From positions 1,116,001-1,172,468 of the forward strand of contig OZ237750.1 of NCBI GenBank assembly GCA_965178125.1: a DNA stretch of 56,468 nt, read 5' to 3'. Source of the DNA: Bilabrum cf. latius (lineage: Eukaryota). The translations under genes were made by a program, and so were the position numbers. Positions 1 through 56,468 of the stretch are shown here, one piece after another (within the stretch, counting starts at the first letter, position 1; each line of letters starts with the position of its first letter). Under the pieces are notes generated by a model, which worked only from the letters and a program-made list of their open reading frames with translations, did not search any database and was not told the origin of the DNA.

Positions 1-2
1 GG

Positions 3-896
3 CCGGGCCTCGACTCGGCGGGCATACGCATGAGCGAGGAGGAGCGCAAGGCCCGGGGGATGGCTCTGCTTGGGGGCGGTGCTCCTTTGCGAGACGGGCT
101 GCTGCTGATGGCGGGGGCCTACCTCTCGGCTGGCACGGGGGATATCCACCGGTTCCTGGGCAAGCACCACGTGAAGCCGGGGGGAATCGAGTGGCTCAAC
201 GGGGAAAGCGTGGTGTGCTGGTTCCCGGACGAGGGCGCGGCGGGCCGGGCCATGGCATCTCTCAGCCAGCCCGTGCCCGTGGTGGACGGCGTGTCGCGGG
301 TGCCCCCGGTGTGGAGGGAGGCGGTGCGTCCGCTAGTCAAGGGAAAGACGGACCGCTATGCGACCAAAGGCAAGCGCACCTTCGTGTGGATGCGACCCGC
401 CACGGAGCACGACTCGGCAGACCGGACCGTGAGGACAAGGGGGGCTGGCTCGCACGGCACCCGCGCTGCGAGAGGGAGGGGGAGGGGGAAGGAGGCAGCC
501 GGGAGAGGTGGCAGTCGGCGGGAGCGTGGTCGAGATGCAGCGGGCAGGTAGGGGTGGGTGAACGGCCGCAGTGAGGTCCGCCAAACGGCTGGCTCAAGGT
601 CTGGCCCTGGCTCTGGCCCTGGTAGGGGCAGCGGTGGGCTGTCGCTATCGGAGCGGCTCATGCTGGGGCTCGAGGCATCCAGGCCAGGGACCGCAGGCGG
701 GGCTTCCTCCGAGAAAAGCAGCTCCAGGAAAAGGAAAAGGGGCAGGGGGTTTGATTCGGGCGATACAGGGGGCAGCGCAGCCCCGGGCCCGCCTGGCGGC
801 TCCAAGGCGGCCTCCTCGCAGGGCGCCGGCGGTCGCGAGGAGCCTTCAAGAAGATCGGACGAGCCGAGCGCCGCCAAGAAGGTTCGAACGGATTGA
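3..896 (+). CDS. NCBP3: NCBP3-like (nuclear cap-binding protein 3 / DUF2414) protein, 5'-partial; reads through TAG at 549-551
   Basis: IEWLNGESVVCWFPDEGAAGRAMASLS and WMRPATEHD resemble the NCBP3 RRM-like motifs IEWLDDTSCNVVW..ATRAL and FMRFAT..D. ORFs 30..551 and 558..896 share a frame and are split only by TAG; the gene ends in TGA. Confidence 0.65.
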
Positions 897-1111
897 AATC
901 CATGCAGGTGCATTGTCCAATGCGTTTGGGTGTGCAAGTGGCAAATCAAATGTTTTGCGTGTATTCAATTACACACGAATCCCGGGCGGCAGAGCATACT
1001 TGCCGGCCACCCTCTGCAGGAACTGCGGGGGAAACGCCGACGAGGGTCTCCACACAAGCAGGGGGAACACGCATCCAATCGCAATCCCGTTGAGCGCGGA
1101 CGATATTCCTC

Positions 1112-1570
1112 TCACTGCAGCAATGGCAAAAGGGCGAGTCGCTCACGTGGGGCTACTGAAGCAGGCAAGGATAGTGGCCAAGGCAACATGCGGTGCATGG
1201 TCTCACAACGGTACGACAGTTCTCGACGGGATACCATGTTAACTTCATCCGCTGAAAAGGGATTGTACTCGAAATAGGAGTACGAATGTTCTCCAGGGTG
1301 CCACGAAGTGTCCCTGCGTACAAGTTCAAAGTTCACTCGCGTGACAGCCATCTCTGCCACCTTGCAGGCGACTGCGACCCTCAAGGCTGGCCAGACCCGA
1401 ACTCGGTGCTTCATGAACACCCCCAAACCAATCGCAAAACCAGCTACGGATCCAATCAAATGCCTGTGCGTTACGATGCGCCATTTCCGGGAGTCTGCCT
1501 CGCTCGCATCGATAAGCTCGTCTCTGCGCGCATCGTGGAGCACCCTTTGTAACGTTACCTCGTCTGCCAT
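1112..1570 (-). CDS. Hypothetical small membrane protein
   Basis: 152-aa ATG-initiated ORF with a hydrophobic segment (LIGSVAGFAIGLGVFM), divergent from the TMC gene. The 3' end could be spliced (GTGAG at the stop). No family recognised. Confidence 0.5.
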   Translation of the reverse strand: MADEVTLQRVLHDARRDELIDASEADSRKWRIVTHRHLIGSVAGFAIGLGVFMKHRVRVWPALRVAVACKVAEMAVTRVNFELVRRDTSWHPGEHSYSYFEYNPFSADEVNMVSRRELSYRCETMHRMLPWPLSLPASVAPRERLALLPLLQ

Positions 1571-1729
1571 GGCAGAATTAGTTTACGTTCATTCTGCGGC
1601 CAATTTTGTTCGTTCACCTTTTGCTTGGGCCCACTGTGAGGGGATTGGGGTAGCTGTCATCACACGCCATTTTCAGTGGATCACAAGCCTTCTTTCTATT
1701 TGCTGCCCCAGGAAGCCCCAAAGCGACTC

Positions 1730-3644
1730 ATGGCATATCCGAACCAAGTGAGTCTATGAGAATGCCACCTGCGACCGGATCCGGATGATCTAGTCACCCA
1801 AGCGTTTGGTCACCAGAGTTCTTTGATGAGTGCATTCGCAGCAATTTCGGGGCCGGCCGCCGCACCAGTAGTTCCACGGGGTTCCAACTAATGGACAATA
1901 CCCCGGCTACGCTACTGGACCAGGGGGGATGCCTGTAAATCAGGGCCAGTGGCAGCCAAACCCAACGGGCGCAGCATACCCTCCCTAGGCTGGAGCTTTC
2001 GGCGCCACAGCTCCGCCACAGCAAATCGGCCGGGCTGGTTAGCACTATCCTGGATCTACAGGGTATGCGTAGACGCCTGGATTGTACATGGGTAGGCCTG
2101 GAATGTAGCCAGGGGTGGCCTAGCCCCCCATGGGAACTGGAATGCCACCGGCGCGCCCGCCGTTCGCACCGCAGCAGGCAATTGCGCCCGCTCCTGGCGC
2201 GGGCCACCCCAGTCAGTCGTAGCCAACCAGTTCTATCCCCGCCATTGGTAGGCGTGACAGTGGGTTGGGCGCAGACAGCGACGATGAGGACAGTGCTGCC
2301 GCTGCCGCGAGCGAGAACGAGTATTTGCTCACGGTTTGCTCGCCTCTGACGTCCCATTCGGCGTGTGAGGTAGCATTACGGCACCTTGGTTGCGGATCTT
2401 CCGATGCGCCGCGCCTGATGGGTCCCGATGGCAGCCCAGAGCGCAGCGTGCAGGACGATTTCGGCCGCGGCGTGGCCTCGTACTTCTTCTACGTCGCCTT
2501 CCTCGGGGCAATCAACTGCGTGCTCGCACTGCCGGCAGTGGCCCAGCTGGCAGCTGCGCGGTCCGACGGTAACGTAGATCTCGAGGCAGAAGTCTACAGC
2601 GGGGTAGGCCGCACCTTTGCTGGCGCCCTCGAGCCTGGGGCCATGGGCGGCTGGGTCGCGTCCACGGTGGTCATGCTGCTCGTGTCCGTGGCGGCTGGGC
2701 CCGCGTACTTCTTCATGAACCGGCAGTACGAGTCTTTCTACTCCGGCAAGGACCGCGCAGAGGAGGTCCCCGCCGGCATGGACGAGATCGAGGAGCACAG
2801 GGGGTACACGCACGCAGAGAGGGCCTGGCGCAGGACCCTGTCGGTGGTGGCCACCGCTACCGTTGTGGTGGTGCAGGGGCTGCTCATGTGGCTGCTCAAT
2901 CGGGCGCTTGTCCGAGTGTCGAGCGATAGTGTGACGGCGGTGGCGCTGTCTGGCATGCTGGCGGTGTCAAACATCGTTTGGAAGCAGGTGGTGCGCTTCC
3001 TGACCAGCCTCGAGGTGCACGCCCGCAGGACGGCCGAGATCGAGTGGGACAGCGGGAAGGTGTTCGCCGTGAGGATCTGCAACCTAATGTCCCTGTATTT
3101 AGTGAAGAGCCTAACGGGCCAGGACGCTGTGTTGGAGGAGGGGTGCGATGATCTGGTGGAGACGGACTGTAGGTGCCCGCTGAGCAGCATGGCCTACCAG
3201 TTCATGTGGCTCATCATCATGGAGCTCACTATCAACAACGCGATAGAGATTGCCATCCCCTACGCCATGGTCTGGGCCAACCAGGCCTTTGGCCTGACAG
3301 ATGCGCAAGGCACTAACGCCGCGCGCCAGCCCTTCGACCTAACGGAGGAGTACACTGCGCTGCTCTATCGACAGAGCGTCGTGTACCTCGGGGTTTCCGT
3401 GTTCCCTCTCATGCCAGTGCTGGCTGCAGCTGCCTCCTTCCTGGAGTTCTGGGTGGACAAATACAAGCTGACGGCCCTCAGCATCAAGCCCAAGGCACCG
3501 CCGGAGCCTGTGCGAGCCGAACTCATCCTGGGGGCGCACCTCATTATAGCAGCCGTGGCAGCCCTGTCGTACCCCAACGGCACTATCTTGATCCTCTCTG
3601 GGTTCGCAGGTATTGACATCAATTGCGCATTCTTTGCGTCTTGA
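1730..3644 (+). CDS. Transmembrane channel-like (TMC family) protein; exons about 1730-1747 and 1842-3644
   Basis: FGRGVASYFFYVAFLGAIN and FDLTEEYTALLYRQSVVYLGVSVFPLMP resemble TMC motifs, and there are many TM segments. Intron GTGAGT..TTCGCAG at 1748-1841. The P/G/Q-rich N-terminus contains 7 in-frame TAG; ends TGA. Confidence 0.75.
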
Positions 3645-3702
3645 CGCGGCCAAGGCAAGCGATACAGCTGAATCGCCTCCAACTTGAAGGTGCTGAAAGG
3701 GT

Positions 3703-4165
3703 TTACCCCCTGGATCCCTCAAGGAATGCCCAGTTGACTTGAACTGTTTGTCCCATTAGCTTCTCTCCGTTCAGATCCTGTACTGCCTTCTCTGCATCGC
3801 TTTTGTTCGCCATTTCAACAATTGCATGTCCTTTCGCAAAGCCCGTCTGCCTGTCGAGAAGGAAGTGTATTTCGGTCGGATCTGCCACATCTGCGAAGAA
3901 CTCCATCAAGTCATCTTCTAGCGCTTCTTCATGCAGCCCGGTTACAAACAAGCACCATCCTTCCACAGCTGCGGGGCAAGGCTCAAGAAAATCTGCTATT
4001 GAACATTCTACGATCCATTCAAAGGATATTCACATTGGCTGTCAATGGTTTAGTTAAAGCTACTGTATTTTGACTCTACGAGCACAAAACGGCAGCTGCT
4101 TCGCCCTCACACTTCAATGGAACATCACTGCTAGCAGATCTTGCAGAAGCTTCTGCAGCTCCCAT
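3703..4165 (-). CDS. RBM8A: RNA-binding protein 8A / Y14 (exon junction complex); exons 4165-4111 and 3968-3703
   Basis: The spliced product PLKSVEGWCLFVTGLHEEA...LDRQTGFAKGHAIVE...VQVNWAF matches the Y14 RRM. Intron GTGAGG..CCGCAG; ends TAA. Confidence 0.92.
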
Positions 4166-4285
4166 TTTTTTAGTTGCCAAGGGTGCTTGTCAAAATATCT
4201 GGTATTTTGCAGGAAAACTACACCGCTCAATAATGGTGTTGACGAAAAATCACAGGCGTACATTTGGGTTGTTTGCAGGCAAGTC

Positions 4286-7200
4286 ATGGGAAACACCGTG
4301 CCGAAAGGTCAAATAATCGATTAGCGTCCCCATGAATCTGCCGGAGATCTTATCAAAGGGATCCAAATACGGAACTGCGTTGCCGACAACAGATTCACCT
4401 CAGCGTATAGGTGCACTGCTCCGGACGGAGGGGAGGCTTTACTGAAGGTATATAGCAAGCGGAGCGGTAGTTCAGTACCAAATAGAAATGAGGAGGAAGA
4501 AACCGCCATAGTGCAGACATCAAACGCCATGCGCAAGCTGAGGCGAGCGGTTGCACCTTTGCTCCATCCTCATCTCCTGCCGTATGCCAGGATCGAGAAT
4601 TCGAGCAAGCCGCACTCTGTGATGGTTACGAGATAGTGGGTACACACAACACTCAGAGATAGACTGCAGAAAAAGCAAGGTCTGCTGGAAATTGAGACAA
4701 GATTTCTGCTGTACCAGATGCTTGCGGCTCTGCACGAGGCCCACTCGAATGGGATCACGCACGGTGACGTTAAGCCAGAGAACGTGCTCATAACGTCGTA
4801 TGGGTGGGTGTTTATTGCAGATTGGGCGCTACATAAGCCAGTGGAGCTGCAGGCCGATAATCCAGCTTCGTTTTACTATTTTTTCGCTCCTCAAGCTAGC
4901 CCGTCGTGTCGACTCGCCCCAGAGCGTCTCGTTGAGAATCCTCGGCGCGGTGCTGCGGGCTCTATATCATCGACACCTTTACACGGTGCCCGCAAATCAT
5001 TTGGTGGGAGCACGGCTGACGACGGCACCGCGAGCGAGAGCTCCAAGGGTCGTACCGCCAGCGCCCTGCACAGCGAGGACGGGTAGGGTGCAGATACTGA
5101 GGGAACGTCGCTCCTTGATGCGGCGCACCTAGTGTCTGTTGCTGCTTCGCAAGACTTGCACAAGCTAAGGGAGCTCGACGAGGCACTTGGGCTGGACCCG
5201 TCCAGGGGCTCCTCCCCGGCAGGTCATCGGCCGAGTGGGTCCGAGCTGCGGTGCAAGGCAGACATTTTTGCCATGGGCTGTACCGCGGCGGAGCTGCTTG
5301 GTGGTCCGCATGCATTCGGCGGCATGGATCTGCCCGCCATGCTGCAGTATAGAAGAGGCCACGTCCCGGGTGCACTCGTGGATGTGCTGCGAGCCGTTCC
5401 ACCCGGTGCAAGGGCCGAGCCCGCGGTAGAGGGGGCACCAAAACCAGGCGAAGGGTCTAGCGCAAGCTAGCAAGGAGGTATTAGTTCAAGCTCCGGTCTC
5501 CAGCCTGTAGTGGGCCCTGGTCGGTCTCCTCGCCAGCTGGTGGCCCACATGCTGAGGAGGCTGCCGGAGTCCAGAGCGACTGCAGCCGAATATCTTGGTG
5601 CTTGCACGGGGCCTGGCCGACTGTTTCCGCCTGCTTTTAGGGATGTCTTGCATCCATTGCTGGGCAGTGCAGTGTCCCACCCCGGTCTGCAAGACCCTGA
5701 TGCGAGGGTGTTGCTGCTGGCGAGGGCCTTCCCACGATTGCTGTTGGAGCTAGCGGAGGCGGTGGACGAGGCAGGACAAGTCGCCATTGCCGGGATTTTG
5801 CAGGACCAGGATGAAGAGCTCGACCGGCAGGGCAGGAGCTCGCTGCGGCAGCAAGGGGGGATGAGCTGGGCACCGCCCGAGGATAGCGAGTGGTGGTGGG
5901 ACGTGGATGTGCATCACGATTGGGCTAACGGCGCAGCGGACAGCTCAGAAGTCAAGCAACACGATCAGACCAAAGGCCCTTTGGATGCTTGGGTTGGACC
6001 AGAGCGCACACAGGAGGTCCCTTTGAGTGTAGGTCTTGGTCGGACAGGTACTGCTATCGATTTGTACATTCTGCGGCCGGTGCATGAGGCCAACCTGGCT
6101 GCGCGGCACAACATGCGACAGGTCAACGGCAGTGGTTCCGATCAGAGCTTGAGTACGGTATCAGTACCGCAATCCCCAAGTACCGTTTCCACTAGCGATC
6201 TTCTTGCCATGGTTGATGCCGAGTTGGCCGCGGGTATTGGTTCACAAGAGGATTGCTGCGAGCTTGTGGATGTTGCGGTGCCTAGCGGATCGTCGCCAGC
6301 CGAGCCCTCTGACATCGAGGGCACAGAGACTAGGACAAAGTGCTAGTTGAATGGCGAAATGCTGGCTCTTGTGTTGCCTCTGCTTACCTCAAGTATGCGG
6401 CACGTGTCTTCCGCAAGGTTGCGATTACTGTCCGTCATGCTGCTTGCCAGGCTGAGCTGCGTGCCCGGGATCTCGCAGACCTTCTTGTTGCGGTCGTCGT
6501 TGCCGTATCTAGTTGAAGCCGCTAGAGATGAGTCGGCGATGGTAAGGACGCACGCCCTGGCAGCGGTTGCCTGCTTGTCTCTCACGCTCCAATCTAACGC
6601 GCAGGAGGACACGTATGTTGTACCCCACTATGTACTGGAAGGCGTGGCGCACTGCCAGGATGACCCGTGCACCGTAGTGCGAGAGTGTTATGCTGCCGCC
6701 CGCCCGATGCTCTTGCTTGCGGCGAGGGCTATCGCTGAGTCTGCGGCCTCAGGATCGGCTGCAGCTGCGCTCTCTTCTGTAGAAGAGACAGGGGAGAGTA
6801 TATCCGCTGGACGGCAATCGCTAGCCCCAGACTTAGACGTACAGCACATGATGCGGTCTCTCGCCATATAGAATGAGGATTGGCTGCTTCGTCTTGGCAT
6901 CATGCAGCCAGCTCAGCTCGTCAGACCTTCGAGCGCGTTTTCTGCCCTGATGCATGAAGCGCCCCTCCCAGCCCACAAGGAGGCTATATTGGCACTGTGG
7001 TGCGTGCTGGAAGCATCAAATGCGCAGGAGAGGGAAAATGAAATGCCAGAGCGAGCGAGAAGCAGAAGAACTACGAGCGAACGTTCTTGGGCCGACTACA
7101 TCGAAGAGGCCGCTGGCCGTTCGTGCACAGACTCGCACTCTCTGCATTGGATGTACCACACGGTCGGCTCTTCCAAAATCCCACTTTTTTCTGGGAGATT

Positions 7201-10200
7201 AGGGTGGCACGCCGTCTACCCTCGCCCTAGCCTCTTAGCGGATGAGTTTGCAACAAATCATGGAACGCACTTGCGGCATGTTTCGTAGGCGCGGGGTGCT
7301 CTCGTCAGGAACCTGCCAACTCTCGCTGCTGCTGTGGGATCTGATTTCGCGGAGCATCGGGTATTTGGCACAATTATGAAGACATTCAAAGATAAAGACC
7401 CGGGCATATCGTAGAGTGTGTCGTTACAAGCGGTACCAATGGCTCGGCTGTTGGGTCCGAAGCAGACTTGTGGAGACTTGCTAGAGGAGCTAGCCAGAGA
7501 CGTTGGCGCGGCAACTGAATTCCAGAGCGGGGCAGCTCTAGATGCCATTGCAGAGTTGGTTCAACAGGGATTACTAGGGAATTAGCCGTTTTATCACTCC
7601 CGTGGAAGCAGGCCATCCGAGAGAGCGAAGTCGATGGATGTCGATCGGCGAGACCATGCAGGGGGTGCGACCGCGATGCAGTGGCTACAATTGACCGCGT
7701 AGCGGTTGCCCGCGGCGTTGATCGCAGACATCCCCAGGTTTTGCTTTTTGATGCTGCACCCGAGCAACTGGGTACGAAATCCAGCCTCTCGGCTCCTTGC
7801 TGCGATGGCTGTTTCTCTTGGATGGCCTGAGGCGCAAGCTCACATGGAGGAGCCGCTTGCAGTAGCTGCAGGTGCGGGCGATGCAACGAACGCACCATTG
7901 CAGTCCGCCTGGGGATATTTAAGGCAGTCTTTGCGTGTGATTGAGCAGCAGGATGCTAGCTTGCAAGCAGCTGGGACTCGAGCGGCAGTTGCCGGTTTGT
8001 CTGGGCTGCTACTGAAGATAGTGAGGGCTACTGCGGCTCGTCGTGCAGTGAGGGCGGCGTTGGCACGGCTATGCGATGCTAAGCGCTCTGTGGAAGAACA
8101 GGCGAGAGATGATGTACTTGAGTAGCTGGATGAAGAGACGGCACAAAGCGTACCACAGCGAGCGGAAGACGGACCTCTCGACTTCAGCTCCAGCGCTGAG
8201 AGCGATTCTCATGAGCAGCCACGACGCAGTGCACCATTGAGTACACTGGCCCTCAGCAAATCTCGCCAGCCTCCGAAGTCCTCTGCAGCTGAAGTGCGAA
8301 CGCTGGCTTTACTGCTCCACCCTCAGCTGCAGACTGTATCTGAAGCTGTCTGCAGGGACGCAGAGCTGCTTGACTAGCTCGTGTTTGCGGCCCACAGTGA
8401 TGCTGCGGAGGAAGAGCTACAGGCGAGGGTTCGAGGGGCCCTCAGGGAAGCCGGGGCAAATCTCTCTGAACAAGAGGTGGCCCGAGTGGCGTTCGAGTCC
8501 TTCAAGCCGCGACTTGCAGCACGGCAGTACCCGTACACACCGCAGGACCTTGCGAGTCTACTCCCGCTGGCGGCTCATGTCCCTTCCACGAGCTTCGTGT
8601 CGCTGCACGACAGGCCACCTGAAAACGCAAAGGCACTAAACTCATCAAGTACCGTATATACTGCTAAGCAACTGTCAGCGAAATTTGCGTATGGTGCTCC
8701 CCTGGCTGCATGTATTGAGAAATGGTGCCGCGCTGCAAGCTCAGGTGCTTCAGACCTACCCATCCCTGGGCAGAGGACAAGCCTGGCGATTAGGTCGCCA
8801 TTGTCAATTACTATTCGGTGTAATCGTTCTGTCGTGCGACTGGCACGCTCTGAGCTGGACGGTACTGTATCTGACTCTGCCATGCTGGAACAGCAACTCT
8901 ACATGCGTGCTGGCCGTCGGTTGCGCCGGTTGGATCTCGGACTTGGCCTGTTCAATCTAGCAGCGTTGGCACGGGTTGGAGATAGTACACCGGCTGAGGT
9001 GTTCCGTCGCACAATCTTGCAGCGTTTATCGCGGTCAAGAGGACATGCAGGCTCAATCGCCGGCACGGCTCTGTCATCGGACGCAGCAGACGGACAGGCG
9101 AAAGTGTTTACGTCCCAAGCCGCTAGGAACCTTGACCGTTCGCTCGATGAGCTGAGCGACGATGAAAGCGAAGACAGCGAATCGAAGGCTGAGTCTGACA
9201 TGAGGTTATATGGCAGTACGCGCAGGTCGCAGTGGAGGTGTGGAGGAGGGGAACGCCGGGACCCCCTGGATGCCAGCACAAGGTACATGCTAGCTGTGAG
9301 CACCGCAATCGCACGGGGCGTCGCAGCCGAGGCCAGTGGCTTTGGAAAGCCGGACACTGTGATTGCAAGTGCAGCGGAGACCGCCATATCGCTTACTCCT
9401 GCGCATAGAGCCTGGGCGTTCGTGCAGTTTGCACAACGAGGCGGCAACCCAGTGGATTTTGCTGGAAGCCCCGCCAGGACTATGGCTCAGCTTGGAGTCA
9501 AATCAAGCGCTGGCCTGCTCGACTCGGAGAGTGCACTAAAAGCAACGCTAGGGGCAGCGAACGAGATCAGAAGAAGCGAATCCGAGACTCGGAAGCCGTC
9601 CCCGTTGCACCCCAGCGCAGGATGCACCGTGCCCCTGCCACCCCTCGCATCCAGCGGAGGCCCAGCCGGACTGGTTGTTGCTGCACTGGCTGATACGTGC
9701 CGTGTGATTGCCGCAGCAGACGGCGCAGACACCAACCAGATAGAGCTGGGGCGAACTGCGTTGCTAGATGATGCTGCCTGCCGGTCTGCTGCAGGTGCTG
9801 CCATTCGAGTGCTGCGAGACCTGAACTGCGAGCCCGGGACACTGCCCGGCCTGCTGCCACTCACAAAGGCCGGACTGTCGGTCCGCAACACCGCCCGGCA
9901 TGGACAGCGATCTTCTGTGGACAAGAGGTAGAAGGGGGATAGTGCCGGCGTCATGATCGCAGGTAGTGCTGTGGCTGTCGGCGGATACTTTGGAGATGAT
10001 AGCCAAGTGTCTACCCCTCGACCTTCTGTCGGCACCCCGCGGTTCGGTGCGGGATCTCGTGGTGATCCAAACGCGCGATTTAACGAATCTAGCAGGGGTT
10101 TCCCAAGTGGGATTTTGTCTGCCTCCTCAAGATCATAGCTTGCTCACGTGCATCGGAACCGGGAGTCCGTGCTTGCACCAGTGTCTTAGAGAGTGTTACG

Positions 10201-13200
10201 TAGTGAGTCTGGCAAGACAGTGCTGCATCATCCCCTATGGAGTGTTCTCGGGCAAGTAGGCGGCTAGGCACACTCTATTGAGGGTGTTTGCGGTCTGGAG
10301 GGCCTTGCATATAGGTCCAAAGGTCGTGTAGTTGACTTCACCTCCCCAGCCAGCCTGGCATCGCTTCGCCGAGTCGTTGCTGCGCTTGATGTGCCTGGCC
10401 TTGGCCCAAACTTTGGTAGCCTCAGTGCTCGTGCTGTGGCCGCCCACGCTATCGCTCACCCTGACTTGGGGGCATCAAGTATGCTTGGGTCTGGATCCGC
10501 CCGGCGAGCTGCCCAGATGTCTGGTCTCGCAGCTGGACAAACCATGCTCGTATCTGGACTGGCCGAACAGCCATCGCCGTTTAGTTCGGGGGCAGTGTTG
10601 CTGTCCAGAGCCATATCAGGGAGGCTGCGATCTGCAGCCTGCGGGCTCGCCATTCTGCACGAAGTCCAACGCTCCTCAGCTGGAGCATAGCAGAACGCCT
10701 CATCGCCAGCAGCGGGACTAGAGGCTTCCAAATCCGTCACATCGCCCGGAGTGGCCGCTGCATTTGCCAGTTTGAAGCGCAGTGCTGCCGTGATCGCTGG
10801 CGATGAGCTACAGTCTGCGCTGCAGGCTGAAGGAGTTGATCAGATTCCATCTGGCGCTCAGGATGGCAGTGCTGTTCCAGTGTACTAGGATGGCGACGGC
10901 ACCGGTAGGGGTTAGAGCAGTGCGCCGAGGGCCGCCGATCTCGCCATACTGGGAGGAGCAGGAGCAGCAGTTCTGCAGGAAGAGGCGAAATCCGGATGGT
11001 CAAGTACGCACTCGCACGCAATCGGAGTGTCGTCGCCGATGGCCATCCTGCACAACATGGTGCATTCGAACTTCGACAAGAGTGGTTTGATGCGCGATAT
11101 TGATGAGATTGCCCTGGCTCACCGTTCCATCGGGGCCAGCCTGCACCCGGTTAGTGCAACCGATGCTGGTATTCAGGATGCCAGTCGCGGTGGATTCACG
11201 GTATTTGAATCGGGGCTGGAAACTGCGCGATATCATGTCGCAGGCCTGTCAAGGTGGCCATCTCGAAGTTGTCCGCTGGATGAGATTGCAGAGCTTGTCA
11301 ACAGCAACGCTGGCATCTAGCACCCTGATGTGGCCGACACAATGCTTCACCTTCCCACTGCTGCTCCCTCAAGCTCAATGGTGTTGGCTCGTGCTAGGTC
11401 ACAAGGTCTTGCTGGGATCAACTTAGCGATGGTAGGTAGTGTTGGAGGTGTGAGCGGTCTCGCTGCAACCCGGCTGGCGGCTACCATGGCTGGTGTGCAG
11501 CATCTGCAGGCCCTTGTCAACGCAGTCATGACGCCGCAGGCAGCTGCTAGTAGTGCTGTTGAGTTATAGCGGTCTGCCATGGACTCACAAGCGTTTGAAG
11601 AGGGGGCGGCGGCTGCTGTTCATTTGCCACCCATTGGCTCCGTTGTCTCTGTGCTGTAGGGGTATGCCTCCGCTTGCACTGCTGCTGTTAGGGCCCAGCA
11701 AAGAATTTCAAGCGCCCTAGACGGATAGTTGGCTCGATCCGCAAGTAGTCTTGGCATAGAAGGATCCCGCCTGTCCGTTCACCAGCTTGCCGATCTGGTA
11801 CAACGGAGATCTGACTCGAACCGGGAGCGAGAGGGGGAAGTATCTCCTTACTTGGCGGTCATGCCGGTGCAATCTTCTGCATAGCCTTTCGTCGAGACTG
11901 TAAGCAACATTCGGGGCTCTTCAACGGGATCGAGACGGCCAATTCTGGCGGCTGCTGGGATCGCAAGCAATTCGCTCCTGCCGCCGTACATGGCCGTGGC
12001 ATACAATGCTGCTGGAGTCAGCCTAAATTCATGTGCTGCCGCTGCATCGGTGTCATTCGCAGCCAGGACAATGCGCAGATTGCTGTAGAACGGATACAGC
12101 TATCCTGTTGCCAGCCGAACTGCTGGGGCGATCAGTATCGCCTCCGCACAAGGCTGGTGCGGAGCTGCCGCTTTCCTTTCTCCAGACAGAGCTGGGCGAA
12201 GACAGCTCGAGCCAAGCGCTGCTGAAAGTGGTGCAATTGATGATGCGCGCGCCGCAATCGCACAAACGTGGGTAACGTCAGTAGCTGACGGGCCTGCTGG
12301 TCCTACCGTGGGGCGTCGAGCTACCGAGGCGATCTTGCATCGCGTATTCGAGCTCATGGCACATGCAGGGACCTGGAGCAGCGCGACTGCCTGCTCACCG
12401 TGCGGGATTCCATCGGAAGCAATCCTGGACTTGGTGCCATCTGCCGTTTCCAATGTTCTGCCTCAATTTACATTTGGAGGCCTGCCGCTGCTTCAGCAGA
12501 TAGACGTGCCGGCCATCGCCTATCGACCCGGGATGCTGCAGTCCACCTTCGGGGTGGACAAGCTGCACCAACAGCCGTCTGTGGCTGCCCCAGCTGCCAG
12601 CTTGACAGGCCCTGAATCTCGCAAGAAGATGATCGCTTATTCGGTGTCGCAGCCTAGCTCAACACTCGGAGTACCTGCAGATGTTGGGGACGGCCGTGGC
12701 TCCGCAGCACCCGGGGTCGAGTCATTTGCTGAACTTGACTCTTTTGGGACAGTCCCCAGCAGTGGTAGTTCGGGGCCTGATGCACCATTCCAAACACAAG
12801 CGGCAGATGAAGCTGCCCAGGCAAAGCTAGATCGGCGCGGCCCAATTGGCATGAGACCGGCAGCCGCAGCCATTATGAAGGCCGCCCAGGCGGAGCAGGT
12901 GCAGGAGGAGCTGGACGAGTTCAAGAGGTTCCCATTCGGGTCGCGCCCGAGAGGAGTCGTTCTAGGGCGCTTGCTTGCGCATGCTGGCGTTATCCGCGGG
13001 GTTTGCACTTCAGAGGATGGATCTTTTGCCGTGTCTGCCGGCGAGGATGGCACTGCATGCGTGTGGGATGCAGTAGGGCTCGCTGCTCTCCGCGGGTTCG
13101 CCGGCCTGCCCCCTCGCGCGCAAGTGTCAATCGAGCGAGCAGCGCGCCACCCACTCGCCCGGTACACGCCTGCTTGGTCATTAGCCGATGCTTCTGGGAA

Positions 13201-14989
13201 GACTAGGGAGTCTGCGCGGCCTCAGTTTACGTGCTTGTCAGCCTGCTAGGGGTCGCCATCCGTCGTCCTCGGCGACTCTATGGGCGGGATTCATGTGCTG
13301 CGCGTGGACTGTGATGCGTATGCAACTCACTTGCTCGAGGCGAAGCGACGAGAATCCCGATCCACCGGAGAACAGAGCACGTAGGCATTGGATCCGATGC
13401 TCCGGGGGCTGATTGGTTCTGGACTGCTCGGTCCTTCGGACTCCTTTTCGCGTGGGTGCACACTGGAGGCCACCCTGTCCCATCCGCCTGGGCCCATGGC
13501 CAAAGGCTCGAACCCGGCGCAAGCGGTGCTGCGGTGCGATCCTGAGGCCCACGTACCATACCCAAAAGCGTCCGCATCAGCAGTGAAAGCCTGCATCCAA
13601 GTTGTGCTTGCCATGCGCGTTGCTGGCGAGGGCCCCGTCGTGTTCGTGCATCACGTATCTAGGCCGAATGTGTCGGCGGTGCTGTATGGGACGGCGGCCG
13701 GGGTGATCCGGTTATATTGTTTTCGCCGAGGAGGGCTTCTGTGGCAGCTGCAAGTGCCGCGATCATACGGCCGGTTGTCGCAAGCTGCGGTTGTGGAAGG
13801 GTCGGAAGGTGCTGCTTGTGTGGTCGGCAGCTCGTGTGGGGTGTTGCTTGCAATTGATCTTCGGCTTGGGTGCATATGCAAAGCGATGCGACTGTTTCGA
13901 CCGGCGCAGTCAGCCTCGGGGACCGGCTCAATTTGCTCGATAGCCTCTGTTCGCCCGTTTCTGTCCGTTGGGTTGCAGGAGGCTGGTCCATCCGGCAGCA
14001 TGAGCACCACGCTGTTCGCCCAGGTTGGTGTGTCAGCATGCGGCCGCAACGAGCAGGATCGCGTGGACGAGCTAGTCACGTTGAATATGGAATCCATGCG
14101 AGTAATTCGGGGATTCAGGCATTCCAGCGGCAGGTACGCACCTCTGGTTGCGACAGCGCTACCGACTAATTCGCTGGGACTCGCCTCTATTCAGACTAAT
14201 CCTGCACGCTCTGTGGCGAGCAAAGCTGGCTTTGAACATGCAAGCGCTGGGATTGGCGGGTACACTTAGGTGCTTTGGCCGCTAGCAGAACCTTCTCAAA
14301 CCGCGAGCCCTGCTCATCGACATCCTGGCGTGGGTATTAGGCCGGCAGCGTGCATGTCGATGCGCGGTCCAGGTGCTGCGATTCCTCGTCTGCCAGACCT
14401 GCTGAGAGCGTCTACTGCTCGGGTACAAAGCAACAGCTCCCATTTCGCCCAGAACGATGCTGTTAGTGGCGCCGCAAGTGCTCAGATCCGCTGCGATTCA
14501 GCCCGTGAGGAGGTGATGGAGGCCCATGAGAAGGAGTGGCTTTTCTGCACTGCAGGTCTGCCAGCGTGGAGTCTCGTTGCGGGCTCTGACGGACAGGTCG
14601 TCTGCGTTGACACGGTGGTTCCTGGGCGTTCGTTCGTGGTCTTCGGACGCCAAGAATCAGGGCGTCGTAAGAGTTTCACCAAGGTTAGACAGAAGCACCT
14701 GCTATTGAGACCGGTGCCGCCTCTGTCAATTACGTAGCAGTAGGCTACGCCAGGGTGGCACGACGACTCTTACACGTCAGGCAGCATTGAGTGCAGCTAC
14801 GATGTGGTGGTGCACGAGGACTCTGCCGCACCACCGGGGCCCGGATCGGACGCAAGGAGTGGTGGTCTCGATACAGCAGGCATGGCTGAGAGAGCAGCCG
14901 TCGGAGTCTCATGCATGGCATGGGCCATCATCCCCGAACAGGTTCTTCTTGTCGGTGGGACAGATGGGACGATACAGGTGCTTCGGTAA
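4286..14989 (+). CDS. VPS15: VPS15/PIK3R4 (class III PI3K regulatory pseudokinase, HEAT repeats, WD40); one reading frame of up to 3567 codons with about 30 in-frame TAG
   Basis: MGN myristoylation-type start; kinase motif HGDVKPENVLITSYGWVFIADWALHKP; HEAT region LPYLV..ARDESAMVR and LHPSNWVR; WD40 start RPRGVVLGRLLAH..SAGEDGTACVWD; C-terminal GTDGTIQVLR-TAA. All ORF fragments share one frame and are separated only by TAG. Confidence 0.9.
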
Positions 14990-15052
14990 CTGCGTCAAAA
15001 CGTACCCACATATTAGTGAATCGATTTTAATCGCATGCTTGCCAATTAGATG

Positions 15053-17004
15053 TCAATGTCCGTGCTCTTTGTCTACCCTACCCCTGCTGCGAGGCCCGGT
15101 CTCAAGAGCCGCAGCCCCGCCTGTGGCTGGGCCGGCCGTGCCAGCATCTGTGCCGGATGCGTGCCACCCTCTGCGGTTGCCAGCGTTTCCCTGCGGCGAT
15201 TCTGCCAGGGCCGCAGCATAGCTGCCAATGTGTGCGTCGCCAAGTCCCCCGCCCCCTGTGCTCGCGCCCACTCGAGCCGCTGTCGGCAGGCCATCCACGC
15301 CGGCAGCACCTGCTTCTGCAATTGCATTACGTAGTCGTGCAGCCGCGGCAGCTCGCTGCCTGACTCTCTCCACGATACTGCGCATGCTAGCGACGACATC
15401 TCCGCTGCCCTTGTCCATGGCACGCCGATATACCTCCAGGAATTCGCGACGGGCCACCTCCTTTGCAGGCTACTTGCCGGCCGCTCGGCTGCCATCCTCC
15501 TCCCCGCCGGCCGCTTCTTCCCCATGCGCCGAGAGAGAGACCCCTTGGGCCTTGGCCGTCTCCACGGCCCACTCGACGTAGTCGTCCTCGGTGATGTGTC
15601 CCTCGCCTGAGCCCAGCGACAGCAGGTACCTCTCGTCTCCGTCCATCGTCTCAGGTGCAGAGGCCTCGGAGGGGCGGGCGCCGACTGCCTCTTCGCCCCC
15701 GTCACTCTTGCCGTCTGTGGCCGAGCTTTCCTTCGACTGCAAGGCCGAGTCTTCGGCCAGCACTCCAGGAGTCTTCGCACCAGTCACGGTGGCGCCGCCA
15801 TCAACGCGGTGCACAAACAGCTCCAGTCGGAAGTGCTCATCAAACGCCTTGTGCTGCCGATCTTTGACGGCGTGATCGCATGCCCATTTGGAAAAGCTCA
15901 GGTAGTTCCGCTGGATGAATGCGGTATGGAACCAGAGGGAGGCCATCCGCTCGTCTTCCCCCACGTCCTGGTCCCAGAGCTCCAGCCTCATAGTGCCTTG
16001 GAGGAGGATTCCGTGTTTGCGGAGGTCGATAGTGCGGACACCTTCCTCGGTCGTGAAGTGCGGGATCTTGCGCTCGTGCTTCCGCTGGTCGTAAATCTCC
16101 AGGCCGTAGTACCGGTTGTTCGCGGTGAAGATTCTCAGGAACGGGTCACAACCGGTAAACGGATAATCAAAAGCAGGGGCAGTGCACTGCAAGAAATACA
16201 GAAAATAAATTAGGCTGTCGGTTAGCAGCGGGGAGAGAGTAATGGAGCCAGAAGAGACACTCAAAGATAGTGCAACAGAGCCAATCTCACGACCCGGACA
16301 GCAAGCAGTTGGTATGTCTTGGCGAACGAAGCTGCGATGTTCAGTGAACTGTCAAAAGGCGATCGCGTGCGGCGTTTAAAAAGACCACCAGATGCACTCA
16401 AGTTCGGATTTCCCCTGAGGATCTTACGACTGGTCAGATCCCGGACGCCCATGCGCAGGACTTGCTCGTAGTAGTGCACGAATCGAATTTGACTGGGAAT
16501 AGTCACGCCTTTTCCATCTAATGTTCTTCTTGATCCAAAGAAATGCAATGCTTCTGCGGCAGTTCTACAAGCACCCGAGTGCAAGAGATAGCAGGCGATT
16601 GCGGTGCCAGTCCTCCCTTTGCCAGCCTTGCAATGAACAGCAACCACATTGTGTGGATTCTAAAGCAGGAACTCATCAACACACAAACAAAACGCCCTAA
16701 TTAGCCTCAGTGGGGGCGCGTTGTGGTCGGCCCACGGGATTCGCTCGTTCGGGAAGCCACGCTCGATGGCTGCGGAGTATCCCTTTTCCGAGCACAGATT
16801 AATCACCAAGAAATGAGACGGGTGCCTCATATCGAAGAAGCGTTGCACGTCTTCGGCAGCGTTTCTATAGGAAGCTTCGAACCCTTCCGAAGGAAAGCCC
16901 ATGGCGATAATTCGCGGAGTAATGTACGCAAGGTCAAGGTCAAAGTGTCCTGGGTGAACAAATCGTTTCTTTTTTTTGCTTACTAGGCCTCGTACAAAAT
17001 CCAT
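15053..17004 (-). CDS. PTEN: PTEN-family phosphoinositide phosphatase with C2 domain; intron about 16187-16290
   Basis: [34 protein letters not shown], catalytic [24 protein letters not shown] and C2 WFHTAFI. In-frame TAG at 16660-16662 lies 7 codons before the catalytic HCKAGKGR, with another at 15470-15472; ends TGA. Confidence 0.92.
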
Positions 17005-17190
17005 GCTGCAAAGCCTATGTCTGGCTCTCGGTTCGATCGGGTCCGTTGACTCCGATTCCAGTTCTAGGTTCCGTTTGGTCATCATCACTGGCAGATAACT
17101 TGTGAAGTTGTAGTCGATTGGTCGCGACGGCTGGTCGCACCTCCAGCTATACTAAACAACACGCCAGTTCCCCTACGGTCGCTGTAGCAG

Positions 17191-18654
17191 TCACATGCGC
17201 AAAATACCCTGTACAACGGGGTGCAGCAACATGTCTGCAACGAAGTGGTGAATCGGCAGCCGAGACGGGGCCTCTTCGACAGCGAGGTGCTGCGGCTCCG
17301 ATTCACTGCGGCGCCTCCACACTGACAACCACCGACTAGATGGCTACGCTTCTGCCCAAACTGGAACACTATCTGTACCAGCGCTAGTATCAGCCTTCAC
17401 ACCTCCATGGCTGTGTGCTGCTGCACATGCAGGTTCCCCTGCACCTGCGCCTGCACCTGCACCTGCACCTGCACCTGCACCTGCACCTGCACCTGCACCT
17501 GCACCTGCACCTGCACCTGCACCTGCACCTGCTCCTGCTCCAGCACCTGCACCTACACTTCCACGCGCATATGCACCAGAAGCAGCGGTAGGCCGTCGCA
17601 CAGACTTGGCATTTACCCACACAGTTGCAAGCACCTCAGCATGCTGGGCTGCCCCGGGCACTGGTGCCAAAGTGACTGCACCAGCCCCCAGAGGAACTAT
17701 TGGGGTGCCGCTCGTTTCGGTTGACGGAACCGCGCTGGGGTCTGCTGCTGCCGCGCTGGGGTCTGCTGCTGCCACGCTGGGGTCTGCTGCTGCCACGCTG
17801 GGGTCAGCTGCTGCCACGCTGGGGTCTGCTGCTGCCGCGCTGGGGTCTGCTGCTGCCGCGCTGGGGTCTGCTGCTGCCGCACTTGAGTGGCTACTATCGC
17901 TGCTATGAGTAAAAATATCGCGAGATGATGCATCTGGCAGGTATGGGCAGGCCTCTGCATCTACGACGTACAGCACCATCTTGGACTCGCGGAAGTAGAC
18001 AGCCTAGGCCGATGGGCGGCGTGCTGCAGCGCGCATATGGTGAGCACCAGTGCACACTGGTCCAGCGGTTTTTTTCATAGGCCTAGGAGAGCACTATTCC
18101 TTCAGCCATCCCGCTAGCTTGCCTCGCTTTCCGGCGTGCAGCAGATGGCTCCCTGTCTCCTCGTCCCACTCGCGGGCAGCAGTGGCCCAAGGGCCTTCAT
18201 CATCAGCATCGCGCTTGCCTGCAGGAATCGACAGCGCAGCCCATAGCGACTTGCTGCGCTTGGATCGGCTCAGAGCTGCGAATTCTTTCTCCGGGATCGG
18301 ACTCTACAACGGCCCACACTTAGCCGCCCAGTGCCAGCTTGGTGCACGTGTCAAACCGCCAGGACCAACTGTAGATATGCTGCCAGGTGACTGAGTGACG
18401 TCCATTCCGCGGGCACGGCATTTGTGCACGCTCTTTAGTGAGTCTCTGTGCACATTTCCCCACTATCGAAGCTCCCACCCCAACAGCACTTGAGCGCTTG
18501 TCCTCGTCAACAATATACCGGCTGCCCGATACGCTTTCTAGTGATCATCATCAATATGATTCAGTTTTTGTGTTCTCGGCGAGTATAGCGCAGCTTTAAT
18601 TCTCGTCCCGTAGAATCGTCCCCGCTGCGCAACGCGATGGTGGAGGAAACACAT
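17191..18654 (-). CDS. Nudix hydrolase with repeat-expanded insertions (5' end uncertain)
   Basis: With TAG read through, the frame gives YRAAGILLTRTSAQVLLGWE...LSIPAGKRDADDEGPWATAAREWDEETG, a Nudix box. It continues into ORF 17344..17979 and ends at TGA 17191. The Nudix domain is absent from the supplied ORF track. Confidence 0.75.
17440..17552. repeat. (GCACCT)n hexamer microsatellite encoding poly-(GA) in the Nudix gene
   Basis: About 18 near-perfect GCACCT units are directly visible. Confidence 0.95.
17732..17880. repeat. 21-bp tandem repeat (about 7 copies) encoding AAADPS[A/V] in the Nudix gene
   Basis: The unit (G/A)CGCTGGGGTCTGCTGCTGCC is repeated in tandem. Confidence 0.95.
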
Positions 18655-19075
18655 CTTGTGAGTATCGCAGGAATCCACATTGAAGCTTCTGCAAGTACGA
18701 GCGGAATCACACCCTCATACTTGTAATCAATTGGTGTGCAAGCTCCGGCGAGCCTAGTTGCCAAAGCTAAGACTCCCTGGTTGACCGCAGACATGCTATC
18801 TCTCCATAGACGAGTTTTGCTTGTTCCAAGACGTCGTCAAGGGACTGTTTGTCTGGCATAACGGTTTCAAAAACGAAAACTTTATCCATTTGGTGTCGCA
18901 AGACCTGCAAGTATGAGTTTGGGCTGACTGCATTGGGCGCAGTTCCGGTTCCAGGTTCAACACGCCTGGCGGTGGCAGTTCATTTGGTTGGTTCTTTACC
19001 GTCAGGTTGAAGTTGGTACTTTCCAGGAAACTTACATGCATCGTGGTACGATGACTGAGAAGAAAGCGAGCCGAA

Positions 19076-20215
19076 TCATTGCGGAGGGTACTGGTACCCT
19101 TGCTGCTGCCCGCCTCCTTGCTGGGGCTGCTGCTGATAATACCCCTGCGCTTGCGGCTGCTGCTGATAGTAACCCTGTGCTTGGGGAGCCGCATACCCAC
19201 CCCCCATTCCTCCGTAAGCCCCAGCACCCATGGCTCCACCGGCTGGCATGCCTGCCGCCTATCCGTACCCACCCTGCTGCATGCCGCCGTACCCACCCGC
19301 GCCCTGCCCACCGTAAGCACCAGCCCCATAGACCCCTGCCCCAGCTCCAGCTCCCGCCCCATACCCCCCACCTCCTCCGTACCCACCGCCACCGTACCCA
19401 CCCCCGGGCGGCCCGCTGCGGATGCCCATCTGGGCCTCCTGCACCTTCTGCTGGATCATCTGCACGGCCATGGCGACCGCTGCCGGGGCGCCAGTCACGC
19501 GCACCATGCGCTCAGCGCCTGTGGGGTCCCTTGGGATCTGTATGGACGCGCCCGAACGCGCCTGCATGTCCTGCACCACGGAGCCCCCCCTCCCGATGAG
19601 CGCACCCACGGTATCGTTGGGCACTGGGACCGTCTGGCCGGGCACGTCTGCACCGGGCGCGCCGCCAGACTGCCTCGCCTCATCGGCAGCCAGCAGCCCG
19701 AATACCTCCTCCTGGGCGGCCTTGGCAGCCGCCTCTGTCGGGGCGGTGATGACTACAGTCCGGCTGGTTGGGTCGTCGGCGTCGGGCGCCCTGGGCACGT
19801 CCAGGTGCGCACCCGTCCTGTCCTGGATCCCGCGGATGGTGCGCCCCCCGCGCCCAATGACCAGTCCCGTCTTGTTGTCGGGGATCTTGCAACGAACGGA
19901 CGGGCCAGCCGTGACCCGGCCCGCGCCCGCGCCCCCGGCCTCCCCACCCTGGGCCATCATCTGCATCTTCTGCGAAACGAGCCCGTCAATCTCGGCCTTC
20001 GCTGCAGCCACGCCAGCCGCAGGGCCCGAGATAGTGACAGTCCTGGGGCGATCGGGCGCGGCCATGGGGTCCCTCGAGTCCTGGTCCACCTTGATGGTGC
20101 ACTGCGTGCGGGCCTGCAGAGCGCGGATGTTCTCACCACCACGACCGATCACGCTGCCGATTAGCGTGTTGGGCACCGCCATAACCTCCATTGCATCTGA
20201 CCCCGCGCCCACTGC

Positions 20216-20252
<37 letters not shown>

Positions 20253-20959
20253 GCACCGTACCCCATGCCACCGCTGGCGGCCCCCGTAGCTGAGGGTGGA
20301 GGGGCGAGCCCAAGGCCAGCAGCTGCCGCCTGCGCTGCTGCTCTGCCGGCTGCCAGAGGATCATGGGCCGGCGCTGGCGCTGTGGCTGTTGGTTGGCTTG
20401 CCCCAGACTCCAGTCGCGCAGCCTTTGCGGCGGAAGCATCTTCCGACTCGTCGGCACCCTCACGCGGCCTCTTGGCTCCCACCGCAGGGCCTCCTTCTTG
20501 GGCCTCTGAGGACTGTCCAGCCTTGGCAGCAAGTTGCTGCGCGAGCTGCTAAGCGCGCTATTTGGCTACCTCTGCCGCAGAGACATCTGCTGAAGATGAG
20601 GACGATTCGGAAGCCGGGGCGGCGGGAGCGTCTGAGCTGTCCACAGCTGCATTTCCATCCGCTGCAGCACCAGCGCCCTCTACTGGACGCTCAGTTGATG
20701 CATCTTCAGCAGATTCCTCCTTGGTCTGTCCTTCTGAGTCCTATTCGTTCCCATTGGCTGCTGCAGCTTCACCACCAGCATCAGGGGATTCAGAGACTGC
20801 CTCAGGGGCTGACCCGCTTGCGTCTTCCAACTATGCGTCCACGGTTATCCCTGGATCTTCTGGACTTACTTGGGATTGCCCTGTCGCAGTCTGCTGCTCC
20901 TCACCCTCGGCAACTGGTGCCTCTGTATTTTTCGGTTCCGAAGTCTCTGGCGCCGCCAT
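19076..20959 (-). CDS. FUBP/KHSRP-like RNA-binding protein with three KH domains
   Basis: Three GxxG KH motifs (IGSVIGRGGENI, TGLVIGRGGRTI, VGALIGRGGSVV). The N-terminal AK*RA*QLAQQLAAK resembles FUBP QRARQIAAK, and there is a G/Y/Q-rich tail. Five in-frame TAG; ends TGA. Confidence 0.85.
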
Positions 20960-21202
20960 GCTGCACAACTTGTACAGAATCTATGTATTCTCAGTTTACC
21001 ACAGAAAACCTCGTAAGCACCCCAAAAGAATAGTAATTATCGGACCAAAAATCTGATTCTATCTTTCGTTACGCGCCAATAAGGCCGCGACTGTTAAGGG
21101 AAGCTGTGCAATATATTAGCACGGTACAATCACTGCTCCAATCTGTATTACTACCCACGAACGAACATAATTCCTGTTTGCGTTTAAACCAGAGCATCAA
21201 GG

Positions 21203-21962
21203 ATGGTGAGATTAATCTGTAGTGGTTTCAACTGTATATCAATGCGCGCTATGTGCCTGTCATTGAACGAATCGGTTTTAATGGCTGCGGTGTGACCTTG
21301 CATCCTGCTGCTGCTTGCTGTCCGGCATCTCGCAGTCAATGGTAAAGAGCTCCAAGCTATTGAAGCTCATCAACTATAGGTTGAGGGTTACAATTAAGGA
21401 TGGCCGTCAATTGGTGGGAACTCTGCTGGCCTTCGATCGCCACATGAATCTTGTCCTGGGTGATTGCGAGGAGTAGAGGAAAACCCGGCAAAAAATAGCC
21501 GGATCAACGAAGGCTCTCGATTAGACCTTGAAGCGAATGCTCGGTCTCATACTTTTGCGGGGCGAGAACGTTGTGTGTATGCAGGTAGACTCGCCACCCC
21601 GCGGTAGAGTTGCGAAGTTGCCTGACAAGCCGGGCCCCGGCACGGCAAGGCCGGCTGGGCGGGGTGCTGGGGTTGGTTCAGTTGGTCCTGGAGCCCCGCC
21701 TGGCTTTGCTTCTAACGCAATGGGCATGCCTGCACCTGGACTGGGAGCCCCCATGCCCTCGGCGATGATGCCAATGGGCGGTGCTGGTAGGGGGGTACCG
21801 TCCACAGCAGCGGCACATGCCTCGTCAGCATAGGCTGGGCAGCCAGTTGGGGCCATGGGTGGAGCATCAGGGCAAGCCTTGGGTGCTGCTGCGCTTGCAC
21901 CAGGAGCACCGGCCGGGAACGGGAGCGCTGCGTCCTCAGCTATGCAGTCGGGGGTATCCTGA
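21203..21962 (+). CDS. SNRPB: Spliceosomal Sm protein B; exon 1 is ATG only, intron 21206-21335
   Basis: MSMVKSSKLLKLINYRLRVTIKDGRQLVGTLLAFDRHMNLVLGDCEE*RK...KRMLGLILLRGENVV followed by a G/P/M-rich tail. Three in-frame TAG; ends TGA. Confidence 0.93.
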
Positions 21963-22199
21963 CCCCACTTGAGGCCAAGAAATGTGATTTCCCTCTGATG
22001 TGCTACTGCCAGAGTGGTACTACATTATATTTACGTTTGATTGCGTGTTGTATCAGGGCCTTAGGCGCAGCCAACTGATCCAAGTAGTCTACCCCACTGG
22101 TTGGTCTTGCTCATAGTTTTACCCTACAAAACAAAATACAGATAAATGCAATGGGCATCAAGCTTCAGTCCGCGACACCACTAGCCCACTGCTGCACAA

Positions 22200-22789
22200 A
22201 TGGTAAGGTTTCGAGTCAATCTTCGGCCTATCGTATTCTTCTGAAATGCTTGGTTCGACCTAGAGGCATTTGAACACTAGTGATAGCTCGATATACGGCA
22301 CAAGAAAGTGATCAGTTTGGTGCTTCCCAAGCCACCCGCGAACAATTCGAGTTGTTTTGTCTTCGCAGTCTTACGCCAGATCTGCATCGGTTGTTGCTCG
22401 ATCAGCGGCTCGTGGAGCCCGCATGGCGCCTGCGCAAGTGCGCGGAGTTCAGAGGCGTTTCAGCAGCGAAAACCCAGGAGACGCTGGAGGTGAGCTCGCC
22501 AGGGCTCCACAATTCGGGTCAACCCATGCAATGCATAATTAATGATAAGCTTTTGCCAGTTTTGTTACCCTTAAGATTCGCAGAGACCACCAACATGTGG
22601 TGGAAGATCTCATTGGCGTCTGCCGCGGTTGTTGTTATTCCCACAACCGCCATCATGACTTACATCGAGGCAACACACCCCCATCACCCCAAGCAAATGT
22701 ACCCCCACATGGGTATTCGAGCGAAGCCATTCCCCTGGGGCAAGTGCGATGTGTTTGATGCAGCTTGCAAGAGCGGGGAGACGCACTGA
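22200..22789 (+). CDS. COX6A: Cytochrome c oxidase subunit 6A; exons about 22200-22202, 22369-22489 and 22584-22789
   Basis: R/A/S-rich presequence (..QRRFSSE), WWKISL plus a TM helix, then YPHMGIRAKPFPWG..VF. Introns GTAAGG..TTCGCAG and GTGAGC..TTCGCAG. Confidence 0.85.
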
Positions 22790-23151
22790 GCCATCGGACC
22801 TCACCAAGGAGTACTGGGGCGCCTGCAGCGAGTCTGGGTGTATGTGATAGGCCATGCGTGGCGTGGTATTTGGATTTGATTAGAGGTGCCGTGGATGTGG
22901 GCGAGGCTTGTGTAGCGGGTGCCCCCCAACTGTTTTTTCAGTTAGTATTGGCCAGACCGCACAAGTTGGCAAGTAGCAATCCCCCACCTTCTTGATACCC
23001 GGACAAATCAAATGCGTTATCGTCTTGCTAGCATCCTAGGCCAGCCTAAAGCATAGACTACTCCAGCCGAGATTCGGAATCAAAACTAAACCGCTGAAGG
23101 CTGTTTCTCGGCAAAATTCAAGATTCCTATCCTATCCGAGTGCCAAGTTTG

Positions 23152-24861
23152 ATGCTAAGTCGATTGCGCCGTGCCGTGCCAAGATCAATCCCGGCCGGCC
23201 GCCATCCAAACCTCAGCCGAAGTATCGCGGTGCTCTGTATCCAGTAGACGCCAGTAAACTGCAGTACCGGGCTTGCCAGGGGTTTCCCCCATCGCAAAAG
23301 GAGTATCGCATCAAGTGCCGCTGTGCTGAGAAGGAGGAACTCGCTCGGCGTTGGTAAAGCCGAACAGTACGGCGTGAGAGTTCCATGGCGTGGGATTGCG
23401 CTTGGAGTTGGAGGGCTTCTAATCATCGGAGGAGTTATCTGGCTCATATCTCCTCTTATTATTCCCGCATTGTGCATTGGCGCTTCTCTGTTTGCGATGC
23501 GCTGGCTTTTGCAAAGGTCCCCAGCGCGCGTTCAGAATTCTGTGGCTCGTGCACGCCATATTTTGTCTACCCAAGTTCGTCAAACCAACTCTAAGGTACG
23601 AGACAGTGCCTAGATGGCATATGTCAATTCCCTATGGAAAGAAGAAGTAGCAAAGCGGGTGGGAAGCAAAGTTGCTGCGGGTCTATACTTGGGCGAACTG
23701 CTCAAGAACGTCGGGATGGAAATTGCGCTGCAGCACGAATCGGTTGCGCGGGCTACTGGGGGTTAGCCAATTGGAATTGCATCAGCCTGGCATGACGACG
23801 CAGACGTGCGCGTGTATATCAAAGATGGTAGGCGAGTTGCCGACGTGTCCTTGCCAATGCCGGTGGCCGGAGCTGGCGACTGCCGACTTGAATACCGTGC
23901 TCTACTCGACGAGGTTGGGCCAGATGGGCTGATTGTATGGCCCACACCAGAGGAAGAAGCAAGCGGAGAGGAGTTCGGGGGCGCCTTTATGTCGATGGGC
24001 GAGGTGCGGCAGCATTCGACGGGTGGTGCGTCCAGTTCGCGAGCCAGTGATCGCGACGGCGGGCCCGAGGAGGTGCTCGACGTAGTGCGGGATAAAGGAC
24101 GGTCTGTGTACAAGTCGATCCAGAGCGCAGCTAGCTTTGCTGGCTGGGCGGGATCAGTGGGCGCTCGGCTAGCCTGGCGCTTGAGCCAAGTGGCTGCAGC
24201 AACAGCCACCGGATCACTGACTCCAAAGGACGGCGTGAATCTTGACGGGAGCGCCCCACCTACTCATGTGTCTGGGTATCCTGCAGTCCCAGTCTGGGTA
24301 GGCTCCGCGGTGGAGGCCATGCCCGAGATGGTGGTGCACGTGCAGAGCTGCGACGTGGTGCTGCCTGGTGGCAACCGAGTGGACGTCACGCAGTGGGCCT
24401 CGGGGGAGTACGTCGGGCACGAGCTGCTGGCAGACGCCTGGGAGGACGTGGACAGCGGGCTCGGTAGGGAGGCTCAGCGGGGTGAGGGTGCGCCGAACGG
24501 TGCGGATGGGGCTGGCGGCGGGCACCCGTTCGAGGGTCTCTCCGGGGACATGCGTGAGGCCCGCGACTAGACCTTGGCGCTGCTGCAGGATAAGCATCGA
24601 GAGAGACTGCTCCTGTACCGAGCGGCGGGGGGCGCGTGGCAGCCCAGGGACTAGGATGAAGCCCGCGCTGCCATCGTGCGGGCGCACGGCCGAGGTAGTC
24701 GGGGCAAACCGAAGGGGCAAAGGCAAGGGCATGGGCGCAGTGCTGGTGCGCGGGGAGGTGCATCGCAGCGGGCCATGGGGGCTGTAGGTGTGAGTGCTGA
24801 GCGCGTGGTGGATGCAGACTTTAGAGAAGTGCCATCACAGCAAGGGAGCGGCAGACAATGA
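23152..24861 (+). CDS. Hypothetical membrane protein, possibly mitochondrion-targeted
   Basis: MLSRLRRAVPRS presequence-like start and a TM segment (IALGVGGLLIIGGVIWLISPLII). ORFs 23323, 23806 and 24676 share one frame and are joined across TAGs; ends TGA. Confidence 0.65.
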
Positions 24862-25119
24862 CAAAAAAAAGTCGGGTGGTGTGCAACTGGAGGAGCAGAT
24901 CTGGAAATGATTGATGCACAGGCAACCAGTAATGCTAGTAAGCTGATGTGGCAACTACAAACGGATATTTTAACTACACCAAGGCCTCACTGCGCATGAA
25001 TTGGTGGTAGCCCCCCGGGACCTCATGTTGGTCGTCACGACATCCCAATAGCTGCATCGGCACACCCACACTCTGGCAGCACCAGCCAAGCACCAAGTGT
25101 TATCGCCATACCCACAGAC

Positions 25120-27916
25120 ATGAGTAGCTTCGTGGACGAAACGGCGGACAAGTTGGCGTACCTATTGAAGGAGCACGTAAGATGGCTTGTGGCGAAAGTC
25201 TGCAACCCGAGCACGTCACTTGGACGGTGGCCTGTGCGCTATTCCAACTCTCGTATTTCGCAGAGAACAACAAGAGCAATTACAAGTTTATCATTTCGCA
25301 ACGTCCAGGGAAGCAAAATCGCCTGTGCTGGCATGGCACTGGATTGCGCTATAAAAGCAACTTGCGGTGCGTTCAGGGCTATTCATGCGACAGACTGCCT
25401 CCTTCTGCTGATGCTAAGTGTCCCAGCCATAGTTTTGTCGAATCCACTTGCAACGCGCAGATTTCCCGTCGGGGCGGCGATCTGCTTGGTCCTCCGTCGA
25501 GTCTTGCACAGCATCGCCCGACTTTAGGTGGCCACTCCTGTCTACCACAGCTGACAAGGCGCTTATCAAGGCTTCGATTGAGCTTTTCTGCAGAGCTCCA
25601 GGTCGGAGTGCTGCGCGCTGCACCGGCGGAGCTGCCGCTGCATCGTCCCGTGCACCCCCAGACATTCCAGACGGGAATTGGATGGCAGTGGCTGAGGTAG
25701 ACATAGAGCTCAACAAAATAATCCATATTGGCCTAGATGTGCTGGATCTATCCGCCATGGAAGAATATTCGCCAGCATTGCCTGCGAACGCGTGGTTTGT
25801 CGAGCTGCTCGACGGCTTCTACTGCGATCTCCCAACCGCACAGTGCCTCGCTGCTGTGCGGCCTTTGCCCAGCTAGCCCCCGCCCCCACCGGACTACTGC
25901 GGTACAGTGCCCCCCGATCTACCAGACGCCACTCTCAGGCTTCAAACTAGGGAGTCGGCCCGTGATCCCATACCGAGCAGCGGCAGTGCGTCGGCAGATC
26001 GTGATACCACTGGAGGCTCTCGCTGGGCCCTTTCCAACGGCGCAGTACCGAATTTGCAGGACGCAGTGGATGTCGCTGATATATCCGCATCGTATCCGGC
26101 GTCTGTAGCTGTGTCTGCGGCATGGTCGGGCGGCAATGATGACCGGGAGAGGCCGGCACCGGCACCGGCAGCCGACCAGTCCTCTGCGCCCAACGGTGAT
26201 GGGCGGCCTGGGTCTGTGCCTGCCAGAAGATCCACCTCACTGACAAGCGGGGGGCTGCCAGCCGTAGCCCCGTCCATCATTCGGCGTCCCAGCGATGCCA
26301 CGTCTGTGGGCTCTCGCTCCTCCAGGCGATCCGGCGGAGGGACACGAAGTCGGGCGGGCCCCACTCGACACAGGAAGCGTACCAGGCGAGGAGTCGGGTC
26401 CCAGTTGCGGTCCCGGCTGGTCGCGCGGCCGTAGATCAGGGGTGGGCCCGACTGCGACCCTGTGCTTGACTGCGGCGAGCTGCGTCTTGACTTGGCCATG
26501 GACGCAGCGGCAGCACTCACGGACCTTCAGGCCGAGTCGGGGGCGTTGGCGGCGCAGCTGGCTCGTGCTCGAGCCGTGCGGTCAGGAGCTGGGAACTCGT
26601 CCAGTCTCTCTTCTGCTGACTGTAGAAGGGCGGCGTTGGCGCAGCAGCTCGCCCGCTTGCGTGCTCGCAACCAGGACTTGGAGCGGGAGCAGGAGGAGGA
26701 CCTGCGGCGGATCGGGGGAGCCTTACAGAACCACCATGGCTAGCGTGGCCGCGCAAAGGCCCCTGCTGCTAAAGCGCTCGGTTTATCCGGGCAAGAGGCA
26801 TCGTCAGGTGGAGTTGGCCATTCCAGTCTTCTAGAATCGGAAGTGCGGGCTATGAGCGCTGCCTCCGCTGCAGCGGAGTGGCGCAGGCACGTGTGTCGCC
26901 GCCGATATGAACTGCTGTCCTAGGTCTGGCAGGAGTTTTAGCTGGCAGAAGTCTCGTCGGACCGGACGCACACCATTCGTGGGATTACGCCGCAGTCGCG
27001 TCCACCGTCCGATTTGAAACCAGACTCGGCTGAAGCAGAGCAGTCTGCAACTGCCAACGGCTATGCGGCTCAGCTGGTCGCGCTGACCAGCAAAATCGCC
27101 GGAGTGCCTCTGAGGTTCACACCCGTGTTCGCCGAGTCTCGATCGTATGTCCTGGACGACGCCACAAGGCGTCCCGCTGCTCGATGGCCGCTGTTCCTTG
27201 CCAAGAGCGGCGGGGCTGCAGCCTCCCTTGCCATGGAGAGGGGCGAGTCAGCTCTCAAGGCGTGCGTAGGGCAGCTGACTGAGGCTGCGGTGCTGGTGAG
27301 GGCCAGGGCCCACGCTGCAGGCGGCGGGCGTGCAGTGGAGCGGCCAGCTGCCGAGCTACCTGCCACTGAGCCCGCCGTGAGTCGGTGCATCGGCGGCACG
27401 GTCTTGAGTGGTCTGTACCAGCTCGGGGGCAAGTTGCGATACCTGGCAGCGGCTGCCTTCGGAGGGCCGCTGCCCCTGCACGTACCCAGTGGCACTGCCA
27501 GTGATTCATCGGATGATCTGTATCAGTGGGTGGCCGGGTAGATTTCAGAAAGTATGTCGAGGGGCATCGATTCGGAATCCGCGCGACTGGCCTGGTCCGA
27601 ACGGAGCTTGTGGCCGCTGCGGCCGACTCTGCTGGGGTTGGGAGATCCAAGCCTGAGACACTCTTCGGTCGCTGGCTCGCAGGCTGGAAATTCCAGGGCA
27701 GTCGTCGGTAGCTCGGAACCGTGTTCAAAAGCCAGACCGCCCTCACGCACCGGTTCAGCTTACGTAGAACGTGGCCAGGTTGAGGCGGCTCCGGGTTCTC
27801 CGTCAGCAAAGAGCACGGCTGCACAGGCCAGCACGGGCAGACAGGCGCCAGAGGCGCAAAGCAATAGCCGTGCAATCGAGGCTGCAGCTGCCTCGCTTGT
27901 GGCTACCTTAGGATGA
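25120..27916 (+). CDS. UVRAG: UVRAG/VPS38-like (ATG14 family) subunit of class III PI3K complex II; probable introns 25177-25263 and 25367-25460
   Basis: A coiled coil is followed by ATANGYAAQLVALTSKIAGVPLRFTPVFAESRSYVLD..WPLF, which resembles UVRAG ALGYTAHLVSMIS..LQVPLRYPI...SRSTI.D..FPLY. The N-terminus is C2-like. ORFs from 25448 to 27916 are co-framed across TAGs. Confidence 0.75.
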
Positions 27917-28350
27917 GTGATGTCTCGTCAAGCATTCGGCATAGATCAGTCCAACCAGCGGGACAACCAAGCCCACCGAGTAGTGGGGCCATTCGCCCAA
28001 CGGCAGCTAGTCCTGACTACACAAGGGCAACATCAGTCACAGAAGGCCTATCAGCAGCTGGAGCAAGCATACAACTGACTGCTTGCATCGCATTTTGCCT
28101 CGCGCTGCCGCTGTTGTCGCAAGCGCTGCTGCTCGCAGTTGATACAGCAGCAAGCTGTGCGCAGAGTGTTGACACCTGCGAATACGAATTATATTACAAG
28201 AATCTGGTCACTCCAAATGTTTTGAGTGACAGCACTGCTGCATCTGGAGGCTCACTACCTGCAAGCTGGATCGACCAAAAGTGCGTAGATCAATACTGGG
28301 ACCAATCCGAGCAGCAAGCTACAACTCGGCTGTCATTCGAATTATCTAAA

Positions 28351-29754
28351 ATGGGGTTGCAACAGGTAAACGAGCAGCCGGGGTGGATCTGGCTGCTAAT
28401 CCTCTGCCACCCAGATGTTGAGGTGCACAGGGCTACCCCGATGCATGCTGCAGCCGCAACCCCGGGCCAGGCACGGACTGGTGCAGGTGCCAGTATGGCG
28501 TATCAAGAGGCAATTACCTAGCACGCTGGGGCTTTGCCGTCTATCGTGCACCAGACATGGAAGCAGGGCCGAGCTGTCTCGATCCCGGACCGATGGGCGT
28601 CGTGCGCAGCCTCTTGGACCAGGCCATGGCTGCAGCGGCCCAAAGGAAAGGATGCGGAGGATATGCCGAGCAAGTCGGTGCGAATACTGTGGGGCGATCA
28701 GGCATTGGAGGATGCCGTGCGGTGGCTCGCCCCCTGGCTCATTCCGACCTACCTCAGCTATCCGACGATGGTGCAGCGGACAGATGCGGCTCGCCTGGTA
28801 CTGCTGCTCGCATTTGGGGGGGTGTATGCGGATCTCGATGTGTGCGTGATATCAGACCATGAGGGGGGGGTGCACAGGGCGACGTGGGGCGAGGTGTTGG
28901 ACGGGTCCCACGGACTCGTGCTCCCAGCGACAGAGCCGATGGGAGTCTCCAATGACCTGATGGCAGCTGCACCTGGGCACCCGTTGCTGTGGGCTGCAGT
29001 CCGCGCCCTCCCTCGACATGCCCTGCCGGTCTCGTCGTGGCTGTACCTGGAGTACCTGCGTGTGCTGGCCACCACTGGGCCGCTCCTCGTCTCGGAGCAG
29101 CTGCTGGCCATGCGGGGAGCAGAGGCCATCGCAGCGGCTAGAATATCCCTGAACCGTGCCATCACGAACAGGCAAGCCTCCTGCGGGTCAAAGTTTCCGC
29201 CGGTGAATTCGACAGGGGTCCGCATCCTGACCAAGGCCGAGTACGCGAGCAGGGATGCTCTTGCGGGGCACTCGTTGGTGCGGCACGTGAGGGGGTCTTC
29301 GTGGCACAACGAAGGTGGCGACTTGCTATGGCGGGGCTGGATCAGGATGCAGAGGCTAGGGGTCCCGACCAGTGTGGCGATCGCGGTCCTGGTGGTCCTG
29401 TACATCGTCGTGGTGCTGATCCTGCCGCTAGTCCCTGTCGTGGCTGCGGTGGCGTGGCTGTGCAGGTGGCGGCCGGGAGGACTATTGCTCGGGTGGTGGC
29501 TGCAGATGTTTTCTTGCCGACTAGCAGCGGCTCTAGTGAGACCTCGAGCTCGCGTGCTGCCGCTGCAGCGAGCTCCTGACAAGGGGACTTCGCTGCAAGC
29601 GCTCCAGCAAGCTCCCAGTTTCTTGCTGAGCATATGCTGCTGGCCCATATCATCCACGTGCTGCTCGCGCGAATGCTGGCATCGCGCATCGCTTGTCCTG
29701 GGATGCCAGTCGGAAGGTGTAACGAGCATCGCTGATTGTGTCTCGGGGGGGTGA
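28351..29754 (+). CDS. GT32 (SUR1/OCH1-like, DxD) glycosyltransferase; start uncertain
   Basis: PSIVHQTWK, TDAARLVLLLAFGGVYADLDV, SNDLMAAAPGHP, TTGP, H..GSSWH and a C-terminal TM. In-frame TAG at 28519-28521; ends TGA. Confidence 0.85.
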
Positions 29755-29886
29755 TAAACTGCTCTGCATCATAGTGATTTGCCGGTTTCCTTGAGTTGTT
29801 GTCGCAAAATGAAGGTAACTTGAAATAATGCGCTTGTCATGAGTTCCAAAATTTTACCATACTATCAGCAGCGAGCCGCTGCGGCA

Positions 29887-30342
29887 TCATGATTCGTCGT
29901 CCTGTGTCGGGGCAACTCCAGCAGTTGTGTCTGGGTTCTCTCGGAGCCACTTTGGAGAATAAGTTACCGGAATGGTATCAAGCTTTGCTGCAACGATAAA
30001 GTCGTTTATTGTTATCCCTCCCCTAGCGTGTGTAGTAAGCTCCACTGTCACCGTTCGGTATGAAGTAATGTGCAAGTCTGGGTGATGGCCCAGAGCATCC
30101 GCGGCCTCGCCGTAGGCCTGGAGACAGGCCATCGCGCAGTGGAAATTCTTAGCAATAAACTGTCTCTCCAACTTCGACCCGTCCGGAACAAGGCTCCAAG
30201 ACTTGCATATTTGGTCTCTCCGGGCCTATATATCTTCTGGGTCCAACAGCTGGGCTTCCCCCCCATCCCGTGCGCATGGTACACACTTCATAGTAAGCAG
30301 GTCGGATGAACCAGCAGCAGCTGGTACCGACGATGCCGCCAT
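29887..30342 (-). CDS. Pterin-4-alpha-carbinolamine dehydratase (PCD/PhhB family)
   Basis: LLTMKCVPC...LDPEDI*ARR...LERQFIAKNF...GHHPDLHITSYRTVTVELTTHARGGITINDFIVAAKLD. One in-frame TAG at 30226-30228; ends TGA. Confidence 0.9.
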
Positions 30343-30536
30343 GTCTCGGGTTTGCTGGAACAGAGCGTCGTTAAGCCTTTCGAATATGGGGGATCCACGT
30401 AGTGTGTGGTGCCACAGTGATGACGACAGGAAGACCTCTGCATCACTCATGCACCACTGGCAGGCAGTGTACAACCAAAAGCCTCCTTAAAGAAAACGAA
30501 TAGGTCTGTTATAAATCATAAAACCATAGCGTGACC

Positions 30537-32003
30537 TCACAGTCGCACGACGTAGCTAGAGCTCTGAGTAACGTACCGCACCCACCTCTGCGGCTTGTAA
30601 GCAGCCGCCGTTTCGCTGATGCGGAGGTACTTCACCTGCAGCTGGGACACGTTGTACATGGGCACCTCGAACTAGAGCGCGACTGGACCGAGCTCCTTGC
30701 GGGTGGCGCTGTTACCTGAGGGCTTCGACAGTGTTATGTGAGTCCGCAGCGTAGCCTCCATCCCACCTTGCAGCTTCTCGATGAGCCAGGACACTCTCTT
30801 GCCTTTAGCGTCGTACTCTGCCACTTGCGTACCCTCCTTCTTACTGCTAGAACTGCCTGCCCCCGATGAAGCCCCCGAAGCAGCCCCACGCCGCGCACTG
30901 GCAATCCCAGGGCCGCCCGTCACCACCGGGTTCACCGTGGCGGCCGCGCTGGGGACTGGGAACCGCACCACGATATGAGACCCCGCACTGGATGCAGGGA
31001 TATCCGCTCTAACCTTGAGTACAAAGTCCACCCGCGTGGGGGAGATGGTCTCCAAGTACGGCTGCACCCTGAAGGGGGCTCTGAACTCGCCCGCCACTCG
31101 ATAGGTCATCACGTTGAACTCGCCGTCCGGAGGCACCAAGCTTAGCACACGCCCCGTCTCGAACTCGGAGAGATTGACGCAGTCGTGAAATACCGCGTCA
31201 TCAAGGCACACCTGCCCGCCGTGCGCGTGCTTCGCTGCCTCTTTACCGATGAGCAGGTCCGGATTGAGGGCCATCCGCAGAGGGGGGTTACCGGACAAGA
31301 AGCTCTTCATGACGATCGCGCCATCAACGGTTGAATTCAGCACGTACCCACTACTATTGATCAGTACAGAGATCCGCTCAAGTATATCAACGTAGATCTC
31401 ATTCTTCTTCGAGTCGGTAGTTGATCGGTTCACAGCCGAGTGAGGTACCGTCGTTGGTTTACGCAAGGAAAACCGACTGGCTGAAGGAACAGGGGCCACC
31501 ATGATTGGGGTGTTGTGCACGTACATCTTCAGTGCCTCCGTGGACGTAGCCTGTGGATACCCAAAGTCGAGCATCTCATCGAGCAGTTCGTAGATCAGCA
31601 CGAAATTCTTCCGGATCGCTTCTTCGCTCAGAATCCCGCAATAGTCCTTGCACACCCCTACAATCCTCTACAAAACCTCGATGGTCGTGGCAGGGCTTAC
31701 GTTAAACTTCGTTGTTGCAACGAAATAGAGGTTGCTTCGCTTCACGAATGCAAACGTTACATCCTCAAGCTGGAACACTGGCGGAGGCTCGCCCCCCTTC
31801 CAAAACTTTACAGCGTGGTAGAAGTCCTCGCTGGAACCCTTGCTGACGTCGGAGCGCACTGCGACGTTGGCATGTCTTGCAAAACTCCTGCTAGTGTCCT
31901 GCTGCAGAACGAACGCGAAGCAACGAACCCGATGCTTCAACTCACTTTGTTTGTTTATTATAGTGTCTCCTCTTGGCGACAGCACAAAAAACTGAGATAA
32001 CAT
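30537..32003 (-). CDS. AP4M1: AP-4 complex mu subunit; intron about 31859-31945
   Basis: MLSQFFVLSPRGDTII, VKFWKG, KDYCGILSEEAIRKNFVLIYELLDEMLDFGYPQ.TSTE.LK and C-terminal GPVAL*FEVPMYNVSQLQVKYLRI..RWVRYVTQSSSYVVRL-TGA. TAG at 31668 and 30672 falls inside conserved domains. Confidence 0.93.
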
Positions 32004-32132
32004 GGCAAGACCTGAACGAATCGAAGAGATTGCCTGCGCGTGGCGGGGCGAATCCTAGTGGCGCCGCGCAGCTGAGCGGAACCAAGTCGAAGTGGGAAAA
32101 TCTTGAAACCGCATCGCAAGGCGCCTTAGTAC

Positions 32133-34106
32133 TCAATCTTCATCGCTCAAGCCTATTTCATTCGGATCCTCGGCACACGTTGTCTCAGTAGCCCCTCCCA
32201 AGTGCAGGACGCCTACTGTTGGCTTCGCCGCCAAGGGTGCACCGTGACTCGAGGCCAACGCGATCTTCGCAACAGAACCCTCAGACACGGGGGTCGCGGC
32301 ACCTGCACCTACAGAGCTCCCGCCCAAGCCACTGCCTGTCCGTACAACAGTCACATCACTTCCCTTGCATGGAACAGTCCCAACGTGCGGCAGTCCCAGT
32401 GCTAGCAAGAGCGAGTCCAGCTAGGGGTTCCCTACAGGCCCTGGCACGCTTACTCTGGCGCCTGGGTATCCCCACGGAGTTCGGGGAGCTGGCCGGGCCG
32501 GGGGGGTTGGTAATTGGGCCGCCATCTGCCGGGCGGGAGTCCAGGTTGGTGCCAAAGGCCGCGATGATAGCCCAGATGTGTGCGTGCATTCCACCACAGC
32601 AGCTCCAGCCCCAGCAAAAGAGGAAGATGTGCTCCTGAATGCAGGGACAGTGCGCACGAAATTGCAGGGAATGGGAACTGCCAAACCTTGCACCAACTCT
32701 GGCAAACTACCGCAGAGCGGCTCCGCACCTGGGTGTGGCCTAGTGGGTCCCTTGCTGCTTGCTGCTGGGGCGGATCCTTCGCTGCCTGCTGCCGAGGTGG
32801 ATCCTTCGCTGCTTGCCGCAGCAGCTTCAACTGGTCGTGTCAAGTCACGCGAAGCACATACGGGCCAATTCCTCGACGCAGCGTCTTGTAGCTTTGAGAG
32901 CGCGTCCATGACAGCAGTGCGGGGCGGGGGATTCACCAGCAGGGGCGGGCTGCCTTGCGGCCGAGGCCACGGGTGTCTGGGCTGTGCTGCGTGTGTGACC
33001 CGGTGCACAGCGGTCATCACTGGATCGAAGCATAGTACAGGCCGCTAGGTCTCATCTTCAGGTCGCCCAGACTCGGTGGGTACATGTGCTGATGCTAGAG
33101 CAGAAGCTACCAGCCAAGGCTCGGGATGCAGCTCGGCAGGTGTCGAGGAGCTCGTCTTGAGGCACTGCTCCGCGCACTCCACCACGTGCTGCGGGACGGG
33201 CACCTGCACCACCTGCAGAAATTGCCTGCGAGGGACCGCCTTGTCTAAGGCTAAGAATCGTGTAGTCCTTGGAACATGGTCTCGACCCTGGGGAGACTCC
33301 AAATGCTCGCCGACTCCCTCTGATGTCTCAGAGGCACCGAGTGCCGGCCGGGCGGGATCGCTGTCAGCATGTCGGACGACAGCAGCAAATTTGACATGCA
33401 AATGGGCAGCAAGCCAAAATCTGGGCTGCACATGCATCAATACGTTCATCGCAGCCGGATTGCCGAGACGGTTGCATTCAATGTCGCTTCGAAACAAGGG
33501 CTTGTAGCGCAAAAGGCCTTCTTGGTCTCCGAAACGCGATATTCCCGCAGGCCAGTCATGGCTTACCATGATATCCACGGCATACTGTCTCCCGAACGCA
33601 TTAATTCGAGCAATGTCATGTTCCCTAACGTGGTACACAGAGCGAATCTCGTCAGGACCGAGCGGATTACGTTCATGGTGCCCCTTAGTGAAATCAGCAT
33701 GCTTAAATATCCCCGAAAATCCGCTAATGCGTAAGCCACCAAATAGCACAGAACCTGCCTGGCCGAGATAGTAAATTCCAGGAGCAGCCCAGCCACCCAG
33801 CGGAAGCTCAAGCATGTGTGAAGACGCCTCGTGGTTGCCACCAACGAACAAGACAGGAATATGCGGGGTCACCTGACCGCAGTAATACTTCCAAAATGAC
33901 CCCATAGACCTGTACTTCATGGGGCAAGACATGGTCTCGAGGTCGGCTTCGTTACGAACAGCTTGGAAGTCCCCGCAACAGATCAACAAGTCCACTGGTT
34001 CTCCGGACACGCGCTCCACGTCCTTCACTGCATCTAAGATGGCAGGAAGTTCTCCATGCGCACAGCCTTCCACTGCAATCCGAAGGCTGCGCTATACACT
34101 CGGCAT
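32133..34106 (-). CDS. DBR1: RNA lariat debranching enzyme
   Basis: RIAVEGCAHGEL, DLLICCGDFQAVRN, FVGGNHEAS, SHDWP, AAHLHVKFAA and TRFLALDK. Extended N- and C-terminally across TAGs (near 34092, 33045 and 32421) to TGA at 32133. Confidence 0.93.
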
Positions 34107-34206
34107 AGCCTTCGAAATGGGGGCGCGATGGCTTTGCGTGCACCAGCATGCGCTGCAGCTTCACCGCAGGCCTTGCAACTTTGAAAGGTCGAATACGGCC
34201 TCCAAT

Positions 34207-35639
34207 TCATGCCTGCTGCTGGCACAGGGATCCAGATCCTTGAATCTCGCAGATGCTGGAATCCTCGGGCCACAGCTATTGACCGAAGTCACCCTAGTAG
34301 CGGCTTGCATCCCCCGCAGATGCCCTCTCGTGCAGCGGCTCACCTGTCGACACTCGCTCGAAAGCATCCCTGATCGCAGCGGCGCCCATGTGACGGACGG
34401 AGCCCGTGCCCCCCCGGGCCTTGGGCGTGCCCCCCCACCCTGACGCTGTCACCCTGGCTTGCTCCAGCAACCCCGTGAGCTCGTGGACCCCTGCATCAGC
34501 CCTGGCAAGGATGGAAGTCAGACCTCGCACTGCAGCCTCACGGGCCGCGCCCCGGCCCCCCTACACCGAGACTGCGTCGCTGGCATCCAGCCGCTGCCCT
34601 GCCCTGGCTATTTCTGCAGCTCGGCTCAGCGCCAGTACTGCAGCGTCATAGTCTGTCGGAATGCCAGACATAGCCCCTGCTGGCTGCGCCTATGCCTGTC
34701 CAAGAGCCAGGCACGAACTCGCATAGCTGTGAGCTGCCCACACAGAAAGAGATCCTGCTTCCGTTTCCCAGCGACGAGCCAGATGCGCCCCCTACCCACA
34801 CAGATTCCCGAGCTAGGATGCCCCTCGCGACGTCTCTCTCAGCTAGCCACGACCCTGAAGGCGAATAAGACCTGCATGTAGGGTCGCTGCGGTATGACCA
34901 GCCGAGCCAGCAGCGTCGTACTCCCGTAGTGCACCTGCGGGGTCCTGCTTGGTGCCCAGGCCGTACTCGAGCAGCACCCCTCTGTAGAAATGGCACTCGC
35001 CTGACACCCAGCCAGGTGTTCCTACTTCACCACGCCCATGCGCTACACCTGCAATAGAATCGCCGCATGCATGATTGAAGTATACCCAGGCTGCAGTGAA
35101 GTTACCACTCATTGTCCCGCCCATCGGTAACGACACAGACCGTTCCATCGAAGCCTTCATGCCTCCTGCGCCCGGGAGTTCTCCACGATACGCCAAAAGA
35201 CCGAGTCTTAGAGCACTTGGGGCATCATTGCGTGCGGCTGCGCTCCGGAGCCAGGCAAGTGCCGCGCGCTTGTTCGGTTTGAGCCCACCGCATCGCTCAA
35301 GCAAGCACTTTCCCAGCAACGCTTGAGCTTCCACGTGCCCGGACGTTGCAGCAGAGCGCAAATATGCCACCGCGACAGAAACAAACTAAGTCTTGATAGG
35401 CTGAGTCGTTAGTATGTTCGCAGCAAACAGATACTGCGAAGCTGCGGTGTCTTGGTTGGGAGCTCGCAGTGTTCCATGGTTTCCCGGTGGATGCCGCAAT
35501 CAAAAAGCAAAAATTGATACTCACTATGACTGCCGAGTTTTGACTGCTCCAAGAGCTCTTGTTGCTCCACAGAAAGCTGCTCAGCAATTGCGGAGACCGC
35601 AACGCTCACGAGAACTGCCATAGCGCCATATATCAGCAT
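34207..35639 (-). CDS. Secretory SEL1-repeat protein (probable intron near 35450-35525)
   Basis: Signal-peptide-like start MAVLVSVAVSAIA. SEL1 repeats AYLRSAATSGHVEAQALLG, ALAWLRSAAARNDAPSALRLG and YRGVLLEYGLGTKQDPAGA. The frame continues across several TAG to TGA. Confidence 0.7.
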
Positions 35640-35883
35640 CCTGGAGTCTAGACGCACTGCCCGGCACGGATCTATGATTGACTCAATAAAGGGACATCAG
35701 CATATAAAGTGAAAATTCGACTGTTATTTGTCAGCACCGCATCATTGAAGCTTTGTGGCACTCCGAATTGAAAAAGCGCTCCAAACATTTTGCTACCAAA
35801 CCTAGCTCAATATATCTGAAATGATGGTATAAACTGACCATCACGATTCATCACATACTTAACGGCTCCTAGGGTGCGTGCCT

Positions 35884-37593
35884 ATGCGATTGAGGCCGTG
35901 TAAAACCAAGAATCTGATTTTAGTCGTCGCCGCGGTTTTGGCTGTGGTCGTGCTGGCCCTCTCTCCCTTCACGCTGTTGAGTAGTCCTAGCACTCTAAGA
36001 CGAATTTTTAGGACAGTAGCTTCTTGGAAATTTTCTGGCTGGTCGATTGGTGTTGCCAACTAGCATCAGAACGTGGTATTCATGCCAGTATAGACAAAGA
36101 CAACCAGGAGCAGCACCGGAATCAGAATATGCAAGTAGCACCCACTTGATGAGAAAAATGCAGGATGGGTAGTATCAGTTGGTAGTGGTGCTCATGGCAA
36201 CCTGATTCTGGTCGGGATATTTTCAACCCGTGGCTCAGAGCAGCAGGGATCGGCTCTACGCGTTGCTTCTCGATGGGGGCTGTCAAGTAGTAGCGGGAGG
36301 CTATCGTAGGATGTCATGTGCAATGTGTACAAGTATAAATCGTATTCCAGTCCGAGTTCAGATGCTTACCTTCTCGCTGAAATCACTTGCGAGCCTCCGC
36401 GACAGGGCCAGTACACCCCCAGAATGTACCCTAGCAGAGCAAGGTCAGGAATCGAGATCGAGCTGCAAATACAATGGACCTCATCGACTGAATCAAGCGA
36501 TTCTACAGGCCTTCGCCTCTCGCTGTGCGAGGATTGGCGACCCGAGGGCCACGTCTTCGCTGGGGCATGCCTCGCCTCCCATAGCCATGGACACGATCAA
36601 TCTGCAAGTCAGGCTATCAGCTTACTTGCTGCCGGTGTGCAACATGTCTGGAGGTATAGCTTCTAGGTGCCGCACGACGGGTCATTGGGTCTCCCGGCAG
36701 GCACAGCCAACATGACTGCGCCGGCTAGGAGCGGCTCCCCTTCTGGCTATCCGCGCCGCACGTGCCCTCGGCTCGCTCGAGGGAGCATCCCGCCGCCAGG
36801 CATAGACGTGGAACGGGGTAGTCTATTGCAACCGCTACAATACGCGTGGCGCAGATACACTTCGTCTGCTTCGATTGTTGTTCCGACTAGGGTACGCAGC
36901 GCAGGTGCTGACTTGCTGCGAGCTGCTGCGGAGGCTGCTTGCCGTATCACGCATGCGAGTCACTCAAACTGGATCATTTCTGTGCCGCCAGGCACTGCAA
37001 TGGCATGCCGGGGATGCCACTTGTCCGCCGGCTTGCACGCATCTGAGTATTCCCCGGTGGGGGCTCCTTCGCGCCCGGAGAGGGACTCGGGATGTCACGC
37101 CAACTAGACAGCCTAGTGCCGAGCGCTGCTGCAAATCAGTGGGGGTTGCGCAGATGTGGACAGATTCCCCCTTGTTGCGCTGCTGAAGCAGCTGCAGGTT
37201 CAAAGTATGCCTCCTCCGAGTTCGATCCGGATGATGGTACAGCAGGCCGATGGCAGCAAACGACTGGAGCCAGTTTGGCACAGATCGGGCAAAACAGTAG
37301 GCAATTCAGTCGCCCGGTCGCCTTAGGAGAGCATGTATGTTACGAAGCGTACACCAGTGCTCACATCGGACCGGCTTAAGTTTGAGATGGTCGCGATGGC
37401 GCTTGGTGGTAGCAGCCAGTTGCAGGGTGGCAACTCATACGCCCAGCACCAGCAAGATGCTGCGCTACGCGATAAATCTGGGAATGGATTGGTTCAGGCG
37501 AAGTTGCACGCTGTATGCCCATCGTTGAATGATGTGTCGAGCGGGGAACGGTGGGGGCGTTGCTTGCAAATGAGCTTAGTATCCCTTGAATGA
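35884..37593 (+). CDS. Hypothetical type II membrane / secretory-pathway protein (about 569 aa)
   Basis: N-terminal signal anchor (LILVVAAVLAVVVLALSPF). ORFs 35878, 36316, 36667 and 37333 are co-framed and broken only by TAG; ends TGA. Confidence 0.65.
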
Positions 37594-37686
37594 TCCTGAT
37601 GTGCCTATGGCTCAGTCTGTGTGTCATATCCATCCGGATAAGTACAACTTGATCTCGAGGCGTCCATGCGCCACCCCATCATAAAT

Positions 37687-40600
37687 TCATTTTCGCTACT
37701 TTCTCTTCGATCTCGGCTTAGATAGGGGCTTCACGCTGCCACGATTTTCGGCACGCCCCAGAGTGAGTCCCCCAGTCCGCCGCTTGGATCGCGCTCTGTC
37801 GGCCTACTCTTGCGCCTTAGAGGCATCTTCCTGGGCGGCCTGCTCATCTGCCACGCTAACCCATTCCCGCCTACCTTTGAGCTTGGCAGACGCAGGTCTC
37901 TTTCGCAAGGACGGTCGAGCAGCAGCAGCACTGGCTGCAGCGCCACCAGAGGCAGAAACCACTTGCGGGGCGCAATACGAACCTGCGTCCAGTGCAGCGT
38001 TCCACTCTGCAAACGCATGTTCTGCAGCTGCTCGTTTTTGCGCCTCCATTCGTTTCGCAGCTCGGTCGGCTTGCCTTGCGGCTTTCCTGGCCTTGGCAGC
38101 TTCCGCCGCTTTCTACTTGCTCCAAAGCTTGAAGGCGCGCTTGGCGTCTTTCTGAGATTGCACAGCGTGTGATCTAGCAGATGCCAAGGCAGCGCCACTG
38201 TCTGCGTAAATCGACACGCCGGTTTCAGCAAGCTCCTGGCCAGATCGGAGGGACAACAGCAGCTGACGGGCTCTCTTGCCAACAGCGCGGTCCGCACCGA
38301 GAGACTCCAGGACTGGTCCCATGTGCTCAAGGGCATCAGCGACGTGCACCGGCACTGCTGCACTTCTGCGTCTAGCATCAGAACCAGCCTGTGCTTGCAG
38401 GGCAAGAACCCGTGATCGGATATTCAAGCCTCCTCGGCTGGGTCTGACAACCTTAATCCCGGAGGCAGGCACCTTTGATTCACTCAATGCACTGGAGCTT
38501 GTCGCTGCCGTACCCAGCGTATTCGCCCTCGGCACCACCGTAGTATGCACTGCTTGCTCGGACAGGTCGGACACCGCCGCTTCCAATTCCTCGAGCACGA
38601 TCCAAGCGCCTTTGCCCTTCAGCGTGGGGGTTCGTGATGGCCTAGATGTGCGTGCGCTTGCCCGCCTCTCGTCTTGCACGGCGCATTCGTGGTTAACAAA
38701 GTCCCCGAGAGTGCCTTGAATGCGCCCTTGCCTCCATGCCTCGCAGTATCTCCAAAATATGCAGCATGCAGCCAACGGGTTCGACAGCAATCGTGCTGTG
38801 TTGGATCGTACTCGAGCGGCAATCTGGTCCTTTGGAACACCGCCAAGAGATTGTCCTGGCCTTTTCTGCTGCGAAGCCCATGCAAGCGCTTCAGTAGTTG
38901 CCAATTTTGCTGCCAGATCACCTGGAATTACTTGGAAGGTGGAGCAAAGGCTTGCTACATCAGCAGCCTGCAGCCAACCTCGCTGCCATTGCAAGGACTG
39001 CCCGCCAGCCACCGCTGCCGAAGAATTCATTACAGACCCCCCCAGCGCGACACGACCGCCAGTGCCCTCCTCTTCAAGGCTGAGAGCTGCAGCAATTGCT
39101 GCTACGGCAAGAGACGGCACGGCAAGAGACGGCTGCGTGCCTGCGAGCGAAGGGGATATCCCAACGGCTGCATCCCCCCCAGCCCCCGGCAGCAGAGTAG
39201 CGGTGCGGTACACTTGCAAGCACCCTGAAGAGTCACGCAAGAGCTGCTGGATCGGAACAGGGCTTGAGCAGCTACGAAGCTCAATTGGAAGCTCTCCGTT
39301 GCAAGCCCTTTCGAGAAGCTTCTTCTACTTCTGCCTCGCTGCTTGCTACGCTCGACTCTTGTGACGGCGCCACGATGCTGTTGAAACCTGCTGCGATCCC
39401 TTCCTACGGAGTGCGGCCAACCCTTTCACAACAGCATCAACTGGCACAAACACCCTCCCAAGCCGTGCGCCTGGATGTGTGTCTTCAATGTCCTTGCCTT
39501 GAATTGCTTGCGCAACAGCAGCCCCACCCCCTAGCTCAGCCAATCGCACACAAGCAAGCTGGTACACGGATTCGGGCGCCAGTAGTGTGCTACTCGCGCT
39601 CGCATCCCGAATGCTGGCGCGAGTGCGCATTGCCTACGTTGTATAGACGTCTTGAAGGTTTGCCCGAAGCAAAGACGCCACTTGCTTGGCATCTGTCCAC
39701 TACACTGTCGAGTCAACCGGAGACCCCATGCCAGTGCGATCATGGCAATCTAGTATCCTCTTGCGCAGCTTCGCGTAGACGTCCGGGTTGCTCTGAAGCA
39801 CTGAAGACAGTGTTGACAGAATTGATGCAGCAAATCCTTTAGCATCAAAGCCCATAGCTGGGGCCGATTGCTCGCCTGTCTCAGATGCTTCAGAATTAGA
39901 GATGCCACCAGAGATGATCGCCGTTGGCTCGGTCGCAACGTCAGCAGTTGCTGGGCCAGCCCCGATCTAGCCTTCAGCATCAGCGCCTTGATCTCCTCGG
40001 TGTTTACCGCCGCTGAAATCCAGGCCATGAGGTCCACCGTTGCGATCGATCACGCCAACACCAAAGTCACTGGGTTCATCAGCGCCCGCAGACTTGTTTC
40101 CCCCTTCTGCGGCACTCGAGCTGCCCTCGGCTGCAGGCGCATCAATAGCGACGGCGCCGTCCTATGAGGAAGCCTTCTCGGTGGTTGCAAGCGATGAATC
40201 GCACATGTCGACCAACAAGCATGCGTAGGGGGCAGAACTCGGCTCACAGCCTGCACCTGTGGCCGGCCCATCCAGTTGGACCCGCTCGGCATCAGCGAGC
40301 ACGCCGGACTCCCGCAGAATTGCGAGCGTAGAGGGGTCCTGCCCGCCTCCTACCAGCTTCATCCAGCCACCTGCGTGCAGCCCGAGTTGCCCATGACGCT
40401 TTCTTGTTCCGGCTGCTCCCGCTTCACCCTACCGGATTGAGACTTGTGCTCCTCTAGCAGCTTCCGTGCGAGGGTCCAGCCCGAGCTGCGAGATGACATG
40501 TAGTACATCCTGTTGTTGGTGTTCTGCGCCAGCTTCACGCGCACCCTCGTCCTCAAGCCATCTGGTCAGGTCACTTTCGCCCAGCACACCGTCTGCATCC

Positions 40601-41374
40601 TAATCCCAACGGAAGAAGGCCACCAGGCTAGCAAGCAGGCCTGCCGCCCCGCCCAAGTCCCATGGCACCAGCTCGGACGCTGCAAGTGCACCAGAGTCGC
40701 CCGTCTGCTTCGATGGAAGTGCAAGCTACATGCTGTGCACAGCTGCCTGCACGAGCCAAGCAGGTGTATCACCAGGCAGCAGCTTACACGACTGGCAATC
40801 ACCGCTTTCGTGCTGCACGAGTCCATCGTGCGTCCGCATGGCTTCCCAATCAGCTTGCATCTCCGGATACAAGAAGGCTGGAGGTCCCACGTAAATACCC
40901 TCGCAACTTGTGCAGGACACCTAGGCAGTTGTTAAAGCAAGTATGACGCAATTCGTGCACTCGGTGACTTGAATAATAGGCCTGCGATGCATGACAAGTC
41001 TAGAGACAACCGTCGCGTCAGTTCATGTATGCAATCAGTCAGCGCTGTAATTGCCACAAACGAACTCACGAGGATATCAAGAGCACACACCCTGTGCAAC
41101 CTGAGACCCTGGCGAGCTTGGAAGACCGGCTCGCGACCAGGCATACGTTGCATCTGGAAATGTTGACTTGCTGCACCAAATTTCCACTTGTGTTGGATAC
41201 GTGAGCATATGCGAAACCTTCTATTTCGGAAGACCTGCGGATCGTGGAGTCCAGGGCAGCACACTGATCGTGGAGTCCAGGGCATGCACCCGACAGCTTC
41301 GAGCGGCTCAAGCAATCGCATGGAGAGCCTCACGCGATGGAGCCGTTTTCGATGAAAATCCTAGAGTATTCCAT
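37687..41374 (-). CDS. Large protein with a TBCC/RP2-like beta-helix N-terminus and an EF-hand-like motif; probably two 5' introns
   Basis: One frame from about 40980 to 37687 is interrupted only by TAG. Cys-rich repeats ARVSGCTGCVLLI and IIQVTECTNCVILAL are TBCC/CARP-like, and FFRWD*DADGVLGESDL is EF-hand-like. The 5' exon structure is inferred. Confidence 0.55.
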
Positions 41375-41636
41375 GCCAGATACGAATGATGTGTTCATAA
41401 CTGGCTTTAGAAACCTGTCCAAAATGTCTGATAATTCTGAAAAAAGGAAAAAAGAGACAAACGGCCACGACGTTTTCAAGTTCCGGCTTGCACTCTCTGT
41501 GGCCTCACTGGCAGATTAGCCTTGCCGTATGCAATTAATTTGTATCATGCATAACACTAGATTGTTTGGTGTGAAGGATGAGAATGGGGCCAAATTGCAG
41601 GCTGCCAGTGGATGTAGTGTGTGTCTCTAGTTCACG

Positions 41637-44600
41637 TCACCCTAGCTACCAATCAATTGCATCCAATAAGACGCCCATGCTACCCTGAGGAGCGTCCTTC
41701 AATTTGGCATTACCTTCGAGCCGCAAAATGCTTTGTAGCGCCACCCGAAGCTCGCCCATCTCTCCCTCATTTAGCAGCCTTGCCTTGTTGAGAGCATGAA
41801 TTGCGTTGCGAGCTTGTCTGCCGCCTTTCTGCTTGCCGTGCAACTTGTGGCCGCGTCGTACAAGGGCTTCAGAGCAAGAATCCGCAACAGCTGCAATATC
41901 AGCGAAGTCCTGGCTGGAGGCGTTGCTTCGTGACGACACCTTACGGGCCGACAGCAACGACGTTACGGCGGCAAGGTCACTGCAAGCCCTGAGCACAGCA
42001 ACGATGTCCTCAGTGAGCAACGGTACGCTCGGGCTCAAAATTGCGCGTCTACACATGCCTAGACCCAGCAGCGCGTGCGAGAACGATGCCTCAGCAGCAC
42101 CAACCTGGAGGTCGCCGGACGCAAATAGATCGCGTGTCGCTCTCGCTGCACTGCGGATCAAGATGGGAAGGCCAAACACTCTGCCACGCATGCCAGCATG
42201 CAGACCAGCAATGTCGCTATCATGGCCTGCCTTTCTAGAACCAGCATGGCGCATATCATGCAGCAAAGCTTTGCAGCCCCACAAGCGCGCTTCAGCGAGA
42301 TGATGATTGATTCCGACAGATTGCCTAGTAAACTCGACCGCACCGCGAGGAAGCCAGCAATTTCGCAAGGTAGTATCAACATCATCGCGCTACTTAACCT
42401 CGGCGGCTTCGCTAGCTCGGCTTAGGTCGGGCGTTGACTGATTACCTTGCACAAGAATCTCCATCGCTGTGAGGGAGACTCTGGCAGCCTCTACCTAGTC
42501 AATCACCCCATTCTAGCTATGGCAATCGGCTGCTGCTGCAGCAATTATAGCGAAACCTGGATCAGCGCTGGTCGACCTGCTGCGATGCTCTGGCTCCCAC
42601 CGCGCACACATCGGGAGAAGAGCATCTCTGCTGCGCAGCAGGCTGGAAGCAACATGCATCGCAGAGTCCCTTGCGCCTGCAGCAAGATGAACGACTGAGT
42701 CTACGGCAGCATCCAGCTCGAGCTCATCAAACAAGCGTGCCGCTGGAGAGCCCACCAAAAAACCTGATCGGTCCAGCTCGAGCAGGGCGAGCAACGTTGG
42801 CAATGCGGCTGAGGTCGTCTCTAGAGAATCTGCCGAGGCACGCTTCAATAAAGCAAGCTCAATCTCGACCAGGTCTTCCGCCTTGGAGATCACCTCTTCG
42901 TAATCGAAATTATCCCTCATGAATCCGTGCTGGATCTCACCATAAAGTTCATCAAAATCGCTGGTGGCCTTCAACGTAGCACTCTGTGCGTTGCGTAAAC
43001 GTGGCAGAATGCTCTTCCGCCAAGCGGCCGACCACCCAAAGCAACCGGTTGCCTGCACGTCAACGAAGGCCTCGTCCATCTGTAAGGGTACATCGGATGG
43101 AGCCCTGAACACTGGGGACTCGACCTGCAAGGTCTGACAGACTACCCGTAGTACAGCCCATGCAACTGCAGAACGTCCGACAAGCACCCAGTTCACAGCA
43201 TCGACAAGCTACAGCTAATCAGTTCCGCGTTCGCTGGATAGACACTGCGCGTCAGGTAGAGCCATGCATGCATCCGCCGGGACCTCAACCGCGTCAAACC
43301 GACCCGCGGAGAGCTGGTCACGCACAGAAATCCATGGCTGCGCTCTTCTTGCGGCAGTGTCCCCGGCCCTAAGAAGCCCTGTCAGCTCATTGATAACTTC
43401 CAATTGTTGCTGCTGACTCAAGCCAGAGGTGACATCAGCAGCTTGCGTATCAAGCCTCGCCCACTCGGCAACTAGTGCTGGTACGCAGGCGTAGATAAGC
43501 CCAAACTAGGATGCCGCAGCCATTGTCTGCGAGGATGCGGCAAGGCTTCCACACATATCTGAAGTCGAATAAACTATGCCCGGATTCTCTGACGTGGGTA
43601 AGCTTGCGTCGTGAAACACTCTAGAGTCCGTCGACCGGGTCGCCGTCGATCCTGCTGATTCAGGATCAGACGACTAGTCAACCTAGGCTAGCAAATCTTG
43701 AATCTCCTTGTTTAGCGCCACAGGCAGCTCCTCTGCATCATCGTTCGAGCTTCCATTCAGCTCGGTTGCAGTCTGGGCGGCCGCGTCAGAGATCTTGAGT
43801 GGGCTGCGAAATGGAGTGCGTCGCCTTTCGCAGGGTAGAGTTCGACCCAATGCAGCGCTCGAGGCAGAGCTTGAATGTACGCCGGATGCGCCCTGTCCTC
43901 GACTTCGCGGTGTCAACGCCTATCGAGGGACGGACACGCCGCCAACCTTGCGTTTCGACTGAGTACCGCGGCTTGGCCAGGCTTGTAACCGCTTCAAGTC
44001 CGGAGCCTGGTCGATGTCGACCATCCCCCGAGCGAGTCTGGCCACGCTTAGCAAGCCCTACAAACCCCAATTCTTACTTTGGTCAGCGTCTGCAGTCAAC
44101 TTGTCGAGCATGGATTGTGCTGTCTCTGCATGCGCAGACCCTGCCGCGTCGAATTGACCTTCAGTGTGCGTGTTGCACAACGCGACTGCAACCGACCAAC
44201 GTATTGCCGAATCCTTCAATAACACGACACCGTCTGTGTCTACGCTCCCTGCTGCATGGTCACTATCTGCAGCAAGCTGTAGCGTAGCGTGCCACAGTTG
44301 TCTGGCTCCCTCAATGCCTGCATTCCCGTGAGTGAGAGCTGCTGGGACCGCTGGGCCTAGCACAGGGTACACACTATCGAGCATCTCAATTACATCCAGA
44401 CCGCTTAAGTGTGTTGCTCCTTGTACTCTACGCTTCGTAGATAAGAGAGCAAGCGTTGAAGCCCCGCTATGAAGTTCGTACGTCAAGCCGGCCCGAACTT
44501 GGCGAAGGAGCGCTTCGAGGCCAGCATGAATGACGGTACTTGCTTGGTCGGTTGGTAATGCACTGTGCAGCCGAATAGCGGAACTGCCGAGTTTCAATAG

Positions 44601-47600
44601 AGTGAGGCGGTCAATTGGCACAACAGAGTGCGAAATCGCCCTACTGCTTGCATCAAAGAGATGGTTCCAACGCTGACCGAGGCGTTCAAGCAAGGCATGC
44701 CTAGCCTACTTGTCAGCGACACCGGCAAGGTCCGTTCTTGCCGGTCCGGCCTCTGGGCGAGATCGCGGCCGACTCGTACACGCAAGACTAGCCGATACAG
44801 CTTGGCTAATCAGTGCGCTGTTCCTAGCTATCCTACTGGCTGCATCATCCTGCACTTCGAACGCGGCTGCACATGCATCCAAAGCTGAGCTACAGTCCAG
44901 TACAATTGCCTGTAACATACCTTCTGTGGCACTCTTCTCCGCCGCAGACTGCAAGGAAGCCTCCAAAGACAAACCAAGCAGCTACATGCTTGCTTCTAGC
45001 TACACATCTGCCTATGATGCATCTGAATCTTGAACGTTTGCCCGTTTCAACATCTCGGTTGCCAAGGGTATGGAATCTCGAGCTAGCTACACAGCGGCAC
45101 GCTCAGGCCTGCTCAACTCGCGCTAGTTTAAGTCGCGAAGGACCGGTTGAAACGCACTCCATGCCAGCCGAAACTGAGTAGTAGGCTCGTGCCGATGCAC
45201 TGCAGCAGCGACGGCAACTCGGTACGTGGCTAGCACAGTGTCGTCTGGCGGTGCCGACTCCAAGAGCTGCATCAAAGCCAGTATGCCATCACTTCGTAGC
45301 AGTGCGCTGGTACTTCCATACCTACTTAGTATGGCTGGAAGATATGCGGCAACAATACGCTTTGCCTCACTTGCATGAACACCACTAGATACCGAGTCCA
45401 AGAGTGCTGGGCACGCAATTGCCAAACACTTCTCGGCGACGAGTGGGTACTCCAAAACACCGCTGCGCCAAGCACGCATACTCGACATCAAGACCTCTTG
45501 CATTGTGTCAGATTGGACGGAGTCAGCCAGCACGTCAGTGGCTTCGGCGGCACACCGTCGTGCTTGCGGTGTCGAGGCCGATGCAGAACTCCGCATGGCC
45601 CGCGAAAGCAGCTCGGCCTGCAAGACTTTGACTCCCGCAGCAGCTTCAGTTGAGCCACGTGCGATCCGCAGGTACTCAGGCAGCAGGCGCAGGCCTTGCC
45701 AGGTCTGCATCGAGCTACCCGAATGGATCGATTCTGAGCTTCCAAGCAAGAACGTACTCGCAATAGATCGAACAACAGCGGGCTGGCAAAGTGCGCTTGC
45801 TGTCGCTCTGGGGCTGACAGCCACTGCATGCATGATAGAGGTAGCGACATCAACTAGACTTCCTATCTCTGAGGAGTGTCCACCAAGCTGTTTGACCCAC
45901 TGTGAACTTTGTGGACCTAAATCTCCTAGATCTGTTGGATGGAAACTAGTACCCTTCTTGACGCATTCAAGGCTGTGCATTGCATTCCAGAATCCCATCA
46001 GAATGTATGCACGGGCAGCTGCAGTTTCAACCTACTCCATCTCGACCGCGCCAGGCTACTAGAGGCGCTCTAGGAATCTTGCACGCTCCTCTGAGCACAA
46101 GAGGGCAGCCGCAAGAAGTGTCTACGATGCCTTTCCACACCTGGTAATCTTAGACCACAGGAGCTCAGCTGCCTAGTTGTTCCCATCGAAGTGATGGGCT
46201 GCTTCGACTCTCCTGATCAGGTCCTCTCGTACTCGCATGACGTGGTATAGAGCAGTGCCGGTCCGCATGAACATGCCAAGTGTTGGCGGTGCATCGATTG
46301 CCAGTGCCCGTTTAGCTCGTGGAAGCTATTGCCACAGTTCCGCCTGCACGTTCACCGGCGGCAACACTCCACTTGGGTCCTCCGTACCATCGTATCCCAG
46401 GAAACCATACTCAGAGTCGGTTTGAATATCCAGCACTGCAAGACTGAGCTGTTTCTCCATTTCGTGGCTCTGTCCCCCATCGCTGGACTGCAGTACGCCG
46501 CTCCAACACTCCAAACTAGCACACAAACTCTCAGCTGCACCAACGTGCACCATAGCAACCTACCACGGAACCAGGTTCTAAAATGACCTGGCAGGCTATG
46601 AATGATGGAATCGATGAGAAATTGACAAAGATGAACCAGTAGACATGAGACGCTGCAGCAGGGCAGGCTCCTCCAGGAGCCTCGAAACGCTAGCTCGAAA
46701 CGCAGCGCAAGCCAAGGACGCTTGCTCCATGCAATCATTCAGACTAGACTTCCACCGCGGGTGCAGGTTCGAAGCTGCTCGCAGCTACAATTTGGATTGC
46801 TCAGTAGCTGCTGAGTATGAAAACCCGGATTCAACCAGCCCATGTGGTCCTAGACAACCACCTGGGGCTCCAAGCTACCTAGATAGCTACTTGATGTAGG
46901 TGGCAAGTCGAGCAGGATTCGACACCATTCCAAGCCGTATGGCCTGCCGCAGCCTATCGCACCCAGAGATTTGCAAGTTGGCTACATACTCCAATACCGG
47001 CATGCAACAGCCCAAGAACACATGCCCGAGGTCTGAATTTGACGCAACTGATGTCTAATCGGTTGCATACGTACGAATCACGGCAGTAGCAGCTTGCGCG
47101 ATTGAAACCAACTGAGGGTGCAGCACTGCAGATGCGAGCGACTCCTTGTAAGGTGCACTCATGGACCTTGCTTTGCTTACATCCCCGCCAAAGGCTTGAC
47201 TGCCTGCTGCTCTAACAACAAGACTAAATCGGTGCATTGCGTCTCCCGTGTCGTCGCGCGGTGGACCAAACTTGCCGGAGGATAGCGCAAGCACTGTACT
47301 GTCTAAAAGTCTCGATGTGGCCGCATTTTCGCCCTCAGAAAATGCCAAGACGCTGCATCGTGCGATTGTGACCAAGCAGTCCTGCAAGGACGCCTGCGCA
47401 ACAGCACCATCGCCAAGAGCATGCAGCCTAGCTACGTGCTGTGCACATATAGCTAGCATCCCGCGGGCTTGCTAGCCCTCCCTTCCCGCGAGAACCTCAT
47501 ATGGAACCCGACAAAGCGTGTGCAATAGCCTGCACGGGACACGATGCAGGACTCCGCCGTGCTTGAGCGCATCTTCGTGGGTCTTGACGGCACCAGCCAG

Positions 47601-48284
47601 CGCGACTGCTGCATCAGCAAACTACACCACGTCAGCAGAACTTCTCACAGACGCATCAAATGCACTAATAGCATGTGATAATCGTACTACTGCCCCCTAT
47701 GCCCACTGCTCGCCGGCATGTGGTCGCAGTGCGCGGAGGACCTTGAACACGTCCTTGACAGATCCTGAACTACCCCTTGCGCTCCTTGCGGCCAACAAAG
47801 ATGCTGCCTCTGCGGCAGCAGCCATGGCTTCTTTATATTCACCGTGCGGGCTTGCAACGAGGTTGTTGAGAATCCAAAGTAGTCGCGGTAGAGACCAGGC
47901 CTATTGAACGTGTGCGACGGGCTCAGAAACCAGGTCCTGCACTTGCAATCGCGCGCTCTTTCCGATGGACTTGCAGACATCTCCCCAGCGAGAATCAACT
48001 CGAAGCTCAGGAGTCCCTATGCCCCCACCGCTGCCGCTGCCGTCCTGCTAAACGACTCCTTCGCTGGTGGCTGCAACGTTCAACTGGGCCCGCTCTCTGC
48101 GCTCAGCCGCACTGCCGATCAGTTCGTCGCCAATAACTGCTGATCGGGCCGCATCTGTCTATATAGCGCCATGAACTACCTTCTTTGCTATCATCCACAG
48201 GGTGTCGGCATGCATCCACGAATCAGGCACACCTTCACTCCACTGCAGGACGTCTGCAGCGGAGGAGTGGGGATCCTCTATCAT
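41637..48284 (-). CDS. Very large (at least 2200 aa) Ala/Leu-rich, probably alpha-solenoid protein of unknown family; 5' end uncertain
   Basis: ORFs at 41646, 42513, 43215, 43683, 44058, 44706, 45123, 46326 and 47055 share one frame and each ends at TAG. The first TGA downstream is at 41637. No diagnostic motif recognised. Confidence 0.7.
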
Positions 48285-48623
48285 GAGGGAACGCAACGAA
48301 TTTGCAGAATTTTTTTCATCCTACTTGTGCGAGAAAGACTCCCTTGACAAGCCGGACGTAAGCCTTACCACCTGGAGAGCAGGTGAGCGAGTTCGGCACC
48401 GGGGAACCATGCGCTTGCATGTCGCCAGAATGCGTCGCAGCCGCACAATACGCAATGTCCTCAGCATAAACCGAGTAAAAACTGATAGATACTTCCAAAT
48501 TAAGTCAAGTACAAACCACAGATGTGCCGAGGTTGGAGAGATGTTCGGCCCGGGGCAGGACACAACTTGCGTGCAATGCACCTGCTGGCAGCGCATGAAC
48601 TGAAATCATCAGAACTGAAGCAC

Positions 48624-51600
48624 TCATCCAAATCTCAAGCTCTTCTCGAAGAGTCCGTCACCGCACGGCTTCAGTTGATCCCCACTGGCTGGCAGGTTGC
48701 CACCAGCCTGGCCTTGCGATACCACCTTGTGCCCAAGCGACACTGCCCGCGCTGCTGCCGAGTCGACAAGCGAGCTGAGCTCAGGCCCTGCGCCACAGCG
48801 GCATTTCTTGGTCCGCACCGGACGAAACGACCTGGAGACGTGGCTGCACCTGGAGCAGTAGTGGAAGTAGCATCGCACTCTCTTGCCGACCACCGAGTGG
48901 CCCAGCCCAAGGCATACTTCAGGCTTTGCCCGAGTGGCAGAGCCGCACTGCTTGCACTACCAAATAGTAGCGTACTCCACGCGCCTCTGCCCTTGCCCAG
49001 CTTCAATCGCAATCGACACGGCTTCATCTGCGCGCTCCAACGCGTCAAGGCGCTGGCCCAGTCTGGTAACACCAGCGGCTGGCACGTCACGCCCCGCCGC
49101 GGCACTCGAGCTTGCAGCCCGCAGGGCCTACATTCCCTCCAACGAAGACAGCGATAGCGGGGGTGCCGGCTTGCCTATCCCAGCCGCTCCAGCAGAGCGC
49201 TTCGGTTCACCAGCAGTGCTCTTGGGTGCCGGCTTGCATATCCCAGCCGCTCCAGCAGAGCGCTTCGGTTCACCAGCAGTGCTCTTGGGCGTGGGCGAGG
49301 GCGAGGCAACGGACAACGGGCTCTGGAACGGTCTATGCGCATCTTCTACGACTGTCCGGACAGCCGTAGTGTCGAGCTACGAGTCAGATGAGCCATCATA
49401 ATGGTTGCCACCTTCAAGGTTGGCATCGGAGTCTGAATCAACATCGCTGAGGTCGCCCATCAGAGGTGTGACACCACCAGACTTCTGAATGCGAGGTCGC
49501 TTGGAACCTGTACTGTCACTGCCCGCTGACCCCATCCTACCTGCTGGCTTGGCTCGTTTCGCTCCTATCGCTTCGCAATGGCTGATGGTACGGTCCTTCG
49601 CATCTCCAGTCTTGAGCCCTCCATGGCCAGCACCCGACAGTTCTCGAGCATGCGCAAGAATTGAAGCATCCACCCTACCAAAATCAAGTCGGGCGCGCCG
49701 CTTGGACTACGCCGGCGGCTGCTTTTTTTGTGGATTAGATTGATGGATCTGTGCCCTTTTCTCCTGCGCATCCCTCCTCAACCTCTCCTTGTCCTCCAGG
49801 TAACGCTGCATGGCGAGCGCCTTGCCTGGACCAGCCTCCCTGCGCTTGCGGTGAGCATGCAGCGTGCTGGAAATCGTGTCGTCGGGTGCTGTGATCGCCT
49901 GGCTTTCCACGGCAGCAGCCACATTCAAGGAACCCCGCTTCGACATACTCGCTCGCTTGGCTGCTGCCGCCTTTGCGAGCTTCACGGCTGCTTGCGTTCT
50001 TGGTGCCTCAGAGGCCCCAGCCTCGGGCTACACTGCCTTACTCGCGTCGGGGTCCAGTAGCCGCCCATCAGACCCGACGCTTATCAATTCGGTTGGTGAG
50101 AACGTCGCTGGCTTTGCTTCCATGGAACTTGGTGAACTTTTATGCTGCTTGCCGGCAGAGCTCGATATCTCCGTTGGTGCTTCACCGGTGCTGCTGCGTG
50201 CGCGATGCCCTGATGATCTTGCCATAATTGATCGTGTGGCAGCGGCTGCATCTCGTCTCGCAATGATGTCAAGATAAGTATATTCCTTGCCACTTGATCG
50301 ACTGCTTGCTGCATAGGAACCTGCCACTCCACCAGATACGCGTGGATTGTGACCCGCTGGACGCAAACCAGCCACCTGCGCCTGCGCCTGCGCCGCGAAT
50401 CTGGCAGCAGTCTCTGGATCAAATGAGCACCCTGCAGACGCATACTGACTCGCCGCTACATCAACTTTGCCGTGTTGTAGGCCGCGTCGCGCTGCGTGGG
50501 TTGCGATCTTGCCACGCCGAGAAGCAGCTGCGGATGAGCCGAAGCTCGTGAGATCTGACCGCTGCTTTACGGCTGCTGCCAGCTGCGATCGGCGGGCACC
50601 TAACTGCAATGCTAGCGGGTCACTCTACCCTGCCTGAGGGTGTCTTGTCTGGGTCGATGCGGGGGGTATGACCTACCTAGCCATTGCCACGCCCTGGCCA
50701 CGTGCAGCCGCTGTCGCAGTCTGAGCCATGTGGACGTGTGGCCCTCTGGCGCCCTTGGCGCGGTGGAGTGGCGCGGCTGATCGGCCCGTATGCGTGGTCG
50801 AAATGCTGCCATTGGCTGCCATGAGTTGCAGCTGGTGCTCCGGGCACAATCGACTGACTCGCGTATTCACTGCACGACCGCACGCGCGTGCTTCAGGCCG
50901 GCCGCCACCCGGTCCCCTGCCAACCTTGGCCGTGCAGCGTCCGAAGTCGGCGCAATAAGCGATTACTCTGCAGTTCGATGCATTGGCAACCGAGAGTGCA
51001 AATCCGGACCTGCTGCGGTCACCATGTTGCGGCGGGACCAGTGCCGGCGCGCGAACCGCAACGAGGGCACCTTCTCTGGCACGGCGCAGGACATCCACTG
51101 CTTGGTCGAAAGCGAAGAGAGCCACCTCGGATGCAAAGTCCGTAAGAGTCAAAACAAAATAAGGGTTGCCTCGCTTTGATTGCCGAGGCTGAGATCGATT
51201 CGCAACGCAGCCGAATAAGACAGTGCCTCCTGATTGTGCAGTTGCCGATGATCCGCTGGATGCCAGCAGCTTAGACCGCTGGGACTCGCTGCTCTGTATC
51301 AATTGAGACACGCCGAGGTTAACACCTGAAGTTGATTGACCTGCAGCAAGGCTATTTAGATTGACCTGCACCGAAGCCAACCGACATGTTCCTAAACGCC
51401 CAGGAATTGGACTCTTGGCAGAGGTTTCAACCCTGTTCGTGCCTCTGCTAGGAACTGCCTTTTTATCACTCCCACCCGAACTATGCATTGTTTGCTAGGA
51501 TTTCAGCTTCCCTTGCGGCAAAGAACGAGGCATACGACTTGAGGCGGCTGCCACCTTGTACATACCGCCCTTGTTCGTGTGGCTTAGAGGAGTTGCAGTA

Positions 51601-51704
51601 TACTTCGTGGTCCTGCGCTTTGACTTATCCACCAGTCCGCTATAAGATTTAACACTAGCTTCGGAACTACCTCCGGTCGTGGGATCGACCAATCCTGCGG
51701 GCAT
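48624..51704 (-). CDS. MCM10: DNA replication factor MCM10
   Basis: OB fold (VLFGCVANRSQPRQSKRGNPYFVLTLTDF..VALFAFDQA) and CCCH finger (DFGRCTAK..CGRAVN..CPEH). The C-terminal Zn domain W*CKQC..PEVC...GH...YCSRC...KCRCG joins them only if TAG is read through; ends TGA. Confidence 0.85.
49162..49289. repeat. 63-bp tandem duplication within MCM10 (encodes PKSTAGEPKRSAGAAGI.KPA twice)
   Basis: GGGTGCCGGCTTGC.TATCCCAGCCGCTCCAGCAGAGCGCTTCGGTTCACCAGCAGTGCTCTT occurs twice in tandem. Confidence 0.9.
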
Positions 51705-52376
51705 GGAAAGGAAATCGTTGTAGAACTTGCAAATTTTGAATTGGTGGCAGATGCAGGAGCCTACTCAATGTTGGAAATGGCACTTGATCTGACTTACCCA
51801 GCAAGTGTTCCATTAGATTACTCTCATCATTGTCTGCCATGCTGATGGCGTACCTTGGCAGAATGATACGGACTGCAATCTGATTTTGCGCACCAGTCGA
51901 TAATTGAGAGTGAGGAGCAATGCACTCGCTGGATTTGCTCGCTGTGACTCAGGAGGCCGCGCAGGGAACAGCATGCATTTGACAGGCTACTCGGGGCGGC
52001 GGGAAAATGATCTTGTGCGGTAGATGGTGCACCAACCGGGGGGAAATGGGCGCTGAGTAAAGCCTGTGGGTATTGTATGACGCGAATCGCAACTGCTTCT
52101 CCCGTGCTTCCCGCAGATCCAAGACAGCTGCACACACATAGCTGCCATCAACACAGCTCCTCCCACACTATCGTCACCTGTGCTGGTATCGTCCTTGTTC
52201 CTCCCCGTCGCTTCAATCTTGATGTTTCCCTGTTGATGTCCAATGACTACAAGCCAGGATCTACCGTGCGGCACACAGCTCTGTCCCGGTGTGACCTTGT
52301 CTACAAACAAGCATGAAGTTCACAGATGAATTAACAGTTGATGGCAATATCACCACCACCCTCCCTTACAGCATCC

Positions 52377-52891
52377 CCCCACCACGCCGGTGCAACCTGC
52401 CCCATCCCCACCGTCCATCCGCCGCCCCCACAACCCATCGCCCCACCACGCCGGTGCAACCTGCCCCATCCCCACCGTCCATCCGCCGCCCCCACAACCC
52501 ATCGCCCCACCACGCCGGTGCAACCTGCCCCATCCCCACCGTCCATCCGCCGCCCCCACAACCCATCGCCCCACCACGCCGGTGCAACCTGCCCCATCCC
52601 CACCGTCCAACCGCCGCCCCCACAACCCATCGCCCCACCACGCCGGTGCAACCTGCCCCATCCCCACCGTCCATCCGCCGCCCCCACAACCCATCGCCCC
52701 ACCACGCCGGTGCAACCTGCCCCATCCCCACCGTCCATCCGCCGCCCCCACAACCCATCGCCCCACCACGCCGGTGCAACCTGCCCCATCCCCACCGTCC
52801 ATCCGCCGCCCCCACAACCCATCGCCCCACCACGCCGGTGCAACCTGCCCCATCCCCACCGTCCATCCGCCGCCCCCACAACCCATCGCCC
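52377..52891. repeat. Subtelomeric 64-bp minisatellite, 8 copies, C-rich on the + strand
   Basis: Unit CCCCACCACGCCGGTGCAACCTGCCCCATCCCCACCGTCCATCCGCCGCCCCCACAACCCATCG at 64-bp spacing. One substitution seen (52610). Confidence 0.97.
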
Positions 52892-53327
52892 TTAGGGTTA
52901 GGGTTAGGGTTTAGGGTTTATTAGGTTAGGGTTTTTAGGTTTTAGGTTTTTTTTTTTTTTTTTTTTTTTAGGGTTAGGGTTAGGGTTAGGGTTAGGGTTA
53001 GGGTTAGGGTTAGGGTTAGGGTTAGGGTTAGGGTTAGGGTTAGGGTTAGGGTTAGGGTTAGGGTTAGGGTTAGGGTTAGGGTTAGGGTTAGGGTTAGGGT
53101 TAGGGTTAGGGTTAGGGTTAGGGTTAGGGTTAGGGTTAGGGTTAGGGTTAGGGTTAGGGTTAGGGTTAGGGTTAGGGTTAGGGTTAGGGTTAGGGTTAGG
53201 GTTAGGGTTAGGGTTAGGGTTAGGGTTAGGGTTAGGGTTAGGGTTAGGGTTAGGGTTAGGGTTAGGGTTAGGGTTAGGGTTAGGGTTAGGGTTAGGGTTA
53301 GGGTTAGGGTTAGGGTTAGGGTTAGGG
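52892..53327 (+). repeat. Telomeric (TTAGGG)n tract 1 with a degenerate T-rich proximal portion
   Basis: Directly visible. Variants TTTAGGG, TTTTTAGG and a poly-T run occur at about 52910-52970. Confidence 0.97.
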
Positions 53328-54440
53328 TATCTAATATAAAGTCAGGGACAGGGTCGGGGAAAAAATATTTTCATCTTCGAATTTTGACAAAATCCTGCGG
53401 GATACGATCTCGGCAACTACAGGAGATATGAAGACCGTTCAAATTGCATTGGGACGGCCTAGGGCCACAACATGGGGCAAATGTTCCCCAGGTTCCGTTT
53501 TTGACGCGCGGCGCCAATATTGGGCCTTGAAGATTTTCATGCTGAAATCCTGCGGGATACGATCTCGGCAACTACAGGAGATATGAAGACCGTTCAAATT
53601 GCATTGGGACGGCCTAGGGCCACAACATGGGGCAAATGTTCCCCAGGTTCCGTTTTTGACGCGCGGCGCCAATATTGGGCCTTGAAGATTTTCATGCTGA
53701 AATCCTGCGGGATACGATCTCGGCAACTACAGGAGATATGAAGACCGTTCAAATTGCATTGGGACGGCCTAGGGCCACAACATGGGGCAAATGTTCCCCA
53801 GGTTCCGTTTTTGACGCGCGGCGCCAATATTGGGCCTTGAAGATTTTCATGCTGAAATCCTGCGGGATACGATCTCGGCAACTACAGGAGATATGAAGAC
53901 CGTTCAAATTGCATTGGGACGGCCTAGGGCCACAACATGGGGCAAATGTTCCCCAGGTTCCGTTTTTGACGCGCGGCGCCAATATTGGGCCTTGAAGATT
54001 TTCATGCTGAAATCCTGCGGGATACGATCTCGGCAACTACAGGAGATATGAAGACCGTTCAAATTGCATTGGGACGGCCTAGGGCCACAACATGGGGCAA
54101 ATGTTCCCCAGGTTCCGTTTTTGACGCGCGGCGCCAATATTGGGCCTTGAAGATTTTCATGCTGAAATCCTGCGGGATACGATCTCGGCAACTACAGGAG
54201 ATATGAAGACCGTTCAAATTGCATTGGGACGGCCTAGGGCCACAACATGGGGCAAATGTTCCCCAGGTTCCGTTTTTGACGCGCGGCGCCAATATTGGGC
54301 CTTGAAGATTTTCATGCTGAAATCCTGCGGGATACGATCTCGGCAACTACAGGAGATATGAAGACCGTTCAAATTGCATTGGGACGGCCTAGGGCCACAA
54401 CATGGGGCAAATGTTCCCCAGGTTCCGTTTTTGACGCGCG
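53328..54440. repeat. Telomere-embedded cassette copy 1: 62-bp head plus 6 full and 1 partial 155-bp satellite monomers
   Basis: Head TATCTAATATAAAGTCAGGG...; monomers start AAATCCTGCGGGATACG at 53390, 53545 and so on to 54320, truncated at TTTTGACGCGCG. Confidence 0.97.
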
Positions 54441-54768
54441 TTAGGGTAGGGTAGGGTTAGGGTTAGGGTTAGGGTTAGGGTTAGGGTTAGGGTTAGGGTT
54501 AGGGTTAGGGTTAGGGTTAGGGTTAGGGTTAGGGTTAGGGTTAGGGTTAGGGTTAGGGTTAGGGTTAGGGTTAGGGTTAGGGTTAGGGTTAGGGTTAGGG
54601 TTAGGGTTAGGGTTAGGGTTAGGGTTAGGGTTAGGGTTAGGGTTAGGGTTAGGGTTAGGGTTAGGGTTAGGGTTAGGGTTAGGGTTAGGGTTAGGGTTAG
54701 GGTTAGGGTTAGGGTTAGGGTTAGGGTTAGGGTTAGGGTTAGGGTTAGGGTTAGGGTTAGGGTTAGGG
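54441..54768 (+). repeat. Telomeric (TTAGGG)n tract 2 (interstitial, 328 bp)
   Basis: Begins TTAGGGTAGGGTAGGG, then perfect TTAGGG. Confidence 0.97.
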
Positions 54769-55881
54769 TATCTAATATAAAGTCAGGGACAGGGTCGGGG
54801 AAAAAATATTTTCATCTTCGAATTTTGACAAAATCCTGCGGGATACGATCTCGGCAACTACAGGAGATATGAAGACCGTTCAAATTGCATTGGGACGGCC
54901 TAGGGCCACAACATGGGGCAAATGTTCCCCAGGTTCCGTTTTTGACGCGCGGCGCCAATATTGGGCCTTGAAGATTTTCATGCTGAAATCCTGCGGGATA
55001 CGATCTCGGCAACTACAGGAGATATGAAGACCGTTCAAATTGCATTGGGACGGCCTAGGGCCACAACATGGGGCAAATGTTCCCCAGGTTCCGTTTTTGA
55101 CGCGCGGCGCCAATATTGGGCCTTGAAGATTTTCATGCTGAAATCCTGCGGGATACGATCTCGGCAACTACAGGAGATATGAAGACCGTTCAAATTGCAT
55201 TGGGACGGCCTAGGGCCACAACATGGGGCAAATGTTCCCCAGGTTCCGTTTTTGACGCGCGGCGCCAATATTGGGCCTTGAAGATTTTCATGCTGAAATC
55301 CTGCGGGATACGATCTCGGCAACTACAGGAGATATGAAGACCGTTCAAATTGCATTGGGACGGCCTAGGGCCACAACATGGGGCAAATGTTCCCCAGGTT
55401 CCGTTTTTGACGCGCGGCGCCAATATTGGGCCTTGAAGATTTTCATGCTGAAATCCTGCGGGATACGATCTCGGCAACTACAGGAGATATGAAGACCGTT
55501 CAAATTGCATTGGGACGGCCTAGGGCCACAACATGGGGCAAATGTTCCCCAGGTTCCGTTTTTGACGCGCGGCGCCAATATTGGGCCTTGAAGATTTTCA
55601 TGCTGAAATCCTGCGGGATACGATCTCGGCAACTACAGGAGATATGAAGACCGTTCAAATTGCATTGGGACGGCCTAGGGCCACAACATGGGGCAAATGT
55701 TCCCCAGGTTCCGTTTTTGACGCGCGGCGCCAATATTGGGCCTTGAAGATTTTCATGCTGAAATCCTGCGGGATACGATCTCGGCAACTACAGGAGATAT
55801 GAAGACCGTTCAAATTGCATTGGGACGGCCTAGGGCCACAACATGGGGCAAATGTTCCCCAGGTTCCGTTTTTGACGCGCG
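54769..55881. repeat. Telomere-embedded cassette copy 2 (apparently identical to copy 1, offset 1441 bp)
   Basis: Same head, monomer number, truncation point and flanks as copy 1. The ORF track repeats at exactly +1441. Confidence 0.97.
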
Positions 55882-56468
55882 TTAGGGTAGGGTAGGGTTA
55901 GGGTTAGGGTTAGGGTTAGGGTTAGGGTTAGGGTTAGGGTTAGGGTTAGGGTTAGGGTTAGGGTTAGGGTTAGGGTTAGGGTTAGGGTTAGGGTTAGGGT
56001 TAGGGTTAGGGTTAGGGTTAGGGTTAGGGTTAGGGTTAGGGTTAGGGTTAGGGTTAGGGTTAGGGTTAGGGTTAGGGTTAGGGTTAGGGTTAGGGTTAGG
56101 GTTAGGGTTAGGGTTAGGGTTAGGGTTAGGGTTAGGGTTAGGGTTAGGGTTAGGGTTAGGGTTAGGGTTAGGGTTAGGGTTAGGGTTAGGGTTAGGGTTA
56201 GGGTTAGGGTTAGGGTTAGGGTTAGGGTTAGGGTTAGGGTTAGGGTTAGGGTTAGGGTTAGGGTTAGGGTTAGGGTTAGGGTTAGGGTTAGGGTTAGGGT
56301 TAGGGTTAGGGTTAGGGTTAGGGTTAGGGTTAGGGTTAGGGTTAGGGTTAGGGTTAGGGTTAGGGTTAGGGTTAGGGTTAGGGTTAGGGTTAGGGTTAGG
56401 GTTAGGGTTAGGGTTAGGGTTAGGGTTAGGGTTAGGGTTAGGGTTAGGGTTTGGGTTGGGTTAGGGTT
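55882..56468 (+). repeat. Terminal telomere (TTAGGG)n
   Basis: G-rich strand runs 5'->3' to the end of the sequence and again begins TTAGGGTAGGGTAGGG. Confidence 0.98.

Follow-up and report, generated by a model that had tools for sequence, protein, structure and literature searches.

The window analysed here is the whole stretch of 56,468 nucleotides, and it closes with a telomere-type array. Its genes and features are the following.

4286..14989 (+): intronless VPS15-like gene; Met is codon 77 of the frame 4058-14986; 30 in-frame TAG; TAA at 14987-14989; aligned to the PDB entries of human PIK3R4 and yeast Vps15
4634..4636 (+): TAG in the VPS15 kinase domain, in a deeply conserved Gln column ('RQ[YFH]')
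15056..16351 (-): PTEN C2-domain exon; one TAG (15470); TGA end
16264..17190 (-): PTEN phosphatase exon; TAG at 16660-16662, directly before the catalytic loop
19079..20995 (-): three-KH-domain protein; six in-frame TAG, five of them under RNA contigs
21339..21962 (+): SmB CDS; TAG at 21474, 21522 and 21831; TGA end; Pfam LSM; 5' UTR intron at about 21205-21334
22369..22789 (+): COX6A-like gene of two exons; intron at about 22488-22581; no TAG; ends in TAA or TGA; poly(A) near 22947; high coverage in RNA runs
29887..30486 (-): pterin-4a-carbinolamine dehydratase (PCD); Pterin_4a at 3.4e-22, residues 80-172; TAG 30226 is residue 87, inside the domain
30537..32003 (-): AP mu-subunit gene; exon 1 31946-32003, intron 31859-31945, exon 2 30540-31858; TAG at 31668 and 30672; TGA end
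32136..34160 (-): DBR1 (lariat debranching enzyme) frame; three TAG, all three under RNA contigs
37690..41022 (-): frame of 1111 codons, no Pfam family; 13 in-frame TAG; TGA end
41640..48605 (-): frame of 2322 codons, no Pfam family; 37 in-frame TAG; TGA end
48627..51764 (-): MCM10-like frame; eight in-frame TAG; TGA end; weak MCM10_OB match
55881..56468 (+): terminal TTAGGG array of about 98 units, marking the chromosome end

The window has a GC content of 58%; its introns measure 87-130 nt, and it encodes long proteins rich in Ala, Gly and Ser. Runs carrying an algal or protist-metagenome label contain small shares of the window's words.

Open frames and their TAG codons

Under the standard code, the longest stop-to-stop frame of the window measures 517 codons. 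Reading TAG as a sense codon yields frames of 3643, 2322, 1111, 1046 and 832 codons, the first four of which are open only under this reading, while treating TAA or TGA as sense brings no comparable gain (maximum frames of 574 and 697 codons, respectively). Seventeen frames, delimited at TAA and TGA and totalling 15,126 codons, contain 150 TAG alongside 376 CAG and 212 CAA, giving TAG 150 of 738 Gln-type codons. The longest frame, 4058-14986 (+), is VPS15-like by its Pfam matches to Pkinase and WD40, and its count of 30 TAG, 0 TAA and 0 TGA agrees with the earlier note, which had reported about 30 TAG and neither of the other stops. The other two frames across this gene hold 40, 11 and 45 and 46, 14 and 85 TAG, TAA and TGA, respectively; at the off-frame rate, 3643 codons free of TAA and TGA have a probability of about 1e-34.

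A Pfam family was found in 12 of the 17 frames, and TAG lies inside matches to Pkinase, DSPc/PTEN, LSM, Adap_comp_sub and Pterin_4a. In-frame TAG is thus present in conserved genes, and it is likewise spread through lineage-specific ones. Pfam also bears out the three KH domains of the KH protein and the identity of DBR1. The PTEN gene carries both DSPc and PTEN_C2, and the AP mu gene matches Adap_comp_sub at 1.9e-70. Pfam confirms the domains of the PTEN, SmB, AP mu and PCD genes (DSPc/PTEN_C2, LSM, Adap_comp_sub and Pterin_4a), inside which the earlier note had placed TAG. The individual TAGs that it named are in frame at 4634, 16660, 21474, 31668, 30672, 48957, 20558, 20549 and 40600, as are the one at 30226 (residue 87 when the frame 29887-30486 (-) is translated) and both TAGs of a TAG CAG TAG run (14735 and 14741). 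Two of its domain calls were not confirmed: Pfam places no Zn finger at 48957, in the MCM10-like frame, and no EF-hand at 40600. The MCM10_OB match of the former frame has an E value of 1.4e-5 and 25.3 bits, slightly below the Pfam cut-off of 27 bits. The main claim, that UAG is a sense codon, is borne out by these frame lengths and Pfam domains and by the RNA and the relatives described below.

The amino acid read from UAG

Comparison with three relatives identified the residue that stands opposite TAG. Gln occupies 19 of 29 well-aligned columns when these are pooled (binomial P 1.6e-18), and no other residue exceeds two. In a close relative (82-95% identity), the nine TAG columns hold seven Gln, one Tyr and one Lys, the latter two each being one base change away from TAG. 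TAG codons 573, 577, 607 and 1516 of the 2322-codon frame are Gln in the relative's fragments (82-90% identity), and two relative fragments terminate exactly before TAGs 670 and 1562 of that frame; altogether, of 13 gene fragments called in the close relative under the standard code, 8 have their last codon immediately before a window TAG.

A second relative, L001, has a 3072-codon frame with 36 in-frame TAG. Its PTEN comparison gives Gln in 3 of 3 columns: the syntenic orthologue has Gln at the site of TAG 16660, and two of its own PTEN TAGs face CAG or CAA Gln of the window. In the L001 VPS15 alignment, the TAG partner is Gln in 7 of 15 well-aligned columns, with three further TAG/TAG columns. 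When the local-identity filter is dropped, the 52 partners other than TAG include only 11 Gln (with 7 Ala, 7 Ser, 6 Arg and 4 Glu), Gln being still the most frequent and about four times its background of 4.9%. In a calibration within the same alignment, the partner was Gln or TAG in 56% of the TAG columns and in 38% of those with canonical Gln codons; for every other residue the partner was Gln in 0-14%. Relatives share TAGs with the window at the same sites, and in them TAG is interchangeable with CAG and CAA.

More distant homologues were informative at one VPS15 site. At TAG 4634, 122 of 144 diverse representative homologues have Gln, as do human PIK3R4 and the close relative's fragment P0286, and the 'RQY' match given in the earlier note is correct. 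The note's Gln match in AP mu was not reproduced, the solved structures having Tyr (AP-1 and AP-2 mu) or Ser (AP-4 mu) at TAG 31668 and Lys, Asn or Ser at TAG 30672. The PTEN TAG site is Glu in human PTEN. The comparative evidence, namely the 19 of 29 columns in relatives and the 122 of 144 homologues at the VPS15 column, supports the decoding of UAG as glutamine that the earlier note had proposed. The deciding evidence is the relatives together with that one VPS15 column, and not most of the alignments cited in the note.

Terminators, transcripts and alternative readings

Sixteen of the 17 frames end in TGA, and VPS15 ends in TAA. UGA remains a terminator, as the AP mu gene has its TGA at the homologous C-terminus; UAA likewise remains a terminator and is not sense, with one TAA gene end in the window. 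The VPS15 and PTEN genes of L001 both end in TGA. It is nevertheless conceivable, if unlikely, that UAG has a dual meaning, coding for Gln within genes and serving as a context-dependent stop at some ends, as in Condylostoma, karyorelict ciliates and Blastocrithidia. Rare TAG terminators could escape notice because only about 20 gene ends are visible in the window, and in some genes the tail past the last TAG is of low complexity and beyond the homology check (SmB after 21831). However, in this sample no frame (0 of 17) requires TAG as its gene end, and in-frame TAGs occur at all distances from the gene ends. In VPS15 and AP mu, moreover, homology extends beyond the last TAG up to the TAA or TGA; that of AP mu to the solved AP-1/AP-4 mu chains spans both TAGs and reaches the final residue before TGA.

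The use of both UAG and UAA for Gln (NCBI table 6, as in ulvophyte algae, hexamitids, oxymonads and Amoeboaphelidium), with UAA merely rare through high GC, is described in PMC5304391 as the most frequent stop-codon reassignment, and the TAA terminators examined here number one. We nonetheless regard it as very improbable. Taking TAA as sense moves the maximum frame from 517 codons to no more than 574, and the counts of CAA (212), CAG (376) and TAG (150) lead one to expect dozens of in-frame TAA, whereas none occurs in frames of up to 3643 codons, a lack that in part follows from the use of TAA and TGA to delimit the frames. The VPS15 TAA, in addition, falls at a conserved C-terminus common to two relatives, fragment P0288 ending there and L001 having TGA there. 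The frame gain, the codon counts and the VPS15 end thus all speak against UAA as a second sense codon.

There is very little room for a residue other than Gln, such as Leu (rhizarian exLh), Ser (Scotinosphaera) or the Tyr, Glu or Lys of some ciliates. The close relative does contribute its one Tyr and one Lys column, and the SmB site at 21474 is Phe, Tyr or Trp in 118 of 120 homologues (F96/Y15/W7/Q1/H1); the SmB column of TAG 21522 is R99/K13/Q4. The closest SmB relative, P0003, has Gln at both of these Sm-fold sites (2/2), and Gln at 21474 occurs only there. Over the 29 pooled columns, the BLOSUM62 sum is 93 for Gln against 31 for Glu (the next best), 20 for Lys, -1 for Ser, -21 for Tyr and -53 for Leu, and each of these five residues accounts for at most 2 of the 29, against 19 for Gln.

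It is scarcely credible that no true reassignment exists and that UAG, still recognised by eRF1, is inefficiently read through by near-cognate tRNA-Gln(CUG). Such readthrough is known from standard-code organisms (PMC13192750), but with 30 and 37 TAGs per gene it would leave virtually no full-length protein unless efficiency were near complete at each, and TAG supplies 150 of the 738 Gln-type codons and is conserved in relatives.

Retention of TAG in RNA, a check that the earlier note had suggested, was found in contigs of runs X5, X6 and X7. Of the 29 in-frame TAGs of seven genes these contigs span 26, without a single differing base, and they show intron joints of the GT..AG type at five places and a poly(A) end at one. 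These runs are taken as RNA on the strength of the joints and the poly(A) end, an automated guess labelling X5 'probably DNA', and the data are contigs and not raw reads, in which form rare variants could go unseen. Because the spliced, polyadenylated contigs keep these 26 TAGs unchanged, neither editing nor splicing removes the codons. Among the TAGs of the frames, 25430 does lie within a spliced-out intron, and 32055 and 20981 are probably upstream of start codons. These three are the points in favour of decay or artefact (pseudogenes, CAG-to-TAG sequencing errors, or TAG removal by editing or splicing), a reading of negligible probability that is already contradicted by the single stop type affected out of three, by contigs of four runs from three studies without a base differing from the window, by the TAGs kept in spliced transcripts and by TAG at identical positions in relatives.

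Known UAG codes and the proposed decoding

We are highly confident that the window is a nuclear chromosome end of a microbial eukaryote that is aerobic, rich in GC and poor in introns, and in which UAG encodes glutamine and cytoplasmic translation stops at UGA, usually, and UAA. This code pattern is that of NCBI table 15. The anaerobic metamonad Iotanema spirale (Fornicata) is described as reading UAG as Gln and stopping at UAA, mainly, and at UGA (PMC5304391). As in Iotanema, UAG alone has moved to glutamine and UAA has been kept as a terminator outside the ciliates, and the predicted mechanism, tRNA-Gln(CUA) with an altered eRF1, would be the same. Unlike in Iotanema, UGA is the main stop here (16 of 17 frames), and the expressed COX6A gene encodes a subunit of the aerobic respiratory chain. 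Anaerobic fornicates are not known to possess such a chain.

Protocruzia tuzeti and phyllopharyngean ciliates are reported to use UAG alone for Gln (table 15; PMC11687900), the same codon table as here. The window differs from these ciliates in its TTAGGG telomere, its 58% GC, its 87-130 nt introns and its long Ala/Gly/Ser-rich proteins, and there were no ciliates among the named best matches. Ciliate telomeres are typically of the G4T2/G4T4 type, and ciliate genomes are typically AT-rich. The aphelid Amoeboaphelidium protococcarum, for which both TAG and TAA are reported as Gln (PMC6299283, PMC5304391), is likewise a non-ciliate with UAG as Gln, and it is associated with algal cultures, which may be set beside the algal and protist-metagenome runs mentioned above. 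Amoeboaphelidium genomes are given as about 40% GC (PMC10608142), the window having 58%; TAA is not a sense codon in the window, and no named near-identical match appeared even though annotated proteins of this aphelid are in NCBI. Iotanema, a UAG=Gln ciliate and Amoeboaphelidium were each rejected as the source organism. Rhizarian exLh (UAG=Leu) and Scotinosphaera (UAG=Ser), as listed in PMC11687900, resemble the window in that UAG and UAA have parted ways in a nuclear genome outside the ciliates but differ in the residue, Leu and Ser summing to -53 and -1 where Gln reaches 93 over 29 columns. The earlier note's summary of known UAG-only codes agrees with what PMC11687900 and PMC5304391 state on them. 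Full-text literature searches returned no report of this reassignment, a silence that is not proof of none, and it is plausible that the reassignment is independent and undescribed.

By analogy with other UAG-decoding eukaryotes (PMC5304391), UAG would be read by a dedicated tRNA-Gln with the anticodon CUA, which would pair with UAG and not with UAA and would lie one mutation away from tRNA-Gln(CUG). A glutaminyl-tRNA synthetase tolerating the CUA anticodon would charge this tRNA, and eRF1 is predicted to recognise G at the third stop-codon position more weakly. No tRNA genes were found in the window or in L001, and the eRF1 gene is absent from the window. The change of UAG to glutamine is rare and of an already known type, here in a lineage for which the literature searched gave no description. 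The reassignment is older than the divergence from a relative with only 46% identity in VPS15, and so is the mark of a clade and not of a single strain.

Open reading frames and transcripts across in-frame TAG codons

Under the standard code the longest stop-to-stop frame in the window is 517 codons, and reading TAG as sense yields longest frames of 3643, 2322, 1111, 1046 and 832 codons. Reading TAA or TGA as sense gives maximum frames of 574 and 697 codons, respectively. The summed length of frames of at least 300 codons is 15,954 with TGA as sense, compared with 19,745 with TAG as sense; the rise under TGA is nothing more than the lengthening of many short random frames. The 3643-codon frame contains 30 TAG and no TAA or TGA, while the two other frames contain 40/11/45 and 46/14/85 (TAG/TAA/TGA), and at the off-frame rate the probability of zero TAA or TGA across 3643 codons is approximately 1e-34. 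Seventeen frames totaling 15,126 codons hold 150 TAG, 376 CAG and 212 CAA, and every TAG site named in the earlier note was found in the window.

Contigs of the DNA-type run X1 and of the RNA-type runs X5, X6 and X7 (three studies) were compared with the window over 18800-34200, and none of the four showed a base difference. The evidence comes from these runs, leaving aside small-share runs labelled algae or protist metagenome. The RNA label of X5-X7 is a guess (X5 is tagged 'probably DNA', and the listed runs have no RNA on record). Because the X5-X7 contigs skip five GT..AG introns of 87-130 nt, and one of them has a poly(A) end at 22947, they represent processed mRNA. The DNA run X1 runs uninterrupted across the intron at 31859-31945. 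The described CGCAG intron ends were recovered in all five RNA-supported introns after shifting the joints by the allowed 1-2 bases, and CGCAG is an unusually long consensus for a 3' splice site.

RNA-supported introns and the joints that skip them
21205-21334, joint 21204>21335
22488-22581, joint 22487>22582
25177-25263, joint 25176>25264
25366-25459, joint 25365>25460
31859-31945, minus strand, joint 31858>31946

Seven frames (KH, SmB, orf23098, orf25418, glycosyltransferase, AP mu, DBR1) contain 29 in-frame TAGs, of which 26 fall within the listed RNA pieces, all in spliced contigs and with no base change. Of the remaining three, 25430 is intronic, 32055 precedes the start of AP mu and 19259 falls outside the listed pieces. 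The in-frame TAGs are therefore not an artefact, not edited and not spliced out. Retention of TAG in RNA, which the earlier note had proposed as a check, together with the long frames that open when TAG is read as sense, confirms UAG as a sense codon.

One X1 contig skips 661 bases at 19257-19919, in the Gly/Gln/Tyr-rich tail of the KH protein; the skip has CC..CG ends and a shorter side of 21 letters. Loose ends of the same kind occur at 19340, 20964, 26152, 26170 and 27442, each seen in at least two of the three RNA-type runs. The skip and the loose ends probably reflect assembly-graph branching at low-complexity repeats and not biology.

Amino acid identity of UAG and the remaining stop codons

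Deep homologues gave a mixed picture of the residue. The VPS15 TAG at 4634 aligns to a Gln of human PIK3R4 in a solved-structure alignment, and across a diverse set of 144 VPS15 representatives 122 carry Gln in its column. In a search of 120 SmB homologues, the TAG columns read F96/Y15/W7/Q1/H1 at 21474 and R99/K13/Q4 at 21522; the lone Gln at 21474 belongs to the closest match, P0003, which has Gln at both TAG sites. Among deep homologues the residue varies in the AP mu and PTEN columns, and the DBR1 TAGs fall outside the part aligned to a solved structure. Solved structures were consequently set aside as a residue guide, the AP mu, PTEN and SmB columns being variable or non-Gln and VPS15 alone being informative.

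A close relative, available only as standard-code gene fragments, shares 82-95% identity with the window. Eight of its 13 fragments end exactly one codon ahead of a window TAG, one ends at a window TAA, two end where the window reads GAG or TCG, one ends at a window Ser and one has an unaligned tail. Nine window TAGs lie within the fragments and correspond to seven Gln, one Tyr and one Lys, the Tyr and Lys codons each being one base change from TAG. A more distant relative, the metagenome contig L001, was obtained by a second metagenome scan with P0277 as the query. Its VPS15 orthologue (46% identity) occupies a 3072-codon frame that contains 36 TAG in frame but neither TAA nor TGA. Counting as well aligned those columns whose local identity is 0.5 or higher, the 18 VPS15 TAG columns comprise three TAG/TAG pairs, seven TAG opposite CAG or CAA (Gln) and eight others (Arg 2, Ser 2, and Pro, His, Phe and Met one each). 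Without the identity filter, Gln accounts for 11 of 52 non-TAG partners, followed by Ala and Ser (seven each) and Arg (six). In PTEN, Gln stands in all three well-aligned TAG columns, including the site ahead of the catalytic loop.

Pooled over the relatives, Gln occupies 19 of 29 well-aligned TAG columns against a background of 4.9% Gln (P 1.6e-18), and BLOSUM62 sums over these columns are 93 for Gln and 31 for the next residue, Glu. A calibration within the same alignment found TAG paired with Gln or TAG in 56% of cases, canonical Gln codons in 38% and all other residues paired with Gln in 0-14%. Judged from these alignments, the relatives settle the residue that the deep homologues leave mixed: UAG is glutamine, as had been thought most likely.

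The frames end in TGA in 16 of 17 cases, the exception being VPS15, which ends in TAA. The close relative's last VPS15 fragment stops at the same TAA, and L001 has TGA after the alignable C-terminus. The alignment of AP mu with solved AP-1 and AP-4 mu chains extends to the last residue before its TGA. Since CAA is used 212 times against 376 CAG, a sense TAA would be expected dozens of times, and none is in frame. The frame ends, the conserved C-termini and the lack of in-frame TAA together indicate, from about 20 window genes, a code of the NCBI table 15 pattern.

Decoding UAG without UAA calls for a tRNA bearing the anticodon CUA, and we propose that a dedicated tRNA of this kind would decode UAG; a tRNA-Gln(CUA) would be one mutation away from tRNA-Gln(CUG). 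By analogy with Iotanema, eRF1 would be expected to have lost affinity for UAG, a loss proposed there in connection with a T32G change in the GTS motif (PMC5304391). No tRNA gene or Rfam match was found within the window, and neither a tRNA gene nor an eRF1 gene was found in the window or in L001.

Gene content and the chromosome end

Genes were identified by a Pfam search of frames translated with TAG as sense. Two features assigned earlier from sequence, a Zn finger near 48957 and an EF-hand near 40600, were not recovered by Pfam.

Pfam assignments in TAG-read frames
VPS15-like: Pkinase and WD40
PTEN: phosphatase and C2 domains
NUDIX
KH protein: three KH domains
SmB: LSM
Glycosyltransferase
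AP mu: 1.9e-70
DBR1
Sel1: weak, below the Pfam cut-off
MCM10_OB: weak, 25.3 bits against a 27-bit cut-off
Anoctamin/TMC
Pterin_4a

The window VPS15 (4286-14989) has about 3570 codons, whereas VPS15 of human and yeast has about 1350-1450; the L001 gene (3-9221) exceeds 3072, and several metagenomic homologues are of similar size (2685-3884 residues). Long Ala/Ser/Gly-rich inserts separate its kinase, HEAT and WD40 parts, and the gene runs for 10.7 kb without an intron. In both the window (14989-17190) and L001 (9221-11255), PTEN comes after VPS15 and is encoded on the other strand, an order and orientation kept despite the low VPS15 identity; the PTEN catalytic exon is far better conserved between the two than VPS15. 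Within the NUDIX-gene frame, at 17438-17880, lie a perfect hexamer array of the (Ala-Gly)n type (CCTGCA x20) and seven copies of a 21-bp repeat encoding AAADPS-like units.

The frames of 2322 and 1111 codons (41640-48605 and 37690-41022, both minus strand) matched no Pfam family. For the 2322-codon protein the only homologues were close-relative fragments: a search against shorter proteins returned four fragments and nothing else, and a metagenome scan returned no relative. Both look like lineage-specific large proteins.

The 56,468-base window has a GC content of about 58% and ends in a TTAGGG array of about 98 units, and it therefore represents a eukaryotic chromosome end. This end (52372-56468) is layered, with two internal TTAGGG arrays alternating with a 155-bp satellite. 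The alternation of telomere arrays with identical satellite may be real subtelomere architecture or a long-read assembly error.

Repeats at the chromosome end
52372-52891: 64-bp repeat x8
52968-53328: TTAGGG x60, interstitial
53390-54440: 155-bp satellite x6.8, first block
54440-54769: TTAGGG x55, interstitial
54831-55881: 155-bp satellite x6.8, second block, 100% identity to the first
After 55881: TTAGGG x98, terminal

Affinity of the organism and novelty of the reassignment

Near relatives in the protein collections are all Logan, ENA or JGI sequences. Named best matches for SmB are a Nannochloropsis-containing cluster, Ichthyophonus and Saprolegnia, and those for VPS15 are Racocetra, Phytophthora, Aphanomyces, Pythium, Hondaea and Zingiber; by sequence similarity these mixed matches lean to stramenopiles (oomycetes, Hondaea and the Nannochloropsis cluster). 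A FastTree analysis of the VPS15 kinase domain (110 sequences, six with an organism name plus one MMETSP transcript) gave no supported affinity for the query and its close relative, which a very long branch separates from every other leaf by at least 2.8 substitutions per site.

A ciliate is unlikely given the TTAGGG telomere, the 58% GC and the lack of a ciliate among the named matches, as ciliates generally differ in telomere and GC traits. Iotanema is rejected: that anaerobic fornicate terminates mainly at UAA (PMC5304391), whereas the genes here end mostly at UGA and include a COX6A with high coverage in the RNA runs. The aphelid Amoeboaphelidium is dismissed because TAA, reported as sense there (PMC6299283), is not sense here, no named match is near-identical, and its genomes have about 40% GC (PMC10608142) against 58%.

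A UAG=Gln-only code is already known from Iotanema, Protocruzia tuzeti and two phyllopharyngean lineages (PMC11687900). Few nuclear genomes decouple UAG from UAA; the cases listed in that paper are the rhizarian exLh, Iotanema, Scotinosphaera, Protocruzia and a small number of further ciliates. A full-text search of largely open-access literature turned up no account of UAG=Gln in a comparable GC-rich non-ciliate. The suggestion of an independent, undescribed reassignment is plausible; the code variant itself is known, and its origin here is probably independent. From the sequences compared, the reassignment is common to a clade with three or more sampled members. The combined claim, an independent UAG-only change to glutamine in a lineage with no reported code departure and common to a clade of at least three members known so far only from SRA and metagenome contigs, is advanced tentatively, at somewhat less than even confidence.

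Standard-code gene callers shatter the genes of this clade, and its VPS15 exists in public protein collections only as fragments of 77-452 residues broken at TAG; annotation, phylogenomics and metagenome binning of the lineage need table 15. Every further independent case helps in testing whether tRNA-Gln(CUA) with a weakened eRF1 is a route taken repeatedly. The organism evidently provides both RNA and an assembly that reaches a telomere; if the reading is true, it could thus become the first tractable system outside the ciliates for how UAG and UAA decoding separate.

Follow-up and report, generated by a model that had tools for sequence, protein, structure and literature searches.

Genes and Features at the Chromosome End

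The window, the whole stretch of 56,468 nucleotides that was analysed, is a gene-dense 56-kb chromosome arm with 58% GC and terminal TTAGGG arrays. A VPS15/PIK3R4-like gene occupies positions 4286-14989 of the plus strand as a single exon of 3567 codons, 30 of which are in-frame TAG, and ends on a TAA at 14987-14989. Its product matched the Pfam families Pkinase and WD40 as well as human PIK3R4 and yeast Vps15 in the PDB, and an unspliced RNA-type contig spanning 4273-15043 covers the open reading frame (ORF). The convergent PTEN gene has its stop at 15053-15055, 63 nt from that of VPS15.

Two spliced genes on the minus strand also end on TAA. RBM8A/Y14 (3703-4190; Pfam RRM_1, E 6e-17) consists of exon 1 (approximately 4165-4111), an intron (3969-4110) and exon 2 (3968-3706), followed by the TAA at 3705-3703. 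Contigs from the runs X6, X7 and X8 contain the splice joint 3968/4111 (CT..AC), and joining the exons brings back the SVEGW motif in frame. The second gene (969-1570) has 169 codons, with its ATG at 1570, an intron at 1115-1206 and the TAA at 971-969. Spliced contigs in X6 and X8 carry an ORF that continues across its joint, and exon 1 shows 98% and 64% protein identity to relatives; a Pfam search of this gene returned no family, and its last exon is defined solely by the spliced contigs and the open frame.

The other genes discussed here end on TGA. The main exon of an AP-complex mu subunit (30537-31859, minus strand; Pfam Adap_comp_sub, E 2e-70) has its TGA at 30537-30539 and an in-frame TAG at 30672-30674, and its alignment with mouse AP-1 mu reaches the last residues. 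The gene for the lariat debranching enzyme DBR1, identified by Pfam and PDB matches (32133-34106, minus strand), has its TGA at 32133-32135, directly after the motif DPNEIGLSDED. Also on the minus strand are a gene of 1101 codons and no named function with 13 in-frame TAG codons (37687-40992) and one of 2319 codons with 37 in-frame TAG and neither TAA nor TGA in frame (41637-48596), for which a Pfam search found no family. A COX6A-like exon (cytochrome c oxidase subunit VIa; Pfam PF02046, E 7e-7) lies at 22526-22789 on the plus strand. Positions 52968-56468 contain telomere-type (TTAGGG)n arrays, located with Tandem Repeats Finder at 52968-53328, 54440-54769 and 55881-56468; the stretches between these hold two 155-bp repeat arrays that are identical. 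Two ORFs with 63 and 93 unusual TAG codons are produced by the (TTAGGG)n arrays and are non-coding.

In-Frame TAG and the Absence of In-Frame TAA

Across 21 genes of the window, comprising 15,226 in-frame codons, TAG occurs 144 times in frame, whereas TAA and TGA do not occur at all. Of the 23 coding segments counted, 20 contain TAG, which makes up about 1% of all codons and about 20% of the glutamine codons; when it is read through, ORFs of 3643, 2322, 1111 and 1046 codons result. Position-specific base composition predicts approximately 105 TAA and 107 TGA in frame, against none observed of either, and in the +1 and +2 off-frames of the same genes TAA is found 68 and 74 times, respectively. 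Within the TGA-delimited ORFs of real genes, TAA was encountered only upstream of starts and 10 codons before the end of the VPS15 ORF. An earlier note on this DNA had described UAA and UAG as decoupled and had reported no TAA in the coding frames; both statements agree with these counts and with the genes that end on TAA, and the TAG/TAA split in this GC-rich protist chromosome end is confirmed as a real feature.

The same pattern is found in a relative, represented by the metagenome contig L001, which is syntenic with the window and whose AP-mu shares 91% amino acid identity with it. L001 has 41 in-frame TAG and no TAA in 3159 codons, at a CAA/CAG ratio of 0.84. The sample as a whole thus comprises one 56-kb window and 12 kb of a relative, with 26 gene ends, five of them TAA.

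Termination at UGA and UAA

The 21 gene ends in the window use TGA 18 times, TAA three times and TAG never. This bears out the number of ends, the dominance of TGA, the absence of TAG ends and the positions of the RBM8A (3703-3705, minus strand) and VPS15 (14987-14989) stops as given in the earlier note, but not its statement that these two genes were the only ones ending on TAA, since the gene with its stop at 969-971 is a third. The VPS15 product terminates in ...DGTIQVLR, and the note had placed its TAA where orthologues end. Among 40 orthologue ends, 27 have the strict terminal motif ...DG.(I/V/L).(V/L..)W., eight more show the same strand by eye (about 35 of 40 together) and five look truncated. 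In RBM8A, Drosophila and human Y14 (PDB) align to residues 1-87 and none aligns past the TAA. In L001, DBR1 has the same C-terminal motif followed by five residues and then TAA, whereas the window copy has TGA directly after the motif; likewise, the L001 orthologue of the 37687-40992 gene ends on TAA and the window copy on TGA. UAA is a working stop codon, as indicated by the three genes that it ends, the position of the VPS15 end at the orthologous residue and DBR1 of L001.

It could be argued that UAG is ambiguous, being read as glutamine inside genes and as a stop near some 3' ends, a context dependence of the Condylostoma/Blastocrithidia type. With 21 genes the sample is compatible with this; in one gene a TAG precedes the TGA by three codons, and the VPS15 TAA is followed by eight sense codons, an in-frame TAG and a TGA (14987-15019), so that the 3' UTR contains a TAG-TGA tandem. 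Against this, each ORF reaches a TGA or TAA, and TAG is needed as a stop in none of the 21 genes, a small sample, in which AP-mu, DBR1 and VPS15 have conserved C-termini and none of these three ends at TAG. Dual use was also absent from the other UAG-only lineages described so far (PMC11687900). We consider such ambiguity improbable. Codes in which all stop codons also have a sense meaning (Condylostoma, Blastocrithidia, karyorelicts) do not fit, as neither TGA nor TAA is found in frame.

Alternatively, UAA may be unassigned or strongly avoided, with UGA as the only efficient terminator and with stalling or read-through at TAA. The absence of TAA from coding frames cannot by itself separate a stop codon from an unassigned one, and TAA is used at just three of 21 ends, or five of 26 when the relative is included. 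However, TAA makes up 31% of TAA plus TGA in non-coding DNA, and compared with this expectation the shares of 3/21 (P = 0.07) and 5/26 (P = 0.14) are compatible with composition. The rarity of TAA stops therefore needs no special cause, because their share fits the base composition of a GC-rich genome. TAA and TGA replace each other at orthologous ends of the two species, as is expected for interchangeable stops, VPS15 is an essential trafficking gene and ends on TAA at a conserved terminus, and no close back-up TGA follows the TAA stops: the next in-frame TGA is found after 10, 28 and 41 codons in the window and after 58 and 81 codons in L001. An unassigned UAA seems slightly less probable still than an ambiguous UAG.

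Under the UAR=Gln code (table 6), UAA and UAG would both encode glutamine and UGA would be the sole stop; TAA would be rare through GC-richness, and at the three TAA ends translation would continue as far as the next TGA. This is the commonest type of stop reassignment (as stated in PMC5304391), and of the three triplets TAA is the rarest everywhere in the window. Nevertheless, the A/G ratios of other two-fold pairs predict far more than the zero TAA observed: about 78 if TAA were used relative to TAG at the CAA/CAG ratio of 0.55 (probability of none approximately 1e-34) and about 29 at the TTA/TTG ratio of 0.20 (approximately 3e-13). The relative, with its CAA/CAG ratio of 0.84, likewise lacks in-frame TAA, and no in-frame UAA was found at glutamine positions. 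TAA in a coding frame occurs only where a gene ends, and the one in VPS15 coincides exactly with the last orthologous residue; the chance that a single sense TAA would fall within the last 10 of 3577 codons is 0.003. The TGA that the earlier note had placed 10 codons downstream of this TAA is indeed the tenth codon after it (15017-15019). Read-through would append 10 to 81 unconserved residues. The 76 pooled codons after TAA have a coding score of -0.03 log2 units per codon and coding sequence has a mean of 0.16 (sd 0.13, in 26-codon chunks), which is a weak contrast, and the extension of gene2 past its TAA scores 0.14 and is coding-like. Taken together, it is very unlikely that UAA encodes glutamine here.

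Glutamine as the Meaning of UAG

The best single datum for TAG as a glutamine codon is the in-frame TAG at 4634-4636 (plus strand), residue 117 of VPS15, in the motif R-TAG-W. It aligns to the Q of 'lfrQyvr' in human PIK3R4, and in 39 orthologues this column contains Q 34 times, P three times, and E and A once each; the adjoining R is invariant (39/39). Conserved columns usable in this way are few and come from one window. Cross-species alignment provides a second line of evidence. Non-TAG partners of TAG are CAG or CAA in 16 of 55 cases, and no other amino acid exceeds six (Ser and Arg), although Gln, with a background share of 3.8%, is a much rarer residue than Ser, Arg and Leu. The binomial probability of this number of glutamine partners is approximately 2e-10, as computed with n = 56 for the 55 actual cases. 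In four further columns of the alignment, which enter the count once from either side, both species have TAG. In addition, a protein fragment of 91% identity has Q at the position of a TAG in the window, and in the relative L024 a TAG takes the place of Q in 'sqlQvkyl', the counterpart of 'sgiQvryl' in mouse AP-1 mu.

A sense reading of UAG as some other residue, be it Leu (the case in rhizarian exLh and TARA ciliates), Glu, Tyr, Ser or a pyrrolysine-like one, is hardly credible. Codes with UAG=Leu or UAG=Ser that keep UAA as a stop exist (among those described in PMC11687900), and in AP-mu of the window two TAG codons stand opposite Y and K of the mouse AP-1 mu protein, but the K-aligned codon is a CAR glutamine codon in the close relative, and the VPS15 column and the cross-species partners both favour Gln. 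The AP-mu TAG at 30672-30674 matches a CAR glutamine codon in L024. A nuclear variant resembling table 16 (UAG=Leu) was rejected, as Leu is the partner in 5 of 55 cases, which does not exceed its background share, and is absent from the VPS15 column.

The reading of UAG as sense with UAA and UGA as stops, which was the core of the earlier note, is supported by the in-frame counts, the conserved columns, the orthologous C-termini and the related species. Judged from these sequence comparisons, the nuclear code is very probably one with UAG=Gln and only UAA and UGA as stops (table 15), shared across the clade, in which UGA outnumbers UAA as a stop through GC-richness. We regard the code as a property of the clade because the related species has it as well.

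Decoding of UAG

A tRNA with anticodon UUA reads both UAA and UAG by wobble, and one with anticodon CUA reads UAG only. The reassignment could be explained by a tRNA-Gln with anticodon CUA, for which a mutated copy of tRNA-Gln(CUG) would be the simplest source and which would decode UAG but not UAA, together with an eRF1 in which recognition of UAG has been lost or weakened and recognition of UAA and UGA kept. Established knowledge would lead one to expect this combination of a CUA tRNA and an eRF1 that does not act on UAG. UAG-only decoding requires the anticodon CUA and changes in eRF1 have precedent (as discussed in PMC5304391), and the same argument was made there for Iotanema and rhizarian exLh (Panek et al., 2017; PMC5304391). 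No tRNA genes were found in the window, L001 or L024, and no eRF1 gene in the window.

Comparison With Other Variant Codes and Placement of the Organism

UAA and UAG nearly always change meaning together, and UAG-only cases are few. The note had called the specificity implied here unusual, which is fair; it is not unprecedented, as UAG-only reassignment is documented in several lineages (among those treated in PMC11687900). The code itself is already known as NCBI table 15, with UAG alone reassigned to Gln, and the organism is a further member. The combination of UAG=Gln with UAA and UGA stops has been described for the fornicate Iotanema spirale and for three ciliates, Protocruzia tuzeti, Hartmannula sinica and Trochilia petrani (PMC5304391; PMC11687900). 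These lineages and the window are alike in having UAG at conserved glutamine columns and neither UAA nor UGA in frame; none of the 21 genes here needs UAG as a stop, and the mechanism proposed for them, a tRNA-Gln with anticodon CUA and an altered eRF1, may apply here too. They differ in the predominant stop, which is UAA in Iotanema (according to PMC5304391) and UGA here (18/21); in two table 15 ciliates, UAA makes up 93.5-100% of C-terminal protein alignments (as given in PMC11687900).

Compared with table 6 codes, the window is similar in that a stop is captured by Gln and UGA is the main or sole stop, but table 6 also assigns UAA to Gln, whereas in the window TAA is missing from the coding frames and serves to end genes. 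Table 6 is used by many ciliates, hexamitin diplomonads, Dasycladales and other ulvophytes, the oxymonad Streblomastix and the aphelid Amoeboaphelidium. Genomes of the latter have about 40% GC (as reported in PMC10608142), compared with 58% in the window. In the oligohymenophorean ciliate PL0344, UAA=Lys and UAG=Glu are both sense (as described in PMC10553269), whereas here UAA is a stop. UAG alone is reassigned, as here, to Leu in rhizarian exLh and in metagenome-assembled genomes of uncultured phyllopharyngean ciliates, and to Ser in Scotinosphaera; the amino acid differs, since Gln is favoured here over Leu.

The COX6A-like exon indicates an aerobic mitochondrion, and the organism is therefore not a fornicate. 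A ciliate macronuclear origin is argued against by the TTAGGG arrays, the 56-kb gene-dense arm and the 58% GC. Public DNA and RNA-type runs exist. The closest organism-named VPS15 relatives are stramenopiles in five of seven cases, which is a weak lead. We tentatively suggest that the code may represent an independent, so far undescribed origin of UAG=Gln in a clade of aerobic, GC-rich, gene-dense protists outside the ciliates and Fornicata, possibly stramenopiles, with at least two species (about 76% nucleotide identity in AP-mu) and, in contrast to all UAG-only lineages described so far, mainly UGA as the stop.

If the standard code were used to annotate this genome or related ones, most proteins would be truncated, and such truncation is already visible as 90%-identical fragments of 132-214 amino acids in public protein sets. 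Each further independent UAG-only case helps to test whether tRNA wobble forces UAA and UAG to stay coupled, and which eRF1 residues tell G from A at the third position. Lastly, a lineage that is GC-rich and stops mainly at UGA offers a compositional setting that differs from the UAA-dominated ones, and bears on the codon-capture and ambiguous-intermediate models.

Gene content and transcript support

The window is eukaryotic nuclear DNA of 58% GC, and under the standard set of stop codons its long reading frames are interrupted. Reading through TAG yields ORFs of 3643, 2322, 1111 and 1046 codons that contain 30, 37, 13 and 8 in-frame TAG codons, respectively, and neither TAA nor TGA. Pfam and PDB searches identified VPS15/PIK3R4 (4286-14989), RBM8A/Y14 (minus strand, stop at 3703-3705), a TMC/anoctamin-like protein, PTEN, a NUDIX protein, a triple-KH protein, SmB, COX6A, a glycosyltransferase, pterin-4a-carbinolamine dehydratase, an AP-complex mu subunit (AP-mu), DBR1, a Sel1-repeat protein and MCM10. 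Several large proteins of the window had no family match in these searches.

Transcript evidence was taken from contigs of four sequencing runs, of which three, all public, were guessed to be RNA, and only what the contigs bridge was used. Contigs of the three runs support five minus-strand GT..AG joints (1115-1206, 3969-4110, 16187-16290, 16332-16427 and 18625-18712), and a single unspliced contig (4273-15043), from a run guessed to be RNA, spans the whole VPS15 ORF. Contig ends near TAA codons (940, 15016 and 15043) were at first weighed as a sign of short 3' UTRs, but they were dropped, since a contig does not reveal where an RNA ends. All but 6,623 of the first 52,300 bases fall within coding segments; the overall coding share of the first 52.3 kb is about 87%. 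In four convergent gene pairs the stops are just 60-100 nt apart (894-971, 3642-3705, 14987-15055 and 37591-37689); their 3' UTRs must be very short or overlapping.

Spliced contigs delimit a 41-nt micro-exon in PTEN (16291-16331) between two introns of about 100 nt. The NUDIX-like gene at 17430-17850 encodes a (Gly-Ala)n run and AAADPS-type repeats, and the contigs of a DNA-type run fragment into small pieces exactly there. With 3567 amino acids, VPS15 is about 2.5 times its usual length, and its kinase, HEAT and WD40 parts are separated by long inserts rich in Ala, Ser and Gly; unnamed VPS15 relatives of 2685-3884 amino acids occur in public assemblies. Some contigs of two public runs (X6 and X7) match VPS15 or PTEN partly and then continue into unlike sequence, always at the same six positions (5229, 5842, 10264, 12203, 13263 and 16371). 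These breakpoints reflect either stretches common to other sequences in those runs or chimeric contigs. Summed contig depth is raised over 12007-13340. One low-depth contig of a third run (X8) is one base short at 10771, inside the VPS15 ORF, which is probably a sequencing error or a strain difference.

Stop codon usage and in-frame counts

An earlier note had counted about 21 gene ends, dominated by TGA, with TAA only in RBM8A and VPS15 and no TAG. We found 21 ends, 18 with TGA, three with TAA and none with TAG, so the total, the dominance of TGA and the absence of TAG stood, and a third TAA end had been missed. The two TAA stops named there were recovered at 3703-3705 (RBM8A, minus strand) and 14987-14989 (VPS15). 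As the note had it, TGA is the 10th codon after the VPS15 TAA; it directly follows an in-frame TAG. The third TAA gene lies on the minus strand and is spliced, with 169 codons (ATG at 1570, intron 1115-1206, TAA at 971-969). Exon 1 shares 64% identity with a relative's protein, and the gene product matched no Pfam family. Tandem stops occur at the end of the glycosyltransferase gene (TGA-TAA, 29752-29757).

The claim that in-frame TAA is absent was borne out over 15,226 in-frame codons, which include 144 TAG, 0 TAA and 0 TGA. The same DNA read off-frame contains 68 (+1) and 74 (+2) TAA, and about 105 in-frame TAA are expected from position-specific base composition. If TAA encoded Gln and were used like TAG, the CAA/CAG ratio of 0.55 predicts about 78 (P of none ~1e-34), and even the lowest A/G ratio of any codon pair (TTA/TTG, 0.20) predicts about 29 (P ~3e-13). 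The absence is not created by how ORFs were defined, since within TGA-delimited ORFs of real genes TAA is seen only 5' of start codons and, once, 10 codons before the VPS15 TGA.

Of the TAA and TGA triplets in the window's non-coding DNA, 31% are TAA. The share of TAA among stops is not significantly lower, at 3/21 (P = 0.07) or, including the relative described below, 5/26 (P = 0.14). GC content predicts such an excess of TGA once TAG leaves the stop set, and an extra mechanism is not needed.

TAA as the end of VPS15 and RBM8A

A full HMMER search with the N-terminal 605 residues of VPS15 listed 150 relatives. We compared 40 of at least 1,242 amino acids from the top 77 rows, leaving out the long rows P0047, P0072, P0076 and P0081. 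A strict ...DG.(I/V/L).(V/L/I/A/C)(W/Y/L). motif forms the very C-terminus in 27 of the 40, and by eye eight more (P0031, P0048, P0049, P0060, P0061, P0064, P0071 and P0078) finish in the same final WD strand. The C-terminus of the window protein, ...LLVGGTDGTIQVLR-TAA, aligns in register with, among others, ...LLVSSGRDGIIKVWK. The earlier proposal that this TAA falls where orthologues end is thereby confirmed. The remaining five (P0013, P0014, P0038, P0042 and P0069) finish differently and look truncated or misassembled. The chance that a lone sense TAA would fall within the last 10 of 3577 VPS15 codons is 0.003. Against PDB, the C-terminal 754 residues retrieved generic WD repeats only, with the terminus not aligned, and a word-index search for shorter VPS15 relatives gave six matches, all of them fragments from close relatives except for two weak WD proteins.

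RBM8A resembles Drosophila and human Y14 over residues 1-87, and this similarity ends at the TAA. The 27 codons that follow do not align to Y14 and are not RG-rich, unlike the tail of a 50%-identical relative. Codon-usage likelihood discriminates weakly here: the stretches after the three TAA codons pooled to -0.03 per codon (GC3 0.45), where coding sequence averaged 0.16 (GC3 0.59), and one extension was coding-like at 0.14.

Gene ends in close relatives

With the AP-mu protein as query, a metagenome scan gave 28 loci, of which two, L001 and L024, belong to close relatives and come from a single metagenome; the other 26, 30-57% identical, were left out. L001 has 52.7% GC, its AP-mu gene shares 76% nucleotide identity with that of the window, and synteny extends over five genes. 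Its 3159 codons include 41 in-frame TAG, 0 TAA and 0 TGA.

Two genes that end with TGA in the window end with TAA in L001. DBR1 ends ...DPNEIGLSDED-TGA in the window and ...DPNEIGLSDDDACESN-TAA in L001, where the next 81 codons are free of TGA. The 1101-codon gene at 37687..40992 (minus strand) ends with TGA and its L001 orthologue with TAA, at similar tail lengths. This comparison of gene ends across species is the strongest independent evidence that TAA is a stop. With the TGA of L024 AP-mu included, the relative's ends comprise two TAA and three TGA. Past the five TAA stops the next in-frame TGA follows after 10, 28, 41, 58 and 81 codons, and a systematic back-up stop is thus absent. Another L001 gene, the orthologue of a 576-codon gene, ends with tandem TGA-TGA (L001 3002-3007).

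The meaning of TAG

Within the VPS15 kinase domain, the TAG at 4634-4636 directly follows an Arg that is invariant in 39/39 orthologues. Its own column holds Q in 34 of the 39 (P in three, E and A in one each), and human PIK3R4 also has Q. Codon-level alignments of five window/L001 orthologue pairs gave the same amino acid. The 27 aligned TAG of the window face CAG five times, CAA twice and TAG four times, the 36 of L001 face CAG five, CAA four and TAG four times, and any other codon occurs at most twice in either direction. Gln codons thus make up 16 of 55 non-TAG partners against a background of 3.8% (P ~2e-10, computed with n = 56 rather than 55); Leu codons make up five.

In AP-mu of L024, TAG occupies the Q position of 'sqlQvkyl', the counterpart of 'sgiQvryl' in mouse AP-1 mu, and a window AP-mu TAG faces a CAR codon in L024. 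The only contrary evidence to Gln is the alignment with mouse AP-1 mu, in which Y and K, at variable positions, stand opposite two window AP-mu TAG; as a test of meaning, this alignment is uninformative alone. In public protein fragments about 91% identical to window VPS15, one window TAG is matched by Q and two further ones by K and Q. One such fragment ends exactly before a window TAG, as expected where genes of a relative that shares the code are called under the standard one.

Chromosome end and comparison with known code variants

The last 4 kb (52372-56468) consist of (TTAGGG)n arrays alternating with 155-bp repeats up to the window end: a 64-bp array (8 copies), a twice-repeated unit of (TTAGGG)n and a 155-bp x 6.8 array, and terminal (TTAGGG)n. 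Both 155-bp arrays are of equal length and 100% self-matching, which may reflect recent duplication or an assembly effect.

Reassignment of UAG alone to Gln corresponds to NCBI table 15, and McGowan et al. (2024; PMC11687900) list it for Iotanema spirale, Protocruzia tuzeti, Hartmannula sinica and Trochilia petrani. The same source gives UAG = Leu for rhizarian exLh and uncultured ciliates and UAG = Ser for Scotinosphaera. Among the described UAG-only lineages the main stop is UAA, whereas it is UGA in the window. The algal parasite Amoeboaphelidium, an aphelid that has a UAR = Gln code (PMC6299283), was rejected as source on its reported GC content of about 40% (PMC10608142), against 58% here. 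In contrast to the fornicate Iotanema, the organism encodes COX6A; it is therefore aerobic and not a fornicate. Unlike ciliate macronuclear DNA, the window is a long chromosome arm, densely packed with genes and with TTAGGG arrays at its end. Among 20 top VPS15 relatives that were looked up, seven clusters bear an organism name, and five of these seven belong to stramenopiles (Phytophthora, Pythium, Aphanomyces, a chrysophyte and Chlorochromonas), with Vitrella and Closterium one each. This single-protein hint of a stramenopile affinity is a weak lead and no placement. Our search of a largely open-access literature found no report of a nuclear code with UAG = Gln beyond ciliates and fornicates.

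Proposed decoding of UAG and implications

eRF1 normally recognises all three stops via its N-domain. Decoding of UAG and not UAA would call for a tRNA with anticodon CUA, because of the C:A mismatch that UAA would create at the wobble position. The simplest origin of such a tRNA would be a mutated tRNA-Gln(CUG), and eRF1 would have ceased competing at UAG. The same tRNA/eRF1 argument was made for Iotanema and rhizarian exLh by Panek et al. (2017; PMC5304391), who also point out that eRF1 may change in subtle ways, for instance by an L69A-type substitution in exLh. ARAGORN predicted tRNA genes neither in the window nor in L001 and L024, and Rfam gave no match in the window at gathering scores.

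The proposed decoupling, with UAG as a sense codon and UAA and UGA as stops, is well supported by the in-frame counts, the TAG columns, the orthologous gene ends and the relative. It is a real feature that belongs to a clade, and it is a member of an already known type of code variant. Standard-code calls on contigs of close relatives (P0002-P0004 and P0009) have given rise, in public protein sets, to fragments that end at TAG or run into introns, so that the annotations available for this clade are truncated.

What the first reader, a model, noticed from the sequence alone, without database searches (positions are those of the whole stretch)
53328..55881. Telomere interrupted by a tandemly duplicated satellite cassette (Y'/TALT-like architecture)
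Seen: the order is (TTAGGG)n - cassette - (TTAGGG)~55 - cassette - (TTAGGG)n, with a 1441-bp period. Both 1113-bp cassettes share the same 5' junction (TTAGGG|TATCTAATATAAAG), copy number and 3' break (GACGCGCG|). Both are followed by the same variant TTAGGGTAGGGTAGGG. Inference: the unit copied was cassette plus telomeric tract, as expected from rolling-circle (t-circle) or break-induced recombination rather than independent insertions. It is analogous to yeast Y' arrays or nematode TALT templates but is non-coding. It may represent a recombination-based telomere maintenance system or a telomere-resident selfish element.
Basis: partly seen in the sequence, partly recalled or inferred. Interest (0 to 1): 0.75.

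Follow-up and report, generated by a model that had tools for sequence, protein, structure and literature searches.

The report
Satellite block duplicated inside a telomere
At this chromosome end a 1.1-kb block of satellite DNA sits inside the TTAGGG telomere and has been copied once together with its telomere tract, a layout already known from worm, yeast and fungal chromosome ends that points to telomere recombination but does not show a special telomere-maintenance system.

Summary
Two 1113-bp cassettes (53328-54440 and 54769-55881) are 100% identical and lie 1441 bp apart. They share both junctions and the variant TTAGGGTAGGGTAGGG. Each cassette has a 62-bp head carrying a telomere-like relic, six perfect 155-bp satellite units and a 121-bp truncated unit.

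I found no coding or RNA signal in the cassette: no Rfam hit, no tRNA, no fold signal, no ORF over 95 aa and no Pfam hit above cut-off. The window holds no reverse transcriptase, helicase or transposase.

My best reading is that a satellite array broke, was healed by telomerase and came to lie between same-orientation TTAGGG tracts. The block and its tract were then duplicated by homology-directed copying between those tracts. The possible routes are unequal sister exchange, D-loop or break-induced replication (BIR), and less likely rolling circle.

The architecture matches natural TALT arrays in wild C. elegans, yeast Y' arrays and MoTeR2 arrays. A long perfect terminal tract argues that telomerase is active, so an ALT-type maintenance system is not shown.

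Reads and the rest of the genome were out of reach. A copy-number artefact and a mobile element therefore stay open.

The parts
52372..52891 (+). 64-bp C-rich minisatellite, 8.1 copies, directly abutting the telomere. It is the only subtelomeric repeat between the last gene and the telomere.
   Evidence: period 64, 99% match; copy by copy: 0-2 differences from the first copy.
52892..52967 (+). Degenerate start of the original telomere: TTAGGG x3, TTTAGGG, TTTATTAGG, TTAGGG, TTTTTAGG, TTTTAGG, then a run of 23 T (52947-52969).
   Evidence: Read; homopolymer located.
52968..53327 (+). Proximal telomere tract, (TTAGGG)60, perfect. It is now interstitial.
53328..53389 (+). Cassette head, 62 bp. 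It comprises a 14-bp AT-rich TATCTAATATAAAG (53328-53341), three telomere-like hexamers TCAGGG ACAGGG TCGGGG (53342-53359), and 30 bp with weak likeness to the 3' part of the satellite unit (53360-53389).
   Evidence: the pattern AGGGNNAGGGNNGGGG occurs only in the two heads, 2 matches against 0.01 expected. GGGN3GGGN3GGG occurs 2 + 1 times in the other 52.9 kb, and the local alignment of head to unit covers 19 columns only.
53390..54319 (+). Six identical 155-bp satellite units (GC 52%, 10 CpG, one CCAATATTGG palindrome each).
54320..54440 (+). Truncated seventh unit, 121 bp, ending GACGCGCG. This is the inferred break and telomerase-healing site.
   Evidence: The unit would continue GCGCCAATATT; TTAGGG follows instead.
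54441..54768 (+). Internal telomere tract, 328 bp: irregular TTAGGG TAGGG TAGGG, then (TTAGGG)52.
54769..55881 (+). Cassette 2, identical to cassette 1 (head, six units and the 121-bp partial unit).
   Evidence: 1113 of 1113 identical.
55882..56468 (+). Terminal telomere tract: the same 16-bp irregular start, (TTAGGG)92, then 19 noisy bases (TTTGGGTTGGGTTAGGGTT) at the end of the window.

Best explanation
This is a real, young, non-coding telomere-embedded block. It is a fragment of a 155-bp satellite array lying between two TTAGGG tracts of the same orientation.

How it arose (inferred steps marked):
1. A satellite array broke inside a unit just after GACGCGCG. Telomerase capped it, first irregularly (TTAGGG-TAGGG-TAGGG) and then regularly (inferred from the junction).
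2. The block is preceded by a telomere tract and a telomere-like relic in its head. It therefore sat, or was copied to, a position distal to an older telomere tract. The source was most likely a donor with the same TTAGGG|TATCTAATATAAAG junction (inferred; donor not seen).
3. The TTAGGG tracts on both sides are homologous. Out-of-register pairing, by unequal sister-chromatid exchange or by invasion of the proximal tract by a distal 3' end followed by D-loop or break-induced copying, reproduced 'cassette + tract' once. That gave the 1441-bp period. The identical copies with identical junctions are shown; the pathway is inferred.
4. Telomerase maintains the terminal tract.

The structure works like a natural TALT or Y'-type array. 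It is a by-product of telomere repair, and it leaves long interstitial tracts that should keep the copy number unstable. It could serve as a template if telomeres fail. It is not evidence that the organism maintains telomeres without telomerase.
For: - Identical cassettes, junctions, break point and variant repeat.
- The head carries a telomere-like relic that is far rarer elsewhere in the window.
- The cassette is absent from the other 52.9 kb of the window: best blastn E = 2.4.
- No function as a gene or RNA was found. There are 0 Rfam matches at E <= 10 on 52200-54900 and 0 tRNAs. RNA fold z-scores are -0.10 and -0.55. The longest open frame is 95 aa. The only Pfam matches are below cut-off.
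- No RT, helicase or transposase appears among the 17 + 96 ORFs scanned. Eighteen of the 113 hit families of ordinary eukaryotic genes, such as kinase, PTEN, KH and MCM10; the rest hit none.
- The terminal tract has at least 92 perfect repeats, and the internal tracts of 360 and 328 bp are of the same order.
- Published precedents exist. [quoted passage not shown]
- Yeast Y' tandems are separated by interstitial telomere sequences (passages).
- MoTeR arrays with identical interstitial tracts have been attributed to D-loop extension or rolling circle rather than serial insertion (passages).
Against: - No reads, no other chromosome ends and no relatives could be examined. The reality of two copies on one molecule, the donor locus and the copy-number spread are all unverified.
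- 100% identity of the copies, and of all 12 full units, is also what assembly duplication or consensus polishing would give.
- The last 19 bases of the window are noisy, so the far end rests on thin support.
- The healing step is inferred from one junction sequence.
- A single internal tract cannot separate unequal exchange, BIR, t-loop priming and rolling circle.
- The 23-T run at the proximal boundary is not explained by this model.
Confidence: 0.55

Rival explanations
1. The copy number is an assembly or consensus artefact. The junction telomere|cassette|telomere is real, but the contig end shows two copies because of how a repeat-rich end was built from one or a few long reads. The true state would be one copy, or a mixture of 1..n copies among cells.
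For: - The two copies and their flanks are identical over 1759 bp, which is what a duplicated consensus would look like.
- The last 19 bases are error-like, and a 23-T homopolymer sits in the degenerate region. Both suggest a consensus from noisy reads with thin end coverage.
- In M. oryzae the number of telomeric element copies differs among nuclei and reads, one to five (passages), so a single assembly shows one state of many.
Against: - The whole structure from unique sequence to the end is only about 4.2 kb, so ordinary long reads would span it and need no repeat resolution.
- Direct tandem duplication is not a typical long-read chimera. That is my own knowledge, not tested here.
- A telomere tract before the cassette cannot be produced by overlap of normal 'subtelomere-cassette-telomere' reads.
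Confidence: 0.2
2. Rolling-circle copying of an excised 1441-bp circle (cassette plus 328 bp of telomere), primed by the telomere 3' end.
For: - The unit 'cassette + tract' is flanked by direct TTAGGG repeats, so it can be excised as a circle.
- 1.6-kb URA3-telomere circles put into K. lactis routinely give telomere extensions over 10 kb (passage).
- Rolling circle is offered in print as an alternative for MoTeR arrays with identical interstitial tracts.
Against: - There are only two copies, whereas circle copying as described gives long arrays.
- With one internal tract, the diagnostic signature of equal tract lengths in successive units cannot be checked.
- No circle data exist.
Confidence: 0.12
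3. The cassette is a non-autonomous, telomere-targeted mobile element (MoTeR2-like or terminal-retroelement-like). It would be added to the chromosome 3' end by reverse transcription of a C-strand-sense RNA. The distal TAGGG-TAGGG repeats would belong to the element's 5' end.
For: - The arrangement matches MoTeR arrays: head to tail, separated by (TTAGGG)n, with variant telomere-like repeats at the end nearest the chromosome tip. MoTeR2 is 1.7 kb with no RT (passages).
- A 23-T run (A23 on the minus strand) lies exactly between the old degenerate telomere and the perfect tract that precedes cassette 1. A polyadenylated C-strand RNA would leave it there.
Against: - No RT, endonuclease or other transposon protein appears in the cassette or anywhere in the 56 kb.
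- No ribozyme or other RNA family was found.
- There is no poly(A) at either cassette end and no terminal inverted repeat (read).
- 94% of the cassette is a perfect satellite, which is unusual for a transposon.
- No T-run precedes cassette 2.
- T-runs of rising length (TTTAGGG, TTTTTAGG, TTTTAGG) precede the T23, so slippage explains it more simply.
- No second locus is known.
Confidence: 0.08
4. A dedicated recombination-based (ALT-type) telomere maintenance system in which cassette-telomere units replace or back up telomerase at all ends.
For: Only the architecture supports it. TALT blocks flanked by telomere-like sequence are the template copied to all telomeres in telomerase-deleted C. elegans survivors (passages).
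Against: - The terminal tract is long and perfect, and the irregular-then-regular repeats at the break look like telomerase action.
- Only two copies are present.
- Internal tracts are as long as a normal-looking telomere, so there is no trace of erosion, unlike CB4856 chromosome VR, where the old telomere remnant was 10-fold shorter than the mean.
- Natural TALT arrays exist in telomerase-positive worms, so the architecture alone does not imply ALT.
Confidence: 0.05

Closest known systems
Natural TALT1 arrays at chromosome V right end of wild C. elegans CB4856 and DL226 (Seo 2015 PMC4595603; Kim 2019 PMC6581047; Lee 2022 PMC9066243)
   Same: - A block of non-telomeric DNA is flanked by same-orientation telomere-like tracts.
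- 'Telomere repeat + block' is repeated in tandem at a chromosome end of a telomerase-positive wild organism.
- A new copy is attributed to homology of the telomeric repeats.
   Different: - TALT1 is unique genomic DNA (a promoter and first exon of a gene) with a known internal donor. Here the block is a satellite and no donor is known.
- The worm has five or six copies with accumulated mutations (>97.3% identity) and 780-1182-nt tracts. Here there are two identical copies with a 328-bp tract.
- The worm's old telomere remnant was eroded; here it is not.
- TALT's defining use as an ALT template is untested here.
- The telomere motifs and the organisms are unrelated.
Saccharomyces cerevisiae Y' elements (PMC13177704, passages)
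   Same: [quoted passage not shown]
- It contains an internal tandem repeat (36-mers).
- It is amplified by recombination or BIR, possibly through circles.
   Different: - Y' is 5.2-6.7 kb, carries a helicase ORF and an ARS, and lies at many ends.
- The cassette is 1.1 kb with no ORF over 95 aa.
- Its distribution is unknown.
MoTeR2 arrays in Magnaporthe oryzae telomeres (PMC7367193, passages)
   Same: - A non-coding element of 1-2 kb lies inside (TTAGGG)n, head to tail, separated by telomere tracts.
- Variant telomere-like repeats mark the distal boundary.
- Some arrays have identical interstitial tracts, explained by D-loop extension or rolling circle.
- Truncated copies are capped by de novo telomere addition.
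   Different: - MoTeR2 shares its termini with an RT-encoding partner (MoTeR1), and its variant repeats are TTCGGG(TTTGGG)n.
- No partner, no RT and no shared termini could be shown here.
- The cassette body is a satellite.
URA3-telomere circle arrays in Kluyveromyces lactis (cited in PMC2800209, passage)
   Same: A unit of about 1.5 kb made of a marker plus telomere repeats is copied in tandem onto a telomere.
   Different: That is an experimental system built with transformed circles and gives arrays over 10 kb. This is a natural end with two copies and no evidence of circles.

Membership tests
TALT (template for ALT), C. elegans sense | [quoted passage not shown] | tested here: met
   The tracts at 52968-53327, 54441-54768 and 55882-56449 are all TTAGGG on the + strand around both cassettes. 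The definition comes passages.
TALT (template for ALT), C. elegans sense | Tandem 'telomere repeat + block' units at a chromosome end | tested here: met
   Two units with a 1441-bp period. Compare five or six units in CB4856 and DL226.
TALT (template for ALT), C. elegans sense | Internal donor copy elsewhere in the genome | not testable with these tools
   Only this window is held. The window itself holds no other copy.
TALT (template for ALT), C. elegans sense | Copied to all telomeres when telomerase is lost | not testable with these tools
   This needs a telomerase knock-out in the organism.
Yeast Y' element | Helicase (Y'-Help) ORF; size 5.2-6.7 kb | tested here: not met
   The cassette is 1113 bp. 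The longest stop-to-stop frame is 95 aa. Pfam gives only a below-cut-off chance match.
Yeast Y' element | Tandem copies separated by interstitial telomere sequence, next to the terminal telomere | tested here: met
   the feature is taken.
Yeast Y' element | Functional ARS | not tested
   No origin consensus is known for this organism.
Telomere-targeted non-LTR retrotransposons (MoTeR, TRAS/SART type) | Reverse transcriptase and endonuclease ORF in the element or in a partner that shares its termini | tested here: not met
   No RT or endonuclease family appears in 17 + 96 window ORFs or in 5 cassette ORFs. A partner elsewhere in the genome could not be looked for.
Telomere-targeted non-LTR retrotransposons (MoTeR, TRAS/SART type) | Head-to-tail arrays in fixed orientation separated by telomere repeats, with variant repeats at the distal terminus | tested here: inconclusive
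   The arrangement is present, but DNA-level duplication of one block gives the same picture.
Terminal (EN-minus) Penelope-like elements | RT ORF. The hammerhead ribozyme motif in the terminal repeats is recalled from memory and comes from no call. | tested here: not met
   There is no RT. There are 0 Rfam matches at E <= 10 on both strands of 52200-54900.
Satellite-type telomeres that replace telomerase repeats (Chironomus or Allium type; recalled) | The chromosome terminus is made of the long satellite itself, with no canonical short repeat | tested here: not met
   The terminus is (TTAGGG)92.

The most novel reading that the evidence does not exclude
The 1441-bp unit (cassette plus telomere tract) may be an actively self-propagating telomere resident of a telomerase-positive protist. 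It would be added to intact chromosome ends either by reverse transcription of a polyadenylated C-strand-sense transcript or by copying of excised circles. The A23 relic at 52947-52969 and the fixed 'start' at CGCGCG on the minus strand would fit the RNA route. The unit would be present at many ends and would amount to a non-coding satellite counterpart of HeT-A or MoTeR that acts as a standing back-up telomere template.
Probability: 0.1. Interest if true: 0.75.

Novelty: new member of a known kind. Interest (0 to 1): 0.4.

Why it matters
If reads confirm it, this is a natural footprint of telomere recombination at a native chromosome end of a telomerase-type (TTAGGG) microbial eukaryote. The template block here is a pure satellite, not a gene fragment (TALT), a helicase element (Y') or a retrotransposon (MoTeR).

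The end is unusually simple. An MCM10-like ORF lies about 1.4 kb from the start of the telomere, and a 520-bp minisatellite is the only subtelomeric repeat. Copy-number changes of the cassette could therefore be followed read by read.

Long interstitial tracts of 52-60 repeats are reported to be fragile in another TTAGGG organism. This end would be a handy test of how such tracts are tolerated or resolved. The finding does not open a new category, because the architecture and the likely mechanisms are in print.

Tried and rejected
**Tests on the cassette**
- Structured RNA or small RNA gene in the satellite: 0 Rfam matches at E <= 10, 0 tRNAs, fold z-scores -0.10 and -0.55. Rejected.
- Coding potential: the longest frame is 95 aa and 155 is not a multiple of 3. 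Three minus-strand frames of the five cassette ORFs scanned give PF02819 Toxin_9 at 16.9-18.5 bits, under the 21.3 cut-off, from a Cys-rich stretch. I read this as chance.
- Inverted repeats in 53300-53720: only the 10-bp palindrome CCAATATTGG. The cassette termini show no terminal inverted repeat and no poly(A) (read).

**Looking for the satellite elsewhere**
- Searches went through predicted proteins, since no eukaryotic DNA collection was on hand. The 83-aa plus-strand frame, head plus unit, found no candidate.
- The 95-aa minus-strand frame gave 0 hits in 1.84 billion representatives. This is weak evidence, because such frames may never have been called as genes.
- An exact 26-mer scan of prokaryote genome contigs gave 0. 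Plasmids and phages gave no blastn match, so no vector or contaminant origin is seen.
- There is no similarity elsewhere in the window.

**Naming the organism**
- AP-4 mu ORF searches gave a 100% identical unnamed protein and 88-89% unnamed relatives. The best named hit is 54% (a transcriptome record), with diatoms and land plants at 37-42%. The taxon stays open.
The atlas gave only the family name. An accession-prefix search in papers found nothing.

**Literature for a prior description**
- '155 bp' or '155-bp' with telomere, subtelomere and satellite terms found 3 and 18 papers, none relevant by title or abstract.
- The phrase 'interspersed with telomeric repeats' had 0 occurrences in the 20 papers listed of 4,172.
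- An alga/ITS/T2T query found 44 papers. None of the 20 listed was relevant.
- A review gave no specific case in the passages seen.

**Out of reach**
Full report
**What is there.** The last 4.1 kb of the window read as follows:
- a 64-bp C-rich minisatellite, 8.1 copies (52372-52891);
- a degenerate telomere start ending in a run of 23 T (52892-52969);
- (TTAGGG)60 (52968-53327);
- cassette 1 (53328-54440);
- TTAGGG-TAGGG-TAGGG plus (TTAGGG)52 (54441-54768);
- cassette 2 (54769-55881);
- the same 16-bp irregular start plus (TTAGGG)92 (55882-56449);
- 19 noisy bases at the window end.

The G-rich strand runs 5'->3' to the end, as at a true chromosome terminus. No TTAGGG or CCCTAA dimer occurs in the other 52.9 kb.

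The two cassettes are identical at 1113 of 1113 positions and lie 1441 bp apart. The perfect repeat extends to 1759 bp because the flanks are perfect TTAGGG. A 34-mer of the unit occurs 14 times against 0.00 expected.

**Anatomy of the cassette.**
- The 62-bp head has three parts: 14 AT-rich bases (TATCTAATATAAAG), three hexamers in telomere phase (TCAGGG ACAGGG TCGGGG), and 30 bases with only a 19-column likeness to the 3' part of the satellite unit.
- The phased G-triplet pattern is rare. The specific pattern occurs only in the two heads, 2 matches against 0.01 expected. The loose pattern GGGN3GGGN3GGG occurs 2 + 1 times on the two strands of the remaining 52.9 kb. The head therefore looks like an old, decayed telomere-like stretch followed by a diverged edge unit of the array.
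- Six identical 155-bp units follow (0 differences in six of six). Each has 52% GC, 10 CpG and one palindrome CCAATATTGG.
- A seventh unit is cut after 121 bp at GACGCGCG.

**No gene or RNA function found.**
- Rfam gives 0 matches at E <= 10 on both strands, and ARAGORN gives 0 tRNAs.
- The unit folds no better than shuffles on either strand, z = -0.10 and -0.55.
- The longest stop-to-stop frame is 95 aa.
- Of five cassette frames scanned against Pfam, three minus-strand frames give the same below-cut-off match: PF02819 at 16.9-18.5 bits against a cut-off of 21.3. I take this as chance.

**Surroundings.**
- The window is GC-rich (51-64% in 2-kb windows) and belongs to an intron-bearing eukaryote with ordinary genes. 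These include an anoctamin/TMC-like protein, a kinase, WD40, PTEN, a triple-KH protein, COX6A, a glycosyltransferase, AP-4 mu, DBR1, Sel1 and MCM10-OB.
- None of the 17 + 96 ORFs scanned hits a reverse transcriptase, helicase or transposase family.
- The MCM10-like ORF ends at 51488, about 0.9 kb from the minisatellite and 1.4 kb from the telomere start. This end has almost no subtelomere.
- The cassette has no similarity elsewhere in the window (best E = 2.4).
- The organism could not be named. The AP-4 mu exon has a 100% identical unnamed database protein and unnamed relatives at 88-89%. The best named hit is 54% identical, and diatom and land-plant proteins are at 37-42%.

**What the structure says about its origin.**
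1. The distal junction interrupts a satellite unit and continues with two 5-base repeats before regular hexamers. This is what de novo telomere addition at a break looks like. De novo capping of truncated telomeric elements from short seeds is documented in M. oryzae. This step is inferred.
2. Both copies share that irregular start, the break point, the unit number and the proximal junction. The second copy was therefore made from the first, or both from one source, at the DNA level and together with a telomere tract. The same logic is used in print for MoTeR arrays whose interstitial tracts and variant repeats are identical.
3. The pathway is not resolved. One unequal sister-chromatid exchange between the proximal and distal TTAGGG tracts gives this product. 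So do invasion of the proximal tract by a distal 3' end followed by D-loop or break-induced copying, and one extra turn on an excised 1441-bp circle. With a single internal tract, the test of equal or unequal tracts in successive units cannot be made. Circle copying as described yields arrays over 10 kb, so two copies fit a single exchange or one copying round somewhat better.
4. The internal tracts (360 and 328 bp) are of the same order as the terminal tract (at least 587 bp). In C. elegans CB4856 the old telomere left inside the array was 10-fold shorter than the mean. Here nothing indicates that the telomere had eroded before the block was added.
5. The terminal tract is long and perfect. 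Telomerase activity is the simplest reading, and a telomerase-independent system is not indicated.

**Comparison with known systems.**
- The closest match in architecture is the natural TALT1 array of wild C. elegans strains. [quoted passage not shown]
- Yeast Y' elements share the tandem, ITS-separated layout and an internal tandem repeat. They are 5.2-6.7 kb and encode a helicase, so membership fails.
- MoTeR2 arrays share size class, lack of coding, orientation-fixed tandem layout and distal variant repeats. They depend on an RT-encoding partner with shared termini. Nothing of that kind is seen here, though the rest of the genome is unseen.
- Terminal Penelope-like elements are restricted to chromosome ends (abstract only). 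They encode an RT, and no ribozyme or RT is found here.

I file the finding as a new member of a known kind, a telomere-embedded, recombination-amplified block, and not as a member of any named family.

**An odd point.** The T23 run lies exactly between the degenerate old telomere and the perfect tract that leads into cassette 1. On the minus strand this reads (CCCTAA)60-A23. That is where a polyadenylated C-strand-sense RNA copied from the chromosome 3' end would leave its tail, in the orientation of MoTeRs, whose 5' ends lie nearest the chromosome end; the same orientation for HeT-A is recalled, not from a call. No such run precedes cassette 2, and T-runs of growing length precede the T23. 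Slippage or a homopolymer consensus error is therefore more likely. I keep the RNA-mediated reading as the most novel one that is not excluded, at about 0.1.

**Limits.**
- No reads, no other chromosome ends and no eukaryotic DNA collection were available.
- Indirect searches for the satellite through predicted proteins found nothing. Prokaryote contigs, plasmids and phages also gave nothing.
- The literature searches that I ran found no description of this cassette. They cover only the open-access library, and I judged the results by titles and abstracts.
- Whether two cassettes lie on one molecule therefore remains the first thing to check.

**Verdict.** Confidence is 0.55 for a real, recombination-duplicated, telomerase-healed satellite block, 0.2 for a copy-number artefact and 0.12 for rolling circle specifically. 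The remainder is split between a mobile element and a dedicated ALT-type system. Interest is 0.4.

Noticed in passing
window 52372-52891: A 64-bp C-rich minisatellite, 8.1 copies at 99% identity, abuts the telomere. C-runs are on the strand whose telomere part is G-rich. All six frames are open through it for compositional reasons. The 203-aa ATG ORF at 52313-52924 runs through it, and its stop-to-stop frame 52295-52921 has no Pfam family. Its position recalls CpG-rich subtelomeric repeat promoters of telomeric transcripts; that resemblance is recalled from memory, not tested.
   Followed up: partly
window 52892-52969: The telomere start is degenerate, with T-runs of rising length (TTTAGGG, TTTTTAGG, TTTTAGG) ending in 23 T. 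It sits exactly at the boundary with the perfect (TTAGGG)60. It could be slippage, a homopolymer consensus error, or an A23 relic on the minus strand.
   Followed up: partly
window 56450-56468: The last 19 bases (TTTGGGTTGGGTTAGGGTT) depart from TTAGGG. They look like thin read support at the contig end.
   Followed up: no
window 50673-51488 (-) and on to 52372: An MCM10 OB-fold ORF (Pfam 1.9e-06, just above cut-off) lies about 1.4 kb from the telomere start. The chromosome end is gene-dense, and the 64-bp minisatellite is the only repeat between this ORF and the telomere.
   Followed up: partly
window 53514-53523 and every 155 bp; same in cassette 2: Each full satellite unit holds the palindrome CCAATATTGG, which fits CC(A/T)6GG. 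All 12 of 12 matches to that pattern in the window are in the cassettes, against 2.0 expected in shuffles. The 12 are copies of one unit. It is only a lead for a protein-binding site; the motif name is recalled.
   Followed up: partly
window 19259-20266 (-) and 19422-20552 (+): A 335-aa ORF with three KH domains overlaps a 376-aa antisense ORF that has no Pfam family. This is probably a GC-rich compositional effect.
   Followed up: no
window 30672-31574 (-): The AP-4 mu exon has a 100% identical unnamed database protein (P0007) and unnamed relatives at 88-89% (P0008, P0009). The best named hit is only 54%. Close relatives of this organism therefore exist in public data and could be used for a presence/absence test of the cassette.
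   Followed up: partly
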